A DNA stretch of 37,455 bases from contig QNCW01000002.1 of assembly GCA_003645885.1 (NCBI GenBank), forward strand, positions 1 through 37,455, given 5' to 3'. Positions 1 through 37,455 of the stretch are shown piece after piece. Both the position numbers and the translations under genes were made by a program. The notes under the pieces were generated by a model. That model searched no databases and was not told the origin of the DNA. It saw only the letters and a program-made list of their open reading frames with translations. The stretch's first letter is position 1. Every line of letters starts with the position of its first letter. The DNA is from Candidatus Latescibacterota bacterium. GTDB taxonomy: Bacteria > Latescibacterota > 4484-107 > B68-G9.

Positions 1-104
1 AAGGTAAGCTCGTGCCCCCTGGCTTGTACATTTACAGGATAGAGGTCGAGGTAGGTGAGGGGGACAGCGAAGTCGCATCTGGGACCCTGGCTGTGGTCTA
101 TTAG
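1..104 (+). CDS. 3' end of an upstream secreted protein (partial); C-terminal beta-sandwich sorting tail of T9SS/FlgD-Ig type
   Basis: Frame 3 reads GKLVPPGLYIYRIEVEVGEGDSEVASGTLAVVY followed by TAG at 102-104. The G-x-Y-x-Y-R-hydrophobic pattern resembles the terminal strands of the intact sorting tails at 15372-15641 and 17281-17541. Confidence 0.5.
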   Translation, partial: GKLVPPGLYIYRIEVEVGEGDSEVASGTLAVVY

Positions 105-594
105 TCTGCTTTGCTGCTATGCCCCTGCCATCGAGCAAGGAGGAAGGCCCGGGGAAGAACCTTACGAGGTCACGATCAAGTTCTACAAGACCTTGGAGGA
201 ATTCGAATCTCCGGGCGTCCCTCTGGCCGATGTGGGGGAGGCCGACAGGTACAGACCTGGCAGTCCCGTATGGGTCCCCGACGATGAGGTGGCCAGGCTC
301 AGGGCCAGGGGAGCCCTCGTGCCCATAGAGGGGCTGAGGGTCGTCCTGGTGGACGGGAACAGGAAGGTTCAGGGCCGCACCGATGGCTCTGGAAGGGTGA
401 GGTTCGAGCTCATCTCGGGGAGGACGTACTACATAAGGGTGTACTTCGGCACGCACGAGTGGTTCAGGAAGGTATTCCTGCTCCCCTTCTGGGTCGGGAT
501 GCTCGGGAAGGTTGAGGGTGAGGAAACCAAAAGCTCCATCGAAAGGAGCATATTCGTCTCCCCGAGCGGCGATATAAGGAGGAGGCCGTATTGA
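55..594 (+). CDS. Hypothetical secreted protein with a carboxypeptidase-regulatory-like beta-sandwich; start uncertain
   Basis: 179-aa ORF whose GTG at 55 overlaps the upstream gene, so the true start is probably further in (hydrophobic ISLLCCYAPA stretch). The segment LRVVLVDGNRKVQGRTDGSGRVRFELISGRTYYIRVY fits the CarboxypepD_reg-like pattern. Its stop TGA (592-594) overlaps the TTG start of the next gene. Confidence 0.55.
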   Translation: MRGTAKSHLGPWLWSISLLCCYAPAIEQGGRPGEEPYEVTIKFYKTLEEFESPGVPLADVGEADRYRPGSPVWVPDDEVARLRARGALVPIEGLRVVLVDGNRKVQGRTDGSGRVRFELISGRTYYIRVYFGTHEWFRKVFLLPFWVGMLGKVEGEETKSSIERSIFVSPSGDIRRRPY

Positions 595-3182
595 TCAAGC
601 TTCCCCTGCTGTTGGTCCTCTTCCTCGGAAGTCCATCCGCCCAGTTCCTCTCCAGGTCGTACTATCCCTTCTGGGACGAGGTGTACGAGAACTACGGAAG
701 GGAGGTGTACAGAGATTACCCGCTCAGGCCGGAGAGGAAGATATACGACCCGTTGGGCATATACCTTATAAAGGGGATCGATCTGGTCAGGTTCGAGGAG
801 TTCAGGACCTTGGCTCCTTTCAGGAGCTCTTCCTTGGTGAAGATGGAGGATTACGGGGAAGTGTTCGATAAGCTCGTAATAGCGGACGAAAGCTACATGG
901 GCTGGGCGAACGTGGCGATGGTCGGGAATGCGATAAGGACCAGGTTCACACAGTGCACCCTGAGCCTGGCGAGGTTCAACGGGGTGAGGTGGGACGCATC
1001 CTCAAGGAAGAACAGGTTCTCTATATTGGGCTCGAGGATATCCAACCCCCAGATAGGGGAGATGGACCCGGAGATGGTCGAGCATTTCGCACCCCTGTTC
1101 ATGGAGTTCTTCGGGACCTTCATGTTCGGCGGGCGCTGGGAGGGCACGTTCGGGGACGTGCTGGAGCTTGGTACCACATTTTTGAACCTCCACAGGGCTG
1201 ACGGGCTCAGGAGGAGGGGCTCCATAAGGGGTGTGGTTCCGAGCATCACACCGTGGATACCGGTGGTATACGTTGTGTTCAGCGATGACTCCCCGGAAGA
1301 TGGGGGCGGGGCTGAGGTCTACGACGTCCAGATCTTCGTAAACGGGGTCAGGAGGGACGACATAAAGCCCGAGGTCAGGAAGATAAGGGATGTGGTTAGG
1401 CTGAGGAAGCCTTTCATGACCCTCAGGGACATCCCCCACATCCGGAGGGACGGTCCGTGGCTCGTCAACACCCTCACGTACTCCTATATGTTCGAGCAGA
1501 AGAAGAGGAGGGGGGACGGGGGACTGTTCGCTAAGGATGGGTTTGACCCGGGACCTGAGGTCCCCCTCAGGGCGGACGGAACGGACGTGCTGGTGTTCAA
1601 GTACGAGATCCCTTCCGATGCTAAGGCCTTAAGGTTCAGAGCGTTGGTCTCAGGAGATTACTGCATAGATGTCGCATCCGGGCTGAGCTGGGCCTTCACG
1701 TGGGAGGACTGGCACAACGTGGCGAGGGCCAGGGGCAAGCCCAAGGGAGGCTCCAACCTGGGATGGGTAAGCTTCGAATATGGCTTCCCGACGGGGATGA
1801 GCCTCTACGGAGCAGATTTCAGGCTCAGGCTCGGAGGGTTCAAGATAGAGGGGGAATATTCGAACTACGAGGGGTACTTCCAGCTTCCCGTGCCAGGAGG
1901 GAAGAGGAGCACCCTGAAGGGTGGGGTGTACTTCCTCAGGGCGCTCAGGACCTCGCCGAGGTTAGATCTGGGCTTAGAGGTGTTCAGGTTCCTTCCAGGG
2001 TACACCACCTCGTTCCCCATATGGAAGGACGACAGGCCTGGGAGGGCAGGGGTGGTCAACTACGAGCTAGTGGACGACAACGACGACCAGGACGAGTGGC
2101 CGGACACCTGGGAGAACTGGGACCCCCTCGATCCCCATTACAACCCTGAGGAGCCCGGCCTTCCGTGGGAGGCCCAGATGAACCTGAGCCCCCCCGCAAG
2201 GGTGGGGATGGGGGTATATCCCGGTCTGGACGTGGACCAGGATGGGAGGCCCGACTACAGCACTTCGGAGAGCATATTCCTCAGCTACTACGTCGATCCG
2301 TTGGGCTACGTTTACGGGGACGACTTCAACAACAACGGTGTCGTGGACGTCAGGGAGGATGACAACAAGCCCGACTATCCATACGATGTTGACAGCCAGG
2401 GCGGGCACCTTTTCTTGAGGTTCAGGCCAGTTGAGGACATCGCCCTGAGGTTCGGACTGTACGACGTGAGGAGGATAGCAGGGTGCGGCAGGAACTTCGT
2501 GGGGTACGGAGAACTCGGCTACACCCGGAGGTTAAGGTTCGGAGATCTCAGGTTCAACTACATGGTCAAGAGGGTCATGGACGACATCCCGGACGATGTG
2601 TACTCGATCGGGAGGTGGTGGCTGGTGAGGCACGACCCCTTGGACATGAAGGACAGCATAGTTCACATATTCTTCCTGGACTCACACCTGAACACCATTA
2701 AGGATCTGAACATAACGAACAGGTTAAAGTTTAACTTGAACTTGAAGAGGGACGGGGGCAGGGTTACGGACGTGACGTGGGTCAGCAAGGCCGACTACAC
2801 TTTCAAGCTCGGGAGGGTCTCGATAAGGCCCATGTTGAAGTATACCTTCGGCAGGTTCAAGAGGACGGACCCTCCCAGGACCGAAGTTGGATATTCCCTC
2901 CTCCCCCTCCTCAGGGTGGATGTGCCGCTGGCGCGGAGCTCCAGGCTCAAGTTCGGGCTGAAGGGATATCCCTTCCCCTATATGTCGAGGGACCCGCTCC
3001 ATCCGGCCGAGGACCTGGATTCCAGGGGGTACGTCATCGTATTCGAGAACAGGAGCAAGTATCTGGGTTACGACGTGATCTTTCAGATCATATCCGAAAG
3101 GAGGATGGAGAGGCGTCCTGGGATGGGAAAGGTTGGGGAGAGGGATTACGCAAGGTACGAGGTGAGGGTATATGCTGAGTAG
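591..3182 (+). CDS. Large predicted outer-membrane protein, paralog A (863 aa), with Asp-rich Ca-binding-type repeats; family not recognised
   Basis: TTG start preceded by AAGGAGGAGG (577-586). Signal peptide MIKLPLLLVLFLGSPSAQF. Full-length paralogy to 3172-5817 and 6518-9382, with shared YENYGRE, IRT(R/K)FT, NG(V/I)R.D, GG(R/H)WE, VDDNDD.DE/RxPD, NNNGxxDxREDDxKPxYPYDxD, G(C/G)GRN and (K/R)FGxxG(Y/F)P motifs. The C-terminal third has an amphipathic beta-strand character. Confidence 0.85.
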   Translation: MIKLPLLLVLFLGSPSAQFLSRSYYPFWDEVYENYGREVYRDYPLRPERKIYDPLGIYLIKGIDLVRFEEFRTLAPFRSSSLVKMEDYGEVFDKLVIADESYMGWANVAMVGNAIRTRFTQCTLSLARFNGVRWDASSRKNRFSILGSRISNPQIGEMDPEMVEHFAPLFMEFFGTFMFGGRWEGTFGDVLELGTTFLNLHRADGLRRRGSIRGVVPSITPWIPVVYVVFSDDSPEDGGGAEVYDVQIFVNGVRRDDIKPEVRKIRDVVRLRKPFMTLRDIPHIRRDGPWLVNTLTYSYMFEQKKRRGDGGLFAKDGFDPGPEVPLRADGTDVLVFKYEIPSDAKALRFRALVSGDYCIDVASGLSWAFTWEDWHNVARARGKPKGGSNLGWVSFEYGFPTGMSLYGADFRLRLGGFKIEGEYSNYEGYFQLPVPGGKRSTLKGGVYFLRALRTSPRLDLGLEVFRFLPGYTTSFPIWKDDRPGRAGVVNYELVDDNDDQDEWPDTWENWDPLDPHYNPEEPGLPWEAQMNLSPPARVGMGVYPGLDVDQDGRPDYSTSESIFLSYYVDPLGYVYGDDFNNNGVVDVREDDNKPDYPYDVDSQGGHLFLRFRPVEDIALRFGLYDVRRIAGCGRNFVGYGELGYTRRLRFGDLRFNYMVKRVMDDIPDDVYSIGRWWLVRHDPLDMKDSIVHIFFLDSHLNTIKDLNITNRLKFNLNLKRDGGRVTDVTWVSKADYTFKLGRVSIRPMLKYTFGRFKRTDPPRTEVGYSLLPLLRVDVPLARSSRLKFGLKGYPFPYMSRDPLHPAEDLDSRGYVIVFENRSKYLGYDVIFQIISERRMERRPGMGKVGERDYARYEVRVYAE

Positions 3183-5817
3183 GGCCGCCCTTCTGGTGCT
3201 GCTGCCCTCTGCGGCGTTCTGTCAGCTCCTCTTCGAGCCCGGGGAGGAGTACGAGAACTACGGAAGGGAGGACTATAAGAGATATGGTAAGTCCATATTT
3301 TACAGGATATTGAATCCAGTATACGATGAGATGGGGGACTTCGTAACAAACGGTGTGGAGATATTCTCGCTGAGGGAGACGCACACCGTATATCCAAGGC
3401 CGGGAAGCAGGCTCTGGAAGGGGGAATATTTCTACAAGTACGTGAACGGGCTGGTTGTCTCCCACAACATCTTGGGCAGGAAGTACATGAGCATAGCGGT
3501 TGGGGACAACATAAGGACGAAGTTCACCCCCCTTTCCTTGGACATGGCCAACCTGAACGGTATACGCTGCGACCTGGATACAGGTCCGGACAAGTTCACC
3601 CTCGTCACATCGAGGGTCGACAGGCCCATATTCAACCTGGACGACAGCAAGACACACAACAAGGAGATACACCTCCCCAGGTACGCCACCTACCTGCTCG
3701 GGGGCCACTGGGAGAGGAGGATAGGGACCTTGACCGTAGGTGGGACTTACGTAAACCAGTTCAGGGTGGACAGCATGGTGGGGACCGAGAGGAACAGCCT
3801 GAAGGGGACCCTTCCGAAGGATGGCTATCCTGTGGCCTACTTGGTCTTGAAGCTCGCAGATGGCTCGGAACAAAGGAAGGGAGGGGCAAGGATATACGAT
3901 GTGGAGATATACATGGACGGAAAGAGGAGGGAAGTACCCGTCCTGGTGACCCAGCACGATGCGAAGGTGATAGATCTTGAATATCCGAACGGGGACAGGG
4001 GGTTCCCTAAGCCCATACCTCCCTACGTCCAGTTCATCAGGGGCGACCTGCCCACCAAGCCCTTCGGCACATTCCAGGCGGAGGGGAGCAAGTACGTGCT
4101 GTACTGGTTCGAAATGCCCGAGGACCTGGGATGCAGGTCGGTGGAGTTCAGGGTGGTAGTTTCGGGAGACTACCTGTTGAGCCTCTCCGAGGTGTACGTG
4201 GCAAACCCCTTAGCTCCGAAGACGGACCCCCTAAGGAGGTACGGGGCCACATATTTCTACGAGGTCGCTGGCGCCAAGGGGAGCCCCGAGAACTACAACG
4301 ACGTGGAGGTTGTAAGGTTCAACTACGGTAGGCAGACCAGCAACACCGTGGCCGGGCTCCATCTCAGGCTCGATTCCAAGGAGCTCTTCGTCAACGCAGA
4401 ATATAAAAGGCGCTTCGACTTCAGGCAGTTCCTGAACGGGTCCGGCGAGCACTTCCTCTCCACAGCCGATGCCTTCTACGTAAACCTCAAGAGGTATTCC
4501 CGCAAGTTCTCGTTCGGAGGCGAGCTGTTTTACATATCCCCCTTCTACAGCACGATGATATCCGTGAACGACCTTTCGTACGCAACCTCTTACCTGAGGA
4601 GCATAGACAGCCCGTTTACGGATGCCGAAATGTTCTTGAAGAACAATACATTAGAGTTCGACACCGTGGACGACAACGACGATAAGGACAGGTTCCCTGA
4701 CAAGTACTTCCTCCTCAAGAAGGCCGACAACAACGGAGTCTTCCCGGGCCAGGACGAGGACATGGACGGAAGGCCGGACGTCAACGAGAACGAGAACGAC
4801 ATCCCGGACTATCTTGAGCCCTTCCTTCTCTACGACGTCAACCCACAGGAGTTCGACTACGGCGACGACATGAACAACAACGGCATCATAGACATAAGGG
4901 AGGACGACGACAAGCCCGACTACCCGTACGATGTGGACTCAAAGGGATACCACATCTTCCTTGAGCTCGAACCAACAAAAGGACTTAAGTTTACATTGGG
5001 CCACTACGATGTCCGCCAGATCCTGGCCGGGGGTAGGAACGTTGTGAGTTACCTCAAGCTCGACTACTCTAAATACTTACCTTTCCTGGCCGACATCCAC
5101 CTCGTTAACTTCTCGAAGAGGGTGAGGGACGACATAAAGGACGATGTCTTCCAGTTCCAGCAAGGCATACCTTCTTCCTTCAATCCAGACCCGAGGTCGA
5201 GGTTCGGTGTAACGAACATAAGGACGGTCCTGGTCGAGGATAGACTTCTCATGAAGGACAGCTTCGTGAACACTTCCTACATGAAGGTCAGGTTCCTGGG
5301 TGTCAAGGGGTTGAACTTCGAGCAGAGCCTTAAGGTGGAGCTTAACAGGCAGTTCCTCGGAAGGTCCAAGAACGACATATGGAGGTGGGCCTACGTGCTC
5401 AAGGGGGATTACACGTACAGGTTCGGGAGGTTAAGCATAAGTCCGAAGTTCAAGTACATGGCTTACAGGGTACACGACCGTAAGGATGCCGTCGTGCACG
5501 CTCACGAGGCCTACTTCTTCCCGATACTGAGGGTGGACTACACGCTCACGCCGAGGACCAAGATAAAGTTCGGGGCCCAGGGCTTCCCCTTCCTGAAGGG
5601 AACGTACAGGGACTTCATAAACAGGTTCAGGGACTACACTTCCCAGGATTACATAATAATGCTGAGCAACATATCCACTTATAGGGGATACGAACTCAGC
5701 TTCAATGTCGGCTACGAGGTAAGGAAGCAGACGTATAAGGACAGGAGGAGGGCCTTCGAGGACGTGGATTACGGGTTCTTCTTCTTAAGGTTCATAGTCG
5801 GGGTCAAGGAAATATAA
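3172..5817 (+). CDS. Large predicted outer-membrane protein, paralog B (881 aa), with thrombospondin-type-3-like Asp-rich repeats
   Basis: ATG at 3172 overlaps the end of paralog A by 11 nt. Signal peptide MLSRAALLVLLPSAAFCQ. Same motif series as paralogs A and C. Acidic cassette VDDNDDKDRFPD...GQDEDMDGRPDVNENENDIPDY...DDMNNNGIIDIREDDDKPDYPYDVD at 4666-4938. Confidence 0.88.
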   Translation: MLSRAALLVLLPSAAFCQLLFEPGEEYENYGREDYKRYGKSIFYRILNPVYDEMGDFVTNGVEIFSLRETHTVYPRPGSRLWKGEYFYKYVNGLVVSHNILGRKYMSIAVGDNIRTKFTPLSLDMANLNGIRCDLDTGPDKFTLVTSRVDRPIFNLDDSKTHNKEIHLPRYATYLLGGHWERRIGTLTVGGTYVNQFRVDSMVGTERNSLKGTLPKDGYPVAYLVLKLADGSEQRKGGARIYDVEIYMDGKRREVPVLVTQHDAKVIDLEYPNGDRGFPKPIPPYVQFIRGDLPTKPFGTFQAEGSKYVLYWFEMPEDLGCRSVEFRVVVSGDYLLSLSEVYVANPLAPKTDPLRRYGATYFYEVAGAKGSPENYNDVEVVRFNYGRQTSNTVAGLHLRLDSKELFVNAEYKRRFDFRQFLNGSGEHFLSTADAFYVNLKRYSRKFSFGGELFYISPFYSTMISVNDLSYATSYLRSIDSPFTDAEMFLKNNTLEFDTVDDNDDKDRFPDKYFLLKKADNNGVFPGQDEDMDGRPDVNENENDIPDYLEPFLLYDVNPQEFDYGDDMNNNGIIDIREDDDKPDYPYDVDSKGYHIFLELEPTKGLKFTLGHYDVRQILAGGRNVVSYLKLDYSKYLPFLADIHLVNFSKRVRDDIKDDVFQFQQGIPSSFNPDPRSRFGVTNIRTVLVEDRLLMKDSFVNTSYMKVRFLGVKGLNFEQSLKVELNRQFLGRSKNDIWRWAYVLKGDYTYRFGRLSISPKFKYMAYRVHDRKDAVVHAHEAYFFPILRVDYTLTPRTKIKFGAQGFPFLKGTYRDFINRFRDYTSQDYIIMLSNISTYRGYELSFNVGYEVRKQTYKDRRRAFEDVDYGFFFLRFIVGVKEI

Positions 5818-5831
5818 GGGGGTGCTCCCCG
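5815..5831. repeat. Left arm of a perfect 17-nt inverted repeat (TAAGGGGGTGCTCCCCG)
   Basis: Exact reverse complement of 6491-6507. Contains the TAA stop of paralog B. Confidence 0.9.
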
Positions 5832-5845
5832 GGAAAGGAGGAGAG

Positions 5846-6478
5846 ATGGTCAGGCTAACGCTAGCAGGTCTGTTGGCCTTGGTCCTGGCGGGAACTGTGG
5901 CCGCCTACGAGAAGCCGGAGGGTGAGGTCCTTGTACAGAGCTGGGGCTTCGAAGCTCCTTCGAGCTGGTACCGAATATGGCCCTTCCAGTTCTTTTACTG
6001 GTGGCAGTTCGCCGACACCACCACCTTCAGGGCTGAAAGGGCCGCCCATACCGGGAAGTGGGGCCTCGTGCTCACCCATCCCTCGTGGATACCCGAGGAG
6101 CACGGGGGCACCCCGTACGCCATTTGGGGCATAAGCTACATCCCAGGCGCAAAGTACAGGGTGTCGTACTGGGCCAAGAGCGACGGGGTCATAGAGGTCC
6201 ACGGCGAGATATACTGGAGGTCGGAGCACAAGGATGGGACCTTGGTTTCCTTCGAGCCTTACAAGGGCACAGAATGGAAGCAGTTCTCGTACGAATGGAC
6301 CGCCCCGACCCTGGATAAGACCGAGGGCAAGGAGGCTTTCCTTGCGGTTTGGTTCTGGCCCAGACCAAAGCGGACGGACGGGGAGGCGTACGTGGACGAT
6401 GTCGAGGTATGGCTCATCGGGTACGAGCTGCCCGTGGATGAGATGACCTGGGGTAGGATAAAAGCTAGCTTCAAGTAA
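5846..6478 (+). CDS. Secreted carbohydrate-binding-module-like (CBM4/9/22-type beta-sandwich) protein, about 210 aa
   Basis: In-frame ATG at 5846 preceded by AGGAGG (5836-5841), preferred over the GTG at 5822 in the ORF track. Signal peptide MVRLTLAGLLALVLAGTVAAYE. Trp/Tyr-rich, with the C-terminal motif GEAYVDDVEVW typical of CBM_4_9-like modules. Confidence 0.7.
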   Translation: MVRLTLAGLLALVLAGTVAAYEKPEGEVLVQSWGFEAPSSWYRIWPFQFFYWWQFADTTTFRAERAAHTGKWGLVLTHPSWIPEEHGGTPYAIWGISYIPGAKYRVSYWAKSDGVIEVHGEIYWRSEHKDGTLVSFEPYKGTEWKQFSYEWTAPTLDKTEGKEAFLAVWFWPRPKRTDGEAYVDDVEVWLIGYELPVDEMTWGRIKASFK

Positions 6479-6490
6479 AATAGTAACTTA

Positions 6491-6507
6491 CGGGGAGCAC
6501 CCCCTTA
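6491..6507. repeat. Right arm of a perfect 17-nt inverted repeat (CGGGGAGCACCCCCTTA)
   Basis: Exact reverse complement of 5815-5831. Overlaps the 14-nt palindrome CCCCCTTAAGGGGG (6500-6513), which also carries the SD of paralog C. Confidence 0.9.
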
Positions 6508-6517
6508 AGGGGGCAAC

Positions 6518-9382
6518 ATGTGGACGTTGACGGCACTCCTCTTGGTAGCACATGCCTCGGTTCCACCCACCTTCATCCCCAGCAGGAACTTCATAATGAA
6601 GCAGGTGGGGGGGTACGAAAACTACGCCTTCACGGGCTACGAGAACTACAAGACCATAAGGTATCCTTATGTCACCTCGAAGAGGCCGATCTACGACCCC
6701 ATGGGCGACTTCCTGATGAGGGGCATAGATGTCTACTCATGGATAGAGAGGAGGGGGGAGGGATGGGCGTACACGAGGATAAGGAAACCTGCGGTATACA
6801 GGACGATATTCGACTACGTGATCATAGGCTCGGACAGTTGGGGAAGTTCATCAGGGAAGATTATAGTGGCCAACGAGATAAGGACCAAGTTCACTCCCCT
6901 AACCTTCAACCAGGCCCAGTTCAACGGCATAAGGGCTGACATAGCAACCGAAGACGACAGGGCCAGCTTCATCCTTTCCCGTTTCACGAGGCCGATATTC
7001 GCTGGCAGGTATTCCACCGGAGAGGGGTTCTACCCACCGGACATGGGGCTGCTTTTAGGTGGCCACTGGGAGAGGCAGGTGGGGGTGATGACCCTGGGTG
7101 CCACCTTCTACAACGCCCACACCTACGATCGTATGTCCTCCCCAGGGGAGGGAGACTTCGTCAGGGGGACCATAAACCAGAACATACCGGTCCCGATGAT
7201 CGTAGCTGTCAGGGTATCGGACGACTCGCCGGAAGACGGGACGGGGCCGGTTGTGTTCGACGTTAGGGTTTACATAAACGGCCGGATCAGGCCCGACGTC
7301 AGGCCGGACGTTATAAAGAGGGATTCCAGGCAAAACTACACGGCCATATGGGAGAAGGACCCCTCGGACCCGACCGGCAAGACCTTCAGGAGGAAGGGCC
7401 AATACGCCCTGTTCGTCCCGGCGGGGTACTTCCAGTGGAACAGGGAGAGGTTCAGGGGATGGGAATATCCCCTCTACGCCGATTACTTGTACCGCATGGA
7501 CATAGAGAGGGGAGAGATATCCCCCGAGGAGATAGCTAATCCAGCCGACCCCAACGAGATGCTCAGGAGGTTCCAGCTCGTAAGGGATTTCCCCATGAGG
7601 GCGGACGGGTACGATGTCCTTATGTTCTACCTGGACCTCTCGAGGCTCGGGGAGGATTATATAAGTTCCGTGAGGATGGACCTGCTTATCGGCAACGATT
7701 ACAGGATAGATATATCCACGATAGGGGCCTCCCAGAGCTTGAGCGAGAAGAGCTTCTACAAGAGGGGGTACACAGAAAGGTACCAGCCCAGCTACTACCA
7801 GCTCGTAAGGAGGGCGCCGGGTAATGTGAAGGACCTTTCGAACGTCGGGTGGGTGAGGGTGGAGATAGGGCACCAGACGGGCCTTACGGTGCGGAGCCTG
7901 AACTTCCATGCGAACTTCAGGGGGCTCGAGGTGAACGCAGAATATGCAAGTAGCACCCTCTACTTCCAGTACCCGGACGGAAGGCCGGCCCCCCAGACCG
8001 AGGACGAGAGGAAGGCGAGACAAGGTAACATATATTCCAGGAAGAGGCTGGGCGGAAGGTGGAAGATGGACGGGAAGGCTTATTACCTCAACCTCCACAA
8101 GGAGGGGAGGAGGTTCGGGTTCGGCTTCGAGTACTTCTACATGGGTCCTTACTACACGACCACGATAGTGACCTACAACAGCTACGCAGGGGCTGGAGTC
8201 CTGAGCTCCAGGCAGTTCGCACCTTGGGATTTCGTGGAGGACAACGACGACAACGACAGGTTCCCGGACCTGAACTCCCCAGACCCGGTGCCCGGCATAG
8301 GAAGCCACGGGTACGAGCCGGACGGGGTCTTCCCCGGCAAGGACGAGGACAAGGACGGCATCCCCGACACGAACAGGAACGGCAACGACCTGCCGGACTA
8401 CGTTGAACCCTTCCTGATGTACTACGTGGAGCCGGACGAGTACGCATACGGCAGGGACATGAACAACAACGGGGTGATAGATGTCAGGGAGGACGACAGG
8501 AAGCCCGAATATCCTTACGACCCGGACAGGAAGGGATACCACGTGTACCTGAGGCTGAGCCCGACCCGATTTTTAAGCCTGACCCTGGGCAGGCTCGACA
8601 GCAGGGAGGTGGCGGGAGGAGGGGTGAACAAGGTCAACTATGCTAAGCTCACCCTGGACGTGGCCAAAACCGGTATGGGAAGGGTCTTCGCCGAGTTGAA
8701 GTTGAAGGACGTGCGGGACGACATAAGGGACGATGTGTTCAAGTACTCCGAAAAGCCAGGTGGGGTCTACGACCCCATGACCGGATACGGTGCGCTCTAC
8801 AAGGCCACGTACACCGAGGACCCCTTAGACTATAGGGACAGCTTCGTGAGGACCTTGTACGTATCTGCGGACGTGACCCCCGTCCAGGGGCTAAACTTCC
8901 ACGCAAGCTTGAAGGAGGAGCTGAACGACCAAAGGTGGCTGTCCGACAGGGTGGGGTTGACAGCGGCCGTGAGCAGGATGGACTACACCTTCTGCTTGGG
9001 CGGGCTTAAGGTGACCCCTGCCTTCAAGCTGCAGTGGCTCAAGAAGACGAGGAAGAGCACGAGGGTTCCCCTCATGCACGAGGTCAGGCTTGTGCCCATC
9101 TTGAGGTTGAAGTACCAGCTCGCTCCGAAGGTGGCCATCAGGTTCGGGGCTCAGGGGTTCCCCGGGCTGGAGCACAGGTTCCTGAACTTCACCGAGGGGA
9201 GGAAGAACTTCAGGGAGAAGACCTACATCTTGGACTTCGTCAGCTCCTCGGAGTACTGGGGATACAAGGTATGGATGAACTTCGGACTCAAGTTCGAACA
9301 GAAGGAGTTCGACGACCCCTTCAGGAAGGTCGATAACGTCAAGTACGCTTCCTACTTCGCAAGGGTGGTATTAAGTTACTGA
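6518..9382 (+). CDS. Large predicted outer-membrane protein, paralog C (954 aa), with thrombospondin-type-3-like Asp-rich repeats
   Basis: ATG preceded by AAGGGGG. Signal peptide MWTLTALLLVAHASV. Duplicated YENY box (YENYAFTGYENYK). Acidic cassette at 8234-8527. Ends in ...ARVVLSY (aromatic terminal residue, OMP beta-signal-like). Confidence 0.88.
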   Translation: MWTLTALLLVAHASVPPTFIPSRNFIMKQVGGYENYAFTGYENYKTIRYPYVTSKRPIYDPMGDFLMRGIDVYSWIERRGEGWAYTRIRKPAVYRTIFDYVIIGSDSWGSSSGKIIVANEIRTKFTPLTFNQAQFNGIRADIATEDDRASFILSRFTRPIFAGRYSTGEGFYPPDMGLLLGGHWERQVGVMTLGATFYNAHTYDRMSSPGEGDFVRGTINQNIPVPMIVAVRVSDDSPEDGTGPVVFDVRVYINGRIRPDVRPDVIKRDSRQNYTAIWEKDPSDPTGKTFRRKGQYALFVPAGYFQWNRERFRGWEYPLYADYLYRMDIERGEISPEEIANPADPNEMLRRFQLVRDFPMRADGYDVLMFYLDLSRLGEDYISSVRMDLLIGNDYRIDISTIGASQSLSEKSFYKRGYTERYQPSYYQLVRRAPGNVKDLSNVGWVRVEIGHQTGLTVRSLNFHANFRGLEVNAEYASSTLYFQYPDGRPAPQTEDERKARQGNIYSRKRLGGRWKMDGKAYYLNLHKEGRRFGFGFEYFYMGPYYTTTIVTYNSYAGAGVLSSRQFAPWDFVEDNDDNDRFPDLNSPDPVPGIGSHGYEPDGVFPGKDEDKDGIPDTNRNGNDLPDYVEPFLMYYVEPDEYAYGRDMNNNGVIDVREDDRKPEYPYDPDRKGYHVYLRLSPTRFLSLTLGRLDSREVAGGGVNKVNYAKLTLDVAKTGMGRVFAELKLKDVRDDIRDDVFKYSEKPGGVYDPMTGYGALYKATYTEDPLDYRDSFVRTLYVSADVTPVQGLNFHASLKEELNDQRWLSDRVGLTAAVSRMDYTFCLGGLKVTPAFKLQWLKKTRKSTRVPLMHEVRLVPILRLKYQLAPKVAIRFGAQGFPGLEHRFLNFTEGRKNFREKTYILDFVSSSEYWGYKVWMNFGLKFEQKEFDDPFRKVDNVKYASYFARVVLSY

Positions 9383-9392
9383 TGGAGGGGAG

Positions 9393-12300
9393 ATGGCAAA
9401 GTTAATGACCGCCCTCCTGGTCGTGGTCACGGTTGTGCTGACGAGGTTCGCTCCGACCGCTGACGAGCTTAAGGCTTACTTCGAGCAGGCCCAGAAGTTC
9501 TACGCCTCCGGAGCGTACGAGCAGGCCCTGGACAAGTACAGGAAGATAATAGAGGTCGAAAGCAGGTTCATAGATAAGTCCAAGGTGTTGGTCTCGGTCG
9601 GAGGGATGGATGTCCCGGTCGACGAGGCCGCCCTCTACCAGTCCGGCAACTGCTACTTCAAGCTCTTCGTCGAGGCCAAGGACAGGGCAGAGGGTACCTT
9701 CGACCCGGAGGAACGCAGGAGGTACGAGGCCGAGGCCCGTAGGTACCTGGACCTTTCCATATCCTCCTTCTCCGAGGTCGAATCCAAGGCGAGCGATACG
9801 AAGCTCAGGGCCCTGGCCCAGAAGAGGCTCGTGGACCTCCTTTATCACGATGGAAGGTACAAGGAAGTGGTGGAGCAGGCCGAAAGGCTTATGGCGAGGT
9901 ACCCCACCAGCGAATACGTCGTAGATGCCCTTTACAACATAGGATGGAGTTACTTCAAGATGGGGGATTACCAAAGGAGCATCCAGACCTTCGAGGAACT
10001 GGTCAGGAGGTTCCCTGAGGATTACAGGACCGACAGGGCCCTGTTCCAGGTGGGCGAGTGTTACTACAGACAGGGCAAGTACGACCTCGCCTCCGAGTAC
10101 TACCGGAGGATAGTGGAGAAGTATAGGATAGAGGAGCTGACCGAGCAGGAGATCCAGAGGATGGAGAGGGAGAAGCTCGCAGGGCTGGTGGACGAGACGG
10201 CGTTGGAGCTTGCCGGAAAGGCCCAGCTGAGGGTGGGGGATTGTTACGCCCAGCTCGGCGAGCTTAGGAAGGCGGCCGAGGTCTACGGAAAGGCGGCCAA
10301 GGTGTTCGGAAGGTACAGGTGGGTGGTGGAGCAAGCTTACATAAGGCTGGCCGATGCGTACCTCGAAAGGGGGGAAGTGGAGGCAGCGGCGGATGTGTAC
10401 AGGGATGCGATAGATAGGGTCGAGGATAAGTTCTTCAAGGCGAAGATGCAGGCCCTGGTGGCGAAGCTATATTACGATGCCGGGAAGTTCGAGGAGGCGA
10501 TCAGGGAGTACGACCTCTACATGAGGGCGTACGGGGAGGTGGCGGATAGGACCCAGCTTTCTTTGGCGGAGGCGGAATATAAGATAGGAAGGGCGTTCTT
10601 CGAGATGGGTAAGAAGCTCGACTCGTCCGAGGAGTACGAGGAGGCCATATCGCACTACACGAGGATACTCGAGAAATGGCCGGAAAGCAGGATGGTGGTC
10701 GCAGCCAAGTTCAACATAGCCCTCTGTAAGCAGATGATGGGAAGGTTGAGGGAGGCGCTGGAGGGGTTCTCCTCCATAGTGGACGAGCACCCCAAGGACG
10801 AGTACGTGCCCAACTGCCTGCTCCAGATGGCGAGGATACACTGCGAGCTTGGGGAGTACGAGGAATCCATGAAGTTATACAGGAAGCTTTCTTCGTCTTT
10901 CCCCGACTTCATGAGGGATGCCGTCCGCTTCGAGCTCGGCCTGGTGCTGAAGAAGATGGGCAGGACAGAGGAAGCTGTGGAGATGTGCCTTAAGGTCGGC
11001 CCGGAGTCCGAGCTTTACCCCAAGGCGGTCTTAGAGGCGGGGCAGATGTTGATATCCCTGGGGAAGTTCGAGAGGGCGGTGGACGTGGTTAAGGGGGCGA
11101 TCGGGAGGCTCGGAGGGGAATGGAGGGTGAAGGCTTACTACGTCCTGGGCAAGGCCCTGATGGGCATGAAGGAGTACGAAGGGGCGATAGAAGCCTTCAC
11201 GGAGGTCGCAGATGGGACCGAGGAGGGAAGGCTCCGGCAGAGCGCTATCTACGGAAGAGGGGTGGCGTACTTCTCTTTGGGGAAGTACAGGCAGGCCCAG
11301 GAGGATTTCTCCCTCCTGCTGGAAAGCGAGGATGTGAAGATAAGGTACTCCTCGAGGAAGCTGCTGGGGATGGCGCTCATACGCCAGGGGAAGGAGAGGG
11401 ATGCCATAGGCCACATAGAGAAGTTGATATCCCTGACGTCCGACCCATACGCCAAGGCGGAGTATATGCTGTTGCTCTCCGAACTGCTCTATGGGGCTGG
11501 GGACTACGAAAAGATGATAGAAATATGCGAGGAGATAATTCACATGGGCCTGGGCGACAGGAAGACCGAACTTCCTTACTACCTCAACGAGAAGGCATAT
11601 TTCCTCCTGGGGGAGGGGTACTCGAAGCTCGGAGACTACGACATGGCGGCCAGGACCTACGCCGAGGGCCTGAAGAAGTACCCGGATGGTTACTATTCCG
11701 GGGATATGCTATTCGGCCTCGCATTCTCGCACTTCCAGTGCGGCAGGATGTACGATGCTGCCATCTGCTTCGAGAGGTTCCTATCCGAACATCCCGACGA
11801 CGCTAACTCCCCGTATGCCAAGTACTACTTGGGATATGCCTTTTTTAACCAGTCCGTCTTCGACAGGGCGGCTGAAACCTTCGCTGACCTCGGCCTGAAG
11901 TTTCCCAAGCTCGAGATATCCCCCGACGCCCTCTTCAGGGCGGGCGAGAGCTACTTCAACTTGGGCAAGTTCGAACTTGCTTTGGACTTCTACAGGAAGG
12001 TGGTCGAGGGCTATCCTCGCTCCCCCCAGGCGGACGATGCGCTCTACAGCATGGCATGGGCGTTCCTGGAAGAGGGGAAGGACGATAAGGCGGTGGAGTG
12101 TTTCGAGAGGCTGCTGAGGGAGTTTCCCGAAAGCGAGTTCTGCCCGTATGCAAGGTTCAGCTTGGGGGACTACTACTACAACTTGGGGGAGTACAGGAGG
12201 GCGTTCGAGGAGTACAGCAGGGTTCTGAAGGACTATCCTGACGAGGAGGTAGCCTCCAAAGTTCCCGAGATACTCGACGACCTGAGGGAGGTCGTGGCCT

Positions 12301-12599
12301 ACCAGGACTACGAGAAGGCCAGGGATGTGTTCAGGGAGGCCCTGGCAAGCAAGGACCTGGAGAAGTTCGAGGAGGCGGCGAGGCTCTTCCAGGAGATAGT
12401 CCGAAAGCACCCCGGCACGGAAAGCGCTGTCGGCGCCCTGAGCAACATGGGGATATGTTACGAGTACCTAAAGAATTGGAAGCGAGCCGTCTCGGTCTAC
12501 GACAGGGTGATAGCGATGTACGAGCAGGGGAAGGCCAGCCCTGAGGCCTACAGGTTCGCAAAGGCACACAGGGATTGGATAGTCGCAAACAGGCTCTGA
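9393..12599 (+). CDS. Membrane-anchored or secreted tetratricopeptide-repeat (TPR) protein, 1068 aa
   Basis: ATG preceded by GGAGGGG. N-terminal hydrophobic helix MAKLMTALLVVVTVVLT. The rest is repeated 34-aa-type units with the A..Y......G.Y..A...F..... signature (e.g. ALYNIGWSYFKMGDYQRSIQTFEELVRRFP, ALFQVGECYYRQGKYDLASEYYRRIVEKY, ALYSMAWAFLEEGKDDKAVECFERLLREFP). Confidence 0.9.
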   Translation: MAKLMTALLVVVTVVLTRFAPTADELKAYFEQAQKFYASGAYEQALDKYRKIIEVESRFIDKSKVLVSVGGMDVPVDEAALYQSGNCYFKLFVEAKDRAEGTFDPEERRRYEAEARRYLDLSISSFSEVESKASDTKLRALAQKRLVDLLYHDGRYKEVVEQAERLMARYPTSEYVVDALYNIGWSYFKMGDYQRSIQTFEELVRRFPEDYRTDRALFQVGECYYRQGKYDLASEYYRRIVEKYRIEELTEQEIQRMEREKLAGLVDETALELAGKAQLRVGDCYAQLGELRKAAEVYGKAAKVFGRYRWVVEQAYIRLADAYLERGEVEAAADVYRDAIDRVEDKFFKAKMQALVAKLYYDAGKFEEAIREYDLYMRAYGEVADRTQLSLAEAEYKIGRAFFEMGKKLDSSEEYEEAISHYTRILEKWPESRMVVAAKFNIALCKQMMGRLREALEGFSSIVDEHPKDEYVPNCLLQMARIHCELGEYEESMKLYRKLSSSFPDFMRDAVRFELGLVLKKMGRTEEAVEMCLKVGPESELYPKAVLEAGQMLISLGKFERAVDVVKGAIGRLGGEWRVKAYYVLGKALMGMKEYEGAIEAFTEVADGTEEGRLRQSAIYGRGVAYFSLGKYRQAQEDFSLLLESEDVKIRYSSRKLLGMALIRQGKERDAIGHIEKLISLTSDPYAKAEYMLLLSELLYGAGDYEKMIEICEEIIHMGLGDRKTELPYYLNEKAYFLLGEGYSKLGDYDMAARTYAEGLKKYPDGYYSGDMLFGLAFSHFQCGRMYDAAICFERFLSEHPDDANSPYAKYYLGYAFFNQSVFDRAAETFADLGLKFPKLEISPDALFRAGESYFNLGKFELALDFYRKVVEGYPRSPQADDALYSMAWAFLEEGKDDKAVECFERLLREFPESEFCPYARFSLGDYYYNLGEYRRAFEEYSRVLKDYPDEEVASKVPEILDDLREVVAYQDYEKARDVFREALASKDLEKFEEAARLFQEIVRKHPGTESAVGALSNMGICYEYLKNWKRAVSVYDRVIAMYEQGKASPEAYRFAKAHRDWIVANRL

Positions 12600-12600
12600 T

Positions 12601-13089
12601 ATGTCATCCTTGATCTTAGGATTTCTCCTCGCCCTCGGGACCTGGGCGGAGGAGGACATATTCCGGAAGAAGCCGGTCACAAGGGAGGAGGCCGTAAAGC
12701 TTTCGGCCATCTTCCCCGGGATCGGGCAGATATCTTCGGGCCACAGGCTGAAAGGTACGGTATTTTTCGTCCTCGAGGTCGCCTCCATAACGGGCACCTT
12801 CCACGCCCACGAGACTTACAGGACCAAGCTCTCGAAGTTCGAGCAGGCTAAGGAGGAATACCTAAGCTCGAGGAGCTACAGCGAAGCCGAGGAGAGGTGG
12901 AGGAAGCTTTCTCGACAGAAGGAGGAGCTGGACAGGCTGAGGAGGACGAGGTACGCCCTGGCATGTTCCTGCCTGGGCGTGTACTTCCTCAGCCTCCTGG
13001 ATGCGGCATTCATCAGCTCCTACGAGGTCTCCCTCGAGCCGGTGAGGATCAAGGATGCCTTGGGGATAACCTTGGAGGTGCGATGGTAA
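12601..13089 (+). CDS. Small two-TM membrane protein with a central coiled-coil (DUF5683-like PG(I/L)GQ motif)
   Basis: Starts 1 nt after the TPR gene stop. Signal-like N-terminus. FPGIGQISSGHRLKGTVFFVLEVASITG hydrophobic segment, charged helical middle (EEYLSSRSYSEAEERWRKLSRQKEELDRLRR), and a second hydrophobic segment ALACSCLGVYFLSLLDAAFI. Confidence 0.7.
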   Translation: MSSLILGFLLALGTWAEEDIFRKKPVTREEAVKLSAIFPGIGQISSGHRLKGTVFFVLEVASITGTFHAHETYRTKLSKFEQAKEEYLSSRSYSEAEERWRKLSRQKEELDRLRRTRYALACSCLGVYFLSLLDAAFISSYEVSLEPVRIKDALGITLEVRW

Positions 13090-15644
13090 AGCTGATCTTG
13101 ATCATGCTGGGGTTATCGTCGGCCGAGCCCGGGCTTGTAGCCCATTGGAGCTTCGACGAGGGTTCGGGTTCGATCGCCCACGATGGGAGCGGAAACGGGA
13201 ACCACGGAACCTTGGTAAACTCCCCCTCCTGGGTCGAGGGGGTGAAGGGATATGCACTTAATTTCGACGGCACTAACTACATCGAGGTTCCACCTTCCCA
13301 GTCCATTAACTCCATAACCTCACAGATAACTATAACCGCCTGGATAAAGTCCGACTTTCGAAGCAGAGGGGCGATCGTAGCCAACTGGTACTACGACAAG
13401 AGCGTAACTCCAGCGATCGGGGAGAGAGCGTTCGTCTGCACGGCCCTCGGAGGTGAAAACGCCGGAAAGTTCGACTTCGGTTTGAGCCCCAGAGGGGATG
13501 GGAAGGGGTCGGTCTGGATAACGACCAGAGATCCCGTGAGCCCGGAAAGATGGGTGCACGTCGCCTTCGTGAGCGACGGCTCTACGATGGCCATATACGT
13601 GGATGGTGAGTTGGAGGCATCGGCCGACGCACCGTCGTCCATCCACGTACCTGGCCGTCCCATATACATAGGTGTATGGAATGCGAAGGAGGCAACAGGT
13701 CCGGAACTTTCGGATTACTTCAGGGGCTCTATGGACGAAGTAAAGATATACAACGTGGCGCTCAGCCACGAGGAGATATGGAGGGAGTACTCGGACGTCG
13801 CAGGTGCTGGCAACATATCTGGGACGGTGAAGGACCTCACCGGCGCCCCCATACAGGGCGCCTCGGTCGAGTGCGGGCCGATCTCGGTGTCCACCGACAG
13901 TGAGGGACGTTACCTTCTGGAGCATGTCCCCAGCGGGACTCGCACTGTGATCGTCAGGAAGTCCGGTTACAAGCCCGTGATAGCGCAGGTGGAGGTGGTA
14001 AGCGGGGAGACCTCGGAGCAGGACTTCGAGATGGCGCCGGGAAGCGAGGTCGTATATGTTGCCACGGACGGGACCGGGGACTACAACTGCGACGGGGTAG
14101 ACGACCACGTCGAGATCAACCTGGCCATATCATCGGTCGAGGCTATGGGAGGTGGGACAGTCCACATCAAGGCCGGCACTTACGTAATAAACGACGCCAT
14201 AGTGCTCTGCAGCAACCTCAACCTCCAGGGCGATGGGGAGGAGGTCACTGTCATCAAGCTCAGGGACCAGAACAACAGGAGGAACTGGGCTCTATTTACG
14301 GGTTCTGGAGTGTCGCAGGTGGTGGTCAGGGACATCACCGTAGATGGGAACAAGCATAACCAGACCGGAGTGGGGATAAACGGGGACGTGGACGGGTTCA
14401 GGATATACAACTCCTCCGAGGTGGAAATATACGATGTGAGCTTGGTCGACTTCTGGACGGACGGGTTCGAGTTCTCCAGGTCCGTGGATTGCAGGGTAGA
14501 GGACTGTAAGGTGATACAGTGCGGTCACGAGGGCCTGAGGGCCATATACTGCGAGAACATAACCTTCTGCCGTAACTACGTACATTCCGAGGGCACTGGG
14601 AACGCTGGCGTCAGGATATACGAATCCAGCGGATGCGTAGTGGAGGACAACTACTTCAACGTTTACGGCTTCGGGGTCCTCATAAACCCCCAGGGTGGGG
14701 TCCCATGTGGGAACAACATATACAGGGGCAACTACATCGAAGGACACTACGGACTTCCAGGGATAGCTGTATATGCCTACGATACCCCTATCTCGGGGGA
14801 GAGGTTCGTGGGGAACATAATAGCGAGGGTGGACGGCCACCAGGAGGACTGCGGACACGGCATAGCACTGAAGACCTTGGAGAATGGAAGTTTGAGGGAC
14901 ATAAGGATAGTGAACAACGTCATAAACGATGCGATAAAGTCCGGGATATATGTGGAACCGGGCTCCGATGCTGAGGGGATAGTGGCCAAGAACAACATAA
15001 TAGTGAGATGCAAGGAGTACGGGATATACGGGGATGTGGCGTCCTCGTACAACGATTTATGGGATAACCTCTTGGGAAACTACGGAGGAGGGGCATCCCC
15101 AGGTGTGGGCGACATCTCCGCCGATCCCCTCTTCTCCGACCCGGGCAGGGACTTCCACCTCAAGAGCAGGTGGGGAAGGTGGAACGGAACTGAGTGGGTC
15201 GAGGACGACACCACCTCCCCATGCATAGATGCGGGTGACCCTGCCGACGACTTCTCGAAGGAGCCCCAGCCCAACGGTGGCAGGATAAACATGGGTGCGT
15301 ACGGCAACACGGCCGAGGCATCGAAGTCCCGAGGGACCTGGGTCGAGGAGGAAGGGGTGGTGCCGGATGGTTTCAGGCTCTGCCTGAACTTTCCGAATCC
15401 CTTCAACAGGAGCACCGCCGTAGTCTATTCCGTGGCTGAGGAGGGCGAAGTAAAGCTAGAGGTATACAACTTGCTCGGTAGGAAGGTCAGGGTGCTCGTC
15501 GAGGGTAGATTGAAGCCGGGCTGTTATCTTTCGACCTGGGATGGGAAGGACGATCGGGGCAGGGAGCTTTGTTCGGGCGTTTACTTGCTGGTGCTCGATG
15601 CCGGGGGCGTGAGGGACGTGAGGAAGGTGCTGATGGTCAAGTAG
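13083..15644 (+). CDS. Secreted multidomain protein: LamG/concanavalin-like + CarboxypepD_reg-like + right-handed parallel beta-helix + T9SS C-terminal sorting domain (853 aa)
   Basis: ATG at 13083 (GGAGGTG upstream, ATGGTAA overlap with the previous stop) yields the signal peptide MVKLILIMLGLSSAEP. The 12897 start in the ORF track would overlap the preceding gene. LVAHWSFDEGSGSIAHDGSGNGNHGTL...YALNFDG...MDEVKIYNVALS is the Laminin_G_3 pattern. ISGTVKDLTGAPIQGASVEC...SEGRYLLEHVPSGTRTVIVRKSGY is CarboxypepD_reg-like. GTVHIKAGTYVINDAIVL plus repeated N/G/I-rich coils and DPLFSDPGRDFHLKS...SPCIDAGDP indicate a beta-helix. Confidence 0.85.
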   Translation: MVKLILIMLGLSSAEPGLVAHWSFDEGSGSIAHDGSGNGNHGTLVNSPSWVEGVKGYALNFDGTNYIEVPPSQSINSITSQITITAWIKSDFRSRGAIVANWYYDKSVTPAIGERAFVCTALGGENAGKFDFGLSPRGDGKGSVWITTRDPVSPERWVHVAFVSDGSTMAIYVDGELEASADAPSSIHVPGRPIYIGVWNAKEATGPELSDYFRGSMDEVKIYNVALSHEEIWREYSDVAGAGNISGTVKDLTGAPIQGASVECGPISVSTDSEGRYLLEHVPSGTRTVIVRKSGYKPVIAQVEVVSGETSEQDFEMAPGSEVVYVATDGTGDYNCDGVDDHVEINLAISSVEAMGGGTVHIKAGTYVINDAIVLCSNLNLQGDGEEVTVIKLRDQNNRRNWALFTGSGVSQVVVRDITVDGNKHNQTGVGINGDVDGFRIYNSSEVEIYDVSLVDFWTDGFEFSRSVDCRVEDCKVIQCGHEGLRAIYCENITFCRNYVHSEGTGNAGVRIYESSGCVVEDNYFNVYGFGVLINPQGGVPCGNNIYRGNYIEGHYGLPGIAVYAYDTPISGERFVGNIIARVDGHQEDCGHGIALKTLENGSLRDIRIVNNVINDAIKSGIYVEPGSDAEGIVAKNNIIVRCKEYGIYGDVASSYNDLWDNLLGNYGGGASPGVGDISADPLFSDPGRDFHLKSRWGRWNGTEWVEDDTTSPCIDAGDPADDFSKEPQPNGGRINMGAYGNTAEASKSRGTWVEEEGVVPDGFRLCLNFPNPFNRSTAVVYSVAEEGEVKLEVYNLLGRKVRVLVEGRLKPGCYLSTWDGKDDRGRELCSGVYLLVLDAGGVRDVRKVLMVK
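15372..15641 (+). other. Por/T9SS-type C-terminal sorting domain of the 13083-15644 protein
   Basis: FRLCLNFPNPFNRSTAVVYSVAEEGEVKLEVYNLLGRKVRVLVEGRLKPGCYLSTWDGKDDRGRELCSGVYLLVLDAGG matches the PNPFN...(V/I)Y(N/D)(L/I)LGR.V....G.....WDG.D..G....SGVY pattern of TIGR04183-type tails (from memory). Confidence 0.8.
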
Positions 15645-15654
15645 AGGAGGGCAA

Positions 15655-17544
15655 ATGTTGTCCTTGATGCTCGTGGTCGTCGGCCTGCTCGAAGCTGGCA
15701 CCTACTATGTTTCCACCTCGGGGGACGACTCTTGGCCCGGCACATCGTCCTCCCCTTGGAGGCACATAAGCTACGGGGTGGGCAAGCTGGGCCCGGGTGA
15801 TACTCTGGTCGTCCTGGCCGGGAACTACGGCGACGAACAGGTGAACGTAAACTTCGGTGGAAGGCCGGATGCCCCGATAGTGATAAGGGGGGAGCCCCCG
15901 GGGAGTGTGACGATGGAGGGCAGGGGCGGGGGGACGGGGTTCAGCATAACGGGAAGCTACATAGTCGTAGAGGGGATAAGGTTCAGGAACTACTCCTCCG
16001 GGGTGGGCATAGCGGACCCATCCTCGTACGTAACCGTGAGGAGGTGCATATTCGAGGACAACAACTCCTGCGGCGTAATAGCATGGGGGACATCCTACAG
16101 CATTTGGGACTTACACGACATCCTCGTGGAGGAGTGCCAGTTCTACGATCACGCAAACACACAGGACTACGGAATATCTTTCAACTATGCAGCGAAGGTC
16201 GTGGCCAGGAACAACTACTTCTTCGGCGACCACCACCAAACCCTCTCGTTCAAGAGGAAGGTGTACTATGGGCTTGCTAAGGACAACGTCTTCGAGGGCT
16301 TCCTGTATACGGCCCTGTACCTTGGCCAGAACCTCGACACCTCGGAGGAGGACAACAGGAGCAGGTACCTCATAGCCGAGGGCAACGTCTTCCGGCCCGC
16401 TGAGGGACATAGGGCCAAGAGGCCCATATGGGTGGCAAACGTGGATTGGGCCGTCGTGAGGGACAACTTCATGGAGGGAAGGGACGATGTGGACGGAGGA
16501 TGGGGGGAGGGCATAGGCTTAGGGGACCACGAGGATGGGTATCTCCCAGCAAACCCGGACCATGTCACGATATATAGGAACGTTATGAGGAGGATAGGTG
16601 GAACCACGACCAACCCGGGGATAAGGGTCTACCACAGGTGCGGGGATGTGAAGGTGTTCAACAACACATTTGCTAACTGCGCTTACTCCTTTGGCTTCGA
16701 GATGGAGGAGACCATACTCTTCCTCAACAACATATTTTACAACTCAAGGAACGGGACCGTGAGGGAGGGCACTGGAAGGAACTCGATATACGAGCACAAC
16801 ATCTTCTATCCGATGTGGAAGGGTATGGGGCCGACTGACATATCCGAGGACCCTCTTATGGTAGGTCCCTTCGATCCCTTGGAGGTGGGGGGGGAAGATC
16901 CGAAGTTCGTGCCCGACTTCACCAGGGCCTTCGCATGCAGGCTCAGGGAGGGTTCTCCGTGCATAGATGCTGGGAGGTTCCTGACGTGGACCGTGGGTTC
17001 GGGGAGCGGGACCCAGGTCAGGGTGCAGGATGCGAGCTTCTTCACCGACGGGTTCGGGATGGCCGAGGGGGACATCGTCAAGGTGGGGGACGAGGAGCCG
17101 GCCAGGGTCGTAGGCGTAGACTACGACATGAACTTGATAACCCTCGACCGCCCGATATCCTGGGAGGACGGCGAGGGGGTGAGCATGGCGTACTTCGGTT
17201 CGGCTCCGGACATAGGCGCATACGAGTACGAGCCCCGTCCTTGGGTGGAGGAGGATGCCATCGAGGTGGTGGGGCCGAAGGTGGTGGTCTTCCCCAACCC
17301 CTCGTGCGGGAGGGTGTTCGTGGAGTGTCCCGTCTCGAGCGTCGGGAGGGTGAGGATCGTAGTGTACGACATCTTGGGGAGGACCGTCAGAAAGCTTGCG
17401 GACGACTTCGTGGATTCCCCTGGGACGTACAGGACCTTCTGGGACGGGACCGACGGGGATGGCAGGCCCACCTCGCCAGGAGTGTACGTGATTAGGTTCG
17501 AGGTAGGTGGGCTCAGTTCGACGAGGAAGCTCGTGAGGTTCTGA
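15655..17544 (+). CDS. Secreted right-handed parallel beta-helix protein with T9SS C-terminal sorting domain (629 aa)
   Basis: GAGGAGG upstream. Signal peptide MLSLMLVVVGLLEAGT. YYVSTSGDDSWPGTSSSPWRHISYGV...GDTLVVLAGNY is a typical beta-helix cap. EDPLMVGP...REGSPCIDAG is the end motif. The tail FPNPSCGRVFVECPVSS..VRIVVYDILGRTVRKL...TFWDGTDGDGRPTSPGVYVIRF spans 17281-17541. Confidence 0.85.
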   Translation: MLSLMLVVVGLLEAGTYYVSTSGDDSWPGTSSSPWRHISYGVGKLGPGDTLVVLAGNYGDEQVNVNFGGRPDAPIVIRGEPPGSVTMEGRGGGTGFSITGSYIVVEGIRFRNYSSGVGIADPSSYVTVRRCIFEDNNSCGVIAWGTSYSIWDLHDILVEECQFYDHANTQDYGISFNYAAKVVARNNYFFGDHHQTLSFKRKVYYGLAKDNVFEGFLYTALYLGQNLDTSEEDNRSRYLIAEGNVFRPAEGHRAKRPIWVANVDWAVVRDNFMEGRDDVDGGWGEGIGLGDHEDGYLPANPDHVTIYRNVMRRIGGTTTNPGIRVYHRCGDVKVFNNTFANCAYSFGFEMEETILFLNNIFYNSRNGTVREGTGRNSIYEHNIFYPMWKGMGPTDISEDPLMVGPFDPLEVGGEDPKFVPDFTRAFACRLREGSPCIDAGRFLTWTVGSGSGTQVRVQDASFFTDGFGMAEGDIVKVGDEEPARVVGVDYDMNLITLDRPISWEDGEGVSMAYFGSAPDIGAYEYEPRPWVEEDAIEVVGPKVVVFPNPSCGRVFVECPVSSVGRVRIVVYDILGRTVRKLADDFVDSPGTYRTFWDGTDGDGRPTSPGVYVIRFEVGGLSSTRKLVRF

Positions 17545-17554
17545 AGGAGGTGTC

Positions 17555-17914
17555 ATGAGGGCGTTGTCCCTCCTTGGACTTGTGCTTTTGCTCTCGTGCG
17601 GCGACGTGCCGGAGCTCCCCCGACCGTTCCATAGAGGAAGGCTTCCTGCTCCCTCGGAGCTAAATCTGGCTGTGAGGGACAGCATCTTGGAGGTATCCTG
17701 GGAAATGCCGGAGCAGGCGGACGTCAGGAAGTTCTTGGTCTCGGTCTCGGACACATCGGGGTTCTCGGTCGAGATGTTTGTGGACACGACGTACTTCGAG
17801 GTCGTCGTCCCGGGAGGTTCGGTGTACTACGTGCAGGTGATGCCGGTGGGCGCCGATCTCTTCGTCGGGCCGGCGGCCACGGACTCCGTGTCGTTACCTT
17901 ATCCTTTAAGATGA
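17555..17914 (+). CDS. Small lipoprotein with fibronectin-type-III-like domain (119 aa)
   Basis: AAGGAGG upstream. Lipobox LLLSCG in MRALSLLGLVLLLSCGD. APSELNLAVRDSILEVSWEMPEQADVRKFLVSVSD...YYVQVMPV resembles an FN3 strand pattern. Confidence 0.7.
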   Translation: MRALSLLGLVLLLSCGDVPELPRPFHRGRLPAPSELNLAVRDSILEVSWEMPEQADVRKFLVSVSDTSGFSVEMFVDTTYFEVVVPGGSVYYVQVMPVGADLFVGPAATDSVSLPYPLR

Positions 17915-17923
17915 GGAGGAGAC

Positions 17924-18658
17924 ATGTGGGAGATAATAAAGTCCGGCGGACCGATAATGTGGCCACTGTTGGCGTGCTCCGTCCTGGCGCTCGCATTCAT
18001 AATCGAGAGGCTCATAGTCCTCTACAAGATTCCTAAGGAGAGGGAAGCTCAGGAGGAGCTCGAGAGGGTGGAGAGGATACTGGCCGAGCAGGGGGAGGAG
18101 GCTGCAGCAACGTACTGCTCGAAGAGGAGGGGACCTCTCAACTACATATTCTCCGCCCTGATGAAGCGCTTCGACAGGCTGATGATAGAAAGGAGGGAGC
18201 TTCGGGACACGAGGCAGCAGATAGTCGAGCTGGCCAAGTCGGCGGGCGCCGGGGAAATGGGGGAGTTCATGGTGGTCCAGAAGGAGCTGAGCGACATAAA
18301 GGACGAACTTATCTTCGAGGTAGAGGAGGCAGGAAGGGCGTACCTCGGGAGGAACCTGACCCTCCTGGGAACTATAGGGGTGATATCCCCACTTTTAGGG
18401 CTCCTGGGGACCATAGTGGGCATGATAGTGGCCTTCAGGGCGATAGCCATAGCAGGAACGGGAGACCCTAAGGTCGTGGCAGGAGGCATATCCCAGGCAC
18501 TTGTTACGACTGCCACTGGACTGACGATAGCTATACCGACCATAGTGGCACACAGGTTCCTCGCCAGGAAGGCGGAGACCAGCCTCGAGAGGTTGGAGGT
18601 CTACGGACACGCCTTCGTAAACTCCCTCATAATGTCAGCATTTAAGGTGGAGGTATGA
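17924..18658 (+). CDS. exbB: MotA/TolQ/ExbB-family proton channel (244 aa)
   Basis: N-terminus MWEIIKSGGPIMWPLLACSVLALAFIIERL and C-terminal LTLLGTIGVISPLLGLLGTIVGMIVAF...GISQALVTTATGLTIAIPTIVAHRFL are the canonical ExbB/TolQ three-TM signatures. The size fits ExbB/TolQ rather than MotA or ZorA. Confidence 0.92.
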   Translation: MWEIIKSGGPIMWPLLACSVLALAFIIERLIVLYKIPKEREAQEELERVERILAEQGEEAAATYCSKRRGPLNYIFSALMKRFDRLMIERRELRDTRQQIVELAKSAGAGEMGEFMVVQKELSDIKDELIFEVEEAGRAYLGRNLTLLGTIGVISPLLGLLGTIVGMIVAFRAIAIAGTGDPKVVAGGISQALVTTATGLTIAIPTIVAHRFLARKAETSLERLEVYGHAFVNSLIMSAFKVEV

Positions 18659-19071
18659 GGAGAAGGAGGGCACCAAGGGGGTTCGTGTCGGGCTGGGACG
18701 TTGACCTGACACCCCTTATAGATTGCGTCTTCCAGCTTTTGATATTCTTTATGGTGACCACGGTCTTCATCCACACCAGGGGGATAGACGTGGACCTCCC
18801 GTCCGCCTCGAAGGCGACCGAAAGCGTGGAGAAGAGGGATATAAACATAATAATAGAGGCCGACGGCAGGATAGAGATAGGGGGCGAGGAGGTCGAGGAG
18901 GGAGAACTTGTGGAAAGGATAAAGAGGGCGATGGTGGAAAACAAGAACGAAAACATCATAATCCAGGCCGATCCCGAGGTGGTCCAGGAGAGGGTCGTGG
19001 AGGTCATGGATGCTGCCAGGATCGCAGGGGTCAAAGGTATAGCTTTTGCAAGGGTGAGGCCGGAGGGTTAG
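18655..19071 (+). CDS. exbD: ExbD/TolR-family protein, copy 1 (138 aa)
   Basis: ATGA overlap with exbB. DLTPLIDCVFQLLIFFMVTT TM segment with the conserved membrane Asp, followed by a periplasmic domain (INIIIEADGRIEIGG...NIIIQADPEV....VVEVMDAARIAG). Confidence 0.92.
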   Translation: MRRRRAPRGFVSGWDVDLTPLIDCVFQLLIFFMVTTVFIHTRGIDVDLPSASKATESVEKRDINIIIEADGRIEIGGEEVEEGELVERIKRAMVENKNENIIIQADPEVVQERVVEVMDAARIAGVKGIAFARVRPEG

Positions 19072-19482
19072 ATGGCGAGGCCCAAAAGGTCGCAGGACCA
19101 GGACGATATAAACATAAACTTGACCCCCCTCATAGACTGTGTGTTCCTGCTTTTGGTCTTCTTCATGGTCACCACCGTCTTCAAGGAACCCTTCAGGCTG
19201 AGGGTCCTGCTCCCCGAGGCCTCGAGGGCAGGGGTGGTCGAGGAGAAGAAGCTCGTGCTCACCATAGATGCCGATGGGAGGATGGATGTCAACGGGAAGC
19301 TCGTGACCATGGAGGGGTTGGAGACAACGCTCGAGGAGGAGAAGGAGAGGACGAGGTCCCTTACCCTCATCATAAGGACCGACAAGCGCACCAAGCATGG
19401 GTTCGTCCTCGACGCAATGGAGATAGCAAAGAGGATGGGGGTCAAAAAGATAGTCCTTGCGACGGAGAAGAAGGAAGGTTGA
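19072..19482 (+). CDS. exbD: ExbD/TolR-family protein, copy 2 (136 aa)
   Basis: ATG immediately follows the TAG of copy 1. NLTPLIDCVFLLLVFFMVTTVF TM segment with conserved Asp. LVLTIDADGRMDVNG...LIIRTDKRTKHGFVLDAMEIAKRMG periplasmic domain. Confidence 0.92.
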   Translation: MARPKRSQDQDDININLTPLIDCVFLLLVFFMVTTVFKEPFRLRVLLPEASRAGVVEEKKLVLTIDADGRMDVNGKLVTMEGLETTLEEEKERTRSLTLIIRTDKRTKHGFVLDAMEIAKRMGVKKIVLATEKKEG

Positions 19483-19483
19483 G

Positions 19484-20683
19484 ATGAGGGAGGACAGGTT
19501 CAAAGGACCTGCAGATGTCATAGAGCTTAAGAAGCTCTACAGGAGGAAATACATCTACATGGGCCTGGCCATTGCCGTGGCGTTTCACATCGGGCTCGGC
19601 GCGTACTTCTTCTCGACAAGGAGGAAGAAGAGGGTGGCCAAGCCCCCGGTGGTAGAGCTTATAGTTAGGAAGCCCAGGATGACCAAGCCCTTCGAGTTCA
19701 AAAAGAGGAGGGTCCCCAAGAGGGTGATGATGAGGAAGGTTGTATCTGCTAAGCCTATGTTGATAAAGACGATAACTAAGAAGATAGTCAGCCCGGACCT
19801 GTTCGGCACGGTAGCTACCTTCGGGTACCACGTGGAAAGCGGGGCGGAGATGGGGTTTGAGGTGGTCCAACCCGAAGTTAGACCCGCGAGCATAGCCACC
19901 TCAAAGGAGCCAGAGAAGAGGATAAGCATGGAGGAGGAACTTCTGGACCTCGAGGCCCTGGACACGGGGAAGTACAGGGGACTGGTGATCCAGGACCCGA
20001 GGAACAAGAAGAACATAAAGGGCTTCGTCTACTTAGCAAGATTAAGGGGAAACACCCTATACCCTGCCGTTCCGGGCGCCCTACCCCAGCTCGTAAGGTT
20101 CATAAACGAAAACTCGGGCATAAGGGCCAAGGTGGCCGAGGACGTGTACCTGGATTCCAAGGAGCTGTTCAGGTGCCCGTTCGTATACCTGACCGCCAGG
20201 GAACCCTTCGAGGCGACCAGGAAGGAGGTGGAGAACCTCAGGGAGTACCTCAAGTCCGGAGGCTTCGTCTTCGTGGACAACGTATATCCAAAGGAGGAGT
20301 ACAGCCCTTCCGAGGCCAGCTTGAGGAAGCTTATAAGGGACGCCCTCGGCAGGGAAGCTCGCTTCGAGATGATACCGAACGACCATCCACTTTACCATTG
20401 CTTCTACGACTTCGATGGGCCTCCGGTGGGTGCCGAGGTCGAGGCCGAGGTGTACATGGGAGGAAGGCTGGAGGTGGTCAAGCTCGTGCGACACCTGGAG
20501 GGCATATTCCTGGATGGACGGCTCGCTGTGGTGTTCTCCGACAAGGGATATGGGATAAAGTGGGAAAGGGGCATAGATAACGAAGTACAGCTTAGGATGG
20601 GGATGAACCTCGTCGTATACGCCCTGACACAGGAAGGCTCCATAGCTCAGAAGCAGATAGAATTTTACACTGCGAGGAGGTGA
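19484..20683 (+). CDS. Inner-membrane-anchored protein in the TonB position: TonB-like N-terminal TM (with His) + basic linker + DUF4159-like C-terminal domain (399 aa)
   Basis: ATG at 19484, 1 nt after the exbD stop (the ORF-track GTG at 19457 would overlap). TM segment YIYMGLAIAVAFHIGLGAYFF, then a Lys/Arg/Pro-rich segment RRKKRVAKPPVVELIVRKPRMTKPFEFKKRRVPKRVMMRK. The C-terminal half has LFRCPFVYLTAREPFEATRKEVENLREYLKSGGFVFVDN...IPNDHPLYHCFYDF...DGRLAVVFSDKGYGIKWE, which fits my recollection of DUF4159 (PF13709). I recognised no TonB_C motif. Confidence 0.65.
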   Translation: MREDRFKGPADVIELKKLYRRKYIYMGLAIAVAFHIGLGAYFFSTRRKKRVAKPPVVELIVRKPRMTKPFEFKKRRVPKRVMMRKVVSAKPMLIKTITKKIVSPDLFGTVATFGYHVESGAEMGFEVVQPEVRPASIATSKEPEKRISMEEELLDLEALDTGKYRGLVIQDPRNKKNIKGFVYLARLRGNTLYPAVPGALPQLVRFINENSGIRAKVAEDVYLDSKELFRCPFVYLTAREPFEATRKEVENLREYLKSGGFVFVDNVYPKEEYSPSEASLRKLIRDALGREARFEMIPNDHPLYHCFYDFDGPPVGAEVEAEVYMGGRLEVVKLVRHLEGIFLDGRLAVVFSDKGYGIKWERGIDNEVQLRMGMNLVVYALTQEGSIAQKQIEFYTARR

Positions 20684-20685
20684 GC

Positions 20686-21408
20686 ATGAGGTTCCTGTAT
20701 CCCCTGCTGCTCTGTCTCGGATGTTCCCTGGTCTTTCCCCCGAGGATAGAATACCTCTCCCTCCTCATCCCCGAGGTAGAGGGAGAGAGGTACTCGGTGA
20801 AGGAGGACGGGACGGTCTGTTACAACTTCGACGGCCTGAGGATAGAGGTCAAGTACATGACGGACCGGGAACTCAACGAGATGTTCCCTGAGGAGTCCAG
20901 CAGGGGTAAGTACTCCATAAATCCTTATACATATGGAAACTATGTGGACCCAAGCTTGGGCTACACCCCCAACAGGTTCACAGTGTTCAGGGTCTGGGTG
21001 TACAACTATACGTTCCCCAAGGTGATGCTCCCGCCCCTCGACGCCATACTTCTCACCGACAGGGGGGAGACCCTCTTCGCCTACGGAATATCTTCGGATT
21101 CCCCCCACAACAGCTTCGAGAGGTACTACAGGGCGAGGATGGGCCAGAGCGGGAACGAGCTTTACAGGTTCGAGATGAGGATGGGCATAGTAAGGAGCCA
21201 CAACTACGAAGAGGATGTCAAGATATTCAAGGGGGAGAACTACGGAGGTTTCATAGTGTTCGACCCTCTGGCCCCCGACGTCGAGAGGGTCAGGCTCGTG
21301 CTTAGGAACTTCGTGCTCAAGTTCGATGCATTTGACAACCCTTTGGAGACTACGGACATAAGCTTCGACTTCACGAGGAAGGTGGAGAAGAGGGTGCTCG
21401 AAAGGTAG
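20686..21408 (+). CDS. Hypothetical lipoprotein (240 aa)
   Basis: ATG at 20686 preceded by GGAGG (20676-20680). Lipobox LCLGCS in MRFLYPLLLCLGCSLV. No recognisable family. Last gene before the 81-nt G-rich/T-run spacer. Confidence 0.7.
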   Translation: MRFLYPLLLCLGCSLVFPPRIEYLSLLIPEVEGERYSVKEDGTVCYNFDGLRIEVKYMTDRELNEMFPEESSRGKYSINPYTYGNYVDPSLGYTPNRFTVFRVWVYNYTFPKVMLPPLDAILLTDRGETLFAYGISSDSPHNSFERYYRARMGQSGNELYRFEMRMGIVRSHNYEEDVKIFKGENYGGFIVFDPLAPDVERVRLVLRNFVLKFDAFDNPLETTDISFDFTRKVEKRVLER

Positions 21409-21421
21409 GCTTCCGGCCCAG

Positions 21422-21469
21422 GGTCTGATCGGGGAGGGGTGGGGTCGGGGAGGCATCAGGTCTTTTTTT
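21422..21469 (+). terminator. Possible intrinsic terminator of the envelope operon: imperfect stem enclosing the G4 motif, then T7
   Basis: GGTCTGAT (21422-21429) can pair with ATCAGGTC (21455-21462) using 6 Watson-Crick and 2 G-U pairs. It is followed directly by TTTTTTT (21463-21469). The 25-nt loop is atypically long. Confidence 0.35.
21431..21450 (+). other. Canonical G-quadruplex motif GGGGAGGGGTGGGGTCGGGG in an intergenic spacer
   Basis: Four G4 runs separated by loops of 1, 1 and 2 nt, read directly from the sequence. Non-coding, 23 nt after the TAG at 21406-21408. Confidence 0.7.
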
Positions 21470-21489
21470 ATCCCAAAACGGGAGGTCAC

Positions 21490-22536
21490 ATGGCCAAGGT
21501 CAGGTTCGGCATCATAGGGTGTGGCCTTGTATCCCATTTCCACGGTAAGGCCATAGCGGCCGCAGAGAACGCCGTCCTGGTAGCATGTTCGGATGTGGTA
21601 AGGCAGAGGGCGGAGGAGTTCGCCCGGACCTACGGGTGCGAGGCGGTGGAAGTTGAGGAACTCCTGGGGAGGGAGGATGTGGATGTTATAAGCGTCCTCA
21701 CTCCCAACCACCTCCACCACGAATATGCCGTGAGGGCCGCCAGGGCGGGGAAGCATGTTCTCGTGGAGAAGCCTCCGGACGTCTCCCTTTCCAAGGTGGA
21801 CATGATGATAGAGGAATGTCGGAGGATGGGCGTAAAGCTCGGGGTCGTCCTGCAGTGCAGGTTCAGGAGGGCTGTGGAGGCTATAAAGGAAGCCGTGGTC
21901 CAGGGGAGGTTCGGGAGGCTCCTTGAGGGGGACGTTTACATGAAGTGGTACAGGCCCAGGGATTACTACCTCGGTTGGAGGAGGGAGAGGAGGTACGGCT
22001 CGGGCACCACCATACAGCAGGCCTTCCATTACATAGACCTCCTCTACTACATCCTCGGTCCGGTCAGGAGGGTGAGGGCCAGGATGACGAACTTCTGCCA
22101 TCCCGAGGCCGACCTCGAGGATACGGTTTTGGCAACGTTGGAATACGAAAGCGGCGCCCAGGGGGTGGTCCTGGCCTCCACCGCATTCTACCCGGGGACA
22201 GACATAAGGCTCGAGATAAACGGGGAGAGGGGGACCGCCGTCATGGAGGGGGAAAGGATAAGGGTCTGGAAGTTCCAGGACGAGAGGCCTGAGGACGAGG
22301 AGATAAGGAACATAGGGAGCGAGTCCGCCATGACCGGCGCAACTGGAGCTGCGGACCTTGGATACCAGGAGCACCAGCTCCTCATAGAGGATATGGCCGA
22401 GGCTGTGGCATCCGGGAGGGAACCCAAGGTCACCGGGATGGATGCCAGGCCGGCCCTCGAGATAGCCCTGGCCATGTACAGGTCCGCCGACACGGGCGAG
22501 GAGGTCGAACTTCCTATTGAGGACTACGAACTATGA
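21490..22536 (+). CDS. Gfo/Idh/MocA-family NAD(P)-dependent oxidoreductase (348 aa)
   Basis: ATG at 21490 preceded by GGAGG (21481-21485). N-terminal Rossmann motif VRFGIIGCGLVSHFH, plus VISVLTPNHLHHEYAVRAARAGKHVLVEKP (the EKP motif of the family). Confidence 0.88.
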   Translation: MAKVRFGIIGCGLVSHFHGKAIAAAENAVLVACSDVVRQRAEEFARTYGCEAVEVEELLGREDVDVISVLTPNHLHHEYAVRAARAGKHVLVEKPPDVSLSKVDMMIEECRRMGVKLGVVLQCRFRRAVEAIKEAVVQGRFGRLLEGDVYMKWYRPRDYYLGWRRERRYGSGTTIQQAFHYIDLLYYILGPVRRVRARMTNFCHPEADLEDTVLATLEYESGAQGVVLASTAFYPGTDIRLEINGERGTAVMEGERIRVWKFQDERPEDEEIRNIGSESAMTGATGAADLGYQEHQLLIEDMAEAVASGREPKVTGMDARPALEIALAMYRSADTGEEVELPIEDYEL

Positions 22537-22541
22537 TCCTC

Positions 22542-22606
22542 AGCCCTCACCTCGGGGACGTAGGTCACAAGGGGAGATGTTGTGGGGTGTTAAGGTGAGG
22601 GCTTTT
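22542..22606 (+). terminator. Perfect 11-bp inverted repeat with 40-nt G-rich loop followed by TTTT; possible terminator or attenuator
   Basis: AGCCCTCACCT (22542-22552) is the exact reverse complement of AGGTGAGGGCT (22593-22603). TTTT lies at 22603-22606. The loop contains three GGGG runs. Confidence 0.35.
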
Positions 22607-22620
22607 CCATTGCGTCCGAG

Positions 22621-23541
22621 ATGGAAGTTGTAAGGAGGTACGAGGGGAACCCGATACTCACACCCGAGCAGGTCCCCTACGATTGCACAGCAGTATATAA
22701 CCCTGCTGCTGTCAAGTTCGATGGTAGGTATATCCTGCTCTTCAGGGTGCAGAGGAAGGATGCAAGGAGCGTGCTCGCCCTGGCGGAGAGCGAGGACGGG
22801 ATCAGGTTCACACCGAGGGAAGGCTTCGCCATGGTCCCCTCCCAGGAGGAGCCCTTCAGGACCTACGAGGAGTACGGGATAGAGGACCCGAGGATAACGA
22901 GGATAGATGACACATATTTTATAACCTACGCCGCATATTCCAGGTTCGGATGCCTCGTGGGCATAGCTAAGACCCAGGACTTCGAGAGGTTCGAGAGGGT
23001 CTGCCTGGCCTCCGAGCCCGACAATAGGAACGCCGTGCTCTTCCCCAAGAGGTTCGGAGGGCTATATGCCAGGTTGGACAGGCCCTCGTACCCTGGGAAG
23101 CCGCCCTCGATATGGATATCCTTCTCCCCCGACCTCGTGCACTGGGGAGGGTCGAGGTGCCTGCTCATGCCGGAGGAATATAGGTGGGATTCCTTCAAGG
23201 TAGGTCCGAGCGTCCCTCCCATAGAGACCCCCGAGGGATGGCTATGCATATATCACGGCGTGTTCATGACCATGAACGGGGCGGTGTACAGACAAGGGGT
23301 CTTCATGCTCGACCTGGAAGACCCTCGCAAGGTCCTGGGAAGATACGAGGGATGGATAATGGCTCCAAAGGAGCCTTACGAGTTCATAGGGTACGTGCCG
23401 AACGTGGTCTTCTGCTGTGGAGCGGTGGAGGAGGAAGATGGGACCTTGAAGCTGTACTACGGAGCTGCGGACCAGTGCATATGCCTTGCGACCGCAAGGC
23501 TGGAAGAACTCGTGTCACTGTGCATTTCGGGAGGAAGCTGA
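22621..23541 (+). CDS. Glycoside hydrolase family 130 protein (beta-mannoside phosphorylase/hydrolase-like), 306 aa
   Basis: RYEGNPILTPEQVPYDCTAVYNPAAVKFDGRYILLFRVQ, GIEDPRITRIDDTYFITYAAYS, NRNAVLFPKRFGGLYARLDRP and LKLYYGAADQCICLA follow the GH130/PF04041 five-bladed-propeller pattern. No signal peptide. Confidence 0.85.
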   Translation: MEVVRRYEGNPILTPEQVPYDCTAVYNPAAVKFDGRYILLFRVQRKDARSVLALAESEDGIRFTPREGFAMVPSQEEPFRTYEEYGIEDPRITRIDDTYFITYAAYSRFGCLVGIAKTQDFERFERVCLASEPDNRNAVLFPKRFGGLYARLDRPSYPGKPPSIWISFSPDLVHWGGSRCLLMPEEYRWDSFKVGPSVPPIETPEGWLCIYHGVFMTMNGAVYRQGVFMLDLEDPRKVLGRYEGWIMAPKEPYEFIGYVPNVVFCCGAVEEEDGTLKLYYGAADQCICLATARLEELVSLCISGGS

Positions 23542-23542
23542 C

Positions 23543-24724
23543 ATGTCCGATGTAAGGGGCCTGGTAGAGCAGATGAGGGGCAACAGGACGAAGCTCGCCA
23601 TATTCAACACGGTAAGGCAGCTCGGCAGGACTACCGCCTTAGATGTGGAGTTCAGGATAGGATTGAGCAGGCCCACGGTGCTTAAATACTTAGAGCAGCT
23701 CGCAGATGACGGGCTCGTGATAGAACACGGCGAGGGGGAACCATCGGGGGGGAGGCCTTCGAGGGTCTTCGAGATAAGGTCGTCGGCCGCCTTCTCGGTC
23801 GGGGTGGACTTCGGAGCACCTGGGCTCACCTTCGCCCTGGTCGACGTCTCCAAGGGGGTGATAGATAAGATGGAGGTAGAGACCGACCTGGAAGAGCCCC
23901 CCTCGCTCACGGCGAAGAGGATGGAGGACGGGATAAGGCAGATAACCCTCAGGAACGAAGTGGAGTTGGAAGAGAGGGTGATAGCGGTGGCGGTAGGGGT
24001 CCCTTGTTACATAGAGAGGGAGACGGAGCTCCTCCAGCCCATACCCAGGCTCCCGCATTGGGAGAACGTGCCCCTGAAGGCCGTGCTGGAGAGGGAGCTC
24101 GAGGTCCCGGTCTACATAGAGACCGGCCCTCGGCTTATGGTGATAGGGGAAAGGGAGTTCGGAGGTGGAGGGGACGTACGGAACATGGTCTACATCCACG
24201 TAAGGGAAGGGATAGGCATGGGGGTCATAGTGGACGGGAGGGTGCTCAAGGGGTCCAAGGAGGACGTGGGGGAGATAGGGCATACGGTGGTCTGGCCTCA
24301 GGGTCCAGTCTGCATATGCGGCAGAAGGGGATGTCTTGAGGTCTTCGCCTCGGAGCCCGCCATGGTGAGGAGGATGGAGGAGATGACGGGAAGGAGGATA
24401 GGACCTCACCAGCTCTTCTCCGAGGTCAGGGATGGGGTTCCCGAGGCAAGGAAGGTAATTGAGGAGGCCATGTACTACTTAGCCATCGCCATAGTGAACG
24501 TCGTGGAGCTGTTCGACCCCGAGGTGGTCGTGGTCGGGGGTAACATCGTGCAAGGTGGGGAGTTCGTGCTCAGGACATTGAGGGAGAAGCTCGAAGGGAT
24601 GAAGCTGGACCACAGGGGCGTGGAGGTCAGGTTTTCGAGCTTAGGTGTCTACGCAGGAGCGTTGGGTGCTGCGAGCTTTGCGATGGAGTCGGCCTTCAAT
24701 CCCTTCCCCGAGGCCAGTGCGTAA
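23543..24724 (+). CDS. ROK-family transcriptional regulator (NagC/Mlc/XylR-like), 393 aa
   Basis: ATG at 23543, 1 nt after the GH130 stop. N-terminal winged-HTH NRTKLAIFNTVRQLGRTTALDVEFRIGLSRPTVLKYLEQLADDGLV. ROK glycine-rich core VGVDFGAPG. Zinc motif GHTVV....CICGRRGCLE. Confidence 0.88.
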   Translation: MSDVRGLVEQMRGNRTKLAIFNTVRQLGRTTALDVEFRIGLSRPTVLKYLEQLADDGLVIEHGEGEPSGGRPSRVFEIRSSAAFSVGVDFGAPGLTFALVDVSKGVIDKMEVETDLEEPPSLTAKRMEDGIRQITLRNEVELEERVIAVAVGVPCYIERETELLQPIPRLPHWENVPLKAVLERELEVPVYIETGPRLMVIGEREFGGGGDVRNMVYIHVREGIGMGVIVDGRVLKGSKEDVGEIGHTVVWPQGPVCICGRRGCLEVFASEPAMVRRMEEMTGRRIGPHQLFSEVRDGVPEARKVIEEAMYYLAIAIVNVVELFDPEVVVVGGNIVQGGEFVLRTLREKLEGMKLDHRGVEVRFSSLGVYAGALGAASFAMESAFNPFPEASA

Positions 24725-24731
24725 GGAAACT

Positions 24732-27443
24732 TTGATCGGCTTCCTGTTCCTGTTCTTCACCTCCGGAGCATGTGGCCTCATATACGAGGTCGCATGGCAG
24801 AGGATGCTCTGCTTGGTCTTCGGCAACTCGACGTTCGCCACCTCCACTGTGCTTGCCGCCTTCATGGGCGGTATGGCTTTGGGGAGCTTCGCCTTAGGCA
24901 AGTTATCCGAGAAAGCGAGGAACCCGGCCAGGCTCTTTGCTTACTTGGAGATGGGAATTGGCATCTGGGCCCTCGCCATGCCTTCGCTGCTCGCCTCGGC
25001 ATCGTCGTTCCACTCCGCCCTGTACAGGAGCTTGGTGTCGCACTACTTCCTCCTCAACATATCGAGGTTCGCCGTGTGCTTCTTGATCCTGGCGGTGCCG
25101 ACGGCCCTCATGGGGGGGACGCTTCCTGCCCTCGCCAGGGCACTGACAGGCGGAGAGGTCGGGAGGAGCGTCGGGCTGCTCTACGGACTGAACACCCTCG
25201 GGGCCTTCCTGGGCTGCGTCCTCGCCGGGTTTCTCCTCATGCCCTCCATCGGCACCGAGGCCACGATAACCTTGGCCGCATCTTTCAGCCTGGCGGTCGG
25301 TCTGGCGTCGTTATTCATGTCGAGGGGATGCTCGGTCGCAAGGGTGGAAGTGGAACCAGGAAGGGGGAGGACCCTGGCCCTGGTAGCCTACGCTGTTTCC
25401 GGGTTCTGTGCCCTATCTTACGAGGTCCTCTGGACGAGGGCCCTGGTCTTCTTCTTCGGAAGCACGACCTACGCCTTCACTACCATGTTGGCATGCTTCC
25501 TATTGGGTCTTGCCCTTGGAAGCTACTTCTTCTCGAGGTGTTCCAAAGATGCCCTGGTCCTCCTCGGGGTGGTGGAGGTCGTCGTGGGAGGCTCGGCAGC
25601 GCTTTCCATCGTCATCTTTCCCGTGCTACAGGACGTCGTAACCAGGCTGAAGGATGTGCTCGGAGGAGGGTGGGCTGCGTTCAGCATGGCGAGGTTCTCG
25701 GCCGGACTCCTCGTGATGTTCGTCCCTACCTTCGCCATGGGGGCTGCCTTTCCCCTGGCGAGCAGCATATATTCCTCGGGTAGGGTGGGGGCGGAGGTAG
25801 GGACAATATACGGTGCCAATACATTAGCATGCATACTTGGGGCCGTGGGGACGGGCTTCGTGCTCTTACCTCGCCTGGGCGTCACGGACTCGATCCTCCT
25901 GATCTCCTCTGTGAACCTTGCCTTAGGCGCTGTCCTGCTCCAGAGGACCAGGTTGGGGTATCTGGGTCCGCTCGCCCCCGCCCTGCTTGCCTGCGTCGGC
26001 TGGCTGTCCTTCAGGCATGCAGGTCCTCCTGCCGTCCACAGCGGGGTGCTCAGGCGAGGTAGGGTCCTATATTACAGGGAGCATGCCGCAGGGACCGTGA
26101 CGGTGAGGGCCGTCCCTCCATCCCCCTACGACCTAACCCCTCCAAAGTTGTTGGAGGTGGACGGCCTCAACGTTGCAGGGACGAGCCTTGAGCTGATCAC
26201 GACCCAGAAGCTTCAGGGCCACCTCCCCATTTTGATATACGCCTCCTTGAACCAAAAATTACCCGAGAATGTCTTCGTGGTGGCGTTCGGGAGCGGCGCA
26301 TCGACGTACGAGACCTCGCTCTACGATGTAAAGAGCATAACGGGCGTGGAAATAAACCCTGCTGTCGTCGAGGCTTCCAGGTTCTTCAGGGAGATAAACG
26401 GGGGCATAATCGAGGACCCGAGGTACAGGCTGTTCCTGGAGGACGCCAGAACTTTTCTGTCGAGCTTCGAGGGGACCTACGATGTGATAGAGAGCGAGTC
26501 CACCCATCCCAGGATAAACTGCGACCTTTATACCTTGGAGTTCTTCTCGACCTGCAGGAGCAGGCTCTCCGAGGGGGGGGTCTTCTCGTGCTGGGTCCCA
26601 CTCTATTCCTTGAACGAGGAGGAGGTCAAGCAGATATTGAGGACCTTCCTGTCCTGCTTCGAGGATGCGAGCCTATGGTACTTCCCGAACTGCCGGAACA
26701 AGCACTTGCTTCTCGTAGGAACGACGAGGAAGCTGAACATGGACCCGAAGCCGATCCTAAAGGCTCTCTCGGACCCCGAGGTGGCTCGGAGCTTAGGGGA
26801 GATAGGCATAGAGGATTTCGAGGACATCTCAGCATGCTTCGTGGCAGGTGGAAGGCGGCTGAGGGAATACTGCGGGGGGGGGAAGCTCATAACGGCCGAT
26901 AGGCCCAGCCTTGCGTACGCAAGGAGCATGGAATACATGGACCCAGAAAGGATAAGGGAGCTCAACCTCATCAGGGAGGGGACGGGGGAGGTACACGAAG
27001 CTGTTCGCCGCCTCACCGAGGCGGTGGCCCTTTCGTTCGAGGGGAGATGGGAGGAGGCCATAGTAGAGGTCGAGGAAGCAATGAGGGCCTGGAGGAGGCC
27101 ATGGATGGAGAGGTTCAGGGACATGTGCAGGAGCGTCCTGCTTACCGAATCGGGGCTTAGGAACATAGAGGAAAGAAATTACATGCTCGCCCTCAGGTGC
27201 TTCCAGGAGGCCCTGGGCATTTTCCCTTCTCCTTTGAACCATAACAACATAGGAGCATGCTACGTCCGCCTTAAGCGCTACGATAGGGCGATATCCCACC
27301 TGAAGGCGGCGATAAAGGGGTGGCCAGGATGTGCCCAGGCCCACTTCAACCTGGCCCTCGCCTATGCTGCGAAGGGCATGAAGAGGCTGGCTGCCTTCGA
27401 GATGAGGAAGGCGCTCAGGCTGGACCCGGACGTCGGGAAGTAG
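24732..27443 (+). CDS. Polytopic membrane protein fused to a spermidine-synthase-like (class I MTase fold) domain and a C-terminal TPR region (about 900 aa)
   Basis: Start is either TTG 24732 (AAGGA upstream) or GTG 24717; the ORF-track start at 24645 overlaps the ROK gene. The N-terminal ~450 aa has many hydrophobic helices (FLFLFFTSGACGLIYEVAWQRML..., as in the fused MFS/spermidine synthase proteins). The middle VFVVAFGSGASTYE...VEINPAVVEASRFF...DPRYRLFLEDARTFL...YDVIESESTHP is SpeE-like. The tail NNIGACYVRLKRYDRAISHLKAAIKGWPGCAQAHFNLALAYAAKG is TPR. Confidence 0.75.
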   Translation: MIGFLFLFFTSGACGLIYEVAWQRMLCLVFGNSTFATSTVLAAFMGGMALGSFALGKLSEKARNPARLFAYLEMGIGIWALAMPSLLASASSFHSALYRSLVSHYFLLNISRFAVCFLILAVPTALMGGTLPALARALTGGEVGRSVGLLYGLNTLGAFLGCVLAGFLLMPSIGTEATITLAASFSLAVGLASLFMSRGCSVARVEVEPGRGRTLALVAYAVSGFCALSYEVLWTRALVFFFGSTTYAFTTMLACFLLGLALGSYFFSRCSKDALVLLGVVEVVVGGSAALSIVIFPVLQDVVTRLKDVLGGGWAAFSMARFSAGLLVMFVPTFAMGAAFPLASSIYSSGRVGAEVGTIYGANTLACILGAVGTGFVLLPRLGVTDSILLISSVNLALGAVLLQRTRLGYLGPLAPALLACVGWLSFRHAGPPAVHSGVLRRGRVLYYREHAAGTVTVRAVPPSPYDLTPPKLLEVDGLNVAGTSLELITTQKLQGHLPILIYASLNQKLPENVFVVAFGSGASTYETSLYDVKSITGVEINPAVVEASRFFREINGGIIEDPRYRLFLEDARTFLSSFEGTYDVIESESTHPRINCDLYTLEFFSTCRSRLSEGGVFSCWVPLYSLNEEEVKQILRTFLSCFEDASLWYFPNCRNKHLLLVGTTRKLNMDPKPILKALSDPEVARSLGEIGIEDFEDISACFVAGGRRLREYCGGGKLITADRPSLAYARSMEYMDPERIRELNLIREGTGEVHEAVRRLTEAVALSFEGRWEEAIVEVEEAMRAWRRPWMERFRDMCRSVLLTESGLRNIEERNYMLALRCFQEALGIFPSPLNHNNIGACYVRLKRYDRAISHLKAAIKGWPGCAQAHFNLALAYAAKGMKRLAAFEMRKALRLDPDVGK

Positions 27444-27566
27444 ACGAGCTGGAGGCGATAGGTTGCCTTTATGCCGGGGCTTTGGTGGCCGCTGGAGAGG
27501 TCTTTGGATCAGCCCCAATTTGGGGGCTCCTGAGGCCCTCGGCTGTTTAGGCCGGAATAGAGAACT

Positions 27567-28040
27567 ATGGTCCACAGGCTGAGGCTTAGACCCTACCATC
27601 CGCCTTATATCCTGGCGTATCTGGGTTCGAAGGCCGACATGAGGCCAGCGATGCGATATGCTGTAGAAAAGGTCAGGGAAGGGGGGCCTGGGCTGGAGGT
27701 GGAGCTGGTGGAAGGGTTCGACGACATCTGTATGCGCTGTGAGAAGCTCGAGAAACGCCCTTCAGGTTCGGTGTGGGGTGAGGGATATAGCTGCCCTACG
27801 GCCGAGGACCCTGACATGGTAAGGAGCATAGCCGATGAGAACGAGGCGATCCTGAAGGCCATCGGGCTCAAGTTTGGGGATGTGCTCAGGGCGCGCGAGC
27901 TTTTCCCGCTCTTTGCTGATAAGCTACCCGAGCTTAAGAGCTATCCTCAGTGCGGTAAGGACTTCATACAGGAGAACTATCTGAAGGGCATGGAGCTTCT
28001 TCTAAGGCTCTGGGATAGAGAGGAGGGACGATGGCCGTAG
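27567..28040 (+). CDS. Small Cys-containing cytoplasmic protein, possibly DUF1284-like (157 aa)
   Basis: ORF with the local codon habit. LRPYHPPYILAYL... and DDICMRCEKL...YSCP...YPQCGKD cysteine pattern. The family call rests on weak recollection only. First gene after a 123-nt spacer. Confidence 0.5.
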   Translation: MVHRLRLRPYHPPYILAYLGSKADMRPAMRYAVEKVREGGPGLEVELVEGFDDICMRCEKLEKRPSGSVWGEGYSCPTAEDPDMVRSIADENEAILKAIGLKFGDVLRARELFPLFADKLPELKSYPQCGKDFIQENYLKGMELLLRLWDREEGRWP

Positions 28041-30460
28041 GTTGCCTTACAGGAAACGGGAAGGGAAGGCCGGTCGAGGGAAGTTACAGGTTGTTGAGGA
28101 GGGGGACGGACAAGGAGCTTCCCCCCGACCTCGAGGGGGAGGAGAGGGGGAGGATAAGCTTCGGGGAGGGGATACTGACGGACGGCGACACCTCGACCTC
28201 CCTCGGATGGAAGGGAACGACCCTGGGGGAGGTCGGCTTGGACTTGGCGATCGAGCTGGGAGGGAAGTACTTCCTCGATAGGGTGGTTTTGAAAGGCGCT
28301 TCCGGGATAGGCCTGGTGGAGGTGTACGCAGGGGGGCTTCCTGCAGGCAGGGTCGGAGATGAGGAGGGGCCGGACTTAGGCGAAAGGATAGATGTGGATC
28401 TGGGGGTGGAGGCGGACGAGATCGTGGTCCACGTCCGCTCCTTCAACAGGGATGTGAAGCTGGGGGAGGTGGAGGTATGGGGTGCGAGCCCACGTGAGCC
28501 CCTTCTCTTCCCCGTGCCCAGGAAGGTGGAGGTCGAGGAGGGGCCCCCTCCCGAGGTATGCGAGGTGGTGGCCGGGGACGACGAAGAAGCGAGGTTCGCC
28601 GCAGAGCTGCTCGCTCGAAGGCTCGAGGAGGAGTTCGGAAGGAGGCCCAAGATAGTCGGTAAGGCCGGTGGGGAGGGTTGCCTGGTCGTGTCCAAGGACC
28701 AGGCCATACCGAAGGAGGGTTACAGGATAGAGTTGGGAGGAAGGAGCCTGCTTGCCGCATCCGACAAGAGGGGGTTGGTATACGGTGCCGAAACCCTGGT
28801 CCAGCTCTTGAGGTCTGGGGTCAGGTGTCGTGTGGAGGACGGACCCGGAATGGAGCTCAGGGGAGTGCACCTCTACATGCCGGCCAGGAAGGATTTGGAC
28901 TTCTTCAAGCGCCTTGTGAGGTACCTTATAGTTCCTATGAAGTTCAACACCATATTCATTCAAGTGACGGCAGGGATGGAGTTCGAGAGGAGGCCGGAGA
29001 TAAACAGGGCATGGGAGGAGGCCAACAGGAGGGCTGCCGAGGGGAAGGCACCACCCGTGCCCCACGGGGAACTGGGGGGAGGTAGCTACATAACCAAGGA
29101 AGAGGTCAGGGAGATAGTTGAGTATGCGAAGGGTTACGGATTGGAGGTGATACCCGAGGTCCAGTCCCTGAGCCATGTCACATATCTGACCCTCGCCTAC
29201 CCCGAGATAGCCGAGGACAGGCCGGAGGAGTCGGTGGTGTCTCCTTATTCCCACTGTTACTGTCCGCTCCATCCGGAAAGCAGGAGGATAGTGTTCGACA
29301 TGGTGGACGAGGTTGTGGAGGTGTTCGAGCCCAGGTACGTCCACATGGGCCACGACGAGGTGTACCACCTCGGCATATGTCCGAGGTGCAGGGGGAAAAG
29401 CAGGGCCGAGCTTTACGCAAAGGACGTGAACGAGATATACTCTTACCTCAAGGGGAAGGGACTTGGGATGATGATATGGGCGGACATGCTCCAGGCCTTC
29501 AGGCCTTACAGCTGCCCCGAGGCCTCGGACCTCATACCCAAGGACATAATACTGCTGGACTTCGTTTGGTACTTCAACATGGACGAGGACATAGAAGATG
29601 TGCTCCTTGAAAAGGGGTTCAAGGTGATAATGGGGAACTTCTACTCCTCCCACTACCCGAGGTTCCCCTCCAGGAGGAGGAAGGTGGTGGGGGCGGAGGT
29701 CTCCACGTGGTGCGGATGCGACGAGAGGAGCCTCGGGATGAAGGGGAAGATATACGACTTCGTGTATTCGGCTAACATGATGTGGTGGGAGGGGTACAGG
29801 GACGAACTCAGGTGGACGATGACCAGGAAGGTGTCGGAGATCATGCCCCACATAAGGTCCGGGCTCGGGGGGAGGGAGGACGAGGTCAAGGAATGGTTGC
29901 CCATAAAGCTCGAGGGGAACTCCCCCATGAGGGGGAAGGAGTTCGACCTTTCGTGCGTCCCCAGGGGGAGGGTCGAGATGAGGGGGGTTCCGTTCGAGAT
30001 AGGCGACAAGCTCGTGGCCGTCGAGGGGGGAAGGAAGAGGTGGAGGGTGTATCCCCAGAGGGAGGAGGTCGAGGTAGGGCTCGAGCTGGACGGAATAGTG
30101 TTCCTGCACGCATGCTCCAGGAACTGCTTCAGAGGGGAGGTGCTCGGGCTTTACAGGATGAACTACGAGGACGGCTCGGAGGAGGAGGAGATCGTATACG
30201 GCTGGAACATCCTCGAGTGGGACAGGAGGTACGCAAGGCCGATGTCCCACGTGCTCCACAGGCATTCCGGGTACATAGGCACGTACCCAGCGGACCCGAT
30301 GTGGCAGGGTAAGGACATGGAAGGAAGGGATGTGACCCTCTACGGTTACACGTGGAGGAACCCTCATCCGGAAAGGAAGGTGGTCTCCGTAACCTTGGAG
30401 GCTTCGGACTCCACCGACTCGGCCGTAATCCTTCTGGCCCTGACGGGGAGGAGGTCTTGA
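28031..30460 (+). CDS. GH20-like beta-N-acetylhexosaminidase-type glycosidase with an N-terminal galactose-binding/discoidin-like domain (809 aa), no signal peptide
   Basis: ATG preceded by GAGGAGGGA, overlapping the previous gene by 10 nt. LRGVHLYMPARKDLDFFKRLVRYLIVPMKFNTIFIQV, EVREIVEYAKGYGLEVIPEVQSLSHVTYLTLAYPEI and YVHMGHDEV (adjacent Asp-Glu) parallel the GH20 TIM-barrel motifs (...MLD..R.F......K.N..H.H..D, VIPEID.PGH, H.GGDE). Confidence 0.6.
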   Translation: MAVGCLTGNGKGRPVEGSYRLLRRGTDKELPPDLEGEERGRISFGEGILTDGDTSTSLGWKGTTLGEVGLDLAIELGGKYFLDRVVLKGASGIGLVEVYAGGLPAGRVGDEEGPDLGERIDVDLGVEADEIVVHVRSFNRDVKLGEVEVWGASPREPLLFPVPRKVEVEEGPPPEVCEVVAGDDEEARFAAELLARRLEEEFGRRPKIVGKAGGEGCLVVSKDQAIPKEGYRIELGGRSLLAASDKRGLVYGAETLVQLLRSGVRCRVEDGPGMELRGVHLYMPARKDLDFFKRLVRYLIVPMKFNTIFIQVTAGMEFERRPEINRAWEEANRRAAEGKAPPVPHGELGGGSYITKEEVREIVEYAKGYGLEVIPEVQSLSHVTYLTLAYPEIAEDRPEESVVSPYSHCYCPLHPESRRIVFDMVDEVVEVFEPRYVHMGHDEVYHLGICPRCRGKSRAELYAKDVNEIYSYLKGKGLGMMIWADMLQAFRPYSCPEASDLIPKDIILLDFVWYFNMDEDIEDVLLEKGFKVIMGNFYSSHYPRFPSRRRKVVGAEVSTWCGCDERSLGMKGKIYDFVYSANMMWWEGYRDELRWTMTRKVSEIMPHIRSGLGGREDEVKEWLPIKLEGNSPMRGKEFDLSCVPRGRVEMRGVPFEIGDKLVAVEGGRKRWRVYPQREEVEVGLELDGIVFLHACSRNCFRGEVLGLYRMNYEDGSEEEEIVYGWNILEWDRRYARPMSHVLHRHSGYIGTYPADPMWQGKDMEGRDVTLYGYTWRNPHPERKVVSVTLEASDSTDSAVILLALTGRRS

Positions 30461-31356
30461 TGCCCACATACGTCAGCTTCTACTTGGACGACGTGGCCCC
30501 CTACGTCGCATCCGGGGGGGAGCTCTTGCCCGTGGACGCCTCGGCCCTGGTCGACGTCCTGGAGTACATAAGGCAGGAAGGCATCCGTGGAGCCATATCC
30601 GTGATACCAGGGATGTACACCTTGCTTTTGAGGCCCAAAAACTCCCACGAAAGGAGGTTCGCGGAGGTCGTGGCTCGGCTCGGGGAGTACCCGGTGGACC
30701 CACATATGGAGATAATGACCCACCAAAACTTGTTCGACTTCTCGAGGATGGAGCAGACCGATGGACCGTCGGAGGCCGAGTGGCTGGACGACCCCGAGGT
30801 CGGGGTGGAGGAGTACAAGAGATACTTCCTCGATACGATAATTGCGGGAAGGGAGCTGGGTGTGAGGTACACCGGCCTTTCCACCCCGGGGACACATCCG
30901 GATATGAACCCCAAAGTCTGGGAGGCCCTCCTAAGGCTTGCGGAGGAGGGGGAGTTTCCGAACAGTGCGGTGCCCGTGTTTGCCACCATAGAGGAGGGCG
31001 ACGTCCCCATGGAGCCCAGGGTCAGGGCTCGGAGGGATAAGTTCGTCGTCCTCGACATGCCGTCCGGCGTCTGGGACTACCTCGCATCCTGGAGGAACTC
31101 CCCTGATTGGGTGAACGTGGACCACTACGTGGACGGGGAGGGGGGAGGACATCTGGCCTCCCTGATAAAGGCTGGGTCCTTCATGGCCATCTTCCACATG
31201 CACTGGCAGGGTCTGAACCCCCAGACCGGCCTGGGATGGAAGCCATTTCAGGAGATGATAGGGAGGCTGAAGTCTATGTTCGGAGGGATGATAGAATGGA
31301 AGAGGCCGAGCGAGATAGCTTTAGAGTTCGCAAAAGGAGGTGGGCCATCGTGGTGA
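30460..31356 (+). CDS. Hypothetical cytoplasmic protein (298 aa); possibly a divergent deacetylase-type (beta/alpha)-barrel
   Basis: TGATG overlap with the GH20-like gene (ATG at 30460; the ORF-track start at 30352 is inside the previous CDS). N-terminal YVSFYLDDVAP faintly recalls the NodB TFDD motif. The functional guess is weak. Confidence 0.6.
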   Translation: MPTYVSFYLDDVAPYVASGGELLPVDASALVDVLEYIRQEGIRGAISVIPGMYTLLLRPKNSHERRFAEVVARLGEYPVDPHMEIMTHQNLFDFSRMEQTDGPSEAEWLDDPEVGVEEYKRYFLDTIIAGRELGVRYTGLSTPGTHPDMNPKVWEALLRLAEEGEFPNSAVPVFATIEEGDVPMEPRVRARRDKFVVLDMPSGVWDYLASWRNSPDWVNVDHYVDGEGGGHLASLIKAGSFMAIFHMHWQGLNPQTGLGWKPFQEMIGRLKSMFGGMIEWKRPSEIALEFAKGGGPSW

Positions 31357-32438
31357 TCGGTGTCCCCAAAGAGGTAAAGGAAGGGGAGAGGCGTGTGGGC
31401 ATGACCCCAGCGGGGGTCCGCTCCTTAGTCTCGGAGGGACACAGGGTCCTGGTCGAGGGCGGGGCGGGGGTGGGAAGCGGGATAGATGACGAGGATTATG
31501 CATCGGCCGGAGCCGAGGTGGTCTCCACCGCGCAGGAGGTCTGGGAGAGGGCGGACATGATAGTCAAGGTTAAGGAGCCGGTCAGCTCCGAGTACAGGTT
31601 CCTGAGGGAGGGGCTCGTCCTCTTCACGTACCTGCACCTGGCCGCCAATCCGGAGCTCACATGGAAGCTCGTGGATACCGGGGTCACGGCCTTGGCCTAC
31701 GAGACCGTGGAGACGGAAGATGGTTACCTCCCACTGCTGGCGCCCATGAGCCAGATAGCTGGAAGGATGTCCGTCCAGGTCGGGGCAAGGTTGCTCGAGG
31801 CGGACTGTGGGGAGGGGATACTGCTGGGAGGGATACCGGGGGTCCCTCCAGCAGATGTCGTCGTAATAGGGGCGGGGGCCGTGGGGAGCAACGCAGCAAG
31901 GATAGCCGTGGGAATGGGTGCCAAGGTGACGGTCCTGGATGTGGACGGCCGCAAGCTTAGGCACCTGGAGGAGGTGCTCCACGGCCGCCTGATCACCTTG
32001 AACTCCCATGCGGAGAACATAGAAAGGGCGGTGTTGAAGGCCGACCTGGTCATAGGTTGCGTGTACAAGGTGGGGGAGAGGGCTCCCGTGCTCGTCGGCG
32101 AGGATCTGGTGCGCTCGATGAGGAAGGGAGCTGTGATAGTAGATGTTGCGGTGGACCAAGGTGGATGCGTCGAGACGAGCCGCCCCACGAGCTTCGAATC
32201 CCCGACCTTCGTCGTGCACGACGTCGTCCACTACGGGGTCTCGAACATGCCGGCTGCCGTTCCGAGGACCAGCACCCGTGCCCTCACCGACGTGACCCTC
32301 CCCTACATCCTGAAGATGGCCAACATGGGGGTGGAGAGGGCCTTAGAGGACGACCCATCCCTCAGAAGGGGGCTGAACGTCCACAGAGGCTCTATATTGC
32401 ATCCCGGAGTCGCCGCAAGCGTGGGGAGGTACGGATGA
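31350..32438 (+). CDS. ald: Alanine dehydrogenase
   Basis: GTG start at 31350 or 31353 with AAAGGAGG at 31333-31340. [39 protein letters not shown], NAD-binding [28 protein letters not shown], and [16 protein letters not shown] are the classic Ald/PNT-type signatures. Confidence 0.92.
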   Translation: [362 protein letters not shown]

Positions 32439-33283
32439 ACCTTCGGATAAGGCAGATGAGGCCGTCGGATGTCGTGGCCGTCGTCCGCATAGCCAACCAG
32501 GCGTTCCTCGAGACCGCCAGGCTCGGTTGGCTCATGGGCAGGAGGGCGGTCGATAGGCTCGTGGAGGACAGGGAGTGCCTTTTCGTGGCCGAGGCAGGTG
32601 GGGAGGTGGTGGGCTTCGTGGTCGGGGGATGCAGCGGGGACAGGGCGACCATAGGCTGGATAGCGGTCCATCCGGACTACTGGGGGAGGGGGATAGGAGG
32701 GATGCTCCTGGGGGCGGTCGAGGAGGTGGCCCGCAGGAAGGGGATCGGGGTGGTGGAGACCGGAACACCGTTCGCCCGCTCCTTCTACGAAAAGCACGGC
32801 TTCAGGTGCGTAGGGGTGGACCGTTGTATGGTTTTGGAACTTGTGGGAAGGGCCATATCCCTCCCCGAGGGTGTGCGGGTCCGCACCTTGATGTTGGACG
32901 ACATCGGGTCGCTTATCGAACTTATGGGGGAGGACGAATGGCTCAGGTTCTCGAGGGCGTTCTTTTCGGCTTACGAGGACGACCCTGAAAAGGCGATAAT
33001 GGTAACATCTAAGGAAGGGACGACCTTAGGGGTTGCGGTGGGAGAGAACGATCGTACTTACGGTGAGCTTGTGACGCTCACCTACATGTTCGTCGGAAGG
33101 GAAGGGGATGCTATGAAGGTGCTGGATTCCATGGCATACCTTGCATCCTCGAGGGGCCATAGGTGGCTCGGGGTGAGGTTGCCGCTTGAGGGAACGTCCC
33201 AGGAGGAGCTCGAGGGGAGGGGATGGGAGGATGCCAAGCTTCCATCCTTCTGGACCAGGTACAGGATGAGGAAGGAGATCTGA
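32435..33283 (+). CDS. GNAT-family N-acetyltransferase (282 aa, GNAT domain plus C-terminal extension)
   Basis: ATGA overlap with ald. IRQMRPSDVVAVVRIANQAF...VVGFVVGG...IGWIAVHPDYWGRGIGGMLLGAVEEVARRKG...FYEKHGF is the acetyl-CoA-binding Q/R-x-x-G-x-G/A motif context. Confidence 0.85.
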   Translation: MNLRIRQMRPSDVVAVVRIANQAFLETARLGWLMGRRAVDRLVEDRECLFVAEAGGEVVGFVVGGCSGDRATIGWIAVHPDYWGRGIGGMLLGAVEEVARRKGIGVVETGTPFARSFYEKHGFRCVGVDRCMVLELVGRAISLPEGVRVRTLMLDDIGSLIELMGEDEWLRFSRAFFSAYEDDPEKAIMVTSKEGTTLGVAVGENDRTYGELVTLTYMFVGREGDAMKVLDSMAYLASSRGHRWLGVRLPLEGTSQEELEGRGWEDAKLPSFWTRYRMRKEI

Positions 33284-33293
33284 GGAGGTCAGG

Positions 33294-34709
33294 ATGAAGG
33301 CAGGGGCTGGTAAGGTCAGGATAACGCCGCCTGTGGGCATACCCATACTGGGTCACCTGTTCAGGGTGTCCGAGGGGGTGCACGACGACCTGTGGGCCAA
33401 GGTCCTGCTCTTCGAGGAGGGAGGGGAGGTCGGGGGGTTGGTCGCCCTGGACCTGGCTTGGCCGATGCCTGAGGGGGACTACGTCAAGATAAGGGATGCC
33501 ATCCAGGATGCGACCGGCATCCCGGGCCAGAACTTCATGGTAAGCTGCACCCATTGCCATTCCGGCCCTGCGTTCAAGCCCCATCCGGGCTTTCCCATCC
33601 CCCTCAAGCGACAGAGGGAACTGATAGAGCCTTGGGTGGAGGAGCTGCCGCACAAGGTTGCGAAGGCGGCCGAGCTTGCGGCCTCCGACATGAGGGAAGT
33701 GGAGGTCAGGTTCGGGAGGGTCCCCATCACCGGGCTCACGTACAACCGCAGGAAGCGAATACCTGAGGGGGTGGCATCCCTCATCAACGTCTCGGCCAAG
33801 GAAAGCAGGTACTATTACGGGGATGCATCCGAGATACCCGAAAGCATAAGGCAGCAGTACGTCCACTGGGGCATGCCGAGGCAGATGGCCGAGGAGCTGC
33901 CCCCCTCCATACCTGACGGTCCGATAGATCCGGACCTGACGGTGATCTGCTTCGATGGTGTGGCGATACTGGTGAACTTCGCATGTCATGCGGTCGCCAC
34001 CGCGCCGCCCGTTCCGAACCTCATATCGGCAGGCTTTCCGGGGTACATGGCGGAGCTGGTTGAGCAGGCCACGGGTGCCGTCTGCCTTTTCACCACGGGT
34101 GCGAGCGGGGACATCAGACCTTACAGGTCGAAGCCGAGGGGGTTCGAGGAGGTCGAAAGGATAGGCCTTGCGCTCGCTGCGGGCGTCATGAAGGCCAGGG
34201 AGGGGGCCCTGCCCATCGAGGACAGGAAGGTCAAGGTCGCAAGCGAGTTCGTCGAGGTCCCCCTGAGGGAGTACCCTCCGAAGGACGAGGTTTCCCGCAT
34301 CCTGAAGGAGATGGAGGAGGAGTTCGAAAGGGCGAGGTCCCAGGGCAGGTACAAGGATGCTAAGCGCTTGCTCGACAGGATGAACGCCCTCGACTATCCT
34401 ATAAGGTACTTCGACTGGATAGACCAGAGGGGGACCGTAAGGATAGAGCTTCAGGCCATCTGGATAGGGGACGTCGTGCTCCTGAGCATCCCCAACGAGG
34501 TGAACGTGGGCCTGGGGCTGGAGCTCAAGGAGAGGGCGGGGACGGATAAGCTCGTCCTTGTGACCCTGGCAAACGGCTTCTACATGTACCTGCTGAAGAG
34601 GGAGGAGTACGAGGAGGGGGGATACGAGGAGGCCGCATGTCGCTTCGCACCTGGTTCGGGCGAGATGGTGGTCGAGGCAGCCGTCAGGCTCGTGGGAGGA
34701 AGGAGGTAA
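33294..34709 (+). CDS. Neutral/alkaline ceramidase-like amidohydrolase, paralog 1 (471 aa), no signal peptide
   Basis: MKAGAGKVRITPPVGIPILGH....HDDLWAKVLLFEEGGEVGGLVALDL, VSCTHCHSGP, LVNFACHAV....NLISAGFPGY and LANGFYMYLL..EEYEEGGYE follow the Ceramidase_alk N-terminal-domain pattern (TP..G..m.GY, THTHSGP, H.tS...N.liS.D, gY..t.eEY). Confidence 0.7.
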   Translation: MKAGAGKVRITPPVGIPILGHLFRVSEGVHDDLWAKVLLFEEGGEVGGLVALDLAWPMPEGDYVKIRDAIQDATGIPGQNFMVSCTHCHSGPAFKPHPGFPIPLKRQRELIEPWVEELPHKVAKAAELAASDMREVEVRFGRVPITGLTYNRRKRIPEGVASLINVSAKESRYYYGDASEIPESIRQQYVHWGMPRQMAEELPPSIPDGPIDPDLTVICFDGVAILVNFACHAVATAPPVPNLISAGFPGYMAELVEQATGAVCLFTTGASGDIRPYRSKPRGFEEVERIGLALAAGVMKAREGALPIEDRKVKVASEFVEVPLREYPPKDEVSRILKEMEEEFERARSQGRYKDAKRLLDRMNALDYPIRYFDWIDQRGTVRIELQAIWIGDVVLLSIPNEVNVGLGLELKERAGTDKLVLVTLANGFYMYLLKREEYEEGGYEEAACRFAPGSGEMVVEAAVRLVGGRR

Positions 34710-34712
34710 AAG

Positions 34713-36011
34713 ATGACCGCCGGCACATCGGCCGTATGCATAACCCCGAGCGTCGGCCTGGACAACATGGGGGATTATCTCCGCCTCAAGCCCGCTTTGG
34801 GGGTGGAGGACGAACTCTTCGCCAAGGCCCTCGTCCTGGAGGACGGCGAGAGGAAGGTGGCCATAGTTACTGCGGACATCATAGCCTTTACGGACGAACT
34901 TACCAAGGAGACCCGGAGGAGGATAGAAGAACTTACGGGTATAAAGGGCGAAAACGTGCTCCTCAGCGCATCCCATACCCACTCCTCTCCTGCGGTGGCG
35001 GAGAAGGACGGGGCATCGAGGGATTACCTCACCGAGCTTTCCAAGAAGATAGCAGGTGCTGTGTTCATGGCGGACAGGAACAGGAGGGAGGCCCTGGTGG
35101 GGTGCGGTGTGGGTGAGGCCAAGGTGAGCATAAACAGGTGGCAGAGGAAGGATGGTGGGGTTCGCTGGGGGCCGAACCCGGAAGCTCCTGTCGACCACGA
35201 CGTCCTGGTGATGCGTGTGGACGATGCCCGTGGGAGGCCCATGGCCATACTGGTGAACTTCGCATCCCATCCCTCCATACTTGGGGCCGACAACCTCCTT
35301 TATTCCGGGGACTACGTCAGCCACGTCCAGGGGGTGATAGAGAAGGTATACGACGGAGACGTGACGGCGATGTTCACGACCGGCGCCGGAGGGGACGTTA
35401 AGATAGCTGTGTTGACGGAGGACGGAGCTAACTTCCGCTACGGCGATCCTGAGGACTGCCGCCGCTTCGGGACAATTATAGCAGCCGAGGCCTTAAAGGT
35501 CGCACAGTTGACGAAGCCGAAGCAGGTCCGGAGGGTGGAAGCCAAGACCAGGAAGGTCGAGCTTCCCCTCGTCGAGCTTCCGAGCGCCGATGAGATCGAG
35601 GCCGAGCTCCGCAGGCTCGAAAGGGCAGAGCCGTCCGTAGAAAGGTCGCTCGAGATCAACTGGGCCAGGGACACCCTCGAGGCCCTGAGGGAGGGGAGGG
35701 CTCCCAAGAGCATCCCTGCAGAGGTCCAGCTCCTGAGGATAGGGGAGGATGTTGCCTTCTTCGCAGTGCCGGGGGAGCTATTCGTGGAGGTTGGAATTAA
35801 ACTTAAGCAGGCCATGAAAGTTCCGTGCCCGTTCGTAGTGGCATACGCAAACGGGAGCCTGGGCTACCTTCCTTCCAAGCGCGCCGAGGAGTGGGGCTGG
35901 TGTAGGCACGACACCTCTTACAGGCTCTCAGGAAGGCCGGCCAACTTTTCCGGGGCTGTGGAGGAAGTGCTTCTGGAGGCCCTCTTCGGGATGATGGAGG
36001 AGGGAAGATGA
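34713..36011 (+). CDS. Neutral/alkaline ceramidase-like amidohydrolase, paralog 2 (432 aa)
   Basis: GTSAVCITPSVGLDNMGDY...EDELFAKALVLEDGERKVAIVTADI, LSASHTHSSP, LVNFASHPSILGADNLLYSGDY, YANGSLGYLPS. Shares a 19-nt identical string with paralog 1 (33966-33984 = 35247-35265). Confidence 0.75.
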   Translation: MTAGTSAVCITPSVGLDNMGDYLRLKPALGVEDELFAKALVLEDGERKVAIVTADIIAFTDELTKETRRRIEELTGIKGENVLLSASHTHSSPAVAEKDGASRDYLTELSKKIAGAVFMADRNRREALVGCGVGEAKVSINRWQRKDGGVRWGPNPEAPVDHDVLVMRVDDARGRPMAILVNFASHPSILGADNLLYSGDYVSHVQGVIEKVYDGDVTAMFTTGAGGDVKIAVLTEDGANFRYGDPEDCRRFGTIIAAEALKVAQLTKPKQVRRVEAKTRKVELPLVELPSADEIEAELRRLERAEPSVERSLEINWARDTLEALREGRAPKSIPAEVQLLRIGEDVAFFAVPGELFVEVGIKLKQAMKVPCPFVVAYANGSLGYLPSKRAEEWGWCRHDTSYRLSGRPANFSGAVEEVLLEALFGMMEEGR

Positions 36012-37243
36012 AGAGGATGGAGTCGCTCGCCAGGAGGGTGTTCGTCGGGGGGCGAGAGCTTCCCCCCTTGCCGAGGCGCCCCTCCAAGGTCCTGGAGGCG
36101 GAAGTACCGCCGGGCAGGCGCCTGCAAGCGGGTGCTGCCAAGGTGGACGTCACTCCGTCCGGTCCTGTGACCATACGGGGATTCACTCCCAGGACGTCCA
36201 CAGGGGTCCACAGGAACCTGTACGTGAGGGCCCTGGTCCTGGACGACGGGGAGGAGAAGTTGGCGGTGCTCAGCTGGGAGAAGCTCAACCTCTACCACAC
36301 ACCAGATGGGTTCGAGAGGGTCGCAGACCTCAGGGAGAGGATAAAAGAGCTTATCGGGATACCTCCAGAAAACGTGCTGATAAACGCTTCCCACACCCAC
36401 TCGGGATGCGAGGGGCCTTTCGAGGAAGCCTCGGTTGAGGCCGTGGAACTTGCCTGGAGGAACATGCGGGAGGCGAGGATAGGGGCGGGCTCGAAGATGA
36501 TATACGGCATAGGCTCGAACAGGAGGCTTCCGGACGGGACGGGGCTTTGGGGATGCAACCAGCCTAACCCAGAGGGCATCATGGACAACGAATGTGGAGT
36601 CGTGAGGATCGAGGACATGCAACGCAAGATCTTAGCTGTCCTGATCAACTACTCAGCCCATCCCTCGGTGCTGGACGCCAACAACACCCTCTTGAGCGGA
36701 GATTACGCAGGGGTCGCCATGGCCGAGGTGGAGGATGCCCTCGAAGGGTCCGTGGCCCTCTTCCTCCAGGGGTGTGCCGGAGACACCGGAACCCACACTT
36801 TCAGGAGGAAGAGGAGCATTTCGGAGGCGGAGAGGTTGGGAAGGAAGCTTGCAAAGGAGGTCGTCGGGATCGTCAAGCATATAGACGTCCTGCCCTGGGT
36901 CCCGTTGAAGGCCAAGAGCAAATTCATCGAGCTCCCACGGAAGGGGGGGAACGGGATAAAGGACGAAATTCAGGTTATGGCCATGGACGACTGCGCCATC
37001 GCCTGCGTCGGCTCGATGGAAGCATATGTGGACATAGGTTTGAAGGTAAAGCAGGCATCCCCCTTCAAGCATACTTTCACGGTGGCCTACTCGAACGGAC
37101 CTTGGCTTGGCTACCTTCCGTCGGAGCACGGGTTTGCGGTCAACGATCCGGACGCAAGGGAGACCCCCTTCGCCCCCGATGCGGTGAAGGTGCTGATCTT
37201 TGAGTGCACGGAGCTATTGAAGGAGGTACGTGCTGAGCTATGA
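36008..37243 (+). CDS. Neutral/alkaline ceramidase-like amidohydrolase, paralog 3 (411 aa)
   Basis: ATGA overlap with paralog 2. AGAAKVDVTPSGPVTIRGF...NLYVRALVLDDGEEKLAVLSWE, INASHTHSGC, LINYSAHPSVLDANNTLLSGDY, YSNGPWLGYLPS. Confidence 0.75.
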   Translation: MKRMESLARRVFVGGRELPPLPRRPSKVLEAEVPPGRRLQAGAAKVDVTPSGPVTIRGFTPRTSTGVHRNLYVRALVLDDGEEKLAVLSWEKLNLYHTPDGFERVADLRERIKELIGIPPENVLINASHTHSGCEGPFEEASVEAVELAWRNMREARIGAGSKMIYGIGSNRRLPDGTGLWGCNQPNPEGIMDNECGVVRIEDMQRKILAVLINYSAHPSVLDANNTLLSGDYAGVAMAEVEDALEGSVALFLQGCAGDTGTHTFRRKRSISEAERLGRKLAKEVVGIVKHIDVLPWVPLKAKSKFIELPRKGGNGIKDEIQVMAMDDCAIACVGSMEAYVDIGLKVKQASPFKHTFTVAYSNGPWLGYLPSEHGFAVNDPDARETPFAPDAVKVLIFECTELLKEVRAEL

Positions 37244-37455
37244 AGGGGATAACTTACGAGGTCAGGGGCTCCACCGTATATGCCCTCGAGGGAGGAGAGG
37301 AGGCGGGCCGGGTCGAGGTCCCCGAGATAGAGCTTCACTGGGCCGACGGGGTCTACGTGAGGCTGGCGGGGATAGCAGGGGTGTGGACCAGGGAGGACCT
37401 CAGGGGGAGGGGGATAGCATCGAGGATGATGGAGGAGGCCAAGAGGTTCGCCATC
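37240..37455 (+). CDS. GNAT-like acetyltransferase, 5' partial (runs off the window)
   Basis: ATGA overlap with the preceding stop. The open frame to the window end reads MKGITYEVRGSTVYALEGGEEAGRVEV...LAGIAGVWTREDLRGRGIASRMMEEAKRFAI, and R-G-R-G-I-A is a GNAT motif-A-like element. Confidence 0.55.
   Translation, partial: MKGITYEVRGSTVYALEGGEEAGRVEVPEIELHWADGVYVRLAGIAGVWTREDLRGRGIASRMMEEAKRFAI

Follow-up and report, generated by a model that had tools for sequence, protein, structure and literature searches.

The Agl/Glt core complex contains one TolQ-like and two TolR-like subunits together with a secreted TPR protein of more than 1000 aa, and its defining authors report that the Glt core complex alone does not drive motility (PMC3169522). 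In Fibrobacter succinogenes, the genes Fisuc_1892-1897, assigned as GltC, GltD, AglR, AglS, and GltG homologs, encode in order a TPR protein, a 1292-aa TPR protein, ExbB, ExbD, ExbD, and a TonB-family protein (PMC3169522 Table S3). Expression of this cluster rises on cellulose, and cellulases co-purify with its TPR protein (PMC6851124).

The window analyzed here, a 37,455-nt stretch from Candidatus Latescibacterota bacterium (assembly GCA_003645885.1, contig QNCW01000002.1, positions 1-37,455, forward strand), encodes a like combination of one TolQ-like and two TolR-like subunits with a secreted TPR protein of over 1000 aa. Compared by gene order, it also shares with the Fibrobacter Glt core complex the succession TPR giant, ExbB, ExbD, ExbD, transducer, with a DUF4159 anchor at the place of TonB/GltG. 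The window carries a single, 5'-truncated copy of an envelope cassette that occurs in multiple copies. We propose with moderate confidence that the cassette uses motor-driven force transduction, its likely task being the handling or import of surface polysaccharide. It is probably related, as a new system, to the Ton and Myxococcus Glt machines for force transduction. The literature on DUF4159, DUF5683, and ExbB with PorP yielded no published description of it, in keeping with the proposal, made in a sequence-only reading of this DNA, that the system is undescribed.

Organization of the locus

Domains were assigned by Pfam and NCBIfam profile searches of the window proteins. The ORF list and junction sequences resolve 15 closely packed + strand genes within 55-21408:

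55-594, +, g01, small secreted protein, 179 aa, lineage-specific, signal peptide
591-3182, +, OMa, giant outer-membrane beta-barrel, orthogroup 1, 863 aa, paralog of OMb and OMc
3172-5817, +, OMb, giant outer-membrane beta-barrel, orthogroup 2, 881 aa, paralog of OMa and OMc
5822-6478, +, g04, small secreted protein, 218 aa, lineage-specific, signal peptide
6518-9382, +, OMc, giant outer-membrane beta-barrel, orthogroup 3, 954 aa, AlphaFold2 model
9393-12599, +, periplasmic TPR giant, 1068 aa, many TPR families matched
12601-13089, +, small membrane protein, 162 aa, DUF5683 (Pfam, E 2e-9)
13083-15644, +, T9SS cargo with LamG, CarboxypepD_reg, right-handed beta-helix, and type-A C-terminal sorting domain (Pfam, TIGR04183)
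15655-17544, +, T9SS cargo with beta-helix (chondroitinase B / NosD-like) and type-A C-terminal sorting domain (Pfam, TIGR04183)
17555-17914, +, small lipoprotein, 119 aa, lipobox LLSC
17924-18658, +, ExbB/TolQ-like proton-channel subunit, 244 aa, PF01618 (MotA_ExbB), E 1e-26
18655-19071, +, ExbD/TolR-like subunit 1, 138 aa, PF02472, E 9e-28
19072-19482, +, ExbD/TolR-like subunit 2, 136 aa, PF02472, E 2e-31
19484-20683, +, inner-membrane-anchored DUF4159 protein, 399 aa, PF13709, E 2e-34
20680-21408, +, g15, conserved lipoprotein, short form, 242 aa, lipobox

The sequence-only reading had described this tight + strand run correctly but counted 16 genes in it; the candidate sixteenth, a GFO oxidoreductase at 21439, lies 30 nt beyond, outside the block's end at 21408. 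The junctions that it quoted are all present, namely TTGA at 591-594, an 11-nt overlap at 3172-3182, ATGGTAA at 13083-13089, ATGA at 18655-18658, abutting TAG/ATG at 19069-19074, and an ATG 1 nt past TGA at 19480-19486. The remaining intergenic gaps are all 39 nt or less, and GGAGG precedes many of the start codons. An N-terminal signal peptide, lipobox, or transmembrane segment is seen in 15 of 15 translations, so the block is envelope-directed throughout, as proposed, and the proposed parts list (ExbB, two ExbDs, DUF4159 anchor, 1068-aa TPR protein, three paralogous giants, and two T9SS-tagged beta-helix proteins) is likewise right. The cassette is truncated at the 5' end of the window; the operon begins further upstream on the source contig, which carries four additional T9SS-cargo genes there, with discoidin domains among the encoded surface proteins.

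Pfam and NCBIfam detect no TonB_C, Plug, TonB_dep_Rec, TolA, TolB, Pal, or OmpA domain anywhere in the window. The suggestion that the motor lacks its known partners in cis holds for this copy; in the family as a whole, TonB-type domains are not missing but occur in sister copies.

Conservation across genomes

More than 100 loci share the gene set. They are spread over several, mostly uncultured phyla (Latescibacterota, Gemmatimonadota, Ignavibacteria/Kryptoniota, Bacteroidota MAGs, Zixibacteria, and KSB1), all sister loci being drawn from MAGs or single-cell genomes with rough ORF calling. Among 77 loci seeded with the barrel, the TPR giant is found in 50, g15 in 48, the anchor in 45, and ExbB in 22; the 53 anchor-seeded loci with full flanks contain the barrel in 51 cases, g15 in 49, the TPR giant (about 1040-1100 aa) in 48, and ExbB in 26. 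Over 90% of the full-length loci combine barrel, TPR giant, DUF4159 anchor, and g15. This core comprises one to three barrels of about 900-1000 aa without a curated model, a TPR protein of about 1050-1100 aa, the anchor, and g15. The subtypes differ in how the genes are ordered and oriented yet retain the set, which argues for selection on the gene set and not for inherited adjacency. The phyla above belong to the FCB superphylum, within which the cassette is conserved, and the adjacency of its genes is not chance; the synteny that the sequence-only reading had asked about is strong across phyla. Genomes carry three or more copies (3-7), diverged from one another and each with its own variable cargo.

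About half of the copies add one TolQ/ExbB-like and two distinct TolR/ExbD-like genes. Since the motor genes lie within 10 kb in only about half of copies (the 26 of 53 above), the motor may be optional or common to several copies. In NCBIfam the motor proteins come closest to the TolQ and TolR models, TolQ being the top match of ExbB at 90.7 bits against a cut-off of 221. Both ExbD subunits keep the transmembrane Asp, in subunit 1 within TPLIDCVF, and form an ordered pair in sister loci, subunit 1 being a conserved, distinct paralog that comes first and subunit 2 coming second.

The giant barrels

OMa, OMb, and OMc are mutually paralogous at 33-37% identity and match no Pfam or NCBIfam family. 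They correspond to positions 1, 2, and 3 of three giant orthogroups whose order is fixed across loci, with best matches at the same position in 182/182, 182/182, and 172/182 comparisons. OMa scores highest against position-1 giants elsewhere, and the best match of a position-2 giant is the position-2 giant of another locus in all 182 comparisons. The AlphaFold2 model of OMc (pLDDT 80, pTM 0.84) has about 28-30 long strands, and residues 573-670 contain almost invariant Asp/Asn-rich motifs. Foldseek returns MtrB and Deinococcus SlpA as best PDB matches (TM-scores about 0.25), with further weaker matches to LptD and TonB-dependent transporters, all generic large barrels with TM-scores of 0.31 or less. 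No profile detects a plug domain or TonB box in the barrels. A TonB-dependent transporter has 22 strands and a plug. The barrels were considered as TonB-dependent receptors and rejected on the grounds of strand number, nearest folds, and lack of Plug or TonB_dep_Rec matches, so that profile searches and AlphaFold2/Foldseek alike failed to refute the claim that the giants are not ordinary receptors of this type.

Candidate transducer and periplasmic components

The gene for the DUF4159 protein lies immediately 3' of ExbD subunit 2, the usual place of TonB, and three sister loci (L027, L049, and L072) likewise have the anchor at precisely this position. An alternative TTG start at 19457 would give 408 aa. 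As anticipated, the protein lacks a TonB_C domain, the domain found being DUF4159, and its sole PDB relative is 4i66, an uncharacterized protein. By gene position and three-part architecture it resembles TonB/TolA, but the His of the TonB/TolA SHLS motif is mostly absent, occurring in just 40 of 116 anchors, and its presence is unrelated to motor adjacency. An almost invariant post-helix strand fits the 'motor box' concept (PMC12204202). We regard the DUF4159 anchor as a candidate force transducer.

The g15 lipoprotein adjoins the anchor in most loci, and its lipobox Gly-Cys is almost invariant. Pfam and NCBIfam find no family match and no TonB_C domain in the g15 of the window; a long form, 63% identical, was modeled by AlphaFold2 (pLDDT 89) with a beta-sandwich N-domain. 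A C-terminal TonB_C domain is present in 46 of 117 sister copies (about 40%). This sister C-domain exceeds the cut-offs of two models, scoring 59.1 bits against 40 for NF033768, the AgmX/PglI C-terminal model, and 34.6 bits against 27.1 for TIGR01352; it matches the GltG C-terminus, and its model superposes on TonB C-terminal domains at 2-3 A. In Bacteroidota and Ignavibacteria, g15 is fused to a second DUF4159 domain. Adjacency together with the DUF4159 and TonB_C fusions indicates that g15 and the anchor belong together. The sequence-only reading had seen in the locus an independent assembly without visible sequence homology to Agl/Glt. Both statements are too strong: the 46 sister g15 proteins pass the AgmX/PglI (GltJ/GltG) and TonB_C models, and the g15 C-domain and the gene order of the Fibrobacter core complex argue against independent assembly.

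Matches of the TPR giant include repeated YbgF/CpoB-like and BamD-like units (Pfam, NCBIfam), with eight YbgF/CpoB-like stretches by NCBIfam, and a scaffold is its probable function. In many loci the DUF5683 protein recurs between the TPR giant and the anchor, and many loci of Latescibacterota and Gemmatimonadota have a homolog of the 119-aa lipoprotein immediately ahead of the anchor.

T9SS cargo and proposed role

The two cargo proteins of the window score 30.8 bits (13083-15644) and 30.0 bits (15655-17544) against the TIGR04183 cut-off of 23. Accessory gene content, including both of these genes, varies from locus to locus and comprises F5/8 type C, LamG, beta-helix, GHL10, and CBM9-like genes. 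In 57 of 77 loci the cargo genes take a fixed place immediately 5' of the barrels, and T9SS-sorted surface proteins bearing discoidin or CBM-type domains lie ahead of most copies. Besides the accessory genes, GH130, ROK, and GH20 genes downstream in the window point to carbohydrates, but sister loci do not share this catabolic set. An additional protein of about 300 aa, found in some loci, weakly matches FlgT_M, a domain resembling the TolB N-domain.

In the mechanism that we propose, an ExbB pentamer around an ExbD1/ExbD2 heterodimer would convert the proton-motive force into movement. The DUF4159 protein would stand in for TonB, as its gene position and TonB/TolA-like architecture suggest, and would with g15 relay force across the periplasm. 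The TPR giant would serve as scaffold, and the three barrels, which may form a hetero-oligomer, would hold or operate the carbohydrate-binding proteins and enzymes that the T9SS delivers. The most likely role, and the least certain part of this proposal, is an energized process at the cell surface by which polysaccharide is captured, handled, or imported. Because genomes carry multiple copies with carbohydrate-binding cargo, polymer handling or uptake fits better than a single motility organelle. If this role is true, the cassette would correspond in function to SusCD/TonB loci and be related to the cellulose-induced Fibrobacter Glt core complex.

Alternative explanations

It is possible, though unlikely, that the motor instead moves a T9SS-anchored adhesin or surface polymer in Glt/Nfs-type surface transport, resulting in gliding or surface-layer spreading and not import. 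The combination of subunits shared with the Agl/Glt core complex and the GltG-like C-domain of sister-locus g15 point this way, as does a surface protein with a type-B-like sorting domain adjoining the PorP/PorV-like barrel that is additionally present in Bacteroidota and Ignavibacteria, an arrangement like that of SprB with SprF. The sorting domain, however, scores 23-25 bits against an NCBIfam cut-off of 35, homologs of GltA, B, H, K, F, I, and J did not turn up, and gliding is unreported in these uncultured lineages. The reported inability of the Glt core complex to drive motility alone and the three or more paralogous copies per genome with differing enzyme-like cargo also weigh against it.

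An improbable alternative is that barrels, TPR giant, DUF4159 protein, and g15 form a passive surface complex that displays or secretes T9SS cargo, with ExbB and ExbD, as frequent neighbors, serving ordinary TonB-dependent uptake elsewhere. Such a complex would accommodate the copies without nearby motor genes and the poorly conserved SHLS-type His. Against it, the motor recurs beside the core in at least four arrangements in several phyla, either inserted directly between TPR giant and anchor or adjoining the TPR giant in divergent orientation. In the loci examined, no TonB-type protein with both membrane anchor and TonB_C follows the ExbD genes, and the anchor sits where TonB would.

Still less probable is a Tol-Pal-type function in envelope integrity or tethering, in which the outer membrane would be stabilized or remodeled by the TolQ/TolR-like subunits, the CpoB-like TPR giant, and barrels of SlpA type present in abundance, the T9SS cargo genes being mere neighbors. 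The TolQ and TolR models nearest to the motor, the YbgF/CpoB-like stretches, and the weak FlgT_M protein agree with this function, as do weak matches of two homologs of the giants (P0009 and P0011) to the SlpA barrel model, SlpA also being second in the fold search. Yet all Tol matches fall far under curated cut-offs, Pfam and NCBIfam find no Pal, TolB, OmpA, or SLH domains, the cargo genes keep a fixed place upstream of the barrels, and several diverged copies with variable secreted enzymes are unexpected for a housekeeping system.

That ExbB-ExbD-ExbD energize three highly divergent TonB-dependent receptors in an ordinary Ton uptake operon is very improbable, for although a few TonB-dependent transporters appear among the weak fold matches (E about 2e-4, TM-score <0.2), neither the three giants nor 57 aligned homologs match Plug, TonB_dep_Rec, or SusC, the modeled barrel departs from the receptor fold, and the window contains no TonB.

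Lineage-specific genes

For g01 and g04, earlier termed beta-sandwich accessory proteins, the Pfam hints are weak only: the sole match of g01 is to CarboxypepD_reg (E 0.004, under cut-off), and g04 weakly matches CBM_4_9 (E 0.013). No homologs of g01 were found in sister loci by tblastn, and none of g04 in any sister locus. A perfect 17-nt inverted repeat flanks g04, at 5815-5831 and 6491-6507.

A compact envelope gene block with an ExbB/ExbD motor

The plus-strand genes run unbroken from position 55 to position 21408 in the ORF listing of the window, and we refer to this block as the cassette. Each junction quoted in the sequence-only reading is present in the sequence: TTGA at 591-594, an 11-nt overlap at 3172-3182, ATGGTAA at 13083-13089, ATGA at 18655-18658, TAG abutting ATG at 19069-19074, and TGA-N-ATG at 19480-19486. 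The other intergenic gaps are 39 nt or less, and GGAGG precedes many of the starts. ORFs, junctions, and Pfam and NCBIfam domain calls thus bear out the block as a whole, including its tight packing; only the count of sixteen consecutive genes must be corrected, as 15 lie within 55-21408 and the would-be sixteenth, a GFO-type oxidoreductase with its start at 21439, falls beyond the end given for the block. The following features were located.

Features of the cassette
55-594, + strand: g01
591-3182, + strand: first outer-membrane giant (OMa), predicted barrel
3172-5817, + strand: second giant (OMb), predicted barrel
5822-6478, + strand: g04
6518-9382, + strand: third giant (OMc), predicted barrel
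9393-12599, + strand: TPR giant, 1068 aa (Pfam, NCBIfam)
12601-13089, + strand: DUF5683 membrane protein (Pfam)
13083-15644, + strand: beta-helix T9SS cargo; type-A tail passes the TIGR04183 cut-off
15655-17544, + strand: beta-helix T9SS cargo; type-A tail passes the TIGR04183 cut-off
17924-18658, + strand: ExbB (Pfam PF01618, E 1e-26)
18655-19071, + strand: ExbD 1 (PF02472, E 9e-28); transmembrane Asp present
19072-19482, + strand: ExbD 2 (PF02472, E 2e-31); transmembrane Asp present
19484-20683, + strand: DUF4159 anchor (Pfam); one N-terminal transmembrane helix
20680-21408, + strand: g15, lipoprotein

Pfam and NCBIfam find no TonB_C, Plug, TonB_dep_Rec, TolA, TolB, Pal or OmpA anywhere in the window, and place neither the giants nor g15, g01, g04 and a 119-aa lipoprotein in a curated family. 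None of the sister loci contains a homolog of g01 or g04. Between the second and third giant genes, the lineage-specific 218-aa g04 is flanked by a perfect inverted repeat of 17 nt (TAAGGGGGTGCTCCCCG / CGGGGAGCACCCCCTTA, at 5815-5831 and 6491-6507). The 13-nt core of this repeat is unique within the window, and the pair may be the trace of an insertion or form a long-range RNA stem.

The giants constitute a family of large outer-membrane barrels

The three giants (863, 881, and 954 aa) are paralogs sharing 33-37% identity. An AlphaFold2 model of OMc, computed with 57 homologs, is nearly all beta and contains ~28-30 long strands (pLDDT 80, pTM 0.84). The giants are not TonB-dependent receptors: Plug, TonB_dep_Rec and SusC models from Pfam and NCBIfam match none of the three, and the profile of 57 homologs, searched against PDB sequences, returned nothing meaningful and no TonB-dependent transporter.

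A Foldseek search of the PDB with the OMc model gave MtrB and Deinococcus SlpA as best matches (E ~1e-7, TM-scores 0.23-0.31), followed by lower-scoring porins, LptD, and TonB-dependent transporters. As these are generic large barrels at low TM-scores, no specific fold family was assigned. The giant homologs P0009 and P0011 also match Pfam SlpA_C weakly, and because SlpA acts as a trimer, a trimer of the three giant paralogs is conceivable. The giants nevertheless lack the SLH domain, coiled coil, and cytochrome partners of SlpA and MtrB, and at TM-scores this low the likeness may reflect nothing beyond shared barrel size.

Where three giants are consecutive, each position finds its best match at the same position elsewhere (182/182, 182/182, and 172/182 for positions 1, 2, and 3), and OMa, OMb, and OMc map to these positions in order. 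The triplication is therefore old and its order fixed, an arrangement that would fit a hetero-oligomer of the giants. Among 1.84 billion cluster representatives, 943 belong to the family at E 1e-10 or better. The giants carry near-invariant Asp/Asn-rich motifs (DDNDDxD, DxDxDGxPD, and NNNGxxDxxEDDxKPxYPYD) where little secondary structure is predicted, at ~8234-8527 in OMc (residues 573-670) and at equivalent places in OMa and OMb. By their sequence, these motifs resemble calcium-binding loops. The N-terminus of the giants is disordered yet conserved, with a Y-x-N-Y motif.

The gene set recurs across phyla in shuffled order

Searching genomes with a profile built from the three giants gave >559 stretches of DNA; the 76 loci retained from these (77 with L001, the locus of P0009) belong to Latescibacterota, Gemmatimonadota, Ignavibacteria, Bacteroidota, Zixibacteria, and KSB1. 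In tblastn searches of these 77 loci, many of them on short contigs, the window proteins detected the TPR giant in 50, g15 in 48, the anchor in 45, and ExbB in 22. Seeding with the anchor instead gave 80 loci as an independent set, with a barrel in 69, the TPR giant in 68, g15 in 67, and ExbB in 38; in the 53 of these with full 10-kb flanks, our own gene calls give 51, 48, 49, and 26, respectively. Adjacency of these genes in the window is thus more than chance, as had been proposed, since the set recurs in sister loci of several phyla.

Gene order varies by subtype: the motor follows g15 in some, separates the TPR giant from the anchor in others, and elsewhere lies upstream of the TPR giant in divergent orientation. 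Because the gene set is kept while its order is shuffled, there is good evidence that the cassette is a functional unit. The lower counts of ExbB would suit a passive display complex that the motor merely neighbours, and such a complex is possible.

Some genomes hold several copies: OZ244561.1 and OZ252098.1 contain three anchor loci each, the former with at least seven barrel loci, and Candidatus Latescibacter anaerobius contains five anchor loci. A third genome scan for a cultured host, seeded with Bacteroidota-type giants, yielded only MAGs.

Several variants deserve mention. Some giant genes, in L001 and L065-L077, stand alone or beside discoidin/CHU_C, CBM9-like, or DUF6785/DUF6784 membrane proteins, with no TPR giant, anchor, g15 or motor; the barrel family is therefore used outside the cassette as well. 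Loci with short-form g15 (L008-L012, L018, and L120-L155) often encode one more secreted protein between g15 and ExbB, ~300 aa long and weakly matched by FlgT_M; this gene is absent from the window. Finally, L053 and L072 (KSB1, Zhuqueibacterota) encode two tandem DUF4159 anchors of ~410-430 aa after an ExbD gene.

The anchor and its lipoprotein partner g15

The anchor comprises a short cytoplasmic N-terminus, one transmembrane helix, a conserved segment, a linker of ~100 residues, and the DUF4159 domain, and is in this predicted three-part layout like TonB and TolA. Alignments of 39 and 116 anchors reveal a near-invariant segment after the helix, P-x4-[LF]-[IV]-[IV]-R-K-P-R-x-T-K-x-F, and the conserved strand is placed like the 'motor box' of TonB/TolA (PMC12204202). 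When the anchor was checked for a TonB C-terminal domain, Pfam returned DUF4159 (PF13709) only, and the anchor profile matched a single PDB entry, the uncharacterized protein 4i66, even at E up to 1. A His of the SHLS motif type occurs in the window anchor (AVAFHIGL) and in 40 of the 116 anchors overall, without link to motor adjacency, and was rejected as a family feature.

In most loci g15 adjoins the anchor. It takes three forms: the short form of the window, a form of ~400 aa with a C-terminal TonB_C (46 of 117 copies), and a form of ~500 aa ending in DUF4159 itself (Bacteroidota, Ignavibacteria). This fusion and the constant adjacency suggest that anchor and g15 work together. The TonB_C of sister g15 proteins passes Pfam and matches TonB C-terminal domains in the PDB both by sequence (E 5e-5) and by fold (rmsd 2-3 A); it also passes the AgmX/PglI model NF033768 (59.1 bits, cut-off 40) and matches the C-terminus of GltG. 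A fold search with the N-terminal domain of g15 gave MPT63 and YjhA-like beta-sandwich matches (E ~4e-3) that are too weak to inform on function.

Secreted cargo continues upstream of the window

Clustering of the ORFs of all loci with a GC3 filter revealed two more conserved genes immediately upstream of the barrels. The product of the first (~660 aa; 57 of 77 loci) combines a discoidin (F5/8 type C) domain with a CHU_C/type-B-like T9SS tail, and that of the second (~640 aa) ends in a type-A tail. The type-B tail of the discoidin proteins passes Pfam CHU_C in some cases (36.7 and 29.9 bits; cut-off 27) and scores under the cut-off of TIGR04131 (type B). Loci of Bacteroidota, Ignavibacteria, and KSB1 have a ~310-aa barrel of the PorP/PorV family between the discoidin protein and a single giant.

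Conserved cargo genes of this kind also lie on the source contig upstream of the window (103 kb, ERZ27227322; also GCA_003644735.1). There, four T9SS-cargo genes precede the window (L158, 1227-9514), three with discoidin domains and with type-A and type-B-like tails mixed; the last of them, just before 55-594, encodes a 654-aa discoidin and CHU_C protein. As the cargo genes continue upstream, the cassette is cut at the 5' end of the window, and these four genes move the operon start back from position 1 by 8 kb or more. When 97 accessory genes were pooled and scanned with Pfam, the matches were to CBM9-like, FG-GAP/ASPIC, extra TPR, and DUF6785/6784 proteins, a mixed picture on which a single enzymatic theme was rejected.

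Relation to known transduction machines

Few machines are known to couple the proton-motive force of the inner membrane to the outer membrane, namely Ton, Tol-Pal, Agl/Glt, and the T9SS motor GldLM, and each is mechanistically important. Predicted non-TonB transducers of the vWA class combine a transmembrane helix, a motor box, and a vWA domain (Williams-Jones et al. 2025, PMC12204202), in an operon context described mainly for the PVC group (PMC12204202). [quoted passage not shown] In contrast to the vWA class, that C-terminal domain is DUF4159 (PF13709; 4i66), with no sequence match to vWA, and an SHLS-type His is found in only about a third of anchors. The cassette further differs in having a lipoprotein as obligate partner, a defined family of outer-membrane partners, and T9SS cargo, and in occurring in the FCB superphylum. 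Given the shared operon logic and the DUF4159 protein that takes the transducer's place in the window as well as in L027, L049, and L072, we class the cassette as a new variant of transducing machine outside any named system.

The Agl/Glt core complex of Myxococcus xanthus consists of AglR, AglQ, and AglS with GltD, GltE, GltG, and GltC (PMC3169522), encoded by a TolQ-like gene, two TolR-like genes, and genes for the 1191-aa TPR protein GltD, GltE, GltC, and the TonB-like GltG (Luciano et al. 2011, PMC3169522). According to the same study, this unit is also conserved beyond the Myxococcales, in a role not yet known: copies exist in Gammaproteobacteria, some polysaccharide degraders have several, and Fibrobacter succinogenes has it too (PMC3169522). 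The Fibrobacter cluster, Fisuc_1892-1897 (FSU_2397-2403), runs in the order TPR, 1292-aa TPR, ExbB, ExbD, ExbD, TonB-family (PMC3169522); growth on cellulose upregulates it, and its TPR protein is recovered together with cellulases on purification (Raut et al. 2019, PMC6851124).

Like this complex, the cassette contains one TolQ-like and two different TolR-like genes, with the ExbD paralogs in fixed order among sister loci; a secreted TPR protein of >1000 aa directly adjoining the motor; a membrane-anchored partner after the ExbD pair; several copies in some genomes; and, in sister loci, a TonB_C of the AgmX/PglI (GltJ/GltG) subtype. In Fibrobacter, the corresponding cluster is tied to polysaccharide degradation. 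By size, signal peptide, and gene position, the TPR giant is a candidate counterpart of GltD. With such likenesses, surface transport of the Glt/Nfs kind is a possible function of the cassette. The cassette differs from the complex in that the membrane-anchored partner carries DUF4159 rather than FHA and TonB_C, and TonB_C, where present, resides on the lipoprotein g15 and not on a transmembrane protein. The cassette adds one to three ~30-strand barrels, DUF5683, small lipoproteins, and T9SS cargo. We identified no smaller TPR proteins of the GltE or GltC type in the cassette, no GltG/GltJ-type transmembrane protein with an AgmX/PglI-type TonB_C in the window, and, among the window's Pfam matches, neither OmpA-like proteins nor autotransporter beta-domains.

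The sequence-only reading had seen in the cassette a motor-to-surface apparatus parallel to these machines in composition, without visible sequence homology to Glt. The latter statement fails for the family as a whole, since the TonB_C of sister g15 proteins passes the AgmX/PglI model; the apparatus itself is favoured by the checks of giants, anchor, and synteny, so that this interpretation is supported in part.

A Tol-Pal-like envelope role is likewise possible. The TPR giant scores 301 bits with TIGR02795 (CpoB/YbgF), as eight separate stretches over its 1068 aa, and therefore as a generic repeat type rather than an equivalog, and the motor proteins stay under the Tol equivalog cut-offs (TolQ, 90.7 bits, cut-off 221; TolR, 73.6 bits, cut-off 127).

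An ordinary operon for a TonB-dependent transporter is effectively excluded. The cassette does share with Ton/SusCD loci an ExbB/ExbD-type motor, many paralogous loci per genome, TonB_C in some sister loci, and large barrels encoded beside surface carbohydrate-binding proteins and glycan-active enzymes, but it has no plug, TonB box, 22-strand barrel or SusD, its surface partners are T9SS-sorted rather than lipoproteins, and its core includes a giant TPR protein and a DUF4159 anchor. The window motor proteins reach neither the ExbB nor the ExbD equivalog cut-off of NCBIfam, and membrane-anchored TonB (PF03544, TIGR01352) has no match in the window.

Proposed mechanism and role

Our analysis shows a conserved envelope gene set with predicted locations and, at the level of domains, links to TonB/Glt-type transduction. 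In the mechanism we propose, force would be generated by ExbB5-ExbD1/ExbD2, pass via the anchor and g15 along the TPR scaffold, and reach the barrels and their T9SS-delivered surface partners.

We favour the handling or import of surface polysaccharide as the most likely role, because several diverged copies exist per genome, because the conserved surface partner is a discoidin-domain protein, and because the variable accessories are carbohydrate-related (LamG, pectate-lyase-like beta-helices, GHL10, CBM9-like). The GH130, ROK, and GH20 genes downstream in the window and the Fibrobacter precedent point the same way. Latescibacterota and Gemmatimonadota are linked to polysaccharide turnover in sediments and soils, for Latescibacteria by genome analysis (PMC4454575). 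A cassette present in multiple copies in both groups could explain how these uncultured organisms take up or handle polymers.

A more specific form of the polysaccharide role, which we put forward tentatively and consider rather unlikely, is that the cassette represents an unrecognised class of energised outer-membrane transporter, an FCB 'utilisome' made of a barrel hetero-oligomer, T9SS caps, the motor, and a split non-TonB transducer. Three ~30-strand barrels would form the hetero-oligomer, capped by T9SS-delivered carbohydrate-binding proteins, and the ExbB/ExbD motor would open or drive them via the anchor and g15 along the giant TPR scaffold. If true, the task of TonB-dependent SusCD systems would have been solved twice, independently, and the cassette would be an evolutionary bridge to the Myxococcus Glt/Nfs machines.

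Literature searches on DUF4159, on DUF5683, on ExbB/ExbD with PorP/SprF, and on Latescibacteria with T9SS or ExbB turned up no account of the system. The cassette is a real and widespread system, for which we found no description, composed largely of unannotated families. What is gained is a well-delimited, widely conserved parts list that includes the barrel family (~940 representatives, no Pfam model), g15, DUF4159, and DUF5683, and that puts a non-TonB domain, DUF4159, in TonB's position. The 'core complex of unknown function' behind Myxococcus gliding thereby gains a broader family and testable outer-membrane partners.

Genes downstream of the cassette

Directly downstream on the + strand, 21439-24724 encodes a GFO/IDH/MocA oxidoreductase, a GH130 mannoside phosphorylase, and a ROK-family regulator/kinase, and a GH20 hexosaminidase follows further downstream at 28031-30460 (+ strand). 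Together these genes look like a glycan-catabolism block; they are not kept beside the cassette in sister loci. Three tandem paralogs (471, 432, and 411 aa) at 33294-37243 each match the N-terminal domain of neutral/alkaline ceramidase, with scores from below threshold to modest. In a 932-aa protein at 24645-27443, a spermine/spermidine-synthase domain (residues 536-679) precedes TPR repeats at the C-terminus, and a homologous 738-aa ORF lies near the cassette in the sister locus L058.

Follow-up and report, generated by a model that had tools for sequence, protein, structure and literature searches.

The DNA analyzed here, a stretch of 37,455 nucleotides (the window) from an uncultured member of the Latescibacterota, encodes three related proteins, A, B and C, that in all likelihood represent a novel family of outer-membrane barrels and very probably belong to a dedicated multi-gene system (Table 1). 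Tentatively, we assign them to an undescribed envelope system that is linked to the proton motive force and captures and takes up glycans, with the barrels as its outer-membrane module; this grading covers every step of the chain, uptake included. The conserved set of barrels and partners points to an unstudied cell-envelope machine.

Table 1. Features of the barrel locus within the window
Feature	Position	Strand	Remarks
Small secreted accessory protein directly upstream of A	55..594	+	179 aa; stop overlaps the A start by 4 nt
Paralog A, predicted A-type giant outer-membrane barrel	591..3182	+	863 aa; TTG start
Paralog B, predicted B-type barrel	3172..5817	+	881 aa; 11-nt overlap with A
Predicted β-sandwich insert of B	3784..4296	+	Residues 205-375; preceded by about six barrel strands
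Acidic cassette of B	4660..4941	+	Residues 497-590; four Asp/Asn-rich loops
Small secreted accessory protein between B and C	5822/5846..6478	+	210-218 aa
Paralog C, predicted C-type barrel	6518..9382	+	954 aa
Giant TPR protein directly downstream of the barrels	9393..12599	+	1068 aa; N-terminal signal/anchor
DUF5683 membrane protein	12601..13089	+	162 aa; PF18935 E 2.3e-9; cluster c7
Secreted β-helix protein, T9SS-type C-terminal domain	12897..15644	+	FlgD_ig E 6.6e-5 at C-terminus
Second β-helix protein, T9SS-type C-terminal domain	15655..17544	+	
Small lipoprotein	17555..17914	+	119 aa; cluster c8
ExbB/TolQ/MotA-type proton channel	17924..18658	+	PF01618 E 1.4e-26
Two ExbD/TolR-like genes	18655..19071 and 19072..19482	+	Cluster c5
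Membrane-anchored DUF4159 protein	19457..20683	+	408 aa; PF13709 E 1.9e-34; cluster c1
Lipoprotein	20680..21408	+	242 aa; NPYTYGN motif, STNPYTYGNW in homologs

Paralogs and predicted fold

In agreement with the initial annotation, A, B and C are, according to their ORFs and pairwise BLASTP, full-length paralogs with a similarity far above chance, being collinear over the full length at 30% identity for A/B (E 6e-92), 32% for B/C (E 3e-127) and 30% for A/C (E 2e-93). C has a 99% identical counterpart, RKY67063.1, in a Candidatus Latescibacterota MAG. Of the motifs previously listed as shared, IRT(K/R)FT, NG(I/V)R.D, GG(H/R)WE, NNNG..D.REDD.KP.YPYD.D, DD(I/V)..DV and (K/R)FG..G(F/Y)P were found in all three translations, while others were slightly altered in single paralogs: C carries YENYAF for YENYGRE, GNDY for SGDY and VEDNDD for VDDNDD, GGRN is CGRN in A and GGVN in C, and the ..NG of (V/I)YDV.I..NG is MDG in B. 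Signal peptides, also part of the initial annotation, were predicted for all three N-termini from a hydrophobic segment and the small-residue cleavage motif that comes after it (A ..SPSAQ/F, B ..AAFCQ/L and C ..VAHA/S, the slash marking cleavage). C indeed terminates in an aromatic residue, Tyr; that the C-termini of A and B are not classic β-signals counts against the explanation we favor. In composition, the barrel proteins have an abundance of Tyr, Phe, Gly and Asp, and Cys is almost absent.

For A, B and C the evidence favors an outer-membrane β-barrel over other folds: the model of B is β-rich, Foldseek matched it to barrels, its barrel strands show amphipathicity and the barrel proteins were found to have no α-helical TM segment. 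The AlphaFold (AF2) model of B (pLDDT 71, pTM 0.70) consisted almost entirely of β-strand, with pLDDT values mostly between 80 and 94 in strand regions and below 50 at 227 residues. Approximately 26-28 long hairpin strands were counted in this model, and by the same count the barrels of A, B and C would each have about 26-28 strands. In the Foldseek search with this model, which had been suggested at the outset, all 50 matches listed were outer-membrane barrels, 40 of them at E <= 0.001 and 30 of these 40 with a probability of at least 0.9; MtrB (E 6e-10), SlpA (5e-8 to 4e-7) and LptD (7e-6) ranked ahead of TonB-dependent transporters and porins. Period-2 amphipathicity of the barrel strands (z = 3.5) was reached by none of 2000 shuffles and was not seen in the insert strands. 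The moderate confidence of the barrel model (pLDDT 71), the low Foldseek TM-scores of about 0.2 to known barrels and the weak amphipathicity on the Kyte-Doolittle scale (z about 1.5) count against our explanation. Rather than being confined to the C-terminal third, as first thought, the predicted barrel runs from residue ~93 to the C-terminus, and a conserved ~70-residue N-terminal segment of A, B and C would lie in the periplasm. The earlier description of the family as unrecognized still applies: searches of the barrels against Pfam, NCBIfam and PDB sequences gave no match at threshold, there was no confident HMM match to a characterized outer-membrane protein family in Pfam or NCBIfam, and all named family representatives are called 'hypothetical protein'.

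A β-sandwich inserted after about strand 6 and an acidic four-loop cassette would be present in each of A, B and C, and we infer the topology of both elements. The insert domain modeled by itself reached pLDDT 83 and pTM 0.83, and a structural search with it yielded no PDB match better than E 0.07. The cassette of B had low pLDDT in the AF2 model; its columns are invariant or near-invariant in the family alignment and are kept in the consensus of A, B and C. Its loops in B read VDDNDDxD, DxDxDGxPD, NxNxNDxPDY and DxNNNGxxDxREDD, followed by the end KPDYPYDxD, and by their likeness to DxDxDG loops all four probably bind Ca2+. The cassette of A had been called partly degenerate, which is true of one of the four loops in the window, where YSTSESIFLSYY stands in place of the expected N.N.N..PDY.EPF. 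This is not a feature of the A subtype; since the consensus of 49 A-type orthologs retains the loop, its degeneration is local to this organism.

Age of the triplication and conserved partner genes

By sequence comparison the triplication is ancient, with A, B and C belonging to three anciently diverged clades, and not the recent tandem duplication of the initial annotation. Each was 35-44% identical to its positional orthologs versus 28-33% to the other types (for A, 38-40% to position-1 genes versus 28-31% to B and C types), C grouped with the position-3 genes of other loci, and the three clades accounted for 43/45, 43/45 and 44/45 of the position-1, -2 and -3 genes, respectively. Another 43 loci were typed as ABC with the same gene order, and spacing between the genes was tight (median 3-4 nt across loci). 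The presence of three ancient clades in fixed order in these further loci lends support to the earlier suggestion that the paralogs are subfunctionalized or hetero-oligomeric. Some 835 cluster representatives make up the family, almost all of them from Latescibacterota or neighboring lineages, with at least 10-12 family genes per genome and two or three complete systems in some genomes.

The small genes flanking A and C had been annotated as encoding secreted β-sandwich proteins. The ORFs and signal-like N-termini were found as described, while for the β-sandwich the only indications were sub-threshold Pfam matches (CarboxypepD_reg, E 0.0037, for 55..594 and CBM_4_9, E 0.013, for 5822..6478). 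Judged from the loci compared, both genes are lineage-specific accessories, homologs of either being absent from the other 82 loci. The gene at 55..594 is also present on a near-identical contig (L083), and in other genomes the position between B and C is occupied by a ~690-aa F5/8 type C protein.

The conserved partner genes are the main clue to barrel function. They follow a fixed order, with cluster c2 found in 61, c3 (TPR) in 57, c1 in 54 and c4 in 42 of 82 loci. Proteins of c2 and c4 carry T9SS C-terminal domains (CTD) including CHU_C (type B-like) and in most loci their genes immediately precede the barrels; L083 has four T9SS-signal proteins just upstream of the point corresponding to the window start. 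The system comprises surface proteins that bear T9SS signals and F5/8 type C lectin domains, the barrels A-B-C, a TPR protein of ~1080 aa, DUF5683, ExbB-ExbD-ExbD and membrane-anchored DUF4159 proteins. ExbB/ExbD genes lie within ±10 kb in 10 of the 43 ABC loci, a minority that counts against our explanation. Single B-type barrels elsewhere were accompanied by c2, TPR and c1 in 10 of 10 loci, and the B type is the core barrel of the system. In reduced systems the genes for the CTD protein and the barrel are separated by a PorV/PorP/SprF-like gene. Stand-alone C-type barrels, without TPR or c1 and in most cases without CTD neighbors, adjoin GH-like, GFO/IDH/MocA, FG-GAP/ASPIC, SSF symporter and DUF6785/6784 membrane-protein genes.

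The conserved partners downstream of the barrels in the window (TPR, DUF5683, ExbB/ExbD, DUF4159 and T9SS-signal proteins) were overlooked in the initial annotation. The TPR protein contains at least 12 TPR units with YbgF/BamD-like TPR matches (Pfam/NCBIfam) and scored 121.8 bits against PorW/SprE, which is below the cutoff of 250. DUF5683 is kept after the TPR gene in other loci, and homologs of the c8 lipoprotein come after DUF5683 in 16 loci, with a weak fn3 annotation in L002/L003. ORF 12897..15644, whose true start probably lies beyond 13089, encodes Laminin_G_3, CarboxypepD_reg and a pectate-lyase-like β-helix; the second β-helix protein matched FlgD_ig (E 1.6e-4) and Por_Secre_tail (E 3e-4), both under the gathering score. 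The ExbD/TolR-like genes cluster with L002/L003 genes annotated as PF02472 ExbD. The DUF4159 protein, a candidate energy transducer, has an N-terminal TM helix, a Lys/Arg/Pro-rich linker and the DUF4159 domain; among the c1 DUF4159 proteins a TM helix was present in 66 of 69 and a TonB-type SxxxH in only 13 of 66. The lipoprotein after it is homologous to short c1-type proteins whose genes come after DUF4159 in other loci. Genes for GH130, a ROK kinase, GH20 and GFO/IDH/MocA come after the system.

Proposed function and alternatives

In the proposed glycan uptake system, surface lectins and enzymes would catch and cleave polysaccharide, and the barrels, probably as an A/B/C hetero-oligomer, would serve as import channel with the insert domain or the acidic cassette as gate. 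Gating would be powered by the ExbBD motor via the DUF4159 proteins, which may be anchored in the inner membrane with a TonB-like topology, and the ~1080-aa TPR protein, which would act as periplasmic scaffold. The paralogy, the prediction of a barrel-type fold, the linkage of the genes and their phyletic range are shown by the analysis; how the barrels assemble, how energy is coupled, what is transported and in which direction we infer. In favor of uptake we counted the F5/8 type C lectin domains and β-helix lyase-like enzymes beside the barrels, the catabolic neighbors of stand-alone C-type barrels, the GH130, ROK kinase, GH20 and GFO/IDH/MocA genes and the number of family genes per genome, which resembles nutrient-uptake outer-membrane protein families. 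Against it count that neither a TonB-dependent-receptor plug nor a recognizable TonB box was found in the barrels and that the DUF4159 protein has no TonB C-terminal domain, as does the scarcity of SxxxH among its c1 relatives.

A TolQR-type motor, TPR proteins, outer-membrane barrels and surface adhesins also fit motility machines, which counts against uptake. Such components make up Myxococcus Agl-Glt (TolQR-type motor, TonB-like and TPR proteins, paralogous barrels and a surface adhesin), and on this model, or that of SprB/SprF of the Bacteroidota gliding track, the barrels could hold or move T9SS-exported lectin-type surface proteins, with the DUF4159 proteins and the TPR scaffold transmitting the drive of the ExbBD-type motor. 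One ExbB and two ExbD mirror the motor composition of AglR/AglQ/AglS, and the CTD proteins upstream of the barrels as well as the PorV/PorP/SprF-like gene of reduced systems are in line with an anchor or adhesion machine. Moreover, a moving periplasmic track can couple to outer-membrane proteins (PMC12635249). We nevertheless consider this role unlikely, as the barrels are not similar to PorP/SprF or PorV (Pfam, NCBIfam), an anchor needs far less than a 26-28-strand barrel, C-type barrels occur alone in catabolic contexts without CTD proteins, TPR or c1, and GldJ/K/N-type or Glt-type track proteins were not seen in the loci. GltA/B/H are small barrels, and by size those of the window are unlike them. 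Translocation of the neighboring T9SS-signal proteins (as an alternative to SprA/Sov) or of polysaccharide through an export channel energized by the ExbBD-type motor would agree with the adjoining CTD-bearing proteins, the PorV-like shuttle gene of reduced systems, the sub-threshold PorW/SprE match of the TPR protein and the powering of T9SS by proton-motive-force motors (PMC12635249, PMC9127263); it is highly doubtful given that SprA was absent among the 50 Foldseek matches listed, that no SprA or secretin family match was obtained in Pfam or NCBIfam and that most stand-alone C-type barrels have no CTD neighbors.

The ranking of SlpA structures at Foldseek positions 2-4, together with the SlpA_C matches that 5 of 22 family members give in the same register, raises the alternative of a passive giant porin, a distant SlpA/OmpM-class relative that would be abundant and trimeric, provide general permeability and envelope integrity, and perhaps also tether or stabilize the outer membrane. 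One or three genes per system would suit a homo- or hetero-trimer, and the TPR (YbgF/CpoB-like) and ExbBD (TolQR-like) genes would then constitute a Tol-Pal-like maintenance system, in keeping with YbgF as the top-scoring model for the TPR protein. We find this decidedly unlikely, since the SlpA_C matches span only ~80 residues and score 15-22 bits where the cutoff is 35, SLH domain and coiled-coil stalk are absent from the barrels, and at least 10 copies per genome in varied catabolic contexts, with two or three complete systems in some genomes, are unlike a single housekeeping tether. Hardly credible is the view that the three proteins are β-rich but soluble and secreted, with the modeled barrel an artifact of a shallow alignment: the moderate confidence of the B model, its 227 residues with pLDDT below 50 and the low TM-scores to real barrels would allow it, but the exclusively barrel-type Foldseek matches listed and their probabilities, the confident strand regions, the dyad amphipathicity seen only in predicted barrel strands and the Tyr/Phe/Gly/Asp-rich, Cys-poor composition all argue against it.

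Comparison with known systems

Agl-Glt and the Bacteroidota T9SS and gliding machineries resemble the system in several parts: a motor of the TolQ/ExbB type that has two ExbD/TolR-like subunits, proteins that span the periplasm from a TM anchor, large TPR proteins, paralogous outer-membrane barrels and surface proteins with T9SS signals. The barrels, however, have no sequence relation to GltA/B/H or SprF/PorP/PorV/SprA, and no GldJ/K/L/M/N-type genes were found in the loci. In the FimD/PapC usher a β-sandwich between strands 6 and 7 plugs the pore of a large barrel, and the insert described here likewise follows about six strands (weak Foldseek match to 3rfz_E, E 6.4e-4); there was no Usher Pfam match, chaperone or pilin genes were not found nearby, the insert had no structural match to the usher plug and C-terminal periplasmic domains are absent.

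MtrB/PioB (PDB 6r2q_B), a 26-strand barrel that sheathes a partner protein, was the top Foldseek match to the B model (E 6.2e-10), but the TM-score was only 0.23-0.29, no Pfam MtrB_PioB match was obtained and no multihaem cytochrome gene was detected in the window or conserved neighborhood. LptD (PDB 8h1r, 5iv9 and others) also forms a 26-strand barrel (Foldseek E 7e-6 to 1e-4); the barrels here differ in having no OstA/LptD family match, no N-terminal β-jellyroll and no LptE-like neighbor, and in being multi-copy per genome. SlpA of Deinococcus-Thermus (SlpA_C, PF21620; PDB 8ae1, 7zgx, 8agd) is similar as a very large single-chain outer-membrane barrel of 28-30 strands with insertions, whose trimeric state (PMC9388160) would suit one-gene or three-gene systems, and in the Foldseek and weak same-register sequence matches given above. 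These sequence matches stay under the Pfam cutoff, and the present family differs by its missing SLH domain and stalk, its acidic four-loop cassette and β-sandwich insert, its multiple copies per genome and its linkage to TPR, ExbBD, DUF4159 and T9SS-signal genes.

TonB-dependent SusC/D-type systems share with the proposed uptake system an outer-membrane barrel, surface glycan-binding proteins, an ExbB-ExbD motor, a TM-anchored transducer and many copies per genome in catabolic loci, along with weak Foldseek matches to the transporters. They differ in that Plug and TonB_dep_Rec domains (Pfam) and a SusD-like partner are absent here, about 26-28 strands are predicted versus 22, and the candidate transducer has DUF4159 in place of the TonB C-terminal domain. 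If glycan uptake is the true function, the system would do the same work as SusC/D-type TonB-dependent uptake with parts that are unrelated.

Three barrel paralogs in a fixed order

The three full-length paralogs recognized in the initial annotation were borne out by the positions of their ORFs and by collinear alignments over the full length (30 % identity for A/B, E 6e-92; 32 % for B/C, E 3e-127; 30 % for A/C, E 2e-93). The motif series proposed to unite them was found in all three with small departures in single paralogs. The N-termini of A, B and C exhibited a hydrophobic stretch followed by a cleavage motif of small residues, and the aromatic end read for paralog C proved to be Tyr. Ahead of the barrel lies an N-terminal region of ~70 residues that lacks structure and contains the conserved segment YENY...YD..G.F. 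Predicted mature A and B as well as many orthologs start with Gln (..SAQ|F, ..FCQ|L, ..FGQ|F, ..AAQ|L; window 591-650 and 3172-3230, fetched loci L001 and L002), which we take to resemble the Bacteroidetes 'Q-rule' of signal-peptidase I substrates. The start of A lies 4 nt inside the preceding ORF and that of B 11 nt inside A, and these overlaps suggest translational coupling. A protein of a Candidatus Latescibacterota MAG, RKY67063.1, shares 99 % identity with paralog C, which places the window in that lineage.

Pfam and NCBIfam scans gave no match for B and C and solely a 14-bit SlpA_C match for A, and with 19 homologs included SlpA_C matches were the only ones, all of them sub-threshold. 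PDB sequences were matched neither by phmmer nor by hmmsearch with a 22-sequence profile, in agreement with the initial reading of an unrecognized family. A word-indexed search of 5.8 billion proteins retrieved 22 relatives of B, the two with a source name both being called "hypothetical protein", and when 1.84 billion cluster representatives were searched exhaustively with a profile, 835 had E <= 1e-3 and 275 of these E <= 1e-30, with the same source name in all of ten spread-out clusters. Scanning GTDB species genomes confirmed at least 576 family loci, the best 80 of which were examined; according to the labels given by MAG depositors the 576 or more loci belong mostly to Candidatus Latescibacterota, with a few from Gemmatimonadota, KSB1, Handelsmanbacteria, Cytophagia and Myxococcales. 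Searches of the accessible literature library returned no paper on the family or on T9SS in Latescibacteria.

The same three-gene array was present in three long contigs, where the identity of each window paralog was highest to its positional counterpart (38-40 % for A, 44 % for B, 34-36 % for C) and fell to 28-33 % against the genes at other positions. The family HMM identified 190 genes in 82 fetched loci and the window, and clustering of the 185 full-length members resolved three major clades holding 43/45 position-1, 43/45 position-2 and 44/45 position-3 genes, respectively. A total of 43 loci were typed A-B-C in that order, with a median A-B and B-C spacing of 3-4 nt, and 12 loci carried an extra gene between B and C, often encoding an F5/8 type C protein, where the window has a 218-aa ORF. 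Several genomes contained two to three complete A-B-C loci in addition to single genes, amounting to at least 10-12 family genes each. In a candidate phylum of which only metagenomes are known, the family has expanded to at least ten copies per genome.

Because the paralogs are nearest to their positional counterparts elsewhere, a recent tandem duplication was rejected: the triplication proposed initially stands as an array that is ancient and ordered. Similarly, the partly degenerate acidic cassette noted in A was present in the window's A (third loop) but is not a hallmark of the A subtype, the consensus of which keeps the loop. A, B and C are non-redundant giant barrels that look co-transcribed.

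Fold of the barrel, the insert and the acidic cassette

The AlphaFold2 model of B, built from a shallow 22-sequence alignment (pLDDT 71.3, pTM 0.70), consisted of nearly all β-strand with no helix longer than 9 residues. According to its strand list, ~6 long strands (residues 93-200) are followed by a separate β-rich domain (205-375), ~5-6 strands (379-466), a low-confidence acidic segment (497-590) and ~16 strands up to the C-terminus, giving ~26-28 barrel strands as counted from the DSSP strand list rather than from coordinates. Single-chain outer-membrane (OM) barrels of at least 26 strands are rare, and the ones of that size known to us (LptD, MtrB, SlpA and SprA) each opened new envelope biology. 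By this count the present family falls into the same size class; it has no curated model and displays an unusual acidic cassette as well as an orphan insert domain.

Among the 50 matches listed by Foldseek for the B model against the PDB, solely OM barrels were found, led by MtrB (E 6.2e-10), Deinococcus SlpA (5e-8 to 4.5e-7) and LptD (from 7e-6) and including TonB-dependent transporters (TBDTs), OmpG, porins and FimD. TM-scores were near 0.2 for all matches, and this model-based search supports the OM-barrel fold class and no specific family. When, as an independent test, the period-2 alternation of lipid-facing residue types (OMP residue set) was averaged over the alignment, the barrel strands were amphipathic (z = 3.5; observed value reached in 0/2000 shuffles) and the insert strands gave no signal (z = -0.9); the Kyte-Doolittle version of this test was weak (z about 1.5). 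No α-helical TM segment was detected past the signal peptide, the maximum 19-residue hydropathy being 1.06. The amphipathic β-strand OM protein proposed from sequence thus found support in the model, the structural search and the amphipathicity result, and the Foldseek matches together with the latter make it unlikely that A, B and C are not barrels at all.

The insert domain of B was predicted as a confident β-sandwich when modelled alone (pLDDT 83, pTM 0.83), and Foldseek of the isolated domain against the PDB returned a best neighbor no better than E 0.07, for which reason its assignment as a CBM, an Ig domain or a usher-type plug was dropped. The cassette comprises four Asp/Asn-rich loops (V(D/E)DNDDxD, DxDxDGxPD, NxNxNxxPDYxEPF and DxNNNGxxDxRExDxxPDYPYDxD) that are (nearly) invariant in the alignment and retained in the A, B and C subtypes. 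Judged by their residues, these loops appear to resemble Ca2+-binding loops of the DxDxDG type.

The conserved gene system

The system surrounding the barrels was defined by clustering of neighbor genes and annotation of representatives. Since ORFs in the fetched loci were called by a simple longest-ORF heuristic, in which antisense ORFs at times displaced the TPR gene, partner counts represent lower bounds.

Components of the barrel system in their conserved order, with the number of fetched loci in which they occur and their positions in the window
Order	Feature	Cluster	Loci	Window position	Strand	Detail
1	small lipoprotein	c6				
2	short TPR protein					
3	~640-aa protein	c4	42/82			T9SS C-terminal domain
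4	~700-aa F5/8 type C protein	c2	61			CHU_C / T9SS C-terminal domain
5	A			591-3182	+	863 aa, TTG start
5	B			3172-5817	+	881 aa
5	C			6518-9382	+	954 aa
6	~1080-aa TPR protein	c3	57	9393-12599		
7	DUF5683	c7		12601-13089		
	two β-helix proteins			12897-15644, 15655-17544		T9SS-type C-termini
8	small lipoprotein	c8		17555-17914		
9	ExbB			17924-18658		
10	ExbD			18655-19482		1 or 2 copies; two genes in the window
11	~410-aa DUF4159 protein	c1	54	19457-20683		one or two copies; N-terminal TM helix, Lys/Arg/Pro-rich linker, DUF4159
12	~260-aa lipoprotein			20680-21408		
13	~315-aa secreted protein	c12				

The partner set is fixed and consists of T9SS-signal surface lectins or enzymes, a periplasmic TPR scaffold, an ExbB/ExbD-type proton channel and a TM-anchored DUF4159 protein. 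In L083, a contig near-identical to the window, four consecutive T9SS-signal proteins, two of them with F5/8 type C domains, are encoded at 1-6933 ahead of a 179-aa ORF and A; since these genes stand just upstream of its first base, the window is cut inside the system. The two small accessory proteins encoded beside the paralogs had no homologs in any fetched locus and are therefore regarded as lying outside the conserved system. Systems with a single B-type barrel contained the F5/8 type C protein (c2), the TPR protein and the DUF4159 protein (c1) in 10/10 cases. C-type singles and doubles were found without these three partners, adjoining genes for DUF6785/DUF6784, GH-like, GFO/IDH/MocA, FG-GAP/ASPIC and PhyH proteins and a sodium:solute symporter. 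All in all, we consider it very probable that the barrels belong to a dedicated multi-gene envelope system, which also provides a first context for the uncharacterized domains DUF4159, DUF5683 and DUF6785/6784.

Several further features of these neighborhoods were apparent. In some one- or two-barrel systems, the barrel and the F5/8 type C protein with the C-terminal domain are separated by a PorV/PorP/SprF-like gene (L045 8902-9876; also L029, L032, L033 and L056), which A-B-C systems lack. The DUF6785/DUF6784 proteins adjoining stand-alone C-type barrels (L065 4784-6757 and 14163-16094; L075; L061; L043) are multi-pass membrane proteins of ~650 aa and may be an inner-membrane partner. The c1 proteins share a TonB-like layout and follow ExbB-ExbD-ExbD, suggesting by analogy that they could serve as an alternative energy transducer. 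A His is present in the TM helix of 26/66, and because SxxxH was found in just 13/66, membership in the TonB family was rejected and the proteins are called TonB-like in topology only.

Almost all long ORFs of the window (1-37455) run in the + direction and the GC skew stays positive from end to end, which would fit one long block of co-oriented genes. Downstream of the system, sugar-metabolism genes encode a GFO/IDH/MocA oxidoreductase, a GH130 mannoside phosphorylase-like protein, a ROK kinase/regulator and a GH20 hexosaminidase-like protein (21439-24724 and 28031-30460). In a 932-aa protein (24645-27443), a spermidine-synthase-like domain is joined to TPR repeats at the C-terminus, and a tandem trio of 471, 432 and 411 aa with partial neutral/alkaline ceramidase matches (PF04734; 33294-34709, 34713-36011 and 36008-37243) forms the second tandem paralog array of the window.

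Proposed function and relation to known systems

In the proposed mechanism the barrels would form a hetero-oligomer, the one-gene systems homo-oligomers, with SlpA and porins as analogies that make a trimer attractive. The ~70-residue N-terminal segments would dock on the TPR or the DUF4159 protein, and the ExbBD motor, acting via c1, would gate the channel, with either the insert domain or the putatively Ca-binding cassette as the gate. An A-B-C order fixed over deep divergence would then represent a clean case of a homo-oligomeric OM protein turned into a hetero-oligomer. We give even chances to the system being energized by ExbBD. Glycan uptake is favored as the function of the barrels, if tentatively and at somewhat less than even chances, because lectins and lyase-like proteins are among the partners, the stand-alone barrels lie in catabolic neighborhoods, the family copy number per genome is high and sugar-metabolism genes follow in the window. 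The linkage of the barrels with ExbB/ExbD, DUF4159, a giant TPR protein and T9SS lectins makes them a testable candidate for polysaccharide uptake or interaction in Latescibacterota.

The T9SS-signal proteins and the PorP/PorV-like gene of the reduced systems would also fit an adhesin anchor or a motility machine, with precedents in anchoring by PorP-like proteins (PMC9143113) and in OM proteins coupled to a track (PMC12635249), but the large size of the barrels and the C-type copies standing alone argue against this reading, which we regard as unlikely. A SlpA-like porin or tether alongside a Tol-Pal-like system would account for the rank of SlpA in the Foldseek search and for the consistent register of the SlpA_C matches, and SlpA is a trimeric, 28-30-strand barrel with insertions (PMC9388160). 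However, the SLH and coiled-coil parts are absent and the copy number is high, rendering this quite improbable; that the barrels act as an export translocon is very doubtful.

Comparison with the known OM families placed A, B and C in none of those against which they were tested; the initial annotation had likewise been unable to place them in TBDT, Omp85, LptD or SprA. Plug (PF07715) and TonB_dep_Rec (PF00593) gave no match at E <= 1 in A, B, C and 19 homologs, and the same models picked up the true TBDT of locus L001. TBDT barrels have 22 strands in contrast to the ~26-28 of the B model by DSSP list, the conserved N-terminal segment bears no known TonB-box signature, and the partner protein carries DUF4159, not TonB_C. 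As for SlpA/OmpM, no SLH domain was matched by Pfam in the family members scanned, the long trimeric coiled-coil stalk is missing from the B model, and the strand number by DSSP compares with 28-30 per barrel in these trimers. The best SlpA_C match (PF21620) scored 22.5 bits and thereby fell short of the cutoff of 35, with 5/22 members in the same register (profile 233-323), which at the sequence level hints at a distant relation rather than membership.

MtrB_PioB had no Pfam match and no cytochrome domain was seen among annotated neighbor genes. LptD/OstA was matched in A/B/C by neither Pfam nor NCBIfam, and the sole link of LptD to B was the fold-class Foldseek match (TM about 0.12-0.19). 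The Omp85/BamA/TamA models (POTRA, Bac_surface_Ag) gave no match in Pfam or NCBIfam. The T9SS OM components SprA/Sov, PorV, PorP/SprF and PorQ gave no family-model match for A, B and C, even though the same libraries find the PorV/PorP-like neighbor in reduced systems, and SprA was not among the 50 Foldseek matches listed. Ushers (FimD/PapC) had no Pfam match, the insert had no structural match, and no chaperone/pilin genes were found nearby. Since A, B and C matched none of these families and shared only the generic features of OM β-barrels (signal-like N-termini, a predicted barrel, amphipathic strands and no α-helical TM segment), they are a new family inside a known kind of protein, whose anatomy is unusual and whose association at the system level is new; our confidence that they form a novel OM barrel family is high.

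It is possible, at odds clearly below even, that a heteromeric A+B+C complex forms the OM end of an envelope-spanning machine that has not been described before and runs on proton motive force, composed of ExbB-ExbD2, the TonB-topology DUF4159 protein, the ~1080-aa TPR protein and DUF5683, helped by T9SS-exported lectins and confined to Latescibacterota, KSB1 and neighboring FCB. Such a machine would constitute a third way of coupling inner-membrane energy to OM work, beside TonB-dependent transporters and the T9SS/gliding apparatus.

Follow-up and report, generated by a model that had tools for sequence, protein, structure and literature searches.

A Latescibacterota operon that may process N-acylated amino sugars in the cytoplasm

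Introduction

Precedents for amino-sugar catabolism include NagA/NagB and the archaeal Dac deacetylase route, with deacetylation preceding deamination. Acetylation can also serve breakdown: in the lysosomal degradation of heparan sulfate, HGSNAT acetylates GlcN and enables glycosidase cleavage, and the mechanism of GH20 glycosidases requires a 2-acetamido group. Tpa-Ald operons comprise a pyruvate aminotransferase and alanine dehydrogenase (AlaDH), and Eis enzymes acetylate the amines of aminoglycosides, which are amino sugars. We know of no described pathway that combines GH20, AlaDH, GNAT and ceramidase-fold families with the deacetylase-fold family represented by g3 below. Here we analyze a nine-gene operon that contains all five. 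The window, namely the whole 37,455-nucleotide stretch of DNA analyzed, belongs to a metagenome-assembled genome (MAG; 84% complete) of an uncultured Latescibacterota bacterium from hydrothermal or marine sediment.

Architecture of the operon

Open reading frame calling placed nine co-directional genes on the plus strand at 27567-37455 (Table 1), with the coordinates and overlaps that the sequence-only reading had given. The g1 and g2 genes overlap by 10 nt (28031-28040), g2 and g3 meet in TGATG (30458-30462), g3 and g4 overlap by 7 nt (31350-31356; g4 starts with GTG), and ATGA overlaps were found at three junctions (32435, 36008 and 37240), while the two spaced junctions have gaps of 10 nt (33284-33293) and 3 nt (34710-34712). 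The same order was recovered in independent assemblies. The g5-g9 region is matched at 100% identity by a JGI metagenome contig (L048), and a Logan contig of 8570 nt from a separate study covers 28118-36687, so the order of the genes was not created by assembly. The window ends where the contig ends, and L048 shows that the operon extends further: the g9 gene is complete there (374 aa; L048:4505-5629), and it is joined by another amidase paralog, the fourth, with 54% identity to g6, and by a metallophosphoesterase. A consensus scan detected no promoter or terminator signals above chance inside the operon stretch. Inspection and a crude hydropathy scan found neither signal peptides nor transmembrane segments in any operon protein, as had been noted before for signal peptides, and the family assignments made earlier (GH20, AlaDH, two GNATs and three PF04734-like amidases) proved correct against Pfam and NCBIfam.

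Table 1. Features of the operon and of its upstream context, with positions in the window.
Feature	Position	Strand	Basis
g1, 157-aa Cys-containing DUF1284-like protein	27567..28040	+	PF06935, ESM Atlas
g2, 809-aa GH20 glycosidase	28031..30460	+	PF00728, PF02838
g3, 298-aa CE4/NodB-fold deacetylase-like protein (predicted)	30460..31356	+	AF2 model, Foldseek
g4, L-alanine dehydrogenase	31350..32438	+	TIGR00518, PF01262, PF05222
g5, 282-aa GNAT N-acetyltransferase	32435..33283	+	PF13508, PF00583
g6, 471-aa ceramidase-fold zinc amidase, subfamily A	33294..34709	+	PF04734-like, homology to g7
g7, 432-aa ceramidase-fold zinc amidase, subfamily B	34713..36011	+	PF04734
g8, 411-aa ceramidase-fold zinc amidase, subfamily C	36008..37243	+	PF04734
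g9, Eis-like GNAT (predicted), first 72 of 374 codons	37240..37455	+	GNAT matches; cut by contig end
Gfo/Idh/MocA oxidoreductase, GH130, ROK-family protein (upstream context)	21439..24724	+	Pfam
Lectin/beta-helix/disaggregatase-related surface protein (context)	12897..15644	+	Pfam

The head gene g1 varies between strains and probably does not belong to the core of the operon. Its match to PF06935 (21.8 bits) fell under the cut-off of 25, its closest ESM Atlas clusters were DUF1284 (score 0.91), and its homolog was absent from all the related loci examined. In a contig of a co-occurring strain variant, position 27455 is fused directly to 28031, leaving out g1, and the depth of this variant (15.8) exceeded that of the g1-bearing form (5.4).

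The Gfo/Idh/MocA, GH130 and ROK genes upstream lie on the strand of the operon and are regarded here as context, with no co-transcription implied. Gfo/Idh/MocA genes directly adjoin distant ceramidase-fold genes in at least eight metagenome loci.

Glycosidase and deacetylase-fold protein

The g2 protein matched PF00728 (77.5 bits) and PF02838 (46.7 bits), and comprises a GH20b domain and the catalytic domain plus approximately 150 N-terminal and 270 C-terminal residues outside any assigned domain. The GH20 catalytic pair is intact in its motif HMGH-D442-E443, and it is followed by C451-x-x-C454. The best solved-structure matches of the catalytic domain were TrdeGH20 (9FYL/9FYM) and Niako3494 (8BAL), with an E-value of 1.8e-21. 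These two proteins belong to the GH20 CUPP group 19.1/60.1, of which the activities are LacNAcase, lacto-N-biosidase or weak 6S-GlcNAcase, and both carry a zinc/Cys cluster (PMC11776370). They share with g2 the D-E pair and the C-x-x-C about 8-11 residues on, but are single-domain proteins of about 330-380 aa, in contrast to g2 with its greater length, GH20b domain and extra termini; the similarity is distant and a shared specificity is putative only. An ortholog of g2 adjoins g3 in a Planctomycetales MAG (L133; 48% identical), and orthologs of g2 (61% identical), g3 and g7 are all present in another genome, G024. None of the three was found in the two same-genus genomes, and this joint presence and joint absence is in favor of the amino-sugar proposal made below.

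No match for g3 was found in Pfam, NCBIfam or PDB sequences, and the family is rare, with 68 cluster representatives at E<=0.001 among 1.84 billion. The AF2 model (pLDDT 95.9) predicts a CE4/NodB deacetylase fold, previously unrecognised in this protein. Its structural neighbors (Foldseek, VIA) were 3rxz (Z 20.2), HP0310 (3QBU; Z 19.6), the deformylase ArnD (8T0J; Z 18.3), the allantoinase PuuE (3CL6; Z 18.1) and the N-deacetylase domain of human NDST1 (8CCY; Z 18.0), and the superpositions on the four named CE4/NodB-fold proteins, a group of about 300 aa, span 229-250 residues at Z 18-20. As in CE4 enzymes, a conserved Asp-Asp pair (D10, D11) ends strand 1 and conserved His/Glu residues (E84, H88 and H248) sit at barrel-strand ends. 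Unlike CE4 enzymes, g3 has E84-x3-H88 in place of the canonical H-x3-H, and no sequence match to PF01522 or any PDB chain. The subfamily of g3 is cytoplasmic, whereas most of the distant family members bear twin-arginine signals. GH10, polysaccharide deacetylases, Gfo/Idh/MocA, GH18 and GH123 were found as neighbors of the wider family, and in G024 the gene of an ABC sugar-binding protein lies immediately upstream of g3.

Alanine dehydrogenase and acetyltransferases

The g4 protein can be assigned to AlaDH at the equivalog level from its score against TIGR00518 (522.7 bits; cut-off 391.85), with matches to PF01262 and PF05222 in addition. Its orthologs (76% identical) adjoin g3, GNAT and amidase genes in the loci L059 and L129. 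The g5 protein matched PF13508 (68.4 bits) and PF00583 (64.9 bits) over residues 42-124, with the C-terminal half outside; its nearest solved relatives are generic (YpeA), and there was a weak match to MshD. The full-length g9 model (pLDDT 70.5) matched the Eis-family structures 2ozg, 4my3 and 4jd6 with E-values of 1e-14 to 6e-12, suggesting an Eis-like three-domain GNAT. The GNAT-GNAT-C-terminal-domain architecture of M. tuberculosis Eis (4JD6, 3R1K) is shared over the full length, albeit on a moderate-confidence model with a TM of about 0.45 and with no PDB sequence match. Unlike Eis, g9 is paired with a deacetylase-fold protein, and the likeness in substrate is putative.

A deacetylase beside acetyltransferases suits biosynthetic N-acyl exchange as well as catabolism. 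The operon could build or remodel an amino-sugar-containing metabolite or surface glycan, in which case g3 and the acyltransferases g5 and g9 would swap N-acyl groups as do NodB/NodA, LpxC/LpxD and MshB/MshD, AlaDH would provide alanine and the amidases would be editing enzymes. The weak MshD match of g5 is consistent with this, and so is the tightest conserved pair, g3 and the Eis-like GNAT, which are adjacent in five loci (g9 directly follows g3 in L059, L090, L129, L131 and L136). Both G102 and L090 place the pair together with an NAD-epimerase/dehydratase, DegT and a TPP enzyme, a combination typical of nucleotide-sugar tailoring and biosynthetic in look. However, glycosyltransferases, nucleotidyltransferases and flippases were found in none of the examined loci, it is difficult to fit three to four hydrolytic amidases into a biosynthetic route, and the cytoplasmic GH20, polysaccharide-lyase-like proteins, GH130 and ROK indicate breakdown. 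We therefore regard biosynthesis as unlikely.

Ceramidase-fold amidases

Three side-by-side subfamilies of ancient divergence, with 26-30% mutual identity, are represented by g6, g7 and g8. The g7 and g8 proteins scored 47.6 and 50.6 bits against PF04734, while g6 (27.6 bits) fell below the cut-off of 32.1 and is homologous to g7. A profile of g7 orthologs matched human neutral ceramidase (ASAH2; 4wgk, E 4e-16) and P. aeruginosa ceramidase (2zws/2ZXC; E 2.8e-10 for 2zws), with alignment of the HxH motif, the second His, Glu and Tyr. Neither these zinc ligands nor the catalytic Arg vary in g6-g8 and their relatives: the residues are H88, H90, R142, H186, E355 and Y385 in g7, six of six are invariant in g6, and g8 keeps them, along with an N-terminal extension of about 55 residues that is likewise conserved; g8 lacks the helical insert. 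All the paralogs thus retain a complete neutral-ceramidase-type zinc site. Unlike neutral ceramidases (646-688 aa), the three proteins are short (411-471 aa), soluble and devoid of a C-terminal beta-sandwich domain, signal peptide or anchor, and their genomic surroundings are those of sugar, amine and amide enzymes rather than lipid enzymes. Orthologs of g6 (63-71% identical) were found in L129 and L135, and those of g8 (61-64%) occur downstream of a g7 ortholog (L050) and in the vicinity of g3 and a GNAT (L090).

The sequence-only reading had taken hexosaminidase plus ceramidase as the logic of glycosphingolipid breakdown: in the intracellular turnover of such a lipid, or of another N-acylated long-chain amine, the head-group sugar would be taken off by GH20 and the N-acyl bond split by the amidases, leaving the amine or an alanine-derived base to the GNATs and AlaDH. 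In favor of this, the ceramide synthases of bacteria are themselves GNAT-like, and g6-g8 are true homologs of neutral ceramidases that retain every zinc-binding and catalytic residue. Spt-like alpha-oxoamine synthases that score just below the NF047600 cut-off occur in some relatives; in both same-genus genomes, the best model of partial ORFs is the CFB-type serine palmitoyltransferase, again sub-cut-off, and one of these ORFs adjoins MlaEFD lipid-transport genes. However, the search for an alpha-oxoamine synthase in the host MAG (84% complete) found none. Of nine relatives in which neither an alpha-oxoamine synthase nor an Spt-like gene was found, eight have the amidase family, and a search for this family in three relatives that do have such a gene found nothing; the ceramidase-like family and Spt-like genes are thus distributed independently among the relatives. 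The amidases also scored far under the cut-off of the neutral-ceramidase equivalog model (17-19 bits against 1200). Conserved neighbors are all glycan, amino-sugar, amine or amide enzymes, and no lipid genes were found among the recurring neighbors in the loci examined. The analysis yields no backing for the hexosaminidase-plus-ceramidase logic in particular; the case for sphingolipid turnover is weak, and we consider it very improbable.

Recurrence of the modules in other genomes

The nine-gene order was found in no other organism among the related loci, but its sub-modules recur, shuffled, in MAGs labelled Poribacteria, Planctomycetota, Latescibacterota, Gemmatimonadota and "Bathyarchaeota". 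Thus, conservation of the operon elsewhere holds for modules and not for the order, with co-occurrence counts that are small because many related contigs are short, in loci that are not independent. The recurring sub-modules are g3 with the Eis-like GNAT, g3 with GH20, g7 with g8, and g3-GNAT-amidase-AlaDH. Examples are nitroreductase-g3-g9-g6-AlaDH (L129), g3-g9-AlaDH-beta-helix-unknown-g7 (L059), g3-GH20 followed by two heparinase II/III/DUF4962 proteins (L133), class-III aminotransferase-g3-g9-polysaccharide deacetylase-GH20-like (L131), amidase-heparinase II/III-DegT-g3-g9-beta-lactamase-fold-g8 (L090), and g5-M28/DUF4910-TIM barrel-g6-beta-helix-nitroreductase-g3 (L135). In L135, the g5 ortholog is 72% identical, and the beta-helix protein between the g6 ortholog and g3 is a 53% ortholog of the beta-helix part of the surface protein in Table 1. 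Recurring neighbors are heparinase II/III-like lyases, beta-helix proteins, DegT and class-III aminotransferases, polysaccharide deacetylase, amidohydrolases, a xylose-isomerase-like TIM barrel and a sugar-binding protein. A further paralog in the host genome lies in the order DegT-beta-helix-GH43-like-amidase-creatininase-amidohydrolase (contig C79).

It could be argued that independent soluble enzymes with no common pathway were juxtaposed in a compact region. All 37 kb of the contig are tightly packed on one strand, so the overlaps are the local norm rather than special to the operon. The unique gene order, the heterogeneous neighborhoods of g7 orthologs taken alone, the dispensability of g1 in the sister strain, and a search of the two same-genus genomes that brought up neither g2 nor g3 nor a close g7 ortholog point in the same direction. 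On the other hand, the same rare families regroup in differing orders under at least five phylum-level labels, which is unlikely without functional linkage given the rarity of g3. We give little credence to mere juxtaposition, and the earlier idea that the genes form a single, functionally linked set in the cytoplasm holds.

Catabolism of peptide-bearing cell-wall fragments (muropeptides, pseudomurein or similar necromass) would link the genes as well: GH20 would remove GlcNAc or GalNAc, the zinc amidases cut sugar-peptide and peptide amides, AlaDH consume the released L-alanine and the GNATs acetylate amines or D-amino acids. Consistent with this are the conserved position of AlaDH, the resemblance of g3 to peptidoglycan deacetylases such as HP0310, the M28/DUF4910 aminopeptidase-like and beta-lactamase-fold (PBP/D-aminopeptidase-type) proteins recurring nearby, and a sediment habitat in which necromass is a substrate. 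Nevertheless, the heparinase II/III-like lyases, DegT aminotransferases and GH43-like proteins do not fit peptidoglycan, nor does g2, which is closest to the LacNAc/LNB/6S-GlcNAc group; no canonical recycling genes were found in the locus, and the Amidase_2/3 families are not involved. We deem cell-wall fragments an improbable substrate.

A proposal for amino-sugar amide processing

We see an even chance that the operon products process, in the cytoplasm, N-acylated amino sugars that are released from complex glycans, which may be surface polysaccharides, glycosaminoglycan-like polymers or cell-wall material. GH20 would take terminal HexNAc-type units, or possibly disaccharides, off imported oligosaccharides. 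Then g3 and the three to four ceramidase-fold amidases would cut different amide bonds on the sugars, the candidates being N-acetyl groups at different ring positions, aminoacyl and other N-acyl substituents. AlaDH would dispose of alanine, which might be liberated straight from N-alanyl or peptide substituents or else arise as a pyruvate-dependent aminotransferase deaminates exposed sugar amines. The two GNATs may re-acetylate free amines, rendering residues cleavable by GH20 or neutralizing reactive amines. The operon itself contains no transporter and no aminotransferase, an observation against amino-sugar breakdown, as are the unique gene order and the varied surroundings of g7 orthologs taken alone. 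A NagB-like gene is present in the host MAG but NagA was not found, and one operon amidase may stand in for it in the deacetylation of GlcNAc(-6-P), albeit such absences prove little in a MAG that is 84% complete.

Each of the precedents (NagA/NagB, Dac, HGSNAT and Tpa-Ald) parallels one proposed step, whereas the canonical enzymes of amino-sugar catabolism are not present and the amidases are of different folds. As the relatives of the operon genes sit among glycan-degrading genes, we propose that the most likely role of the operon is to cleave off and recycle amide-bound groups of amino sugars and not to degrade sphingolipids.

Operon organization and strain-level variation

The sequence-only reading had claimed nine overlapping open reading frames (ORFs) at the downstream end of the window, and this was borne out: all nine genes (g1 to g9 in the table) translate cleanly and overlap exactly as listed. 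The window is the entire contig C2 of the host metagenome-assembled genome (MAG; 1.9 Mb, 84% complete). As all genes of this 37-kb contig lie on one strand and are tightly packed throughout, the overlaps are regarded as the local norm. A consensus scan for promoters and terminators over 27300-37455 yielded no signal above shuffles.

The gene order was supported independently by a JGI contig (L048), which is 100% identical over g5-g9, and by an 8570-nt Logan contig of a different study, which covers 28118-36687 with 30 substitutions. Past the window end, L048 carries the complete g9 (374 aa), a fourth amidase paralog (54% identity to g6) and a metallophosphoesterase gene. Near-identical DNA, sharing at least half of the sampled words, was found in 16 public runs from hydrothermal-vent, sediment and marine metagenomes of many studies. 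A protein identical to g7 is also encoded on a 103-kb contig. In sequencing run X7, a contig with a depth of 15.8 joins position 27455 to 28031 with six other letters in between, the 123-nt spacer and the whole of g1 being gone, and another contig of that run (depth 5.4) retains g1. A similar joint (27556 to 28021) was found at low depth in run X4. Positions 27456-28030 are the site of a strain-level indel, and the variant without g1 leaves a distance of about 18 nt between the SpeE-like gene upstream and g2.

Table. Genes of the window discussed here and gene orders at related loci (percentages, identity to the corresponding window protein; AlaDH, alanine dehydrogenase)
Gene or locus	Position or source	Assignment or gene order
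Surface protein	12897-15644	lectin/beta-helix/disaggregatase-related, upstream in the window
g1	27567-28040	DUF1284-like
g2	28031-30460	GH20
g3	30460-31356	298 aa, CE4/NodB-like fold (model)
g4	31350-32438	AlaDH
g5	32435-33283	GNAT
g6	33294-34709	ceramidase-fold amidase A
g7	34713-36011	ceramidase-fold amidase B
g8	36008-37243	ceramidase-fold amidase C
g9	37240 to window end	Eis-like GNAT
L129	Poribacteria MAG	nitroreductase, g3, g9, g6 (63%), AlaDH (76%)
L059	metagenome contig	M28/DUF4910, nitroreductase, g3, g9, AlaDH, beta-helix, unknown, g7 (70%)
L133	Planctomycetales	g3, GH20 (48%, full length), two heparinase II/III/DUF4962 proteins
L131	Planctomycetota	class-III aminotransferase, g3, g9, polysaccharide deacetylase, GH20-like
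L090	metagenome contig	amidase, heparinase II/III, DegT, g3, g9, beta-lactamase-fold, g8 (61%)
L136	Gemmatimonas (genome G102)	epimerase, DegT remnants, g3, g9, beta-lactamase-fold, TPP enzyme
L135	'Bathyarchaeota' MAG	g5 (72%), M28/DUF4910, TIM barrel, g6 (71%), beta-helix, nitroreductase, g3
L050	metagenome contig	g7 (68%), g8 (64%)

Short cytoplasmic members of the ceramidase superfamily

Six residues (H88, H90, R142, H186, E355 and Y385, numbered as in g7) do not vary across 16 sequences including g6, g7, g8 and the fourth paralog, and align with the HxH motif, second His, Glu, Tyr and Arg of the ceramidases 4wgk and 2zws. The amidases thereby appear to retain the neutral-ceramidase zinc site (His, His, Glu, Tyr) together with the catalytic His and Arg. 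A profile of g7 orthologs matched human ceramidase (E-value of 4e-16) and Pseudomonas ceramidase (2.8e-10), and g7 and g8 scored above the PF04734 cut-off of 32.1 (47.6 and 50.6 bits, respectively), with g6 below it (27.6 bits). On the other hand, the NCBIfam equivalog model ceramidase_neut (NF041649) gave the amidases 16.7-18.9 bits, its cut-off being 1200. Judging from these profiles, we regard g6-g8 as ceramidase superfamily members, not equivalogs.

The amidases (411-471 aa) differ from the solved neutral ceramidases (646-688 aa) in that the match stops inside the catalytic domain and the C-terminal beta-sandwich domain is absent. Neither a hydrophobic N-terminus nor a transmembrane segment was found in g6-g8, unlike what is expected of a secreted or anchored ceramidase. 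Since the mutual identity among the three is just 26-30%, yet each has orthologs of 61-75% identity in other lineages, they are ancient subfamilies rather than recent duplicates. Ceramidase-like matches were found in 138 of the 151 genomes of a phylum-level sample, with up to 11 per genome. In open-access full-text searches, we found no study on the role of short ceramidase-like proteins in bacteria.

A divergent CE4/NodB-fold protein

No match to g3 was found in Pfam, NCBIfam or the PDB by sequence, including PF01522 at an E-value of 0.01 or lower, and the family comprises just 68 cluster representatives at an E-value of 0.001 or lower among 1.84 billion. An AlphaFold (AF2) model built from 19 homologs (pLDDT of 95.9) matched CE4/NodB-fold deacetylases with Z-scores of 18-20 over 229-250 residues and a Foldseek probability of 1.00. 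The best superpositions of this model (Z-scores of 20.2, 19.6 and 18.3 over 229-242 aligned residues) place g3 in the deacetylase-barrel fold, the matches including the peptidoglycan deacetylase HP0310, ArnD, PuuE and the N-deacetylase domain of heparan-sulfate NDST1. D10-D11, E84, H88 and H248 are conserved in the g3 family. Compared with the canonical CE4 triad Asp-His-His (TFDD and H-S/T-x-x-H), g3 has LDD (D10 and D11) and E84-I-M-T-H88 as the second motif, and one metal ligand may be Glu. From the modelled fold, we infer that g3 is a divergent enzyme resembling sugar de-N-acylases.

The wider family, at 31-38% identity, mostly bears twin-arginine signals and neighbors GH10, polysaccharide deacetylases, Gfo/Idh/MocA, GH18 and GH123. 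Most of the distant homologs at loci L139-L208, which belong to Planctomycetota, Verrucomicrobiota and Bacteroidota, have twin-arginine signal peptides and appear to be an exported offshoot of this family. The Bacteroidales homologs are preceded by a gene for a protein of approximately 456 aa, which probably accounts for the GH10 matches on 10 of the 97 tallied neighbors. In the host MAG, contig C25 (L047:1495-6244) encodes a sulfatase and a xylose-isomerase-like TIM barrel with a distant g3 paralog on either side; the two paralogs, of about 400 aa, share 27-33% identity with g3 and match no Pfam family.

GH20, alanine dehydrogenase and acetyltransferases

GH20 barrel and GH20b domains were both detected in g2 (PF00728, 77.5 bits against a cut-off of 22.3; PF02838, 46.7 bits against 26.1), which matched 36 solved GH20 chains. 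The motif HMGH-D442-E443 occupies the canonical H-x-G-x-D-E position, which gives g2 the adjacent Asp-Glu pair of substrate-assisted catalysis. A C-x-x-C lies 8-11 residues downstream of this pair, where TrdeGH20 and Niako3494, the nearest relatives with solved structures, have a zinc-binding Cys cluster; these enzymes liberate the disaccharides LacNAc or LNB, or have weak activity on 6-sulfo-GlcNAc (PMC11776370).

The assignment of g4 as L-alanine dehydrogenase is supported by TIGR00518 (522.7 bits against 391.85) and by full-length matches to both PF05222 and PF01262. The C-terminal half of g5 matched no family, and a PDB sequence search retrieved generic GNAT proteins only. For g9, a PDB sequence search returned zero matches; the full-length protein, taken from L048, has two GNAT stretches in Pfam and full-length Foldseek matches to 2ozg, 4my3, 4jd6 and 6rft. 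At moderate model confidence, g9 has the GNAT-GNAT-C-terminal-domain architecture of Eis-type acetyltransferases.

Sphingolipid turnover as a rival explanation

The sequence-only reading proposed, as a hypothesis, the catabolism or remodelling of an N-acylated amino-sugar or sphingolipid-like compound; for sphingolipids, serine palmitoyltransferase (Spt) would be an indicator. We searched for Spt with NF047600, the NCBIfam model of the CFB type; TIGR01825 was set aside, being a general BioF/Kbl-family model and rejected as a proxy. No alpha-oxoamine synthase match was found in the host MAG (84% complete), and no relative passed the NF047600 cut-off of 640 bits, the scores of three more distant relatives being 577-584 bits. 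Both same-genus genomes (G014 and G019) have partial ORFs for which NF047600 was the best model. One of them (332.7 bits over 221 profile positions), on contig C149 of G014 (L210:1113-4199), comes right after MlaE-MlaF-MlaD-like lipid-transport genes and marks a possible locus for sphingolipids or related lipids in the genus. With these partial ORFs, the high-scoring relatives and the incompleteness of the MAG, the lineage may synthesize sphingolipids.

Among the nine relatives without an alpha-oxoamine synthase match, eight have 2-6 matches to the amidase family, four of these genomes being 95-98% complete, and the family was not found in three relatives having an alpha-oxoamine synthase. The amidase family thus appears decoupled from Spt-like genes among the relatives. 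Furthermore, there was no lipid enzyme among the recurring neighbors.

Shuffled sub-modules in other genomes

Only near-identical DNA (L048 and the Logan contigs) showed the full gene order, so that the conservation of the operon held only in part: its sub-modules recur in shuffled order at seven loci (L059, L090, L129, L131, L133, L135 and L136). Another rival explanation, held to be improbable, is chance juxtaposition of the genes, which the tight packing of the contig favors and this recurrence disfavors. Close g3 orthologs were restricted to G024 and G102 among the 151 genomes, and no ortholog of g2 or g3 and no close ortholog of g7 was found in the two same-genus genomes (89% and 99% complete). 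In G024, a genome labeled Latescibacterota in its record, orthologs of g2 (61%), g3 (67%) and g7 (63%) reside on separate short contigs; further operon genes were found neither on L028, which has two amidase genes, nor on L215, the contig of the g2 ortholog. A DegT aminotransferase, an octopine/nopaline-type dehydrogenase and a CN-hydrolase are encoded between the two ceramidase-fold genes of L028 (G024:C451), one of which has an in-frame TGA, and they form a further cluster themed on amines and amides.

The neighborhoods of close g7 orthologs were heterogeneous, no family occurring on more than two of 38 neighbors; thus, g7 alone gives no clue to the pathway. The neighbors at 64 distant amidase loci were screened by tblastn with the window proteins. 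Just upstream of g3 in G102 (L136:9742-9990, contig C13), two short fragments with 91% identity to the L090 DegT aminotransferase resemble the remains of an aminotransferase gene. L135 (LUCD01000031.1, 'Candidatus Bathyarchaeota archaeon B26-1') and L138 are contigs binned as Bathyarchaeota that carry orthologs of g5 (72%), g6 (71%) and g3 (61%), reflecting either inter-domain transfer or mis-binning.

In L135, the gene flanked by those for the amidase and g3 (6794-8455) codes for a beta-helix protein sharing 53% identity with part of the surface protein encoded upstream in the window. As an ortholog of that protein is embedded in such a position, the extracellular enzymes of the window and the cytoplasmic operon are suggested to form one utilization system. 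Contig C47 of the host MAG (9826-12816) bears an M28/DUF4910 gene truncated where the contig stops (70% identity to that of L059) near a xylose-isomerase-like TIM barrel (59% identity to that of L135), and part of the same gene network may sit there. A second amidase locus of the host, on the minus strand of contig C79 (L030:2043-8394), comprises co-directional genes for a DegT aminotransferase, a 389-aa beta-helix protein, a GH43/GH32-like protein, a ceramidase-fold amidase, a creatininase-family amidohydrolase and Amidohydro_2.

A proposed role in amino-sugar processing

Four classes can be distinguished among the recurrent partners: glycan cleavage (GH20, heparinase II/III-like, beta-helix and GH43-like), amide hydrolysis (ceramidase-fold, CE4-fold, M28, beta-lactamase-fold, amidohydrolase_2, creatininase and CN-hydrolase), N-acetyl transfer (Eis-like and plain GNATs) and amino-group disposal (AlaDH, DegT and class-III aminotransferases, and opine dehydrogenase). 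Because of these classes, we hold with roughly even confidence that the operon is a cytoplasmic module processing N-acylated amino sugars from complex glycans. Two less probable rivals take the operon as catabolism of peptide-bearing cell-wall material or as a biosynthetic exchange of N-acyl groups.

With the folds, active sites, packing and shuffled co-occurrence in hand, four steps can be postulated for amino-sugar processing. GH20 (g2) would liberate HexNAc-type units, and g3 and the amidase subfamilies would remove different N-acyl groups. AlaDH would then dispose of alanine, released directly or stemming from pyruvate-dependent transamination of the exposed amines, and the GNATs would re-acetylate amines, possibly making residues cleavable for the substrate-assisted GH20. 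NagA was not found in the host MAG (84% complete), in which a NagB-like gene is present; this is compatible with one operon amidase replacing NagA, albeit weakened by the incompleteness of the MAG.

A more specific version, which we consider improbable as a whole, is a hitherto undescribed 'N-acyl editing' route for amino sugars. The ceramidase-fold amidases, specific for position or acyl group, and the CE4-fold family would strip diverse N-acyl groups, the Eis-like GNAT would re-acetylate the 2-amine for GH20, and AlaDH would close a pyruvate/alanine transamination cycle removing the remaining sugar amines. Among the groups stripped in this doubtful route would be alanyl substituents or several acetamido groups on di-amino or uronic sugars from microbial surface glycans.

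Significance

All of the operon proteins fall in known superfamilies. Literature searches revealed neither the gene combination, nor the g3 family, nor a link of short ceramidase-fold amidases to sugars. With g3, a rare CE4-fold family is newly defined, together with its fixed partner, the Eis-like acetyltransferase, and the outcome is a short list of predicted soluble enzymes open to direct expression and assay.

Short cytoplasmic proteins are annotated as 'neutral ceramidase N-terminal domain' by the thousand. If they are amidases of amino sugars or glyco-amides, an entire branch of the ceramidase superfamily bears the wrong name. Its members would then be candidates for a step that is lacking in the known degradation of N-acylated microbial glycans, which make up a large reservoir of organic nitrogen, in sediments. 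Should the editing route be true, it would provide the first physiological function for this widespread branch of short cytoplasmic proteins.
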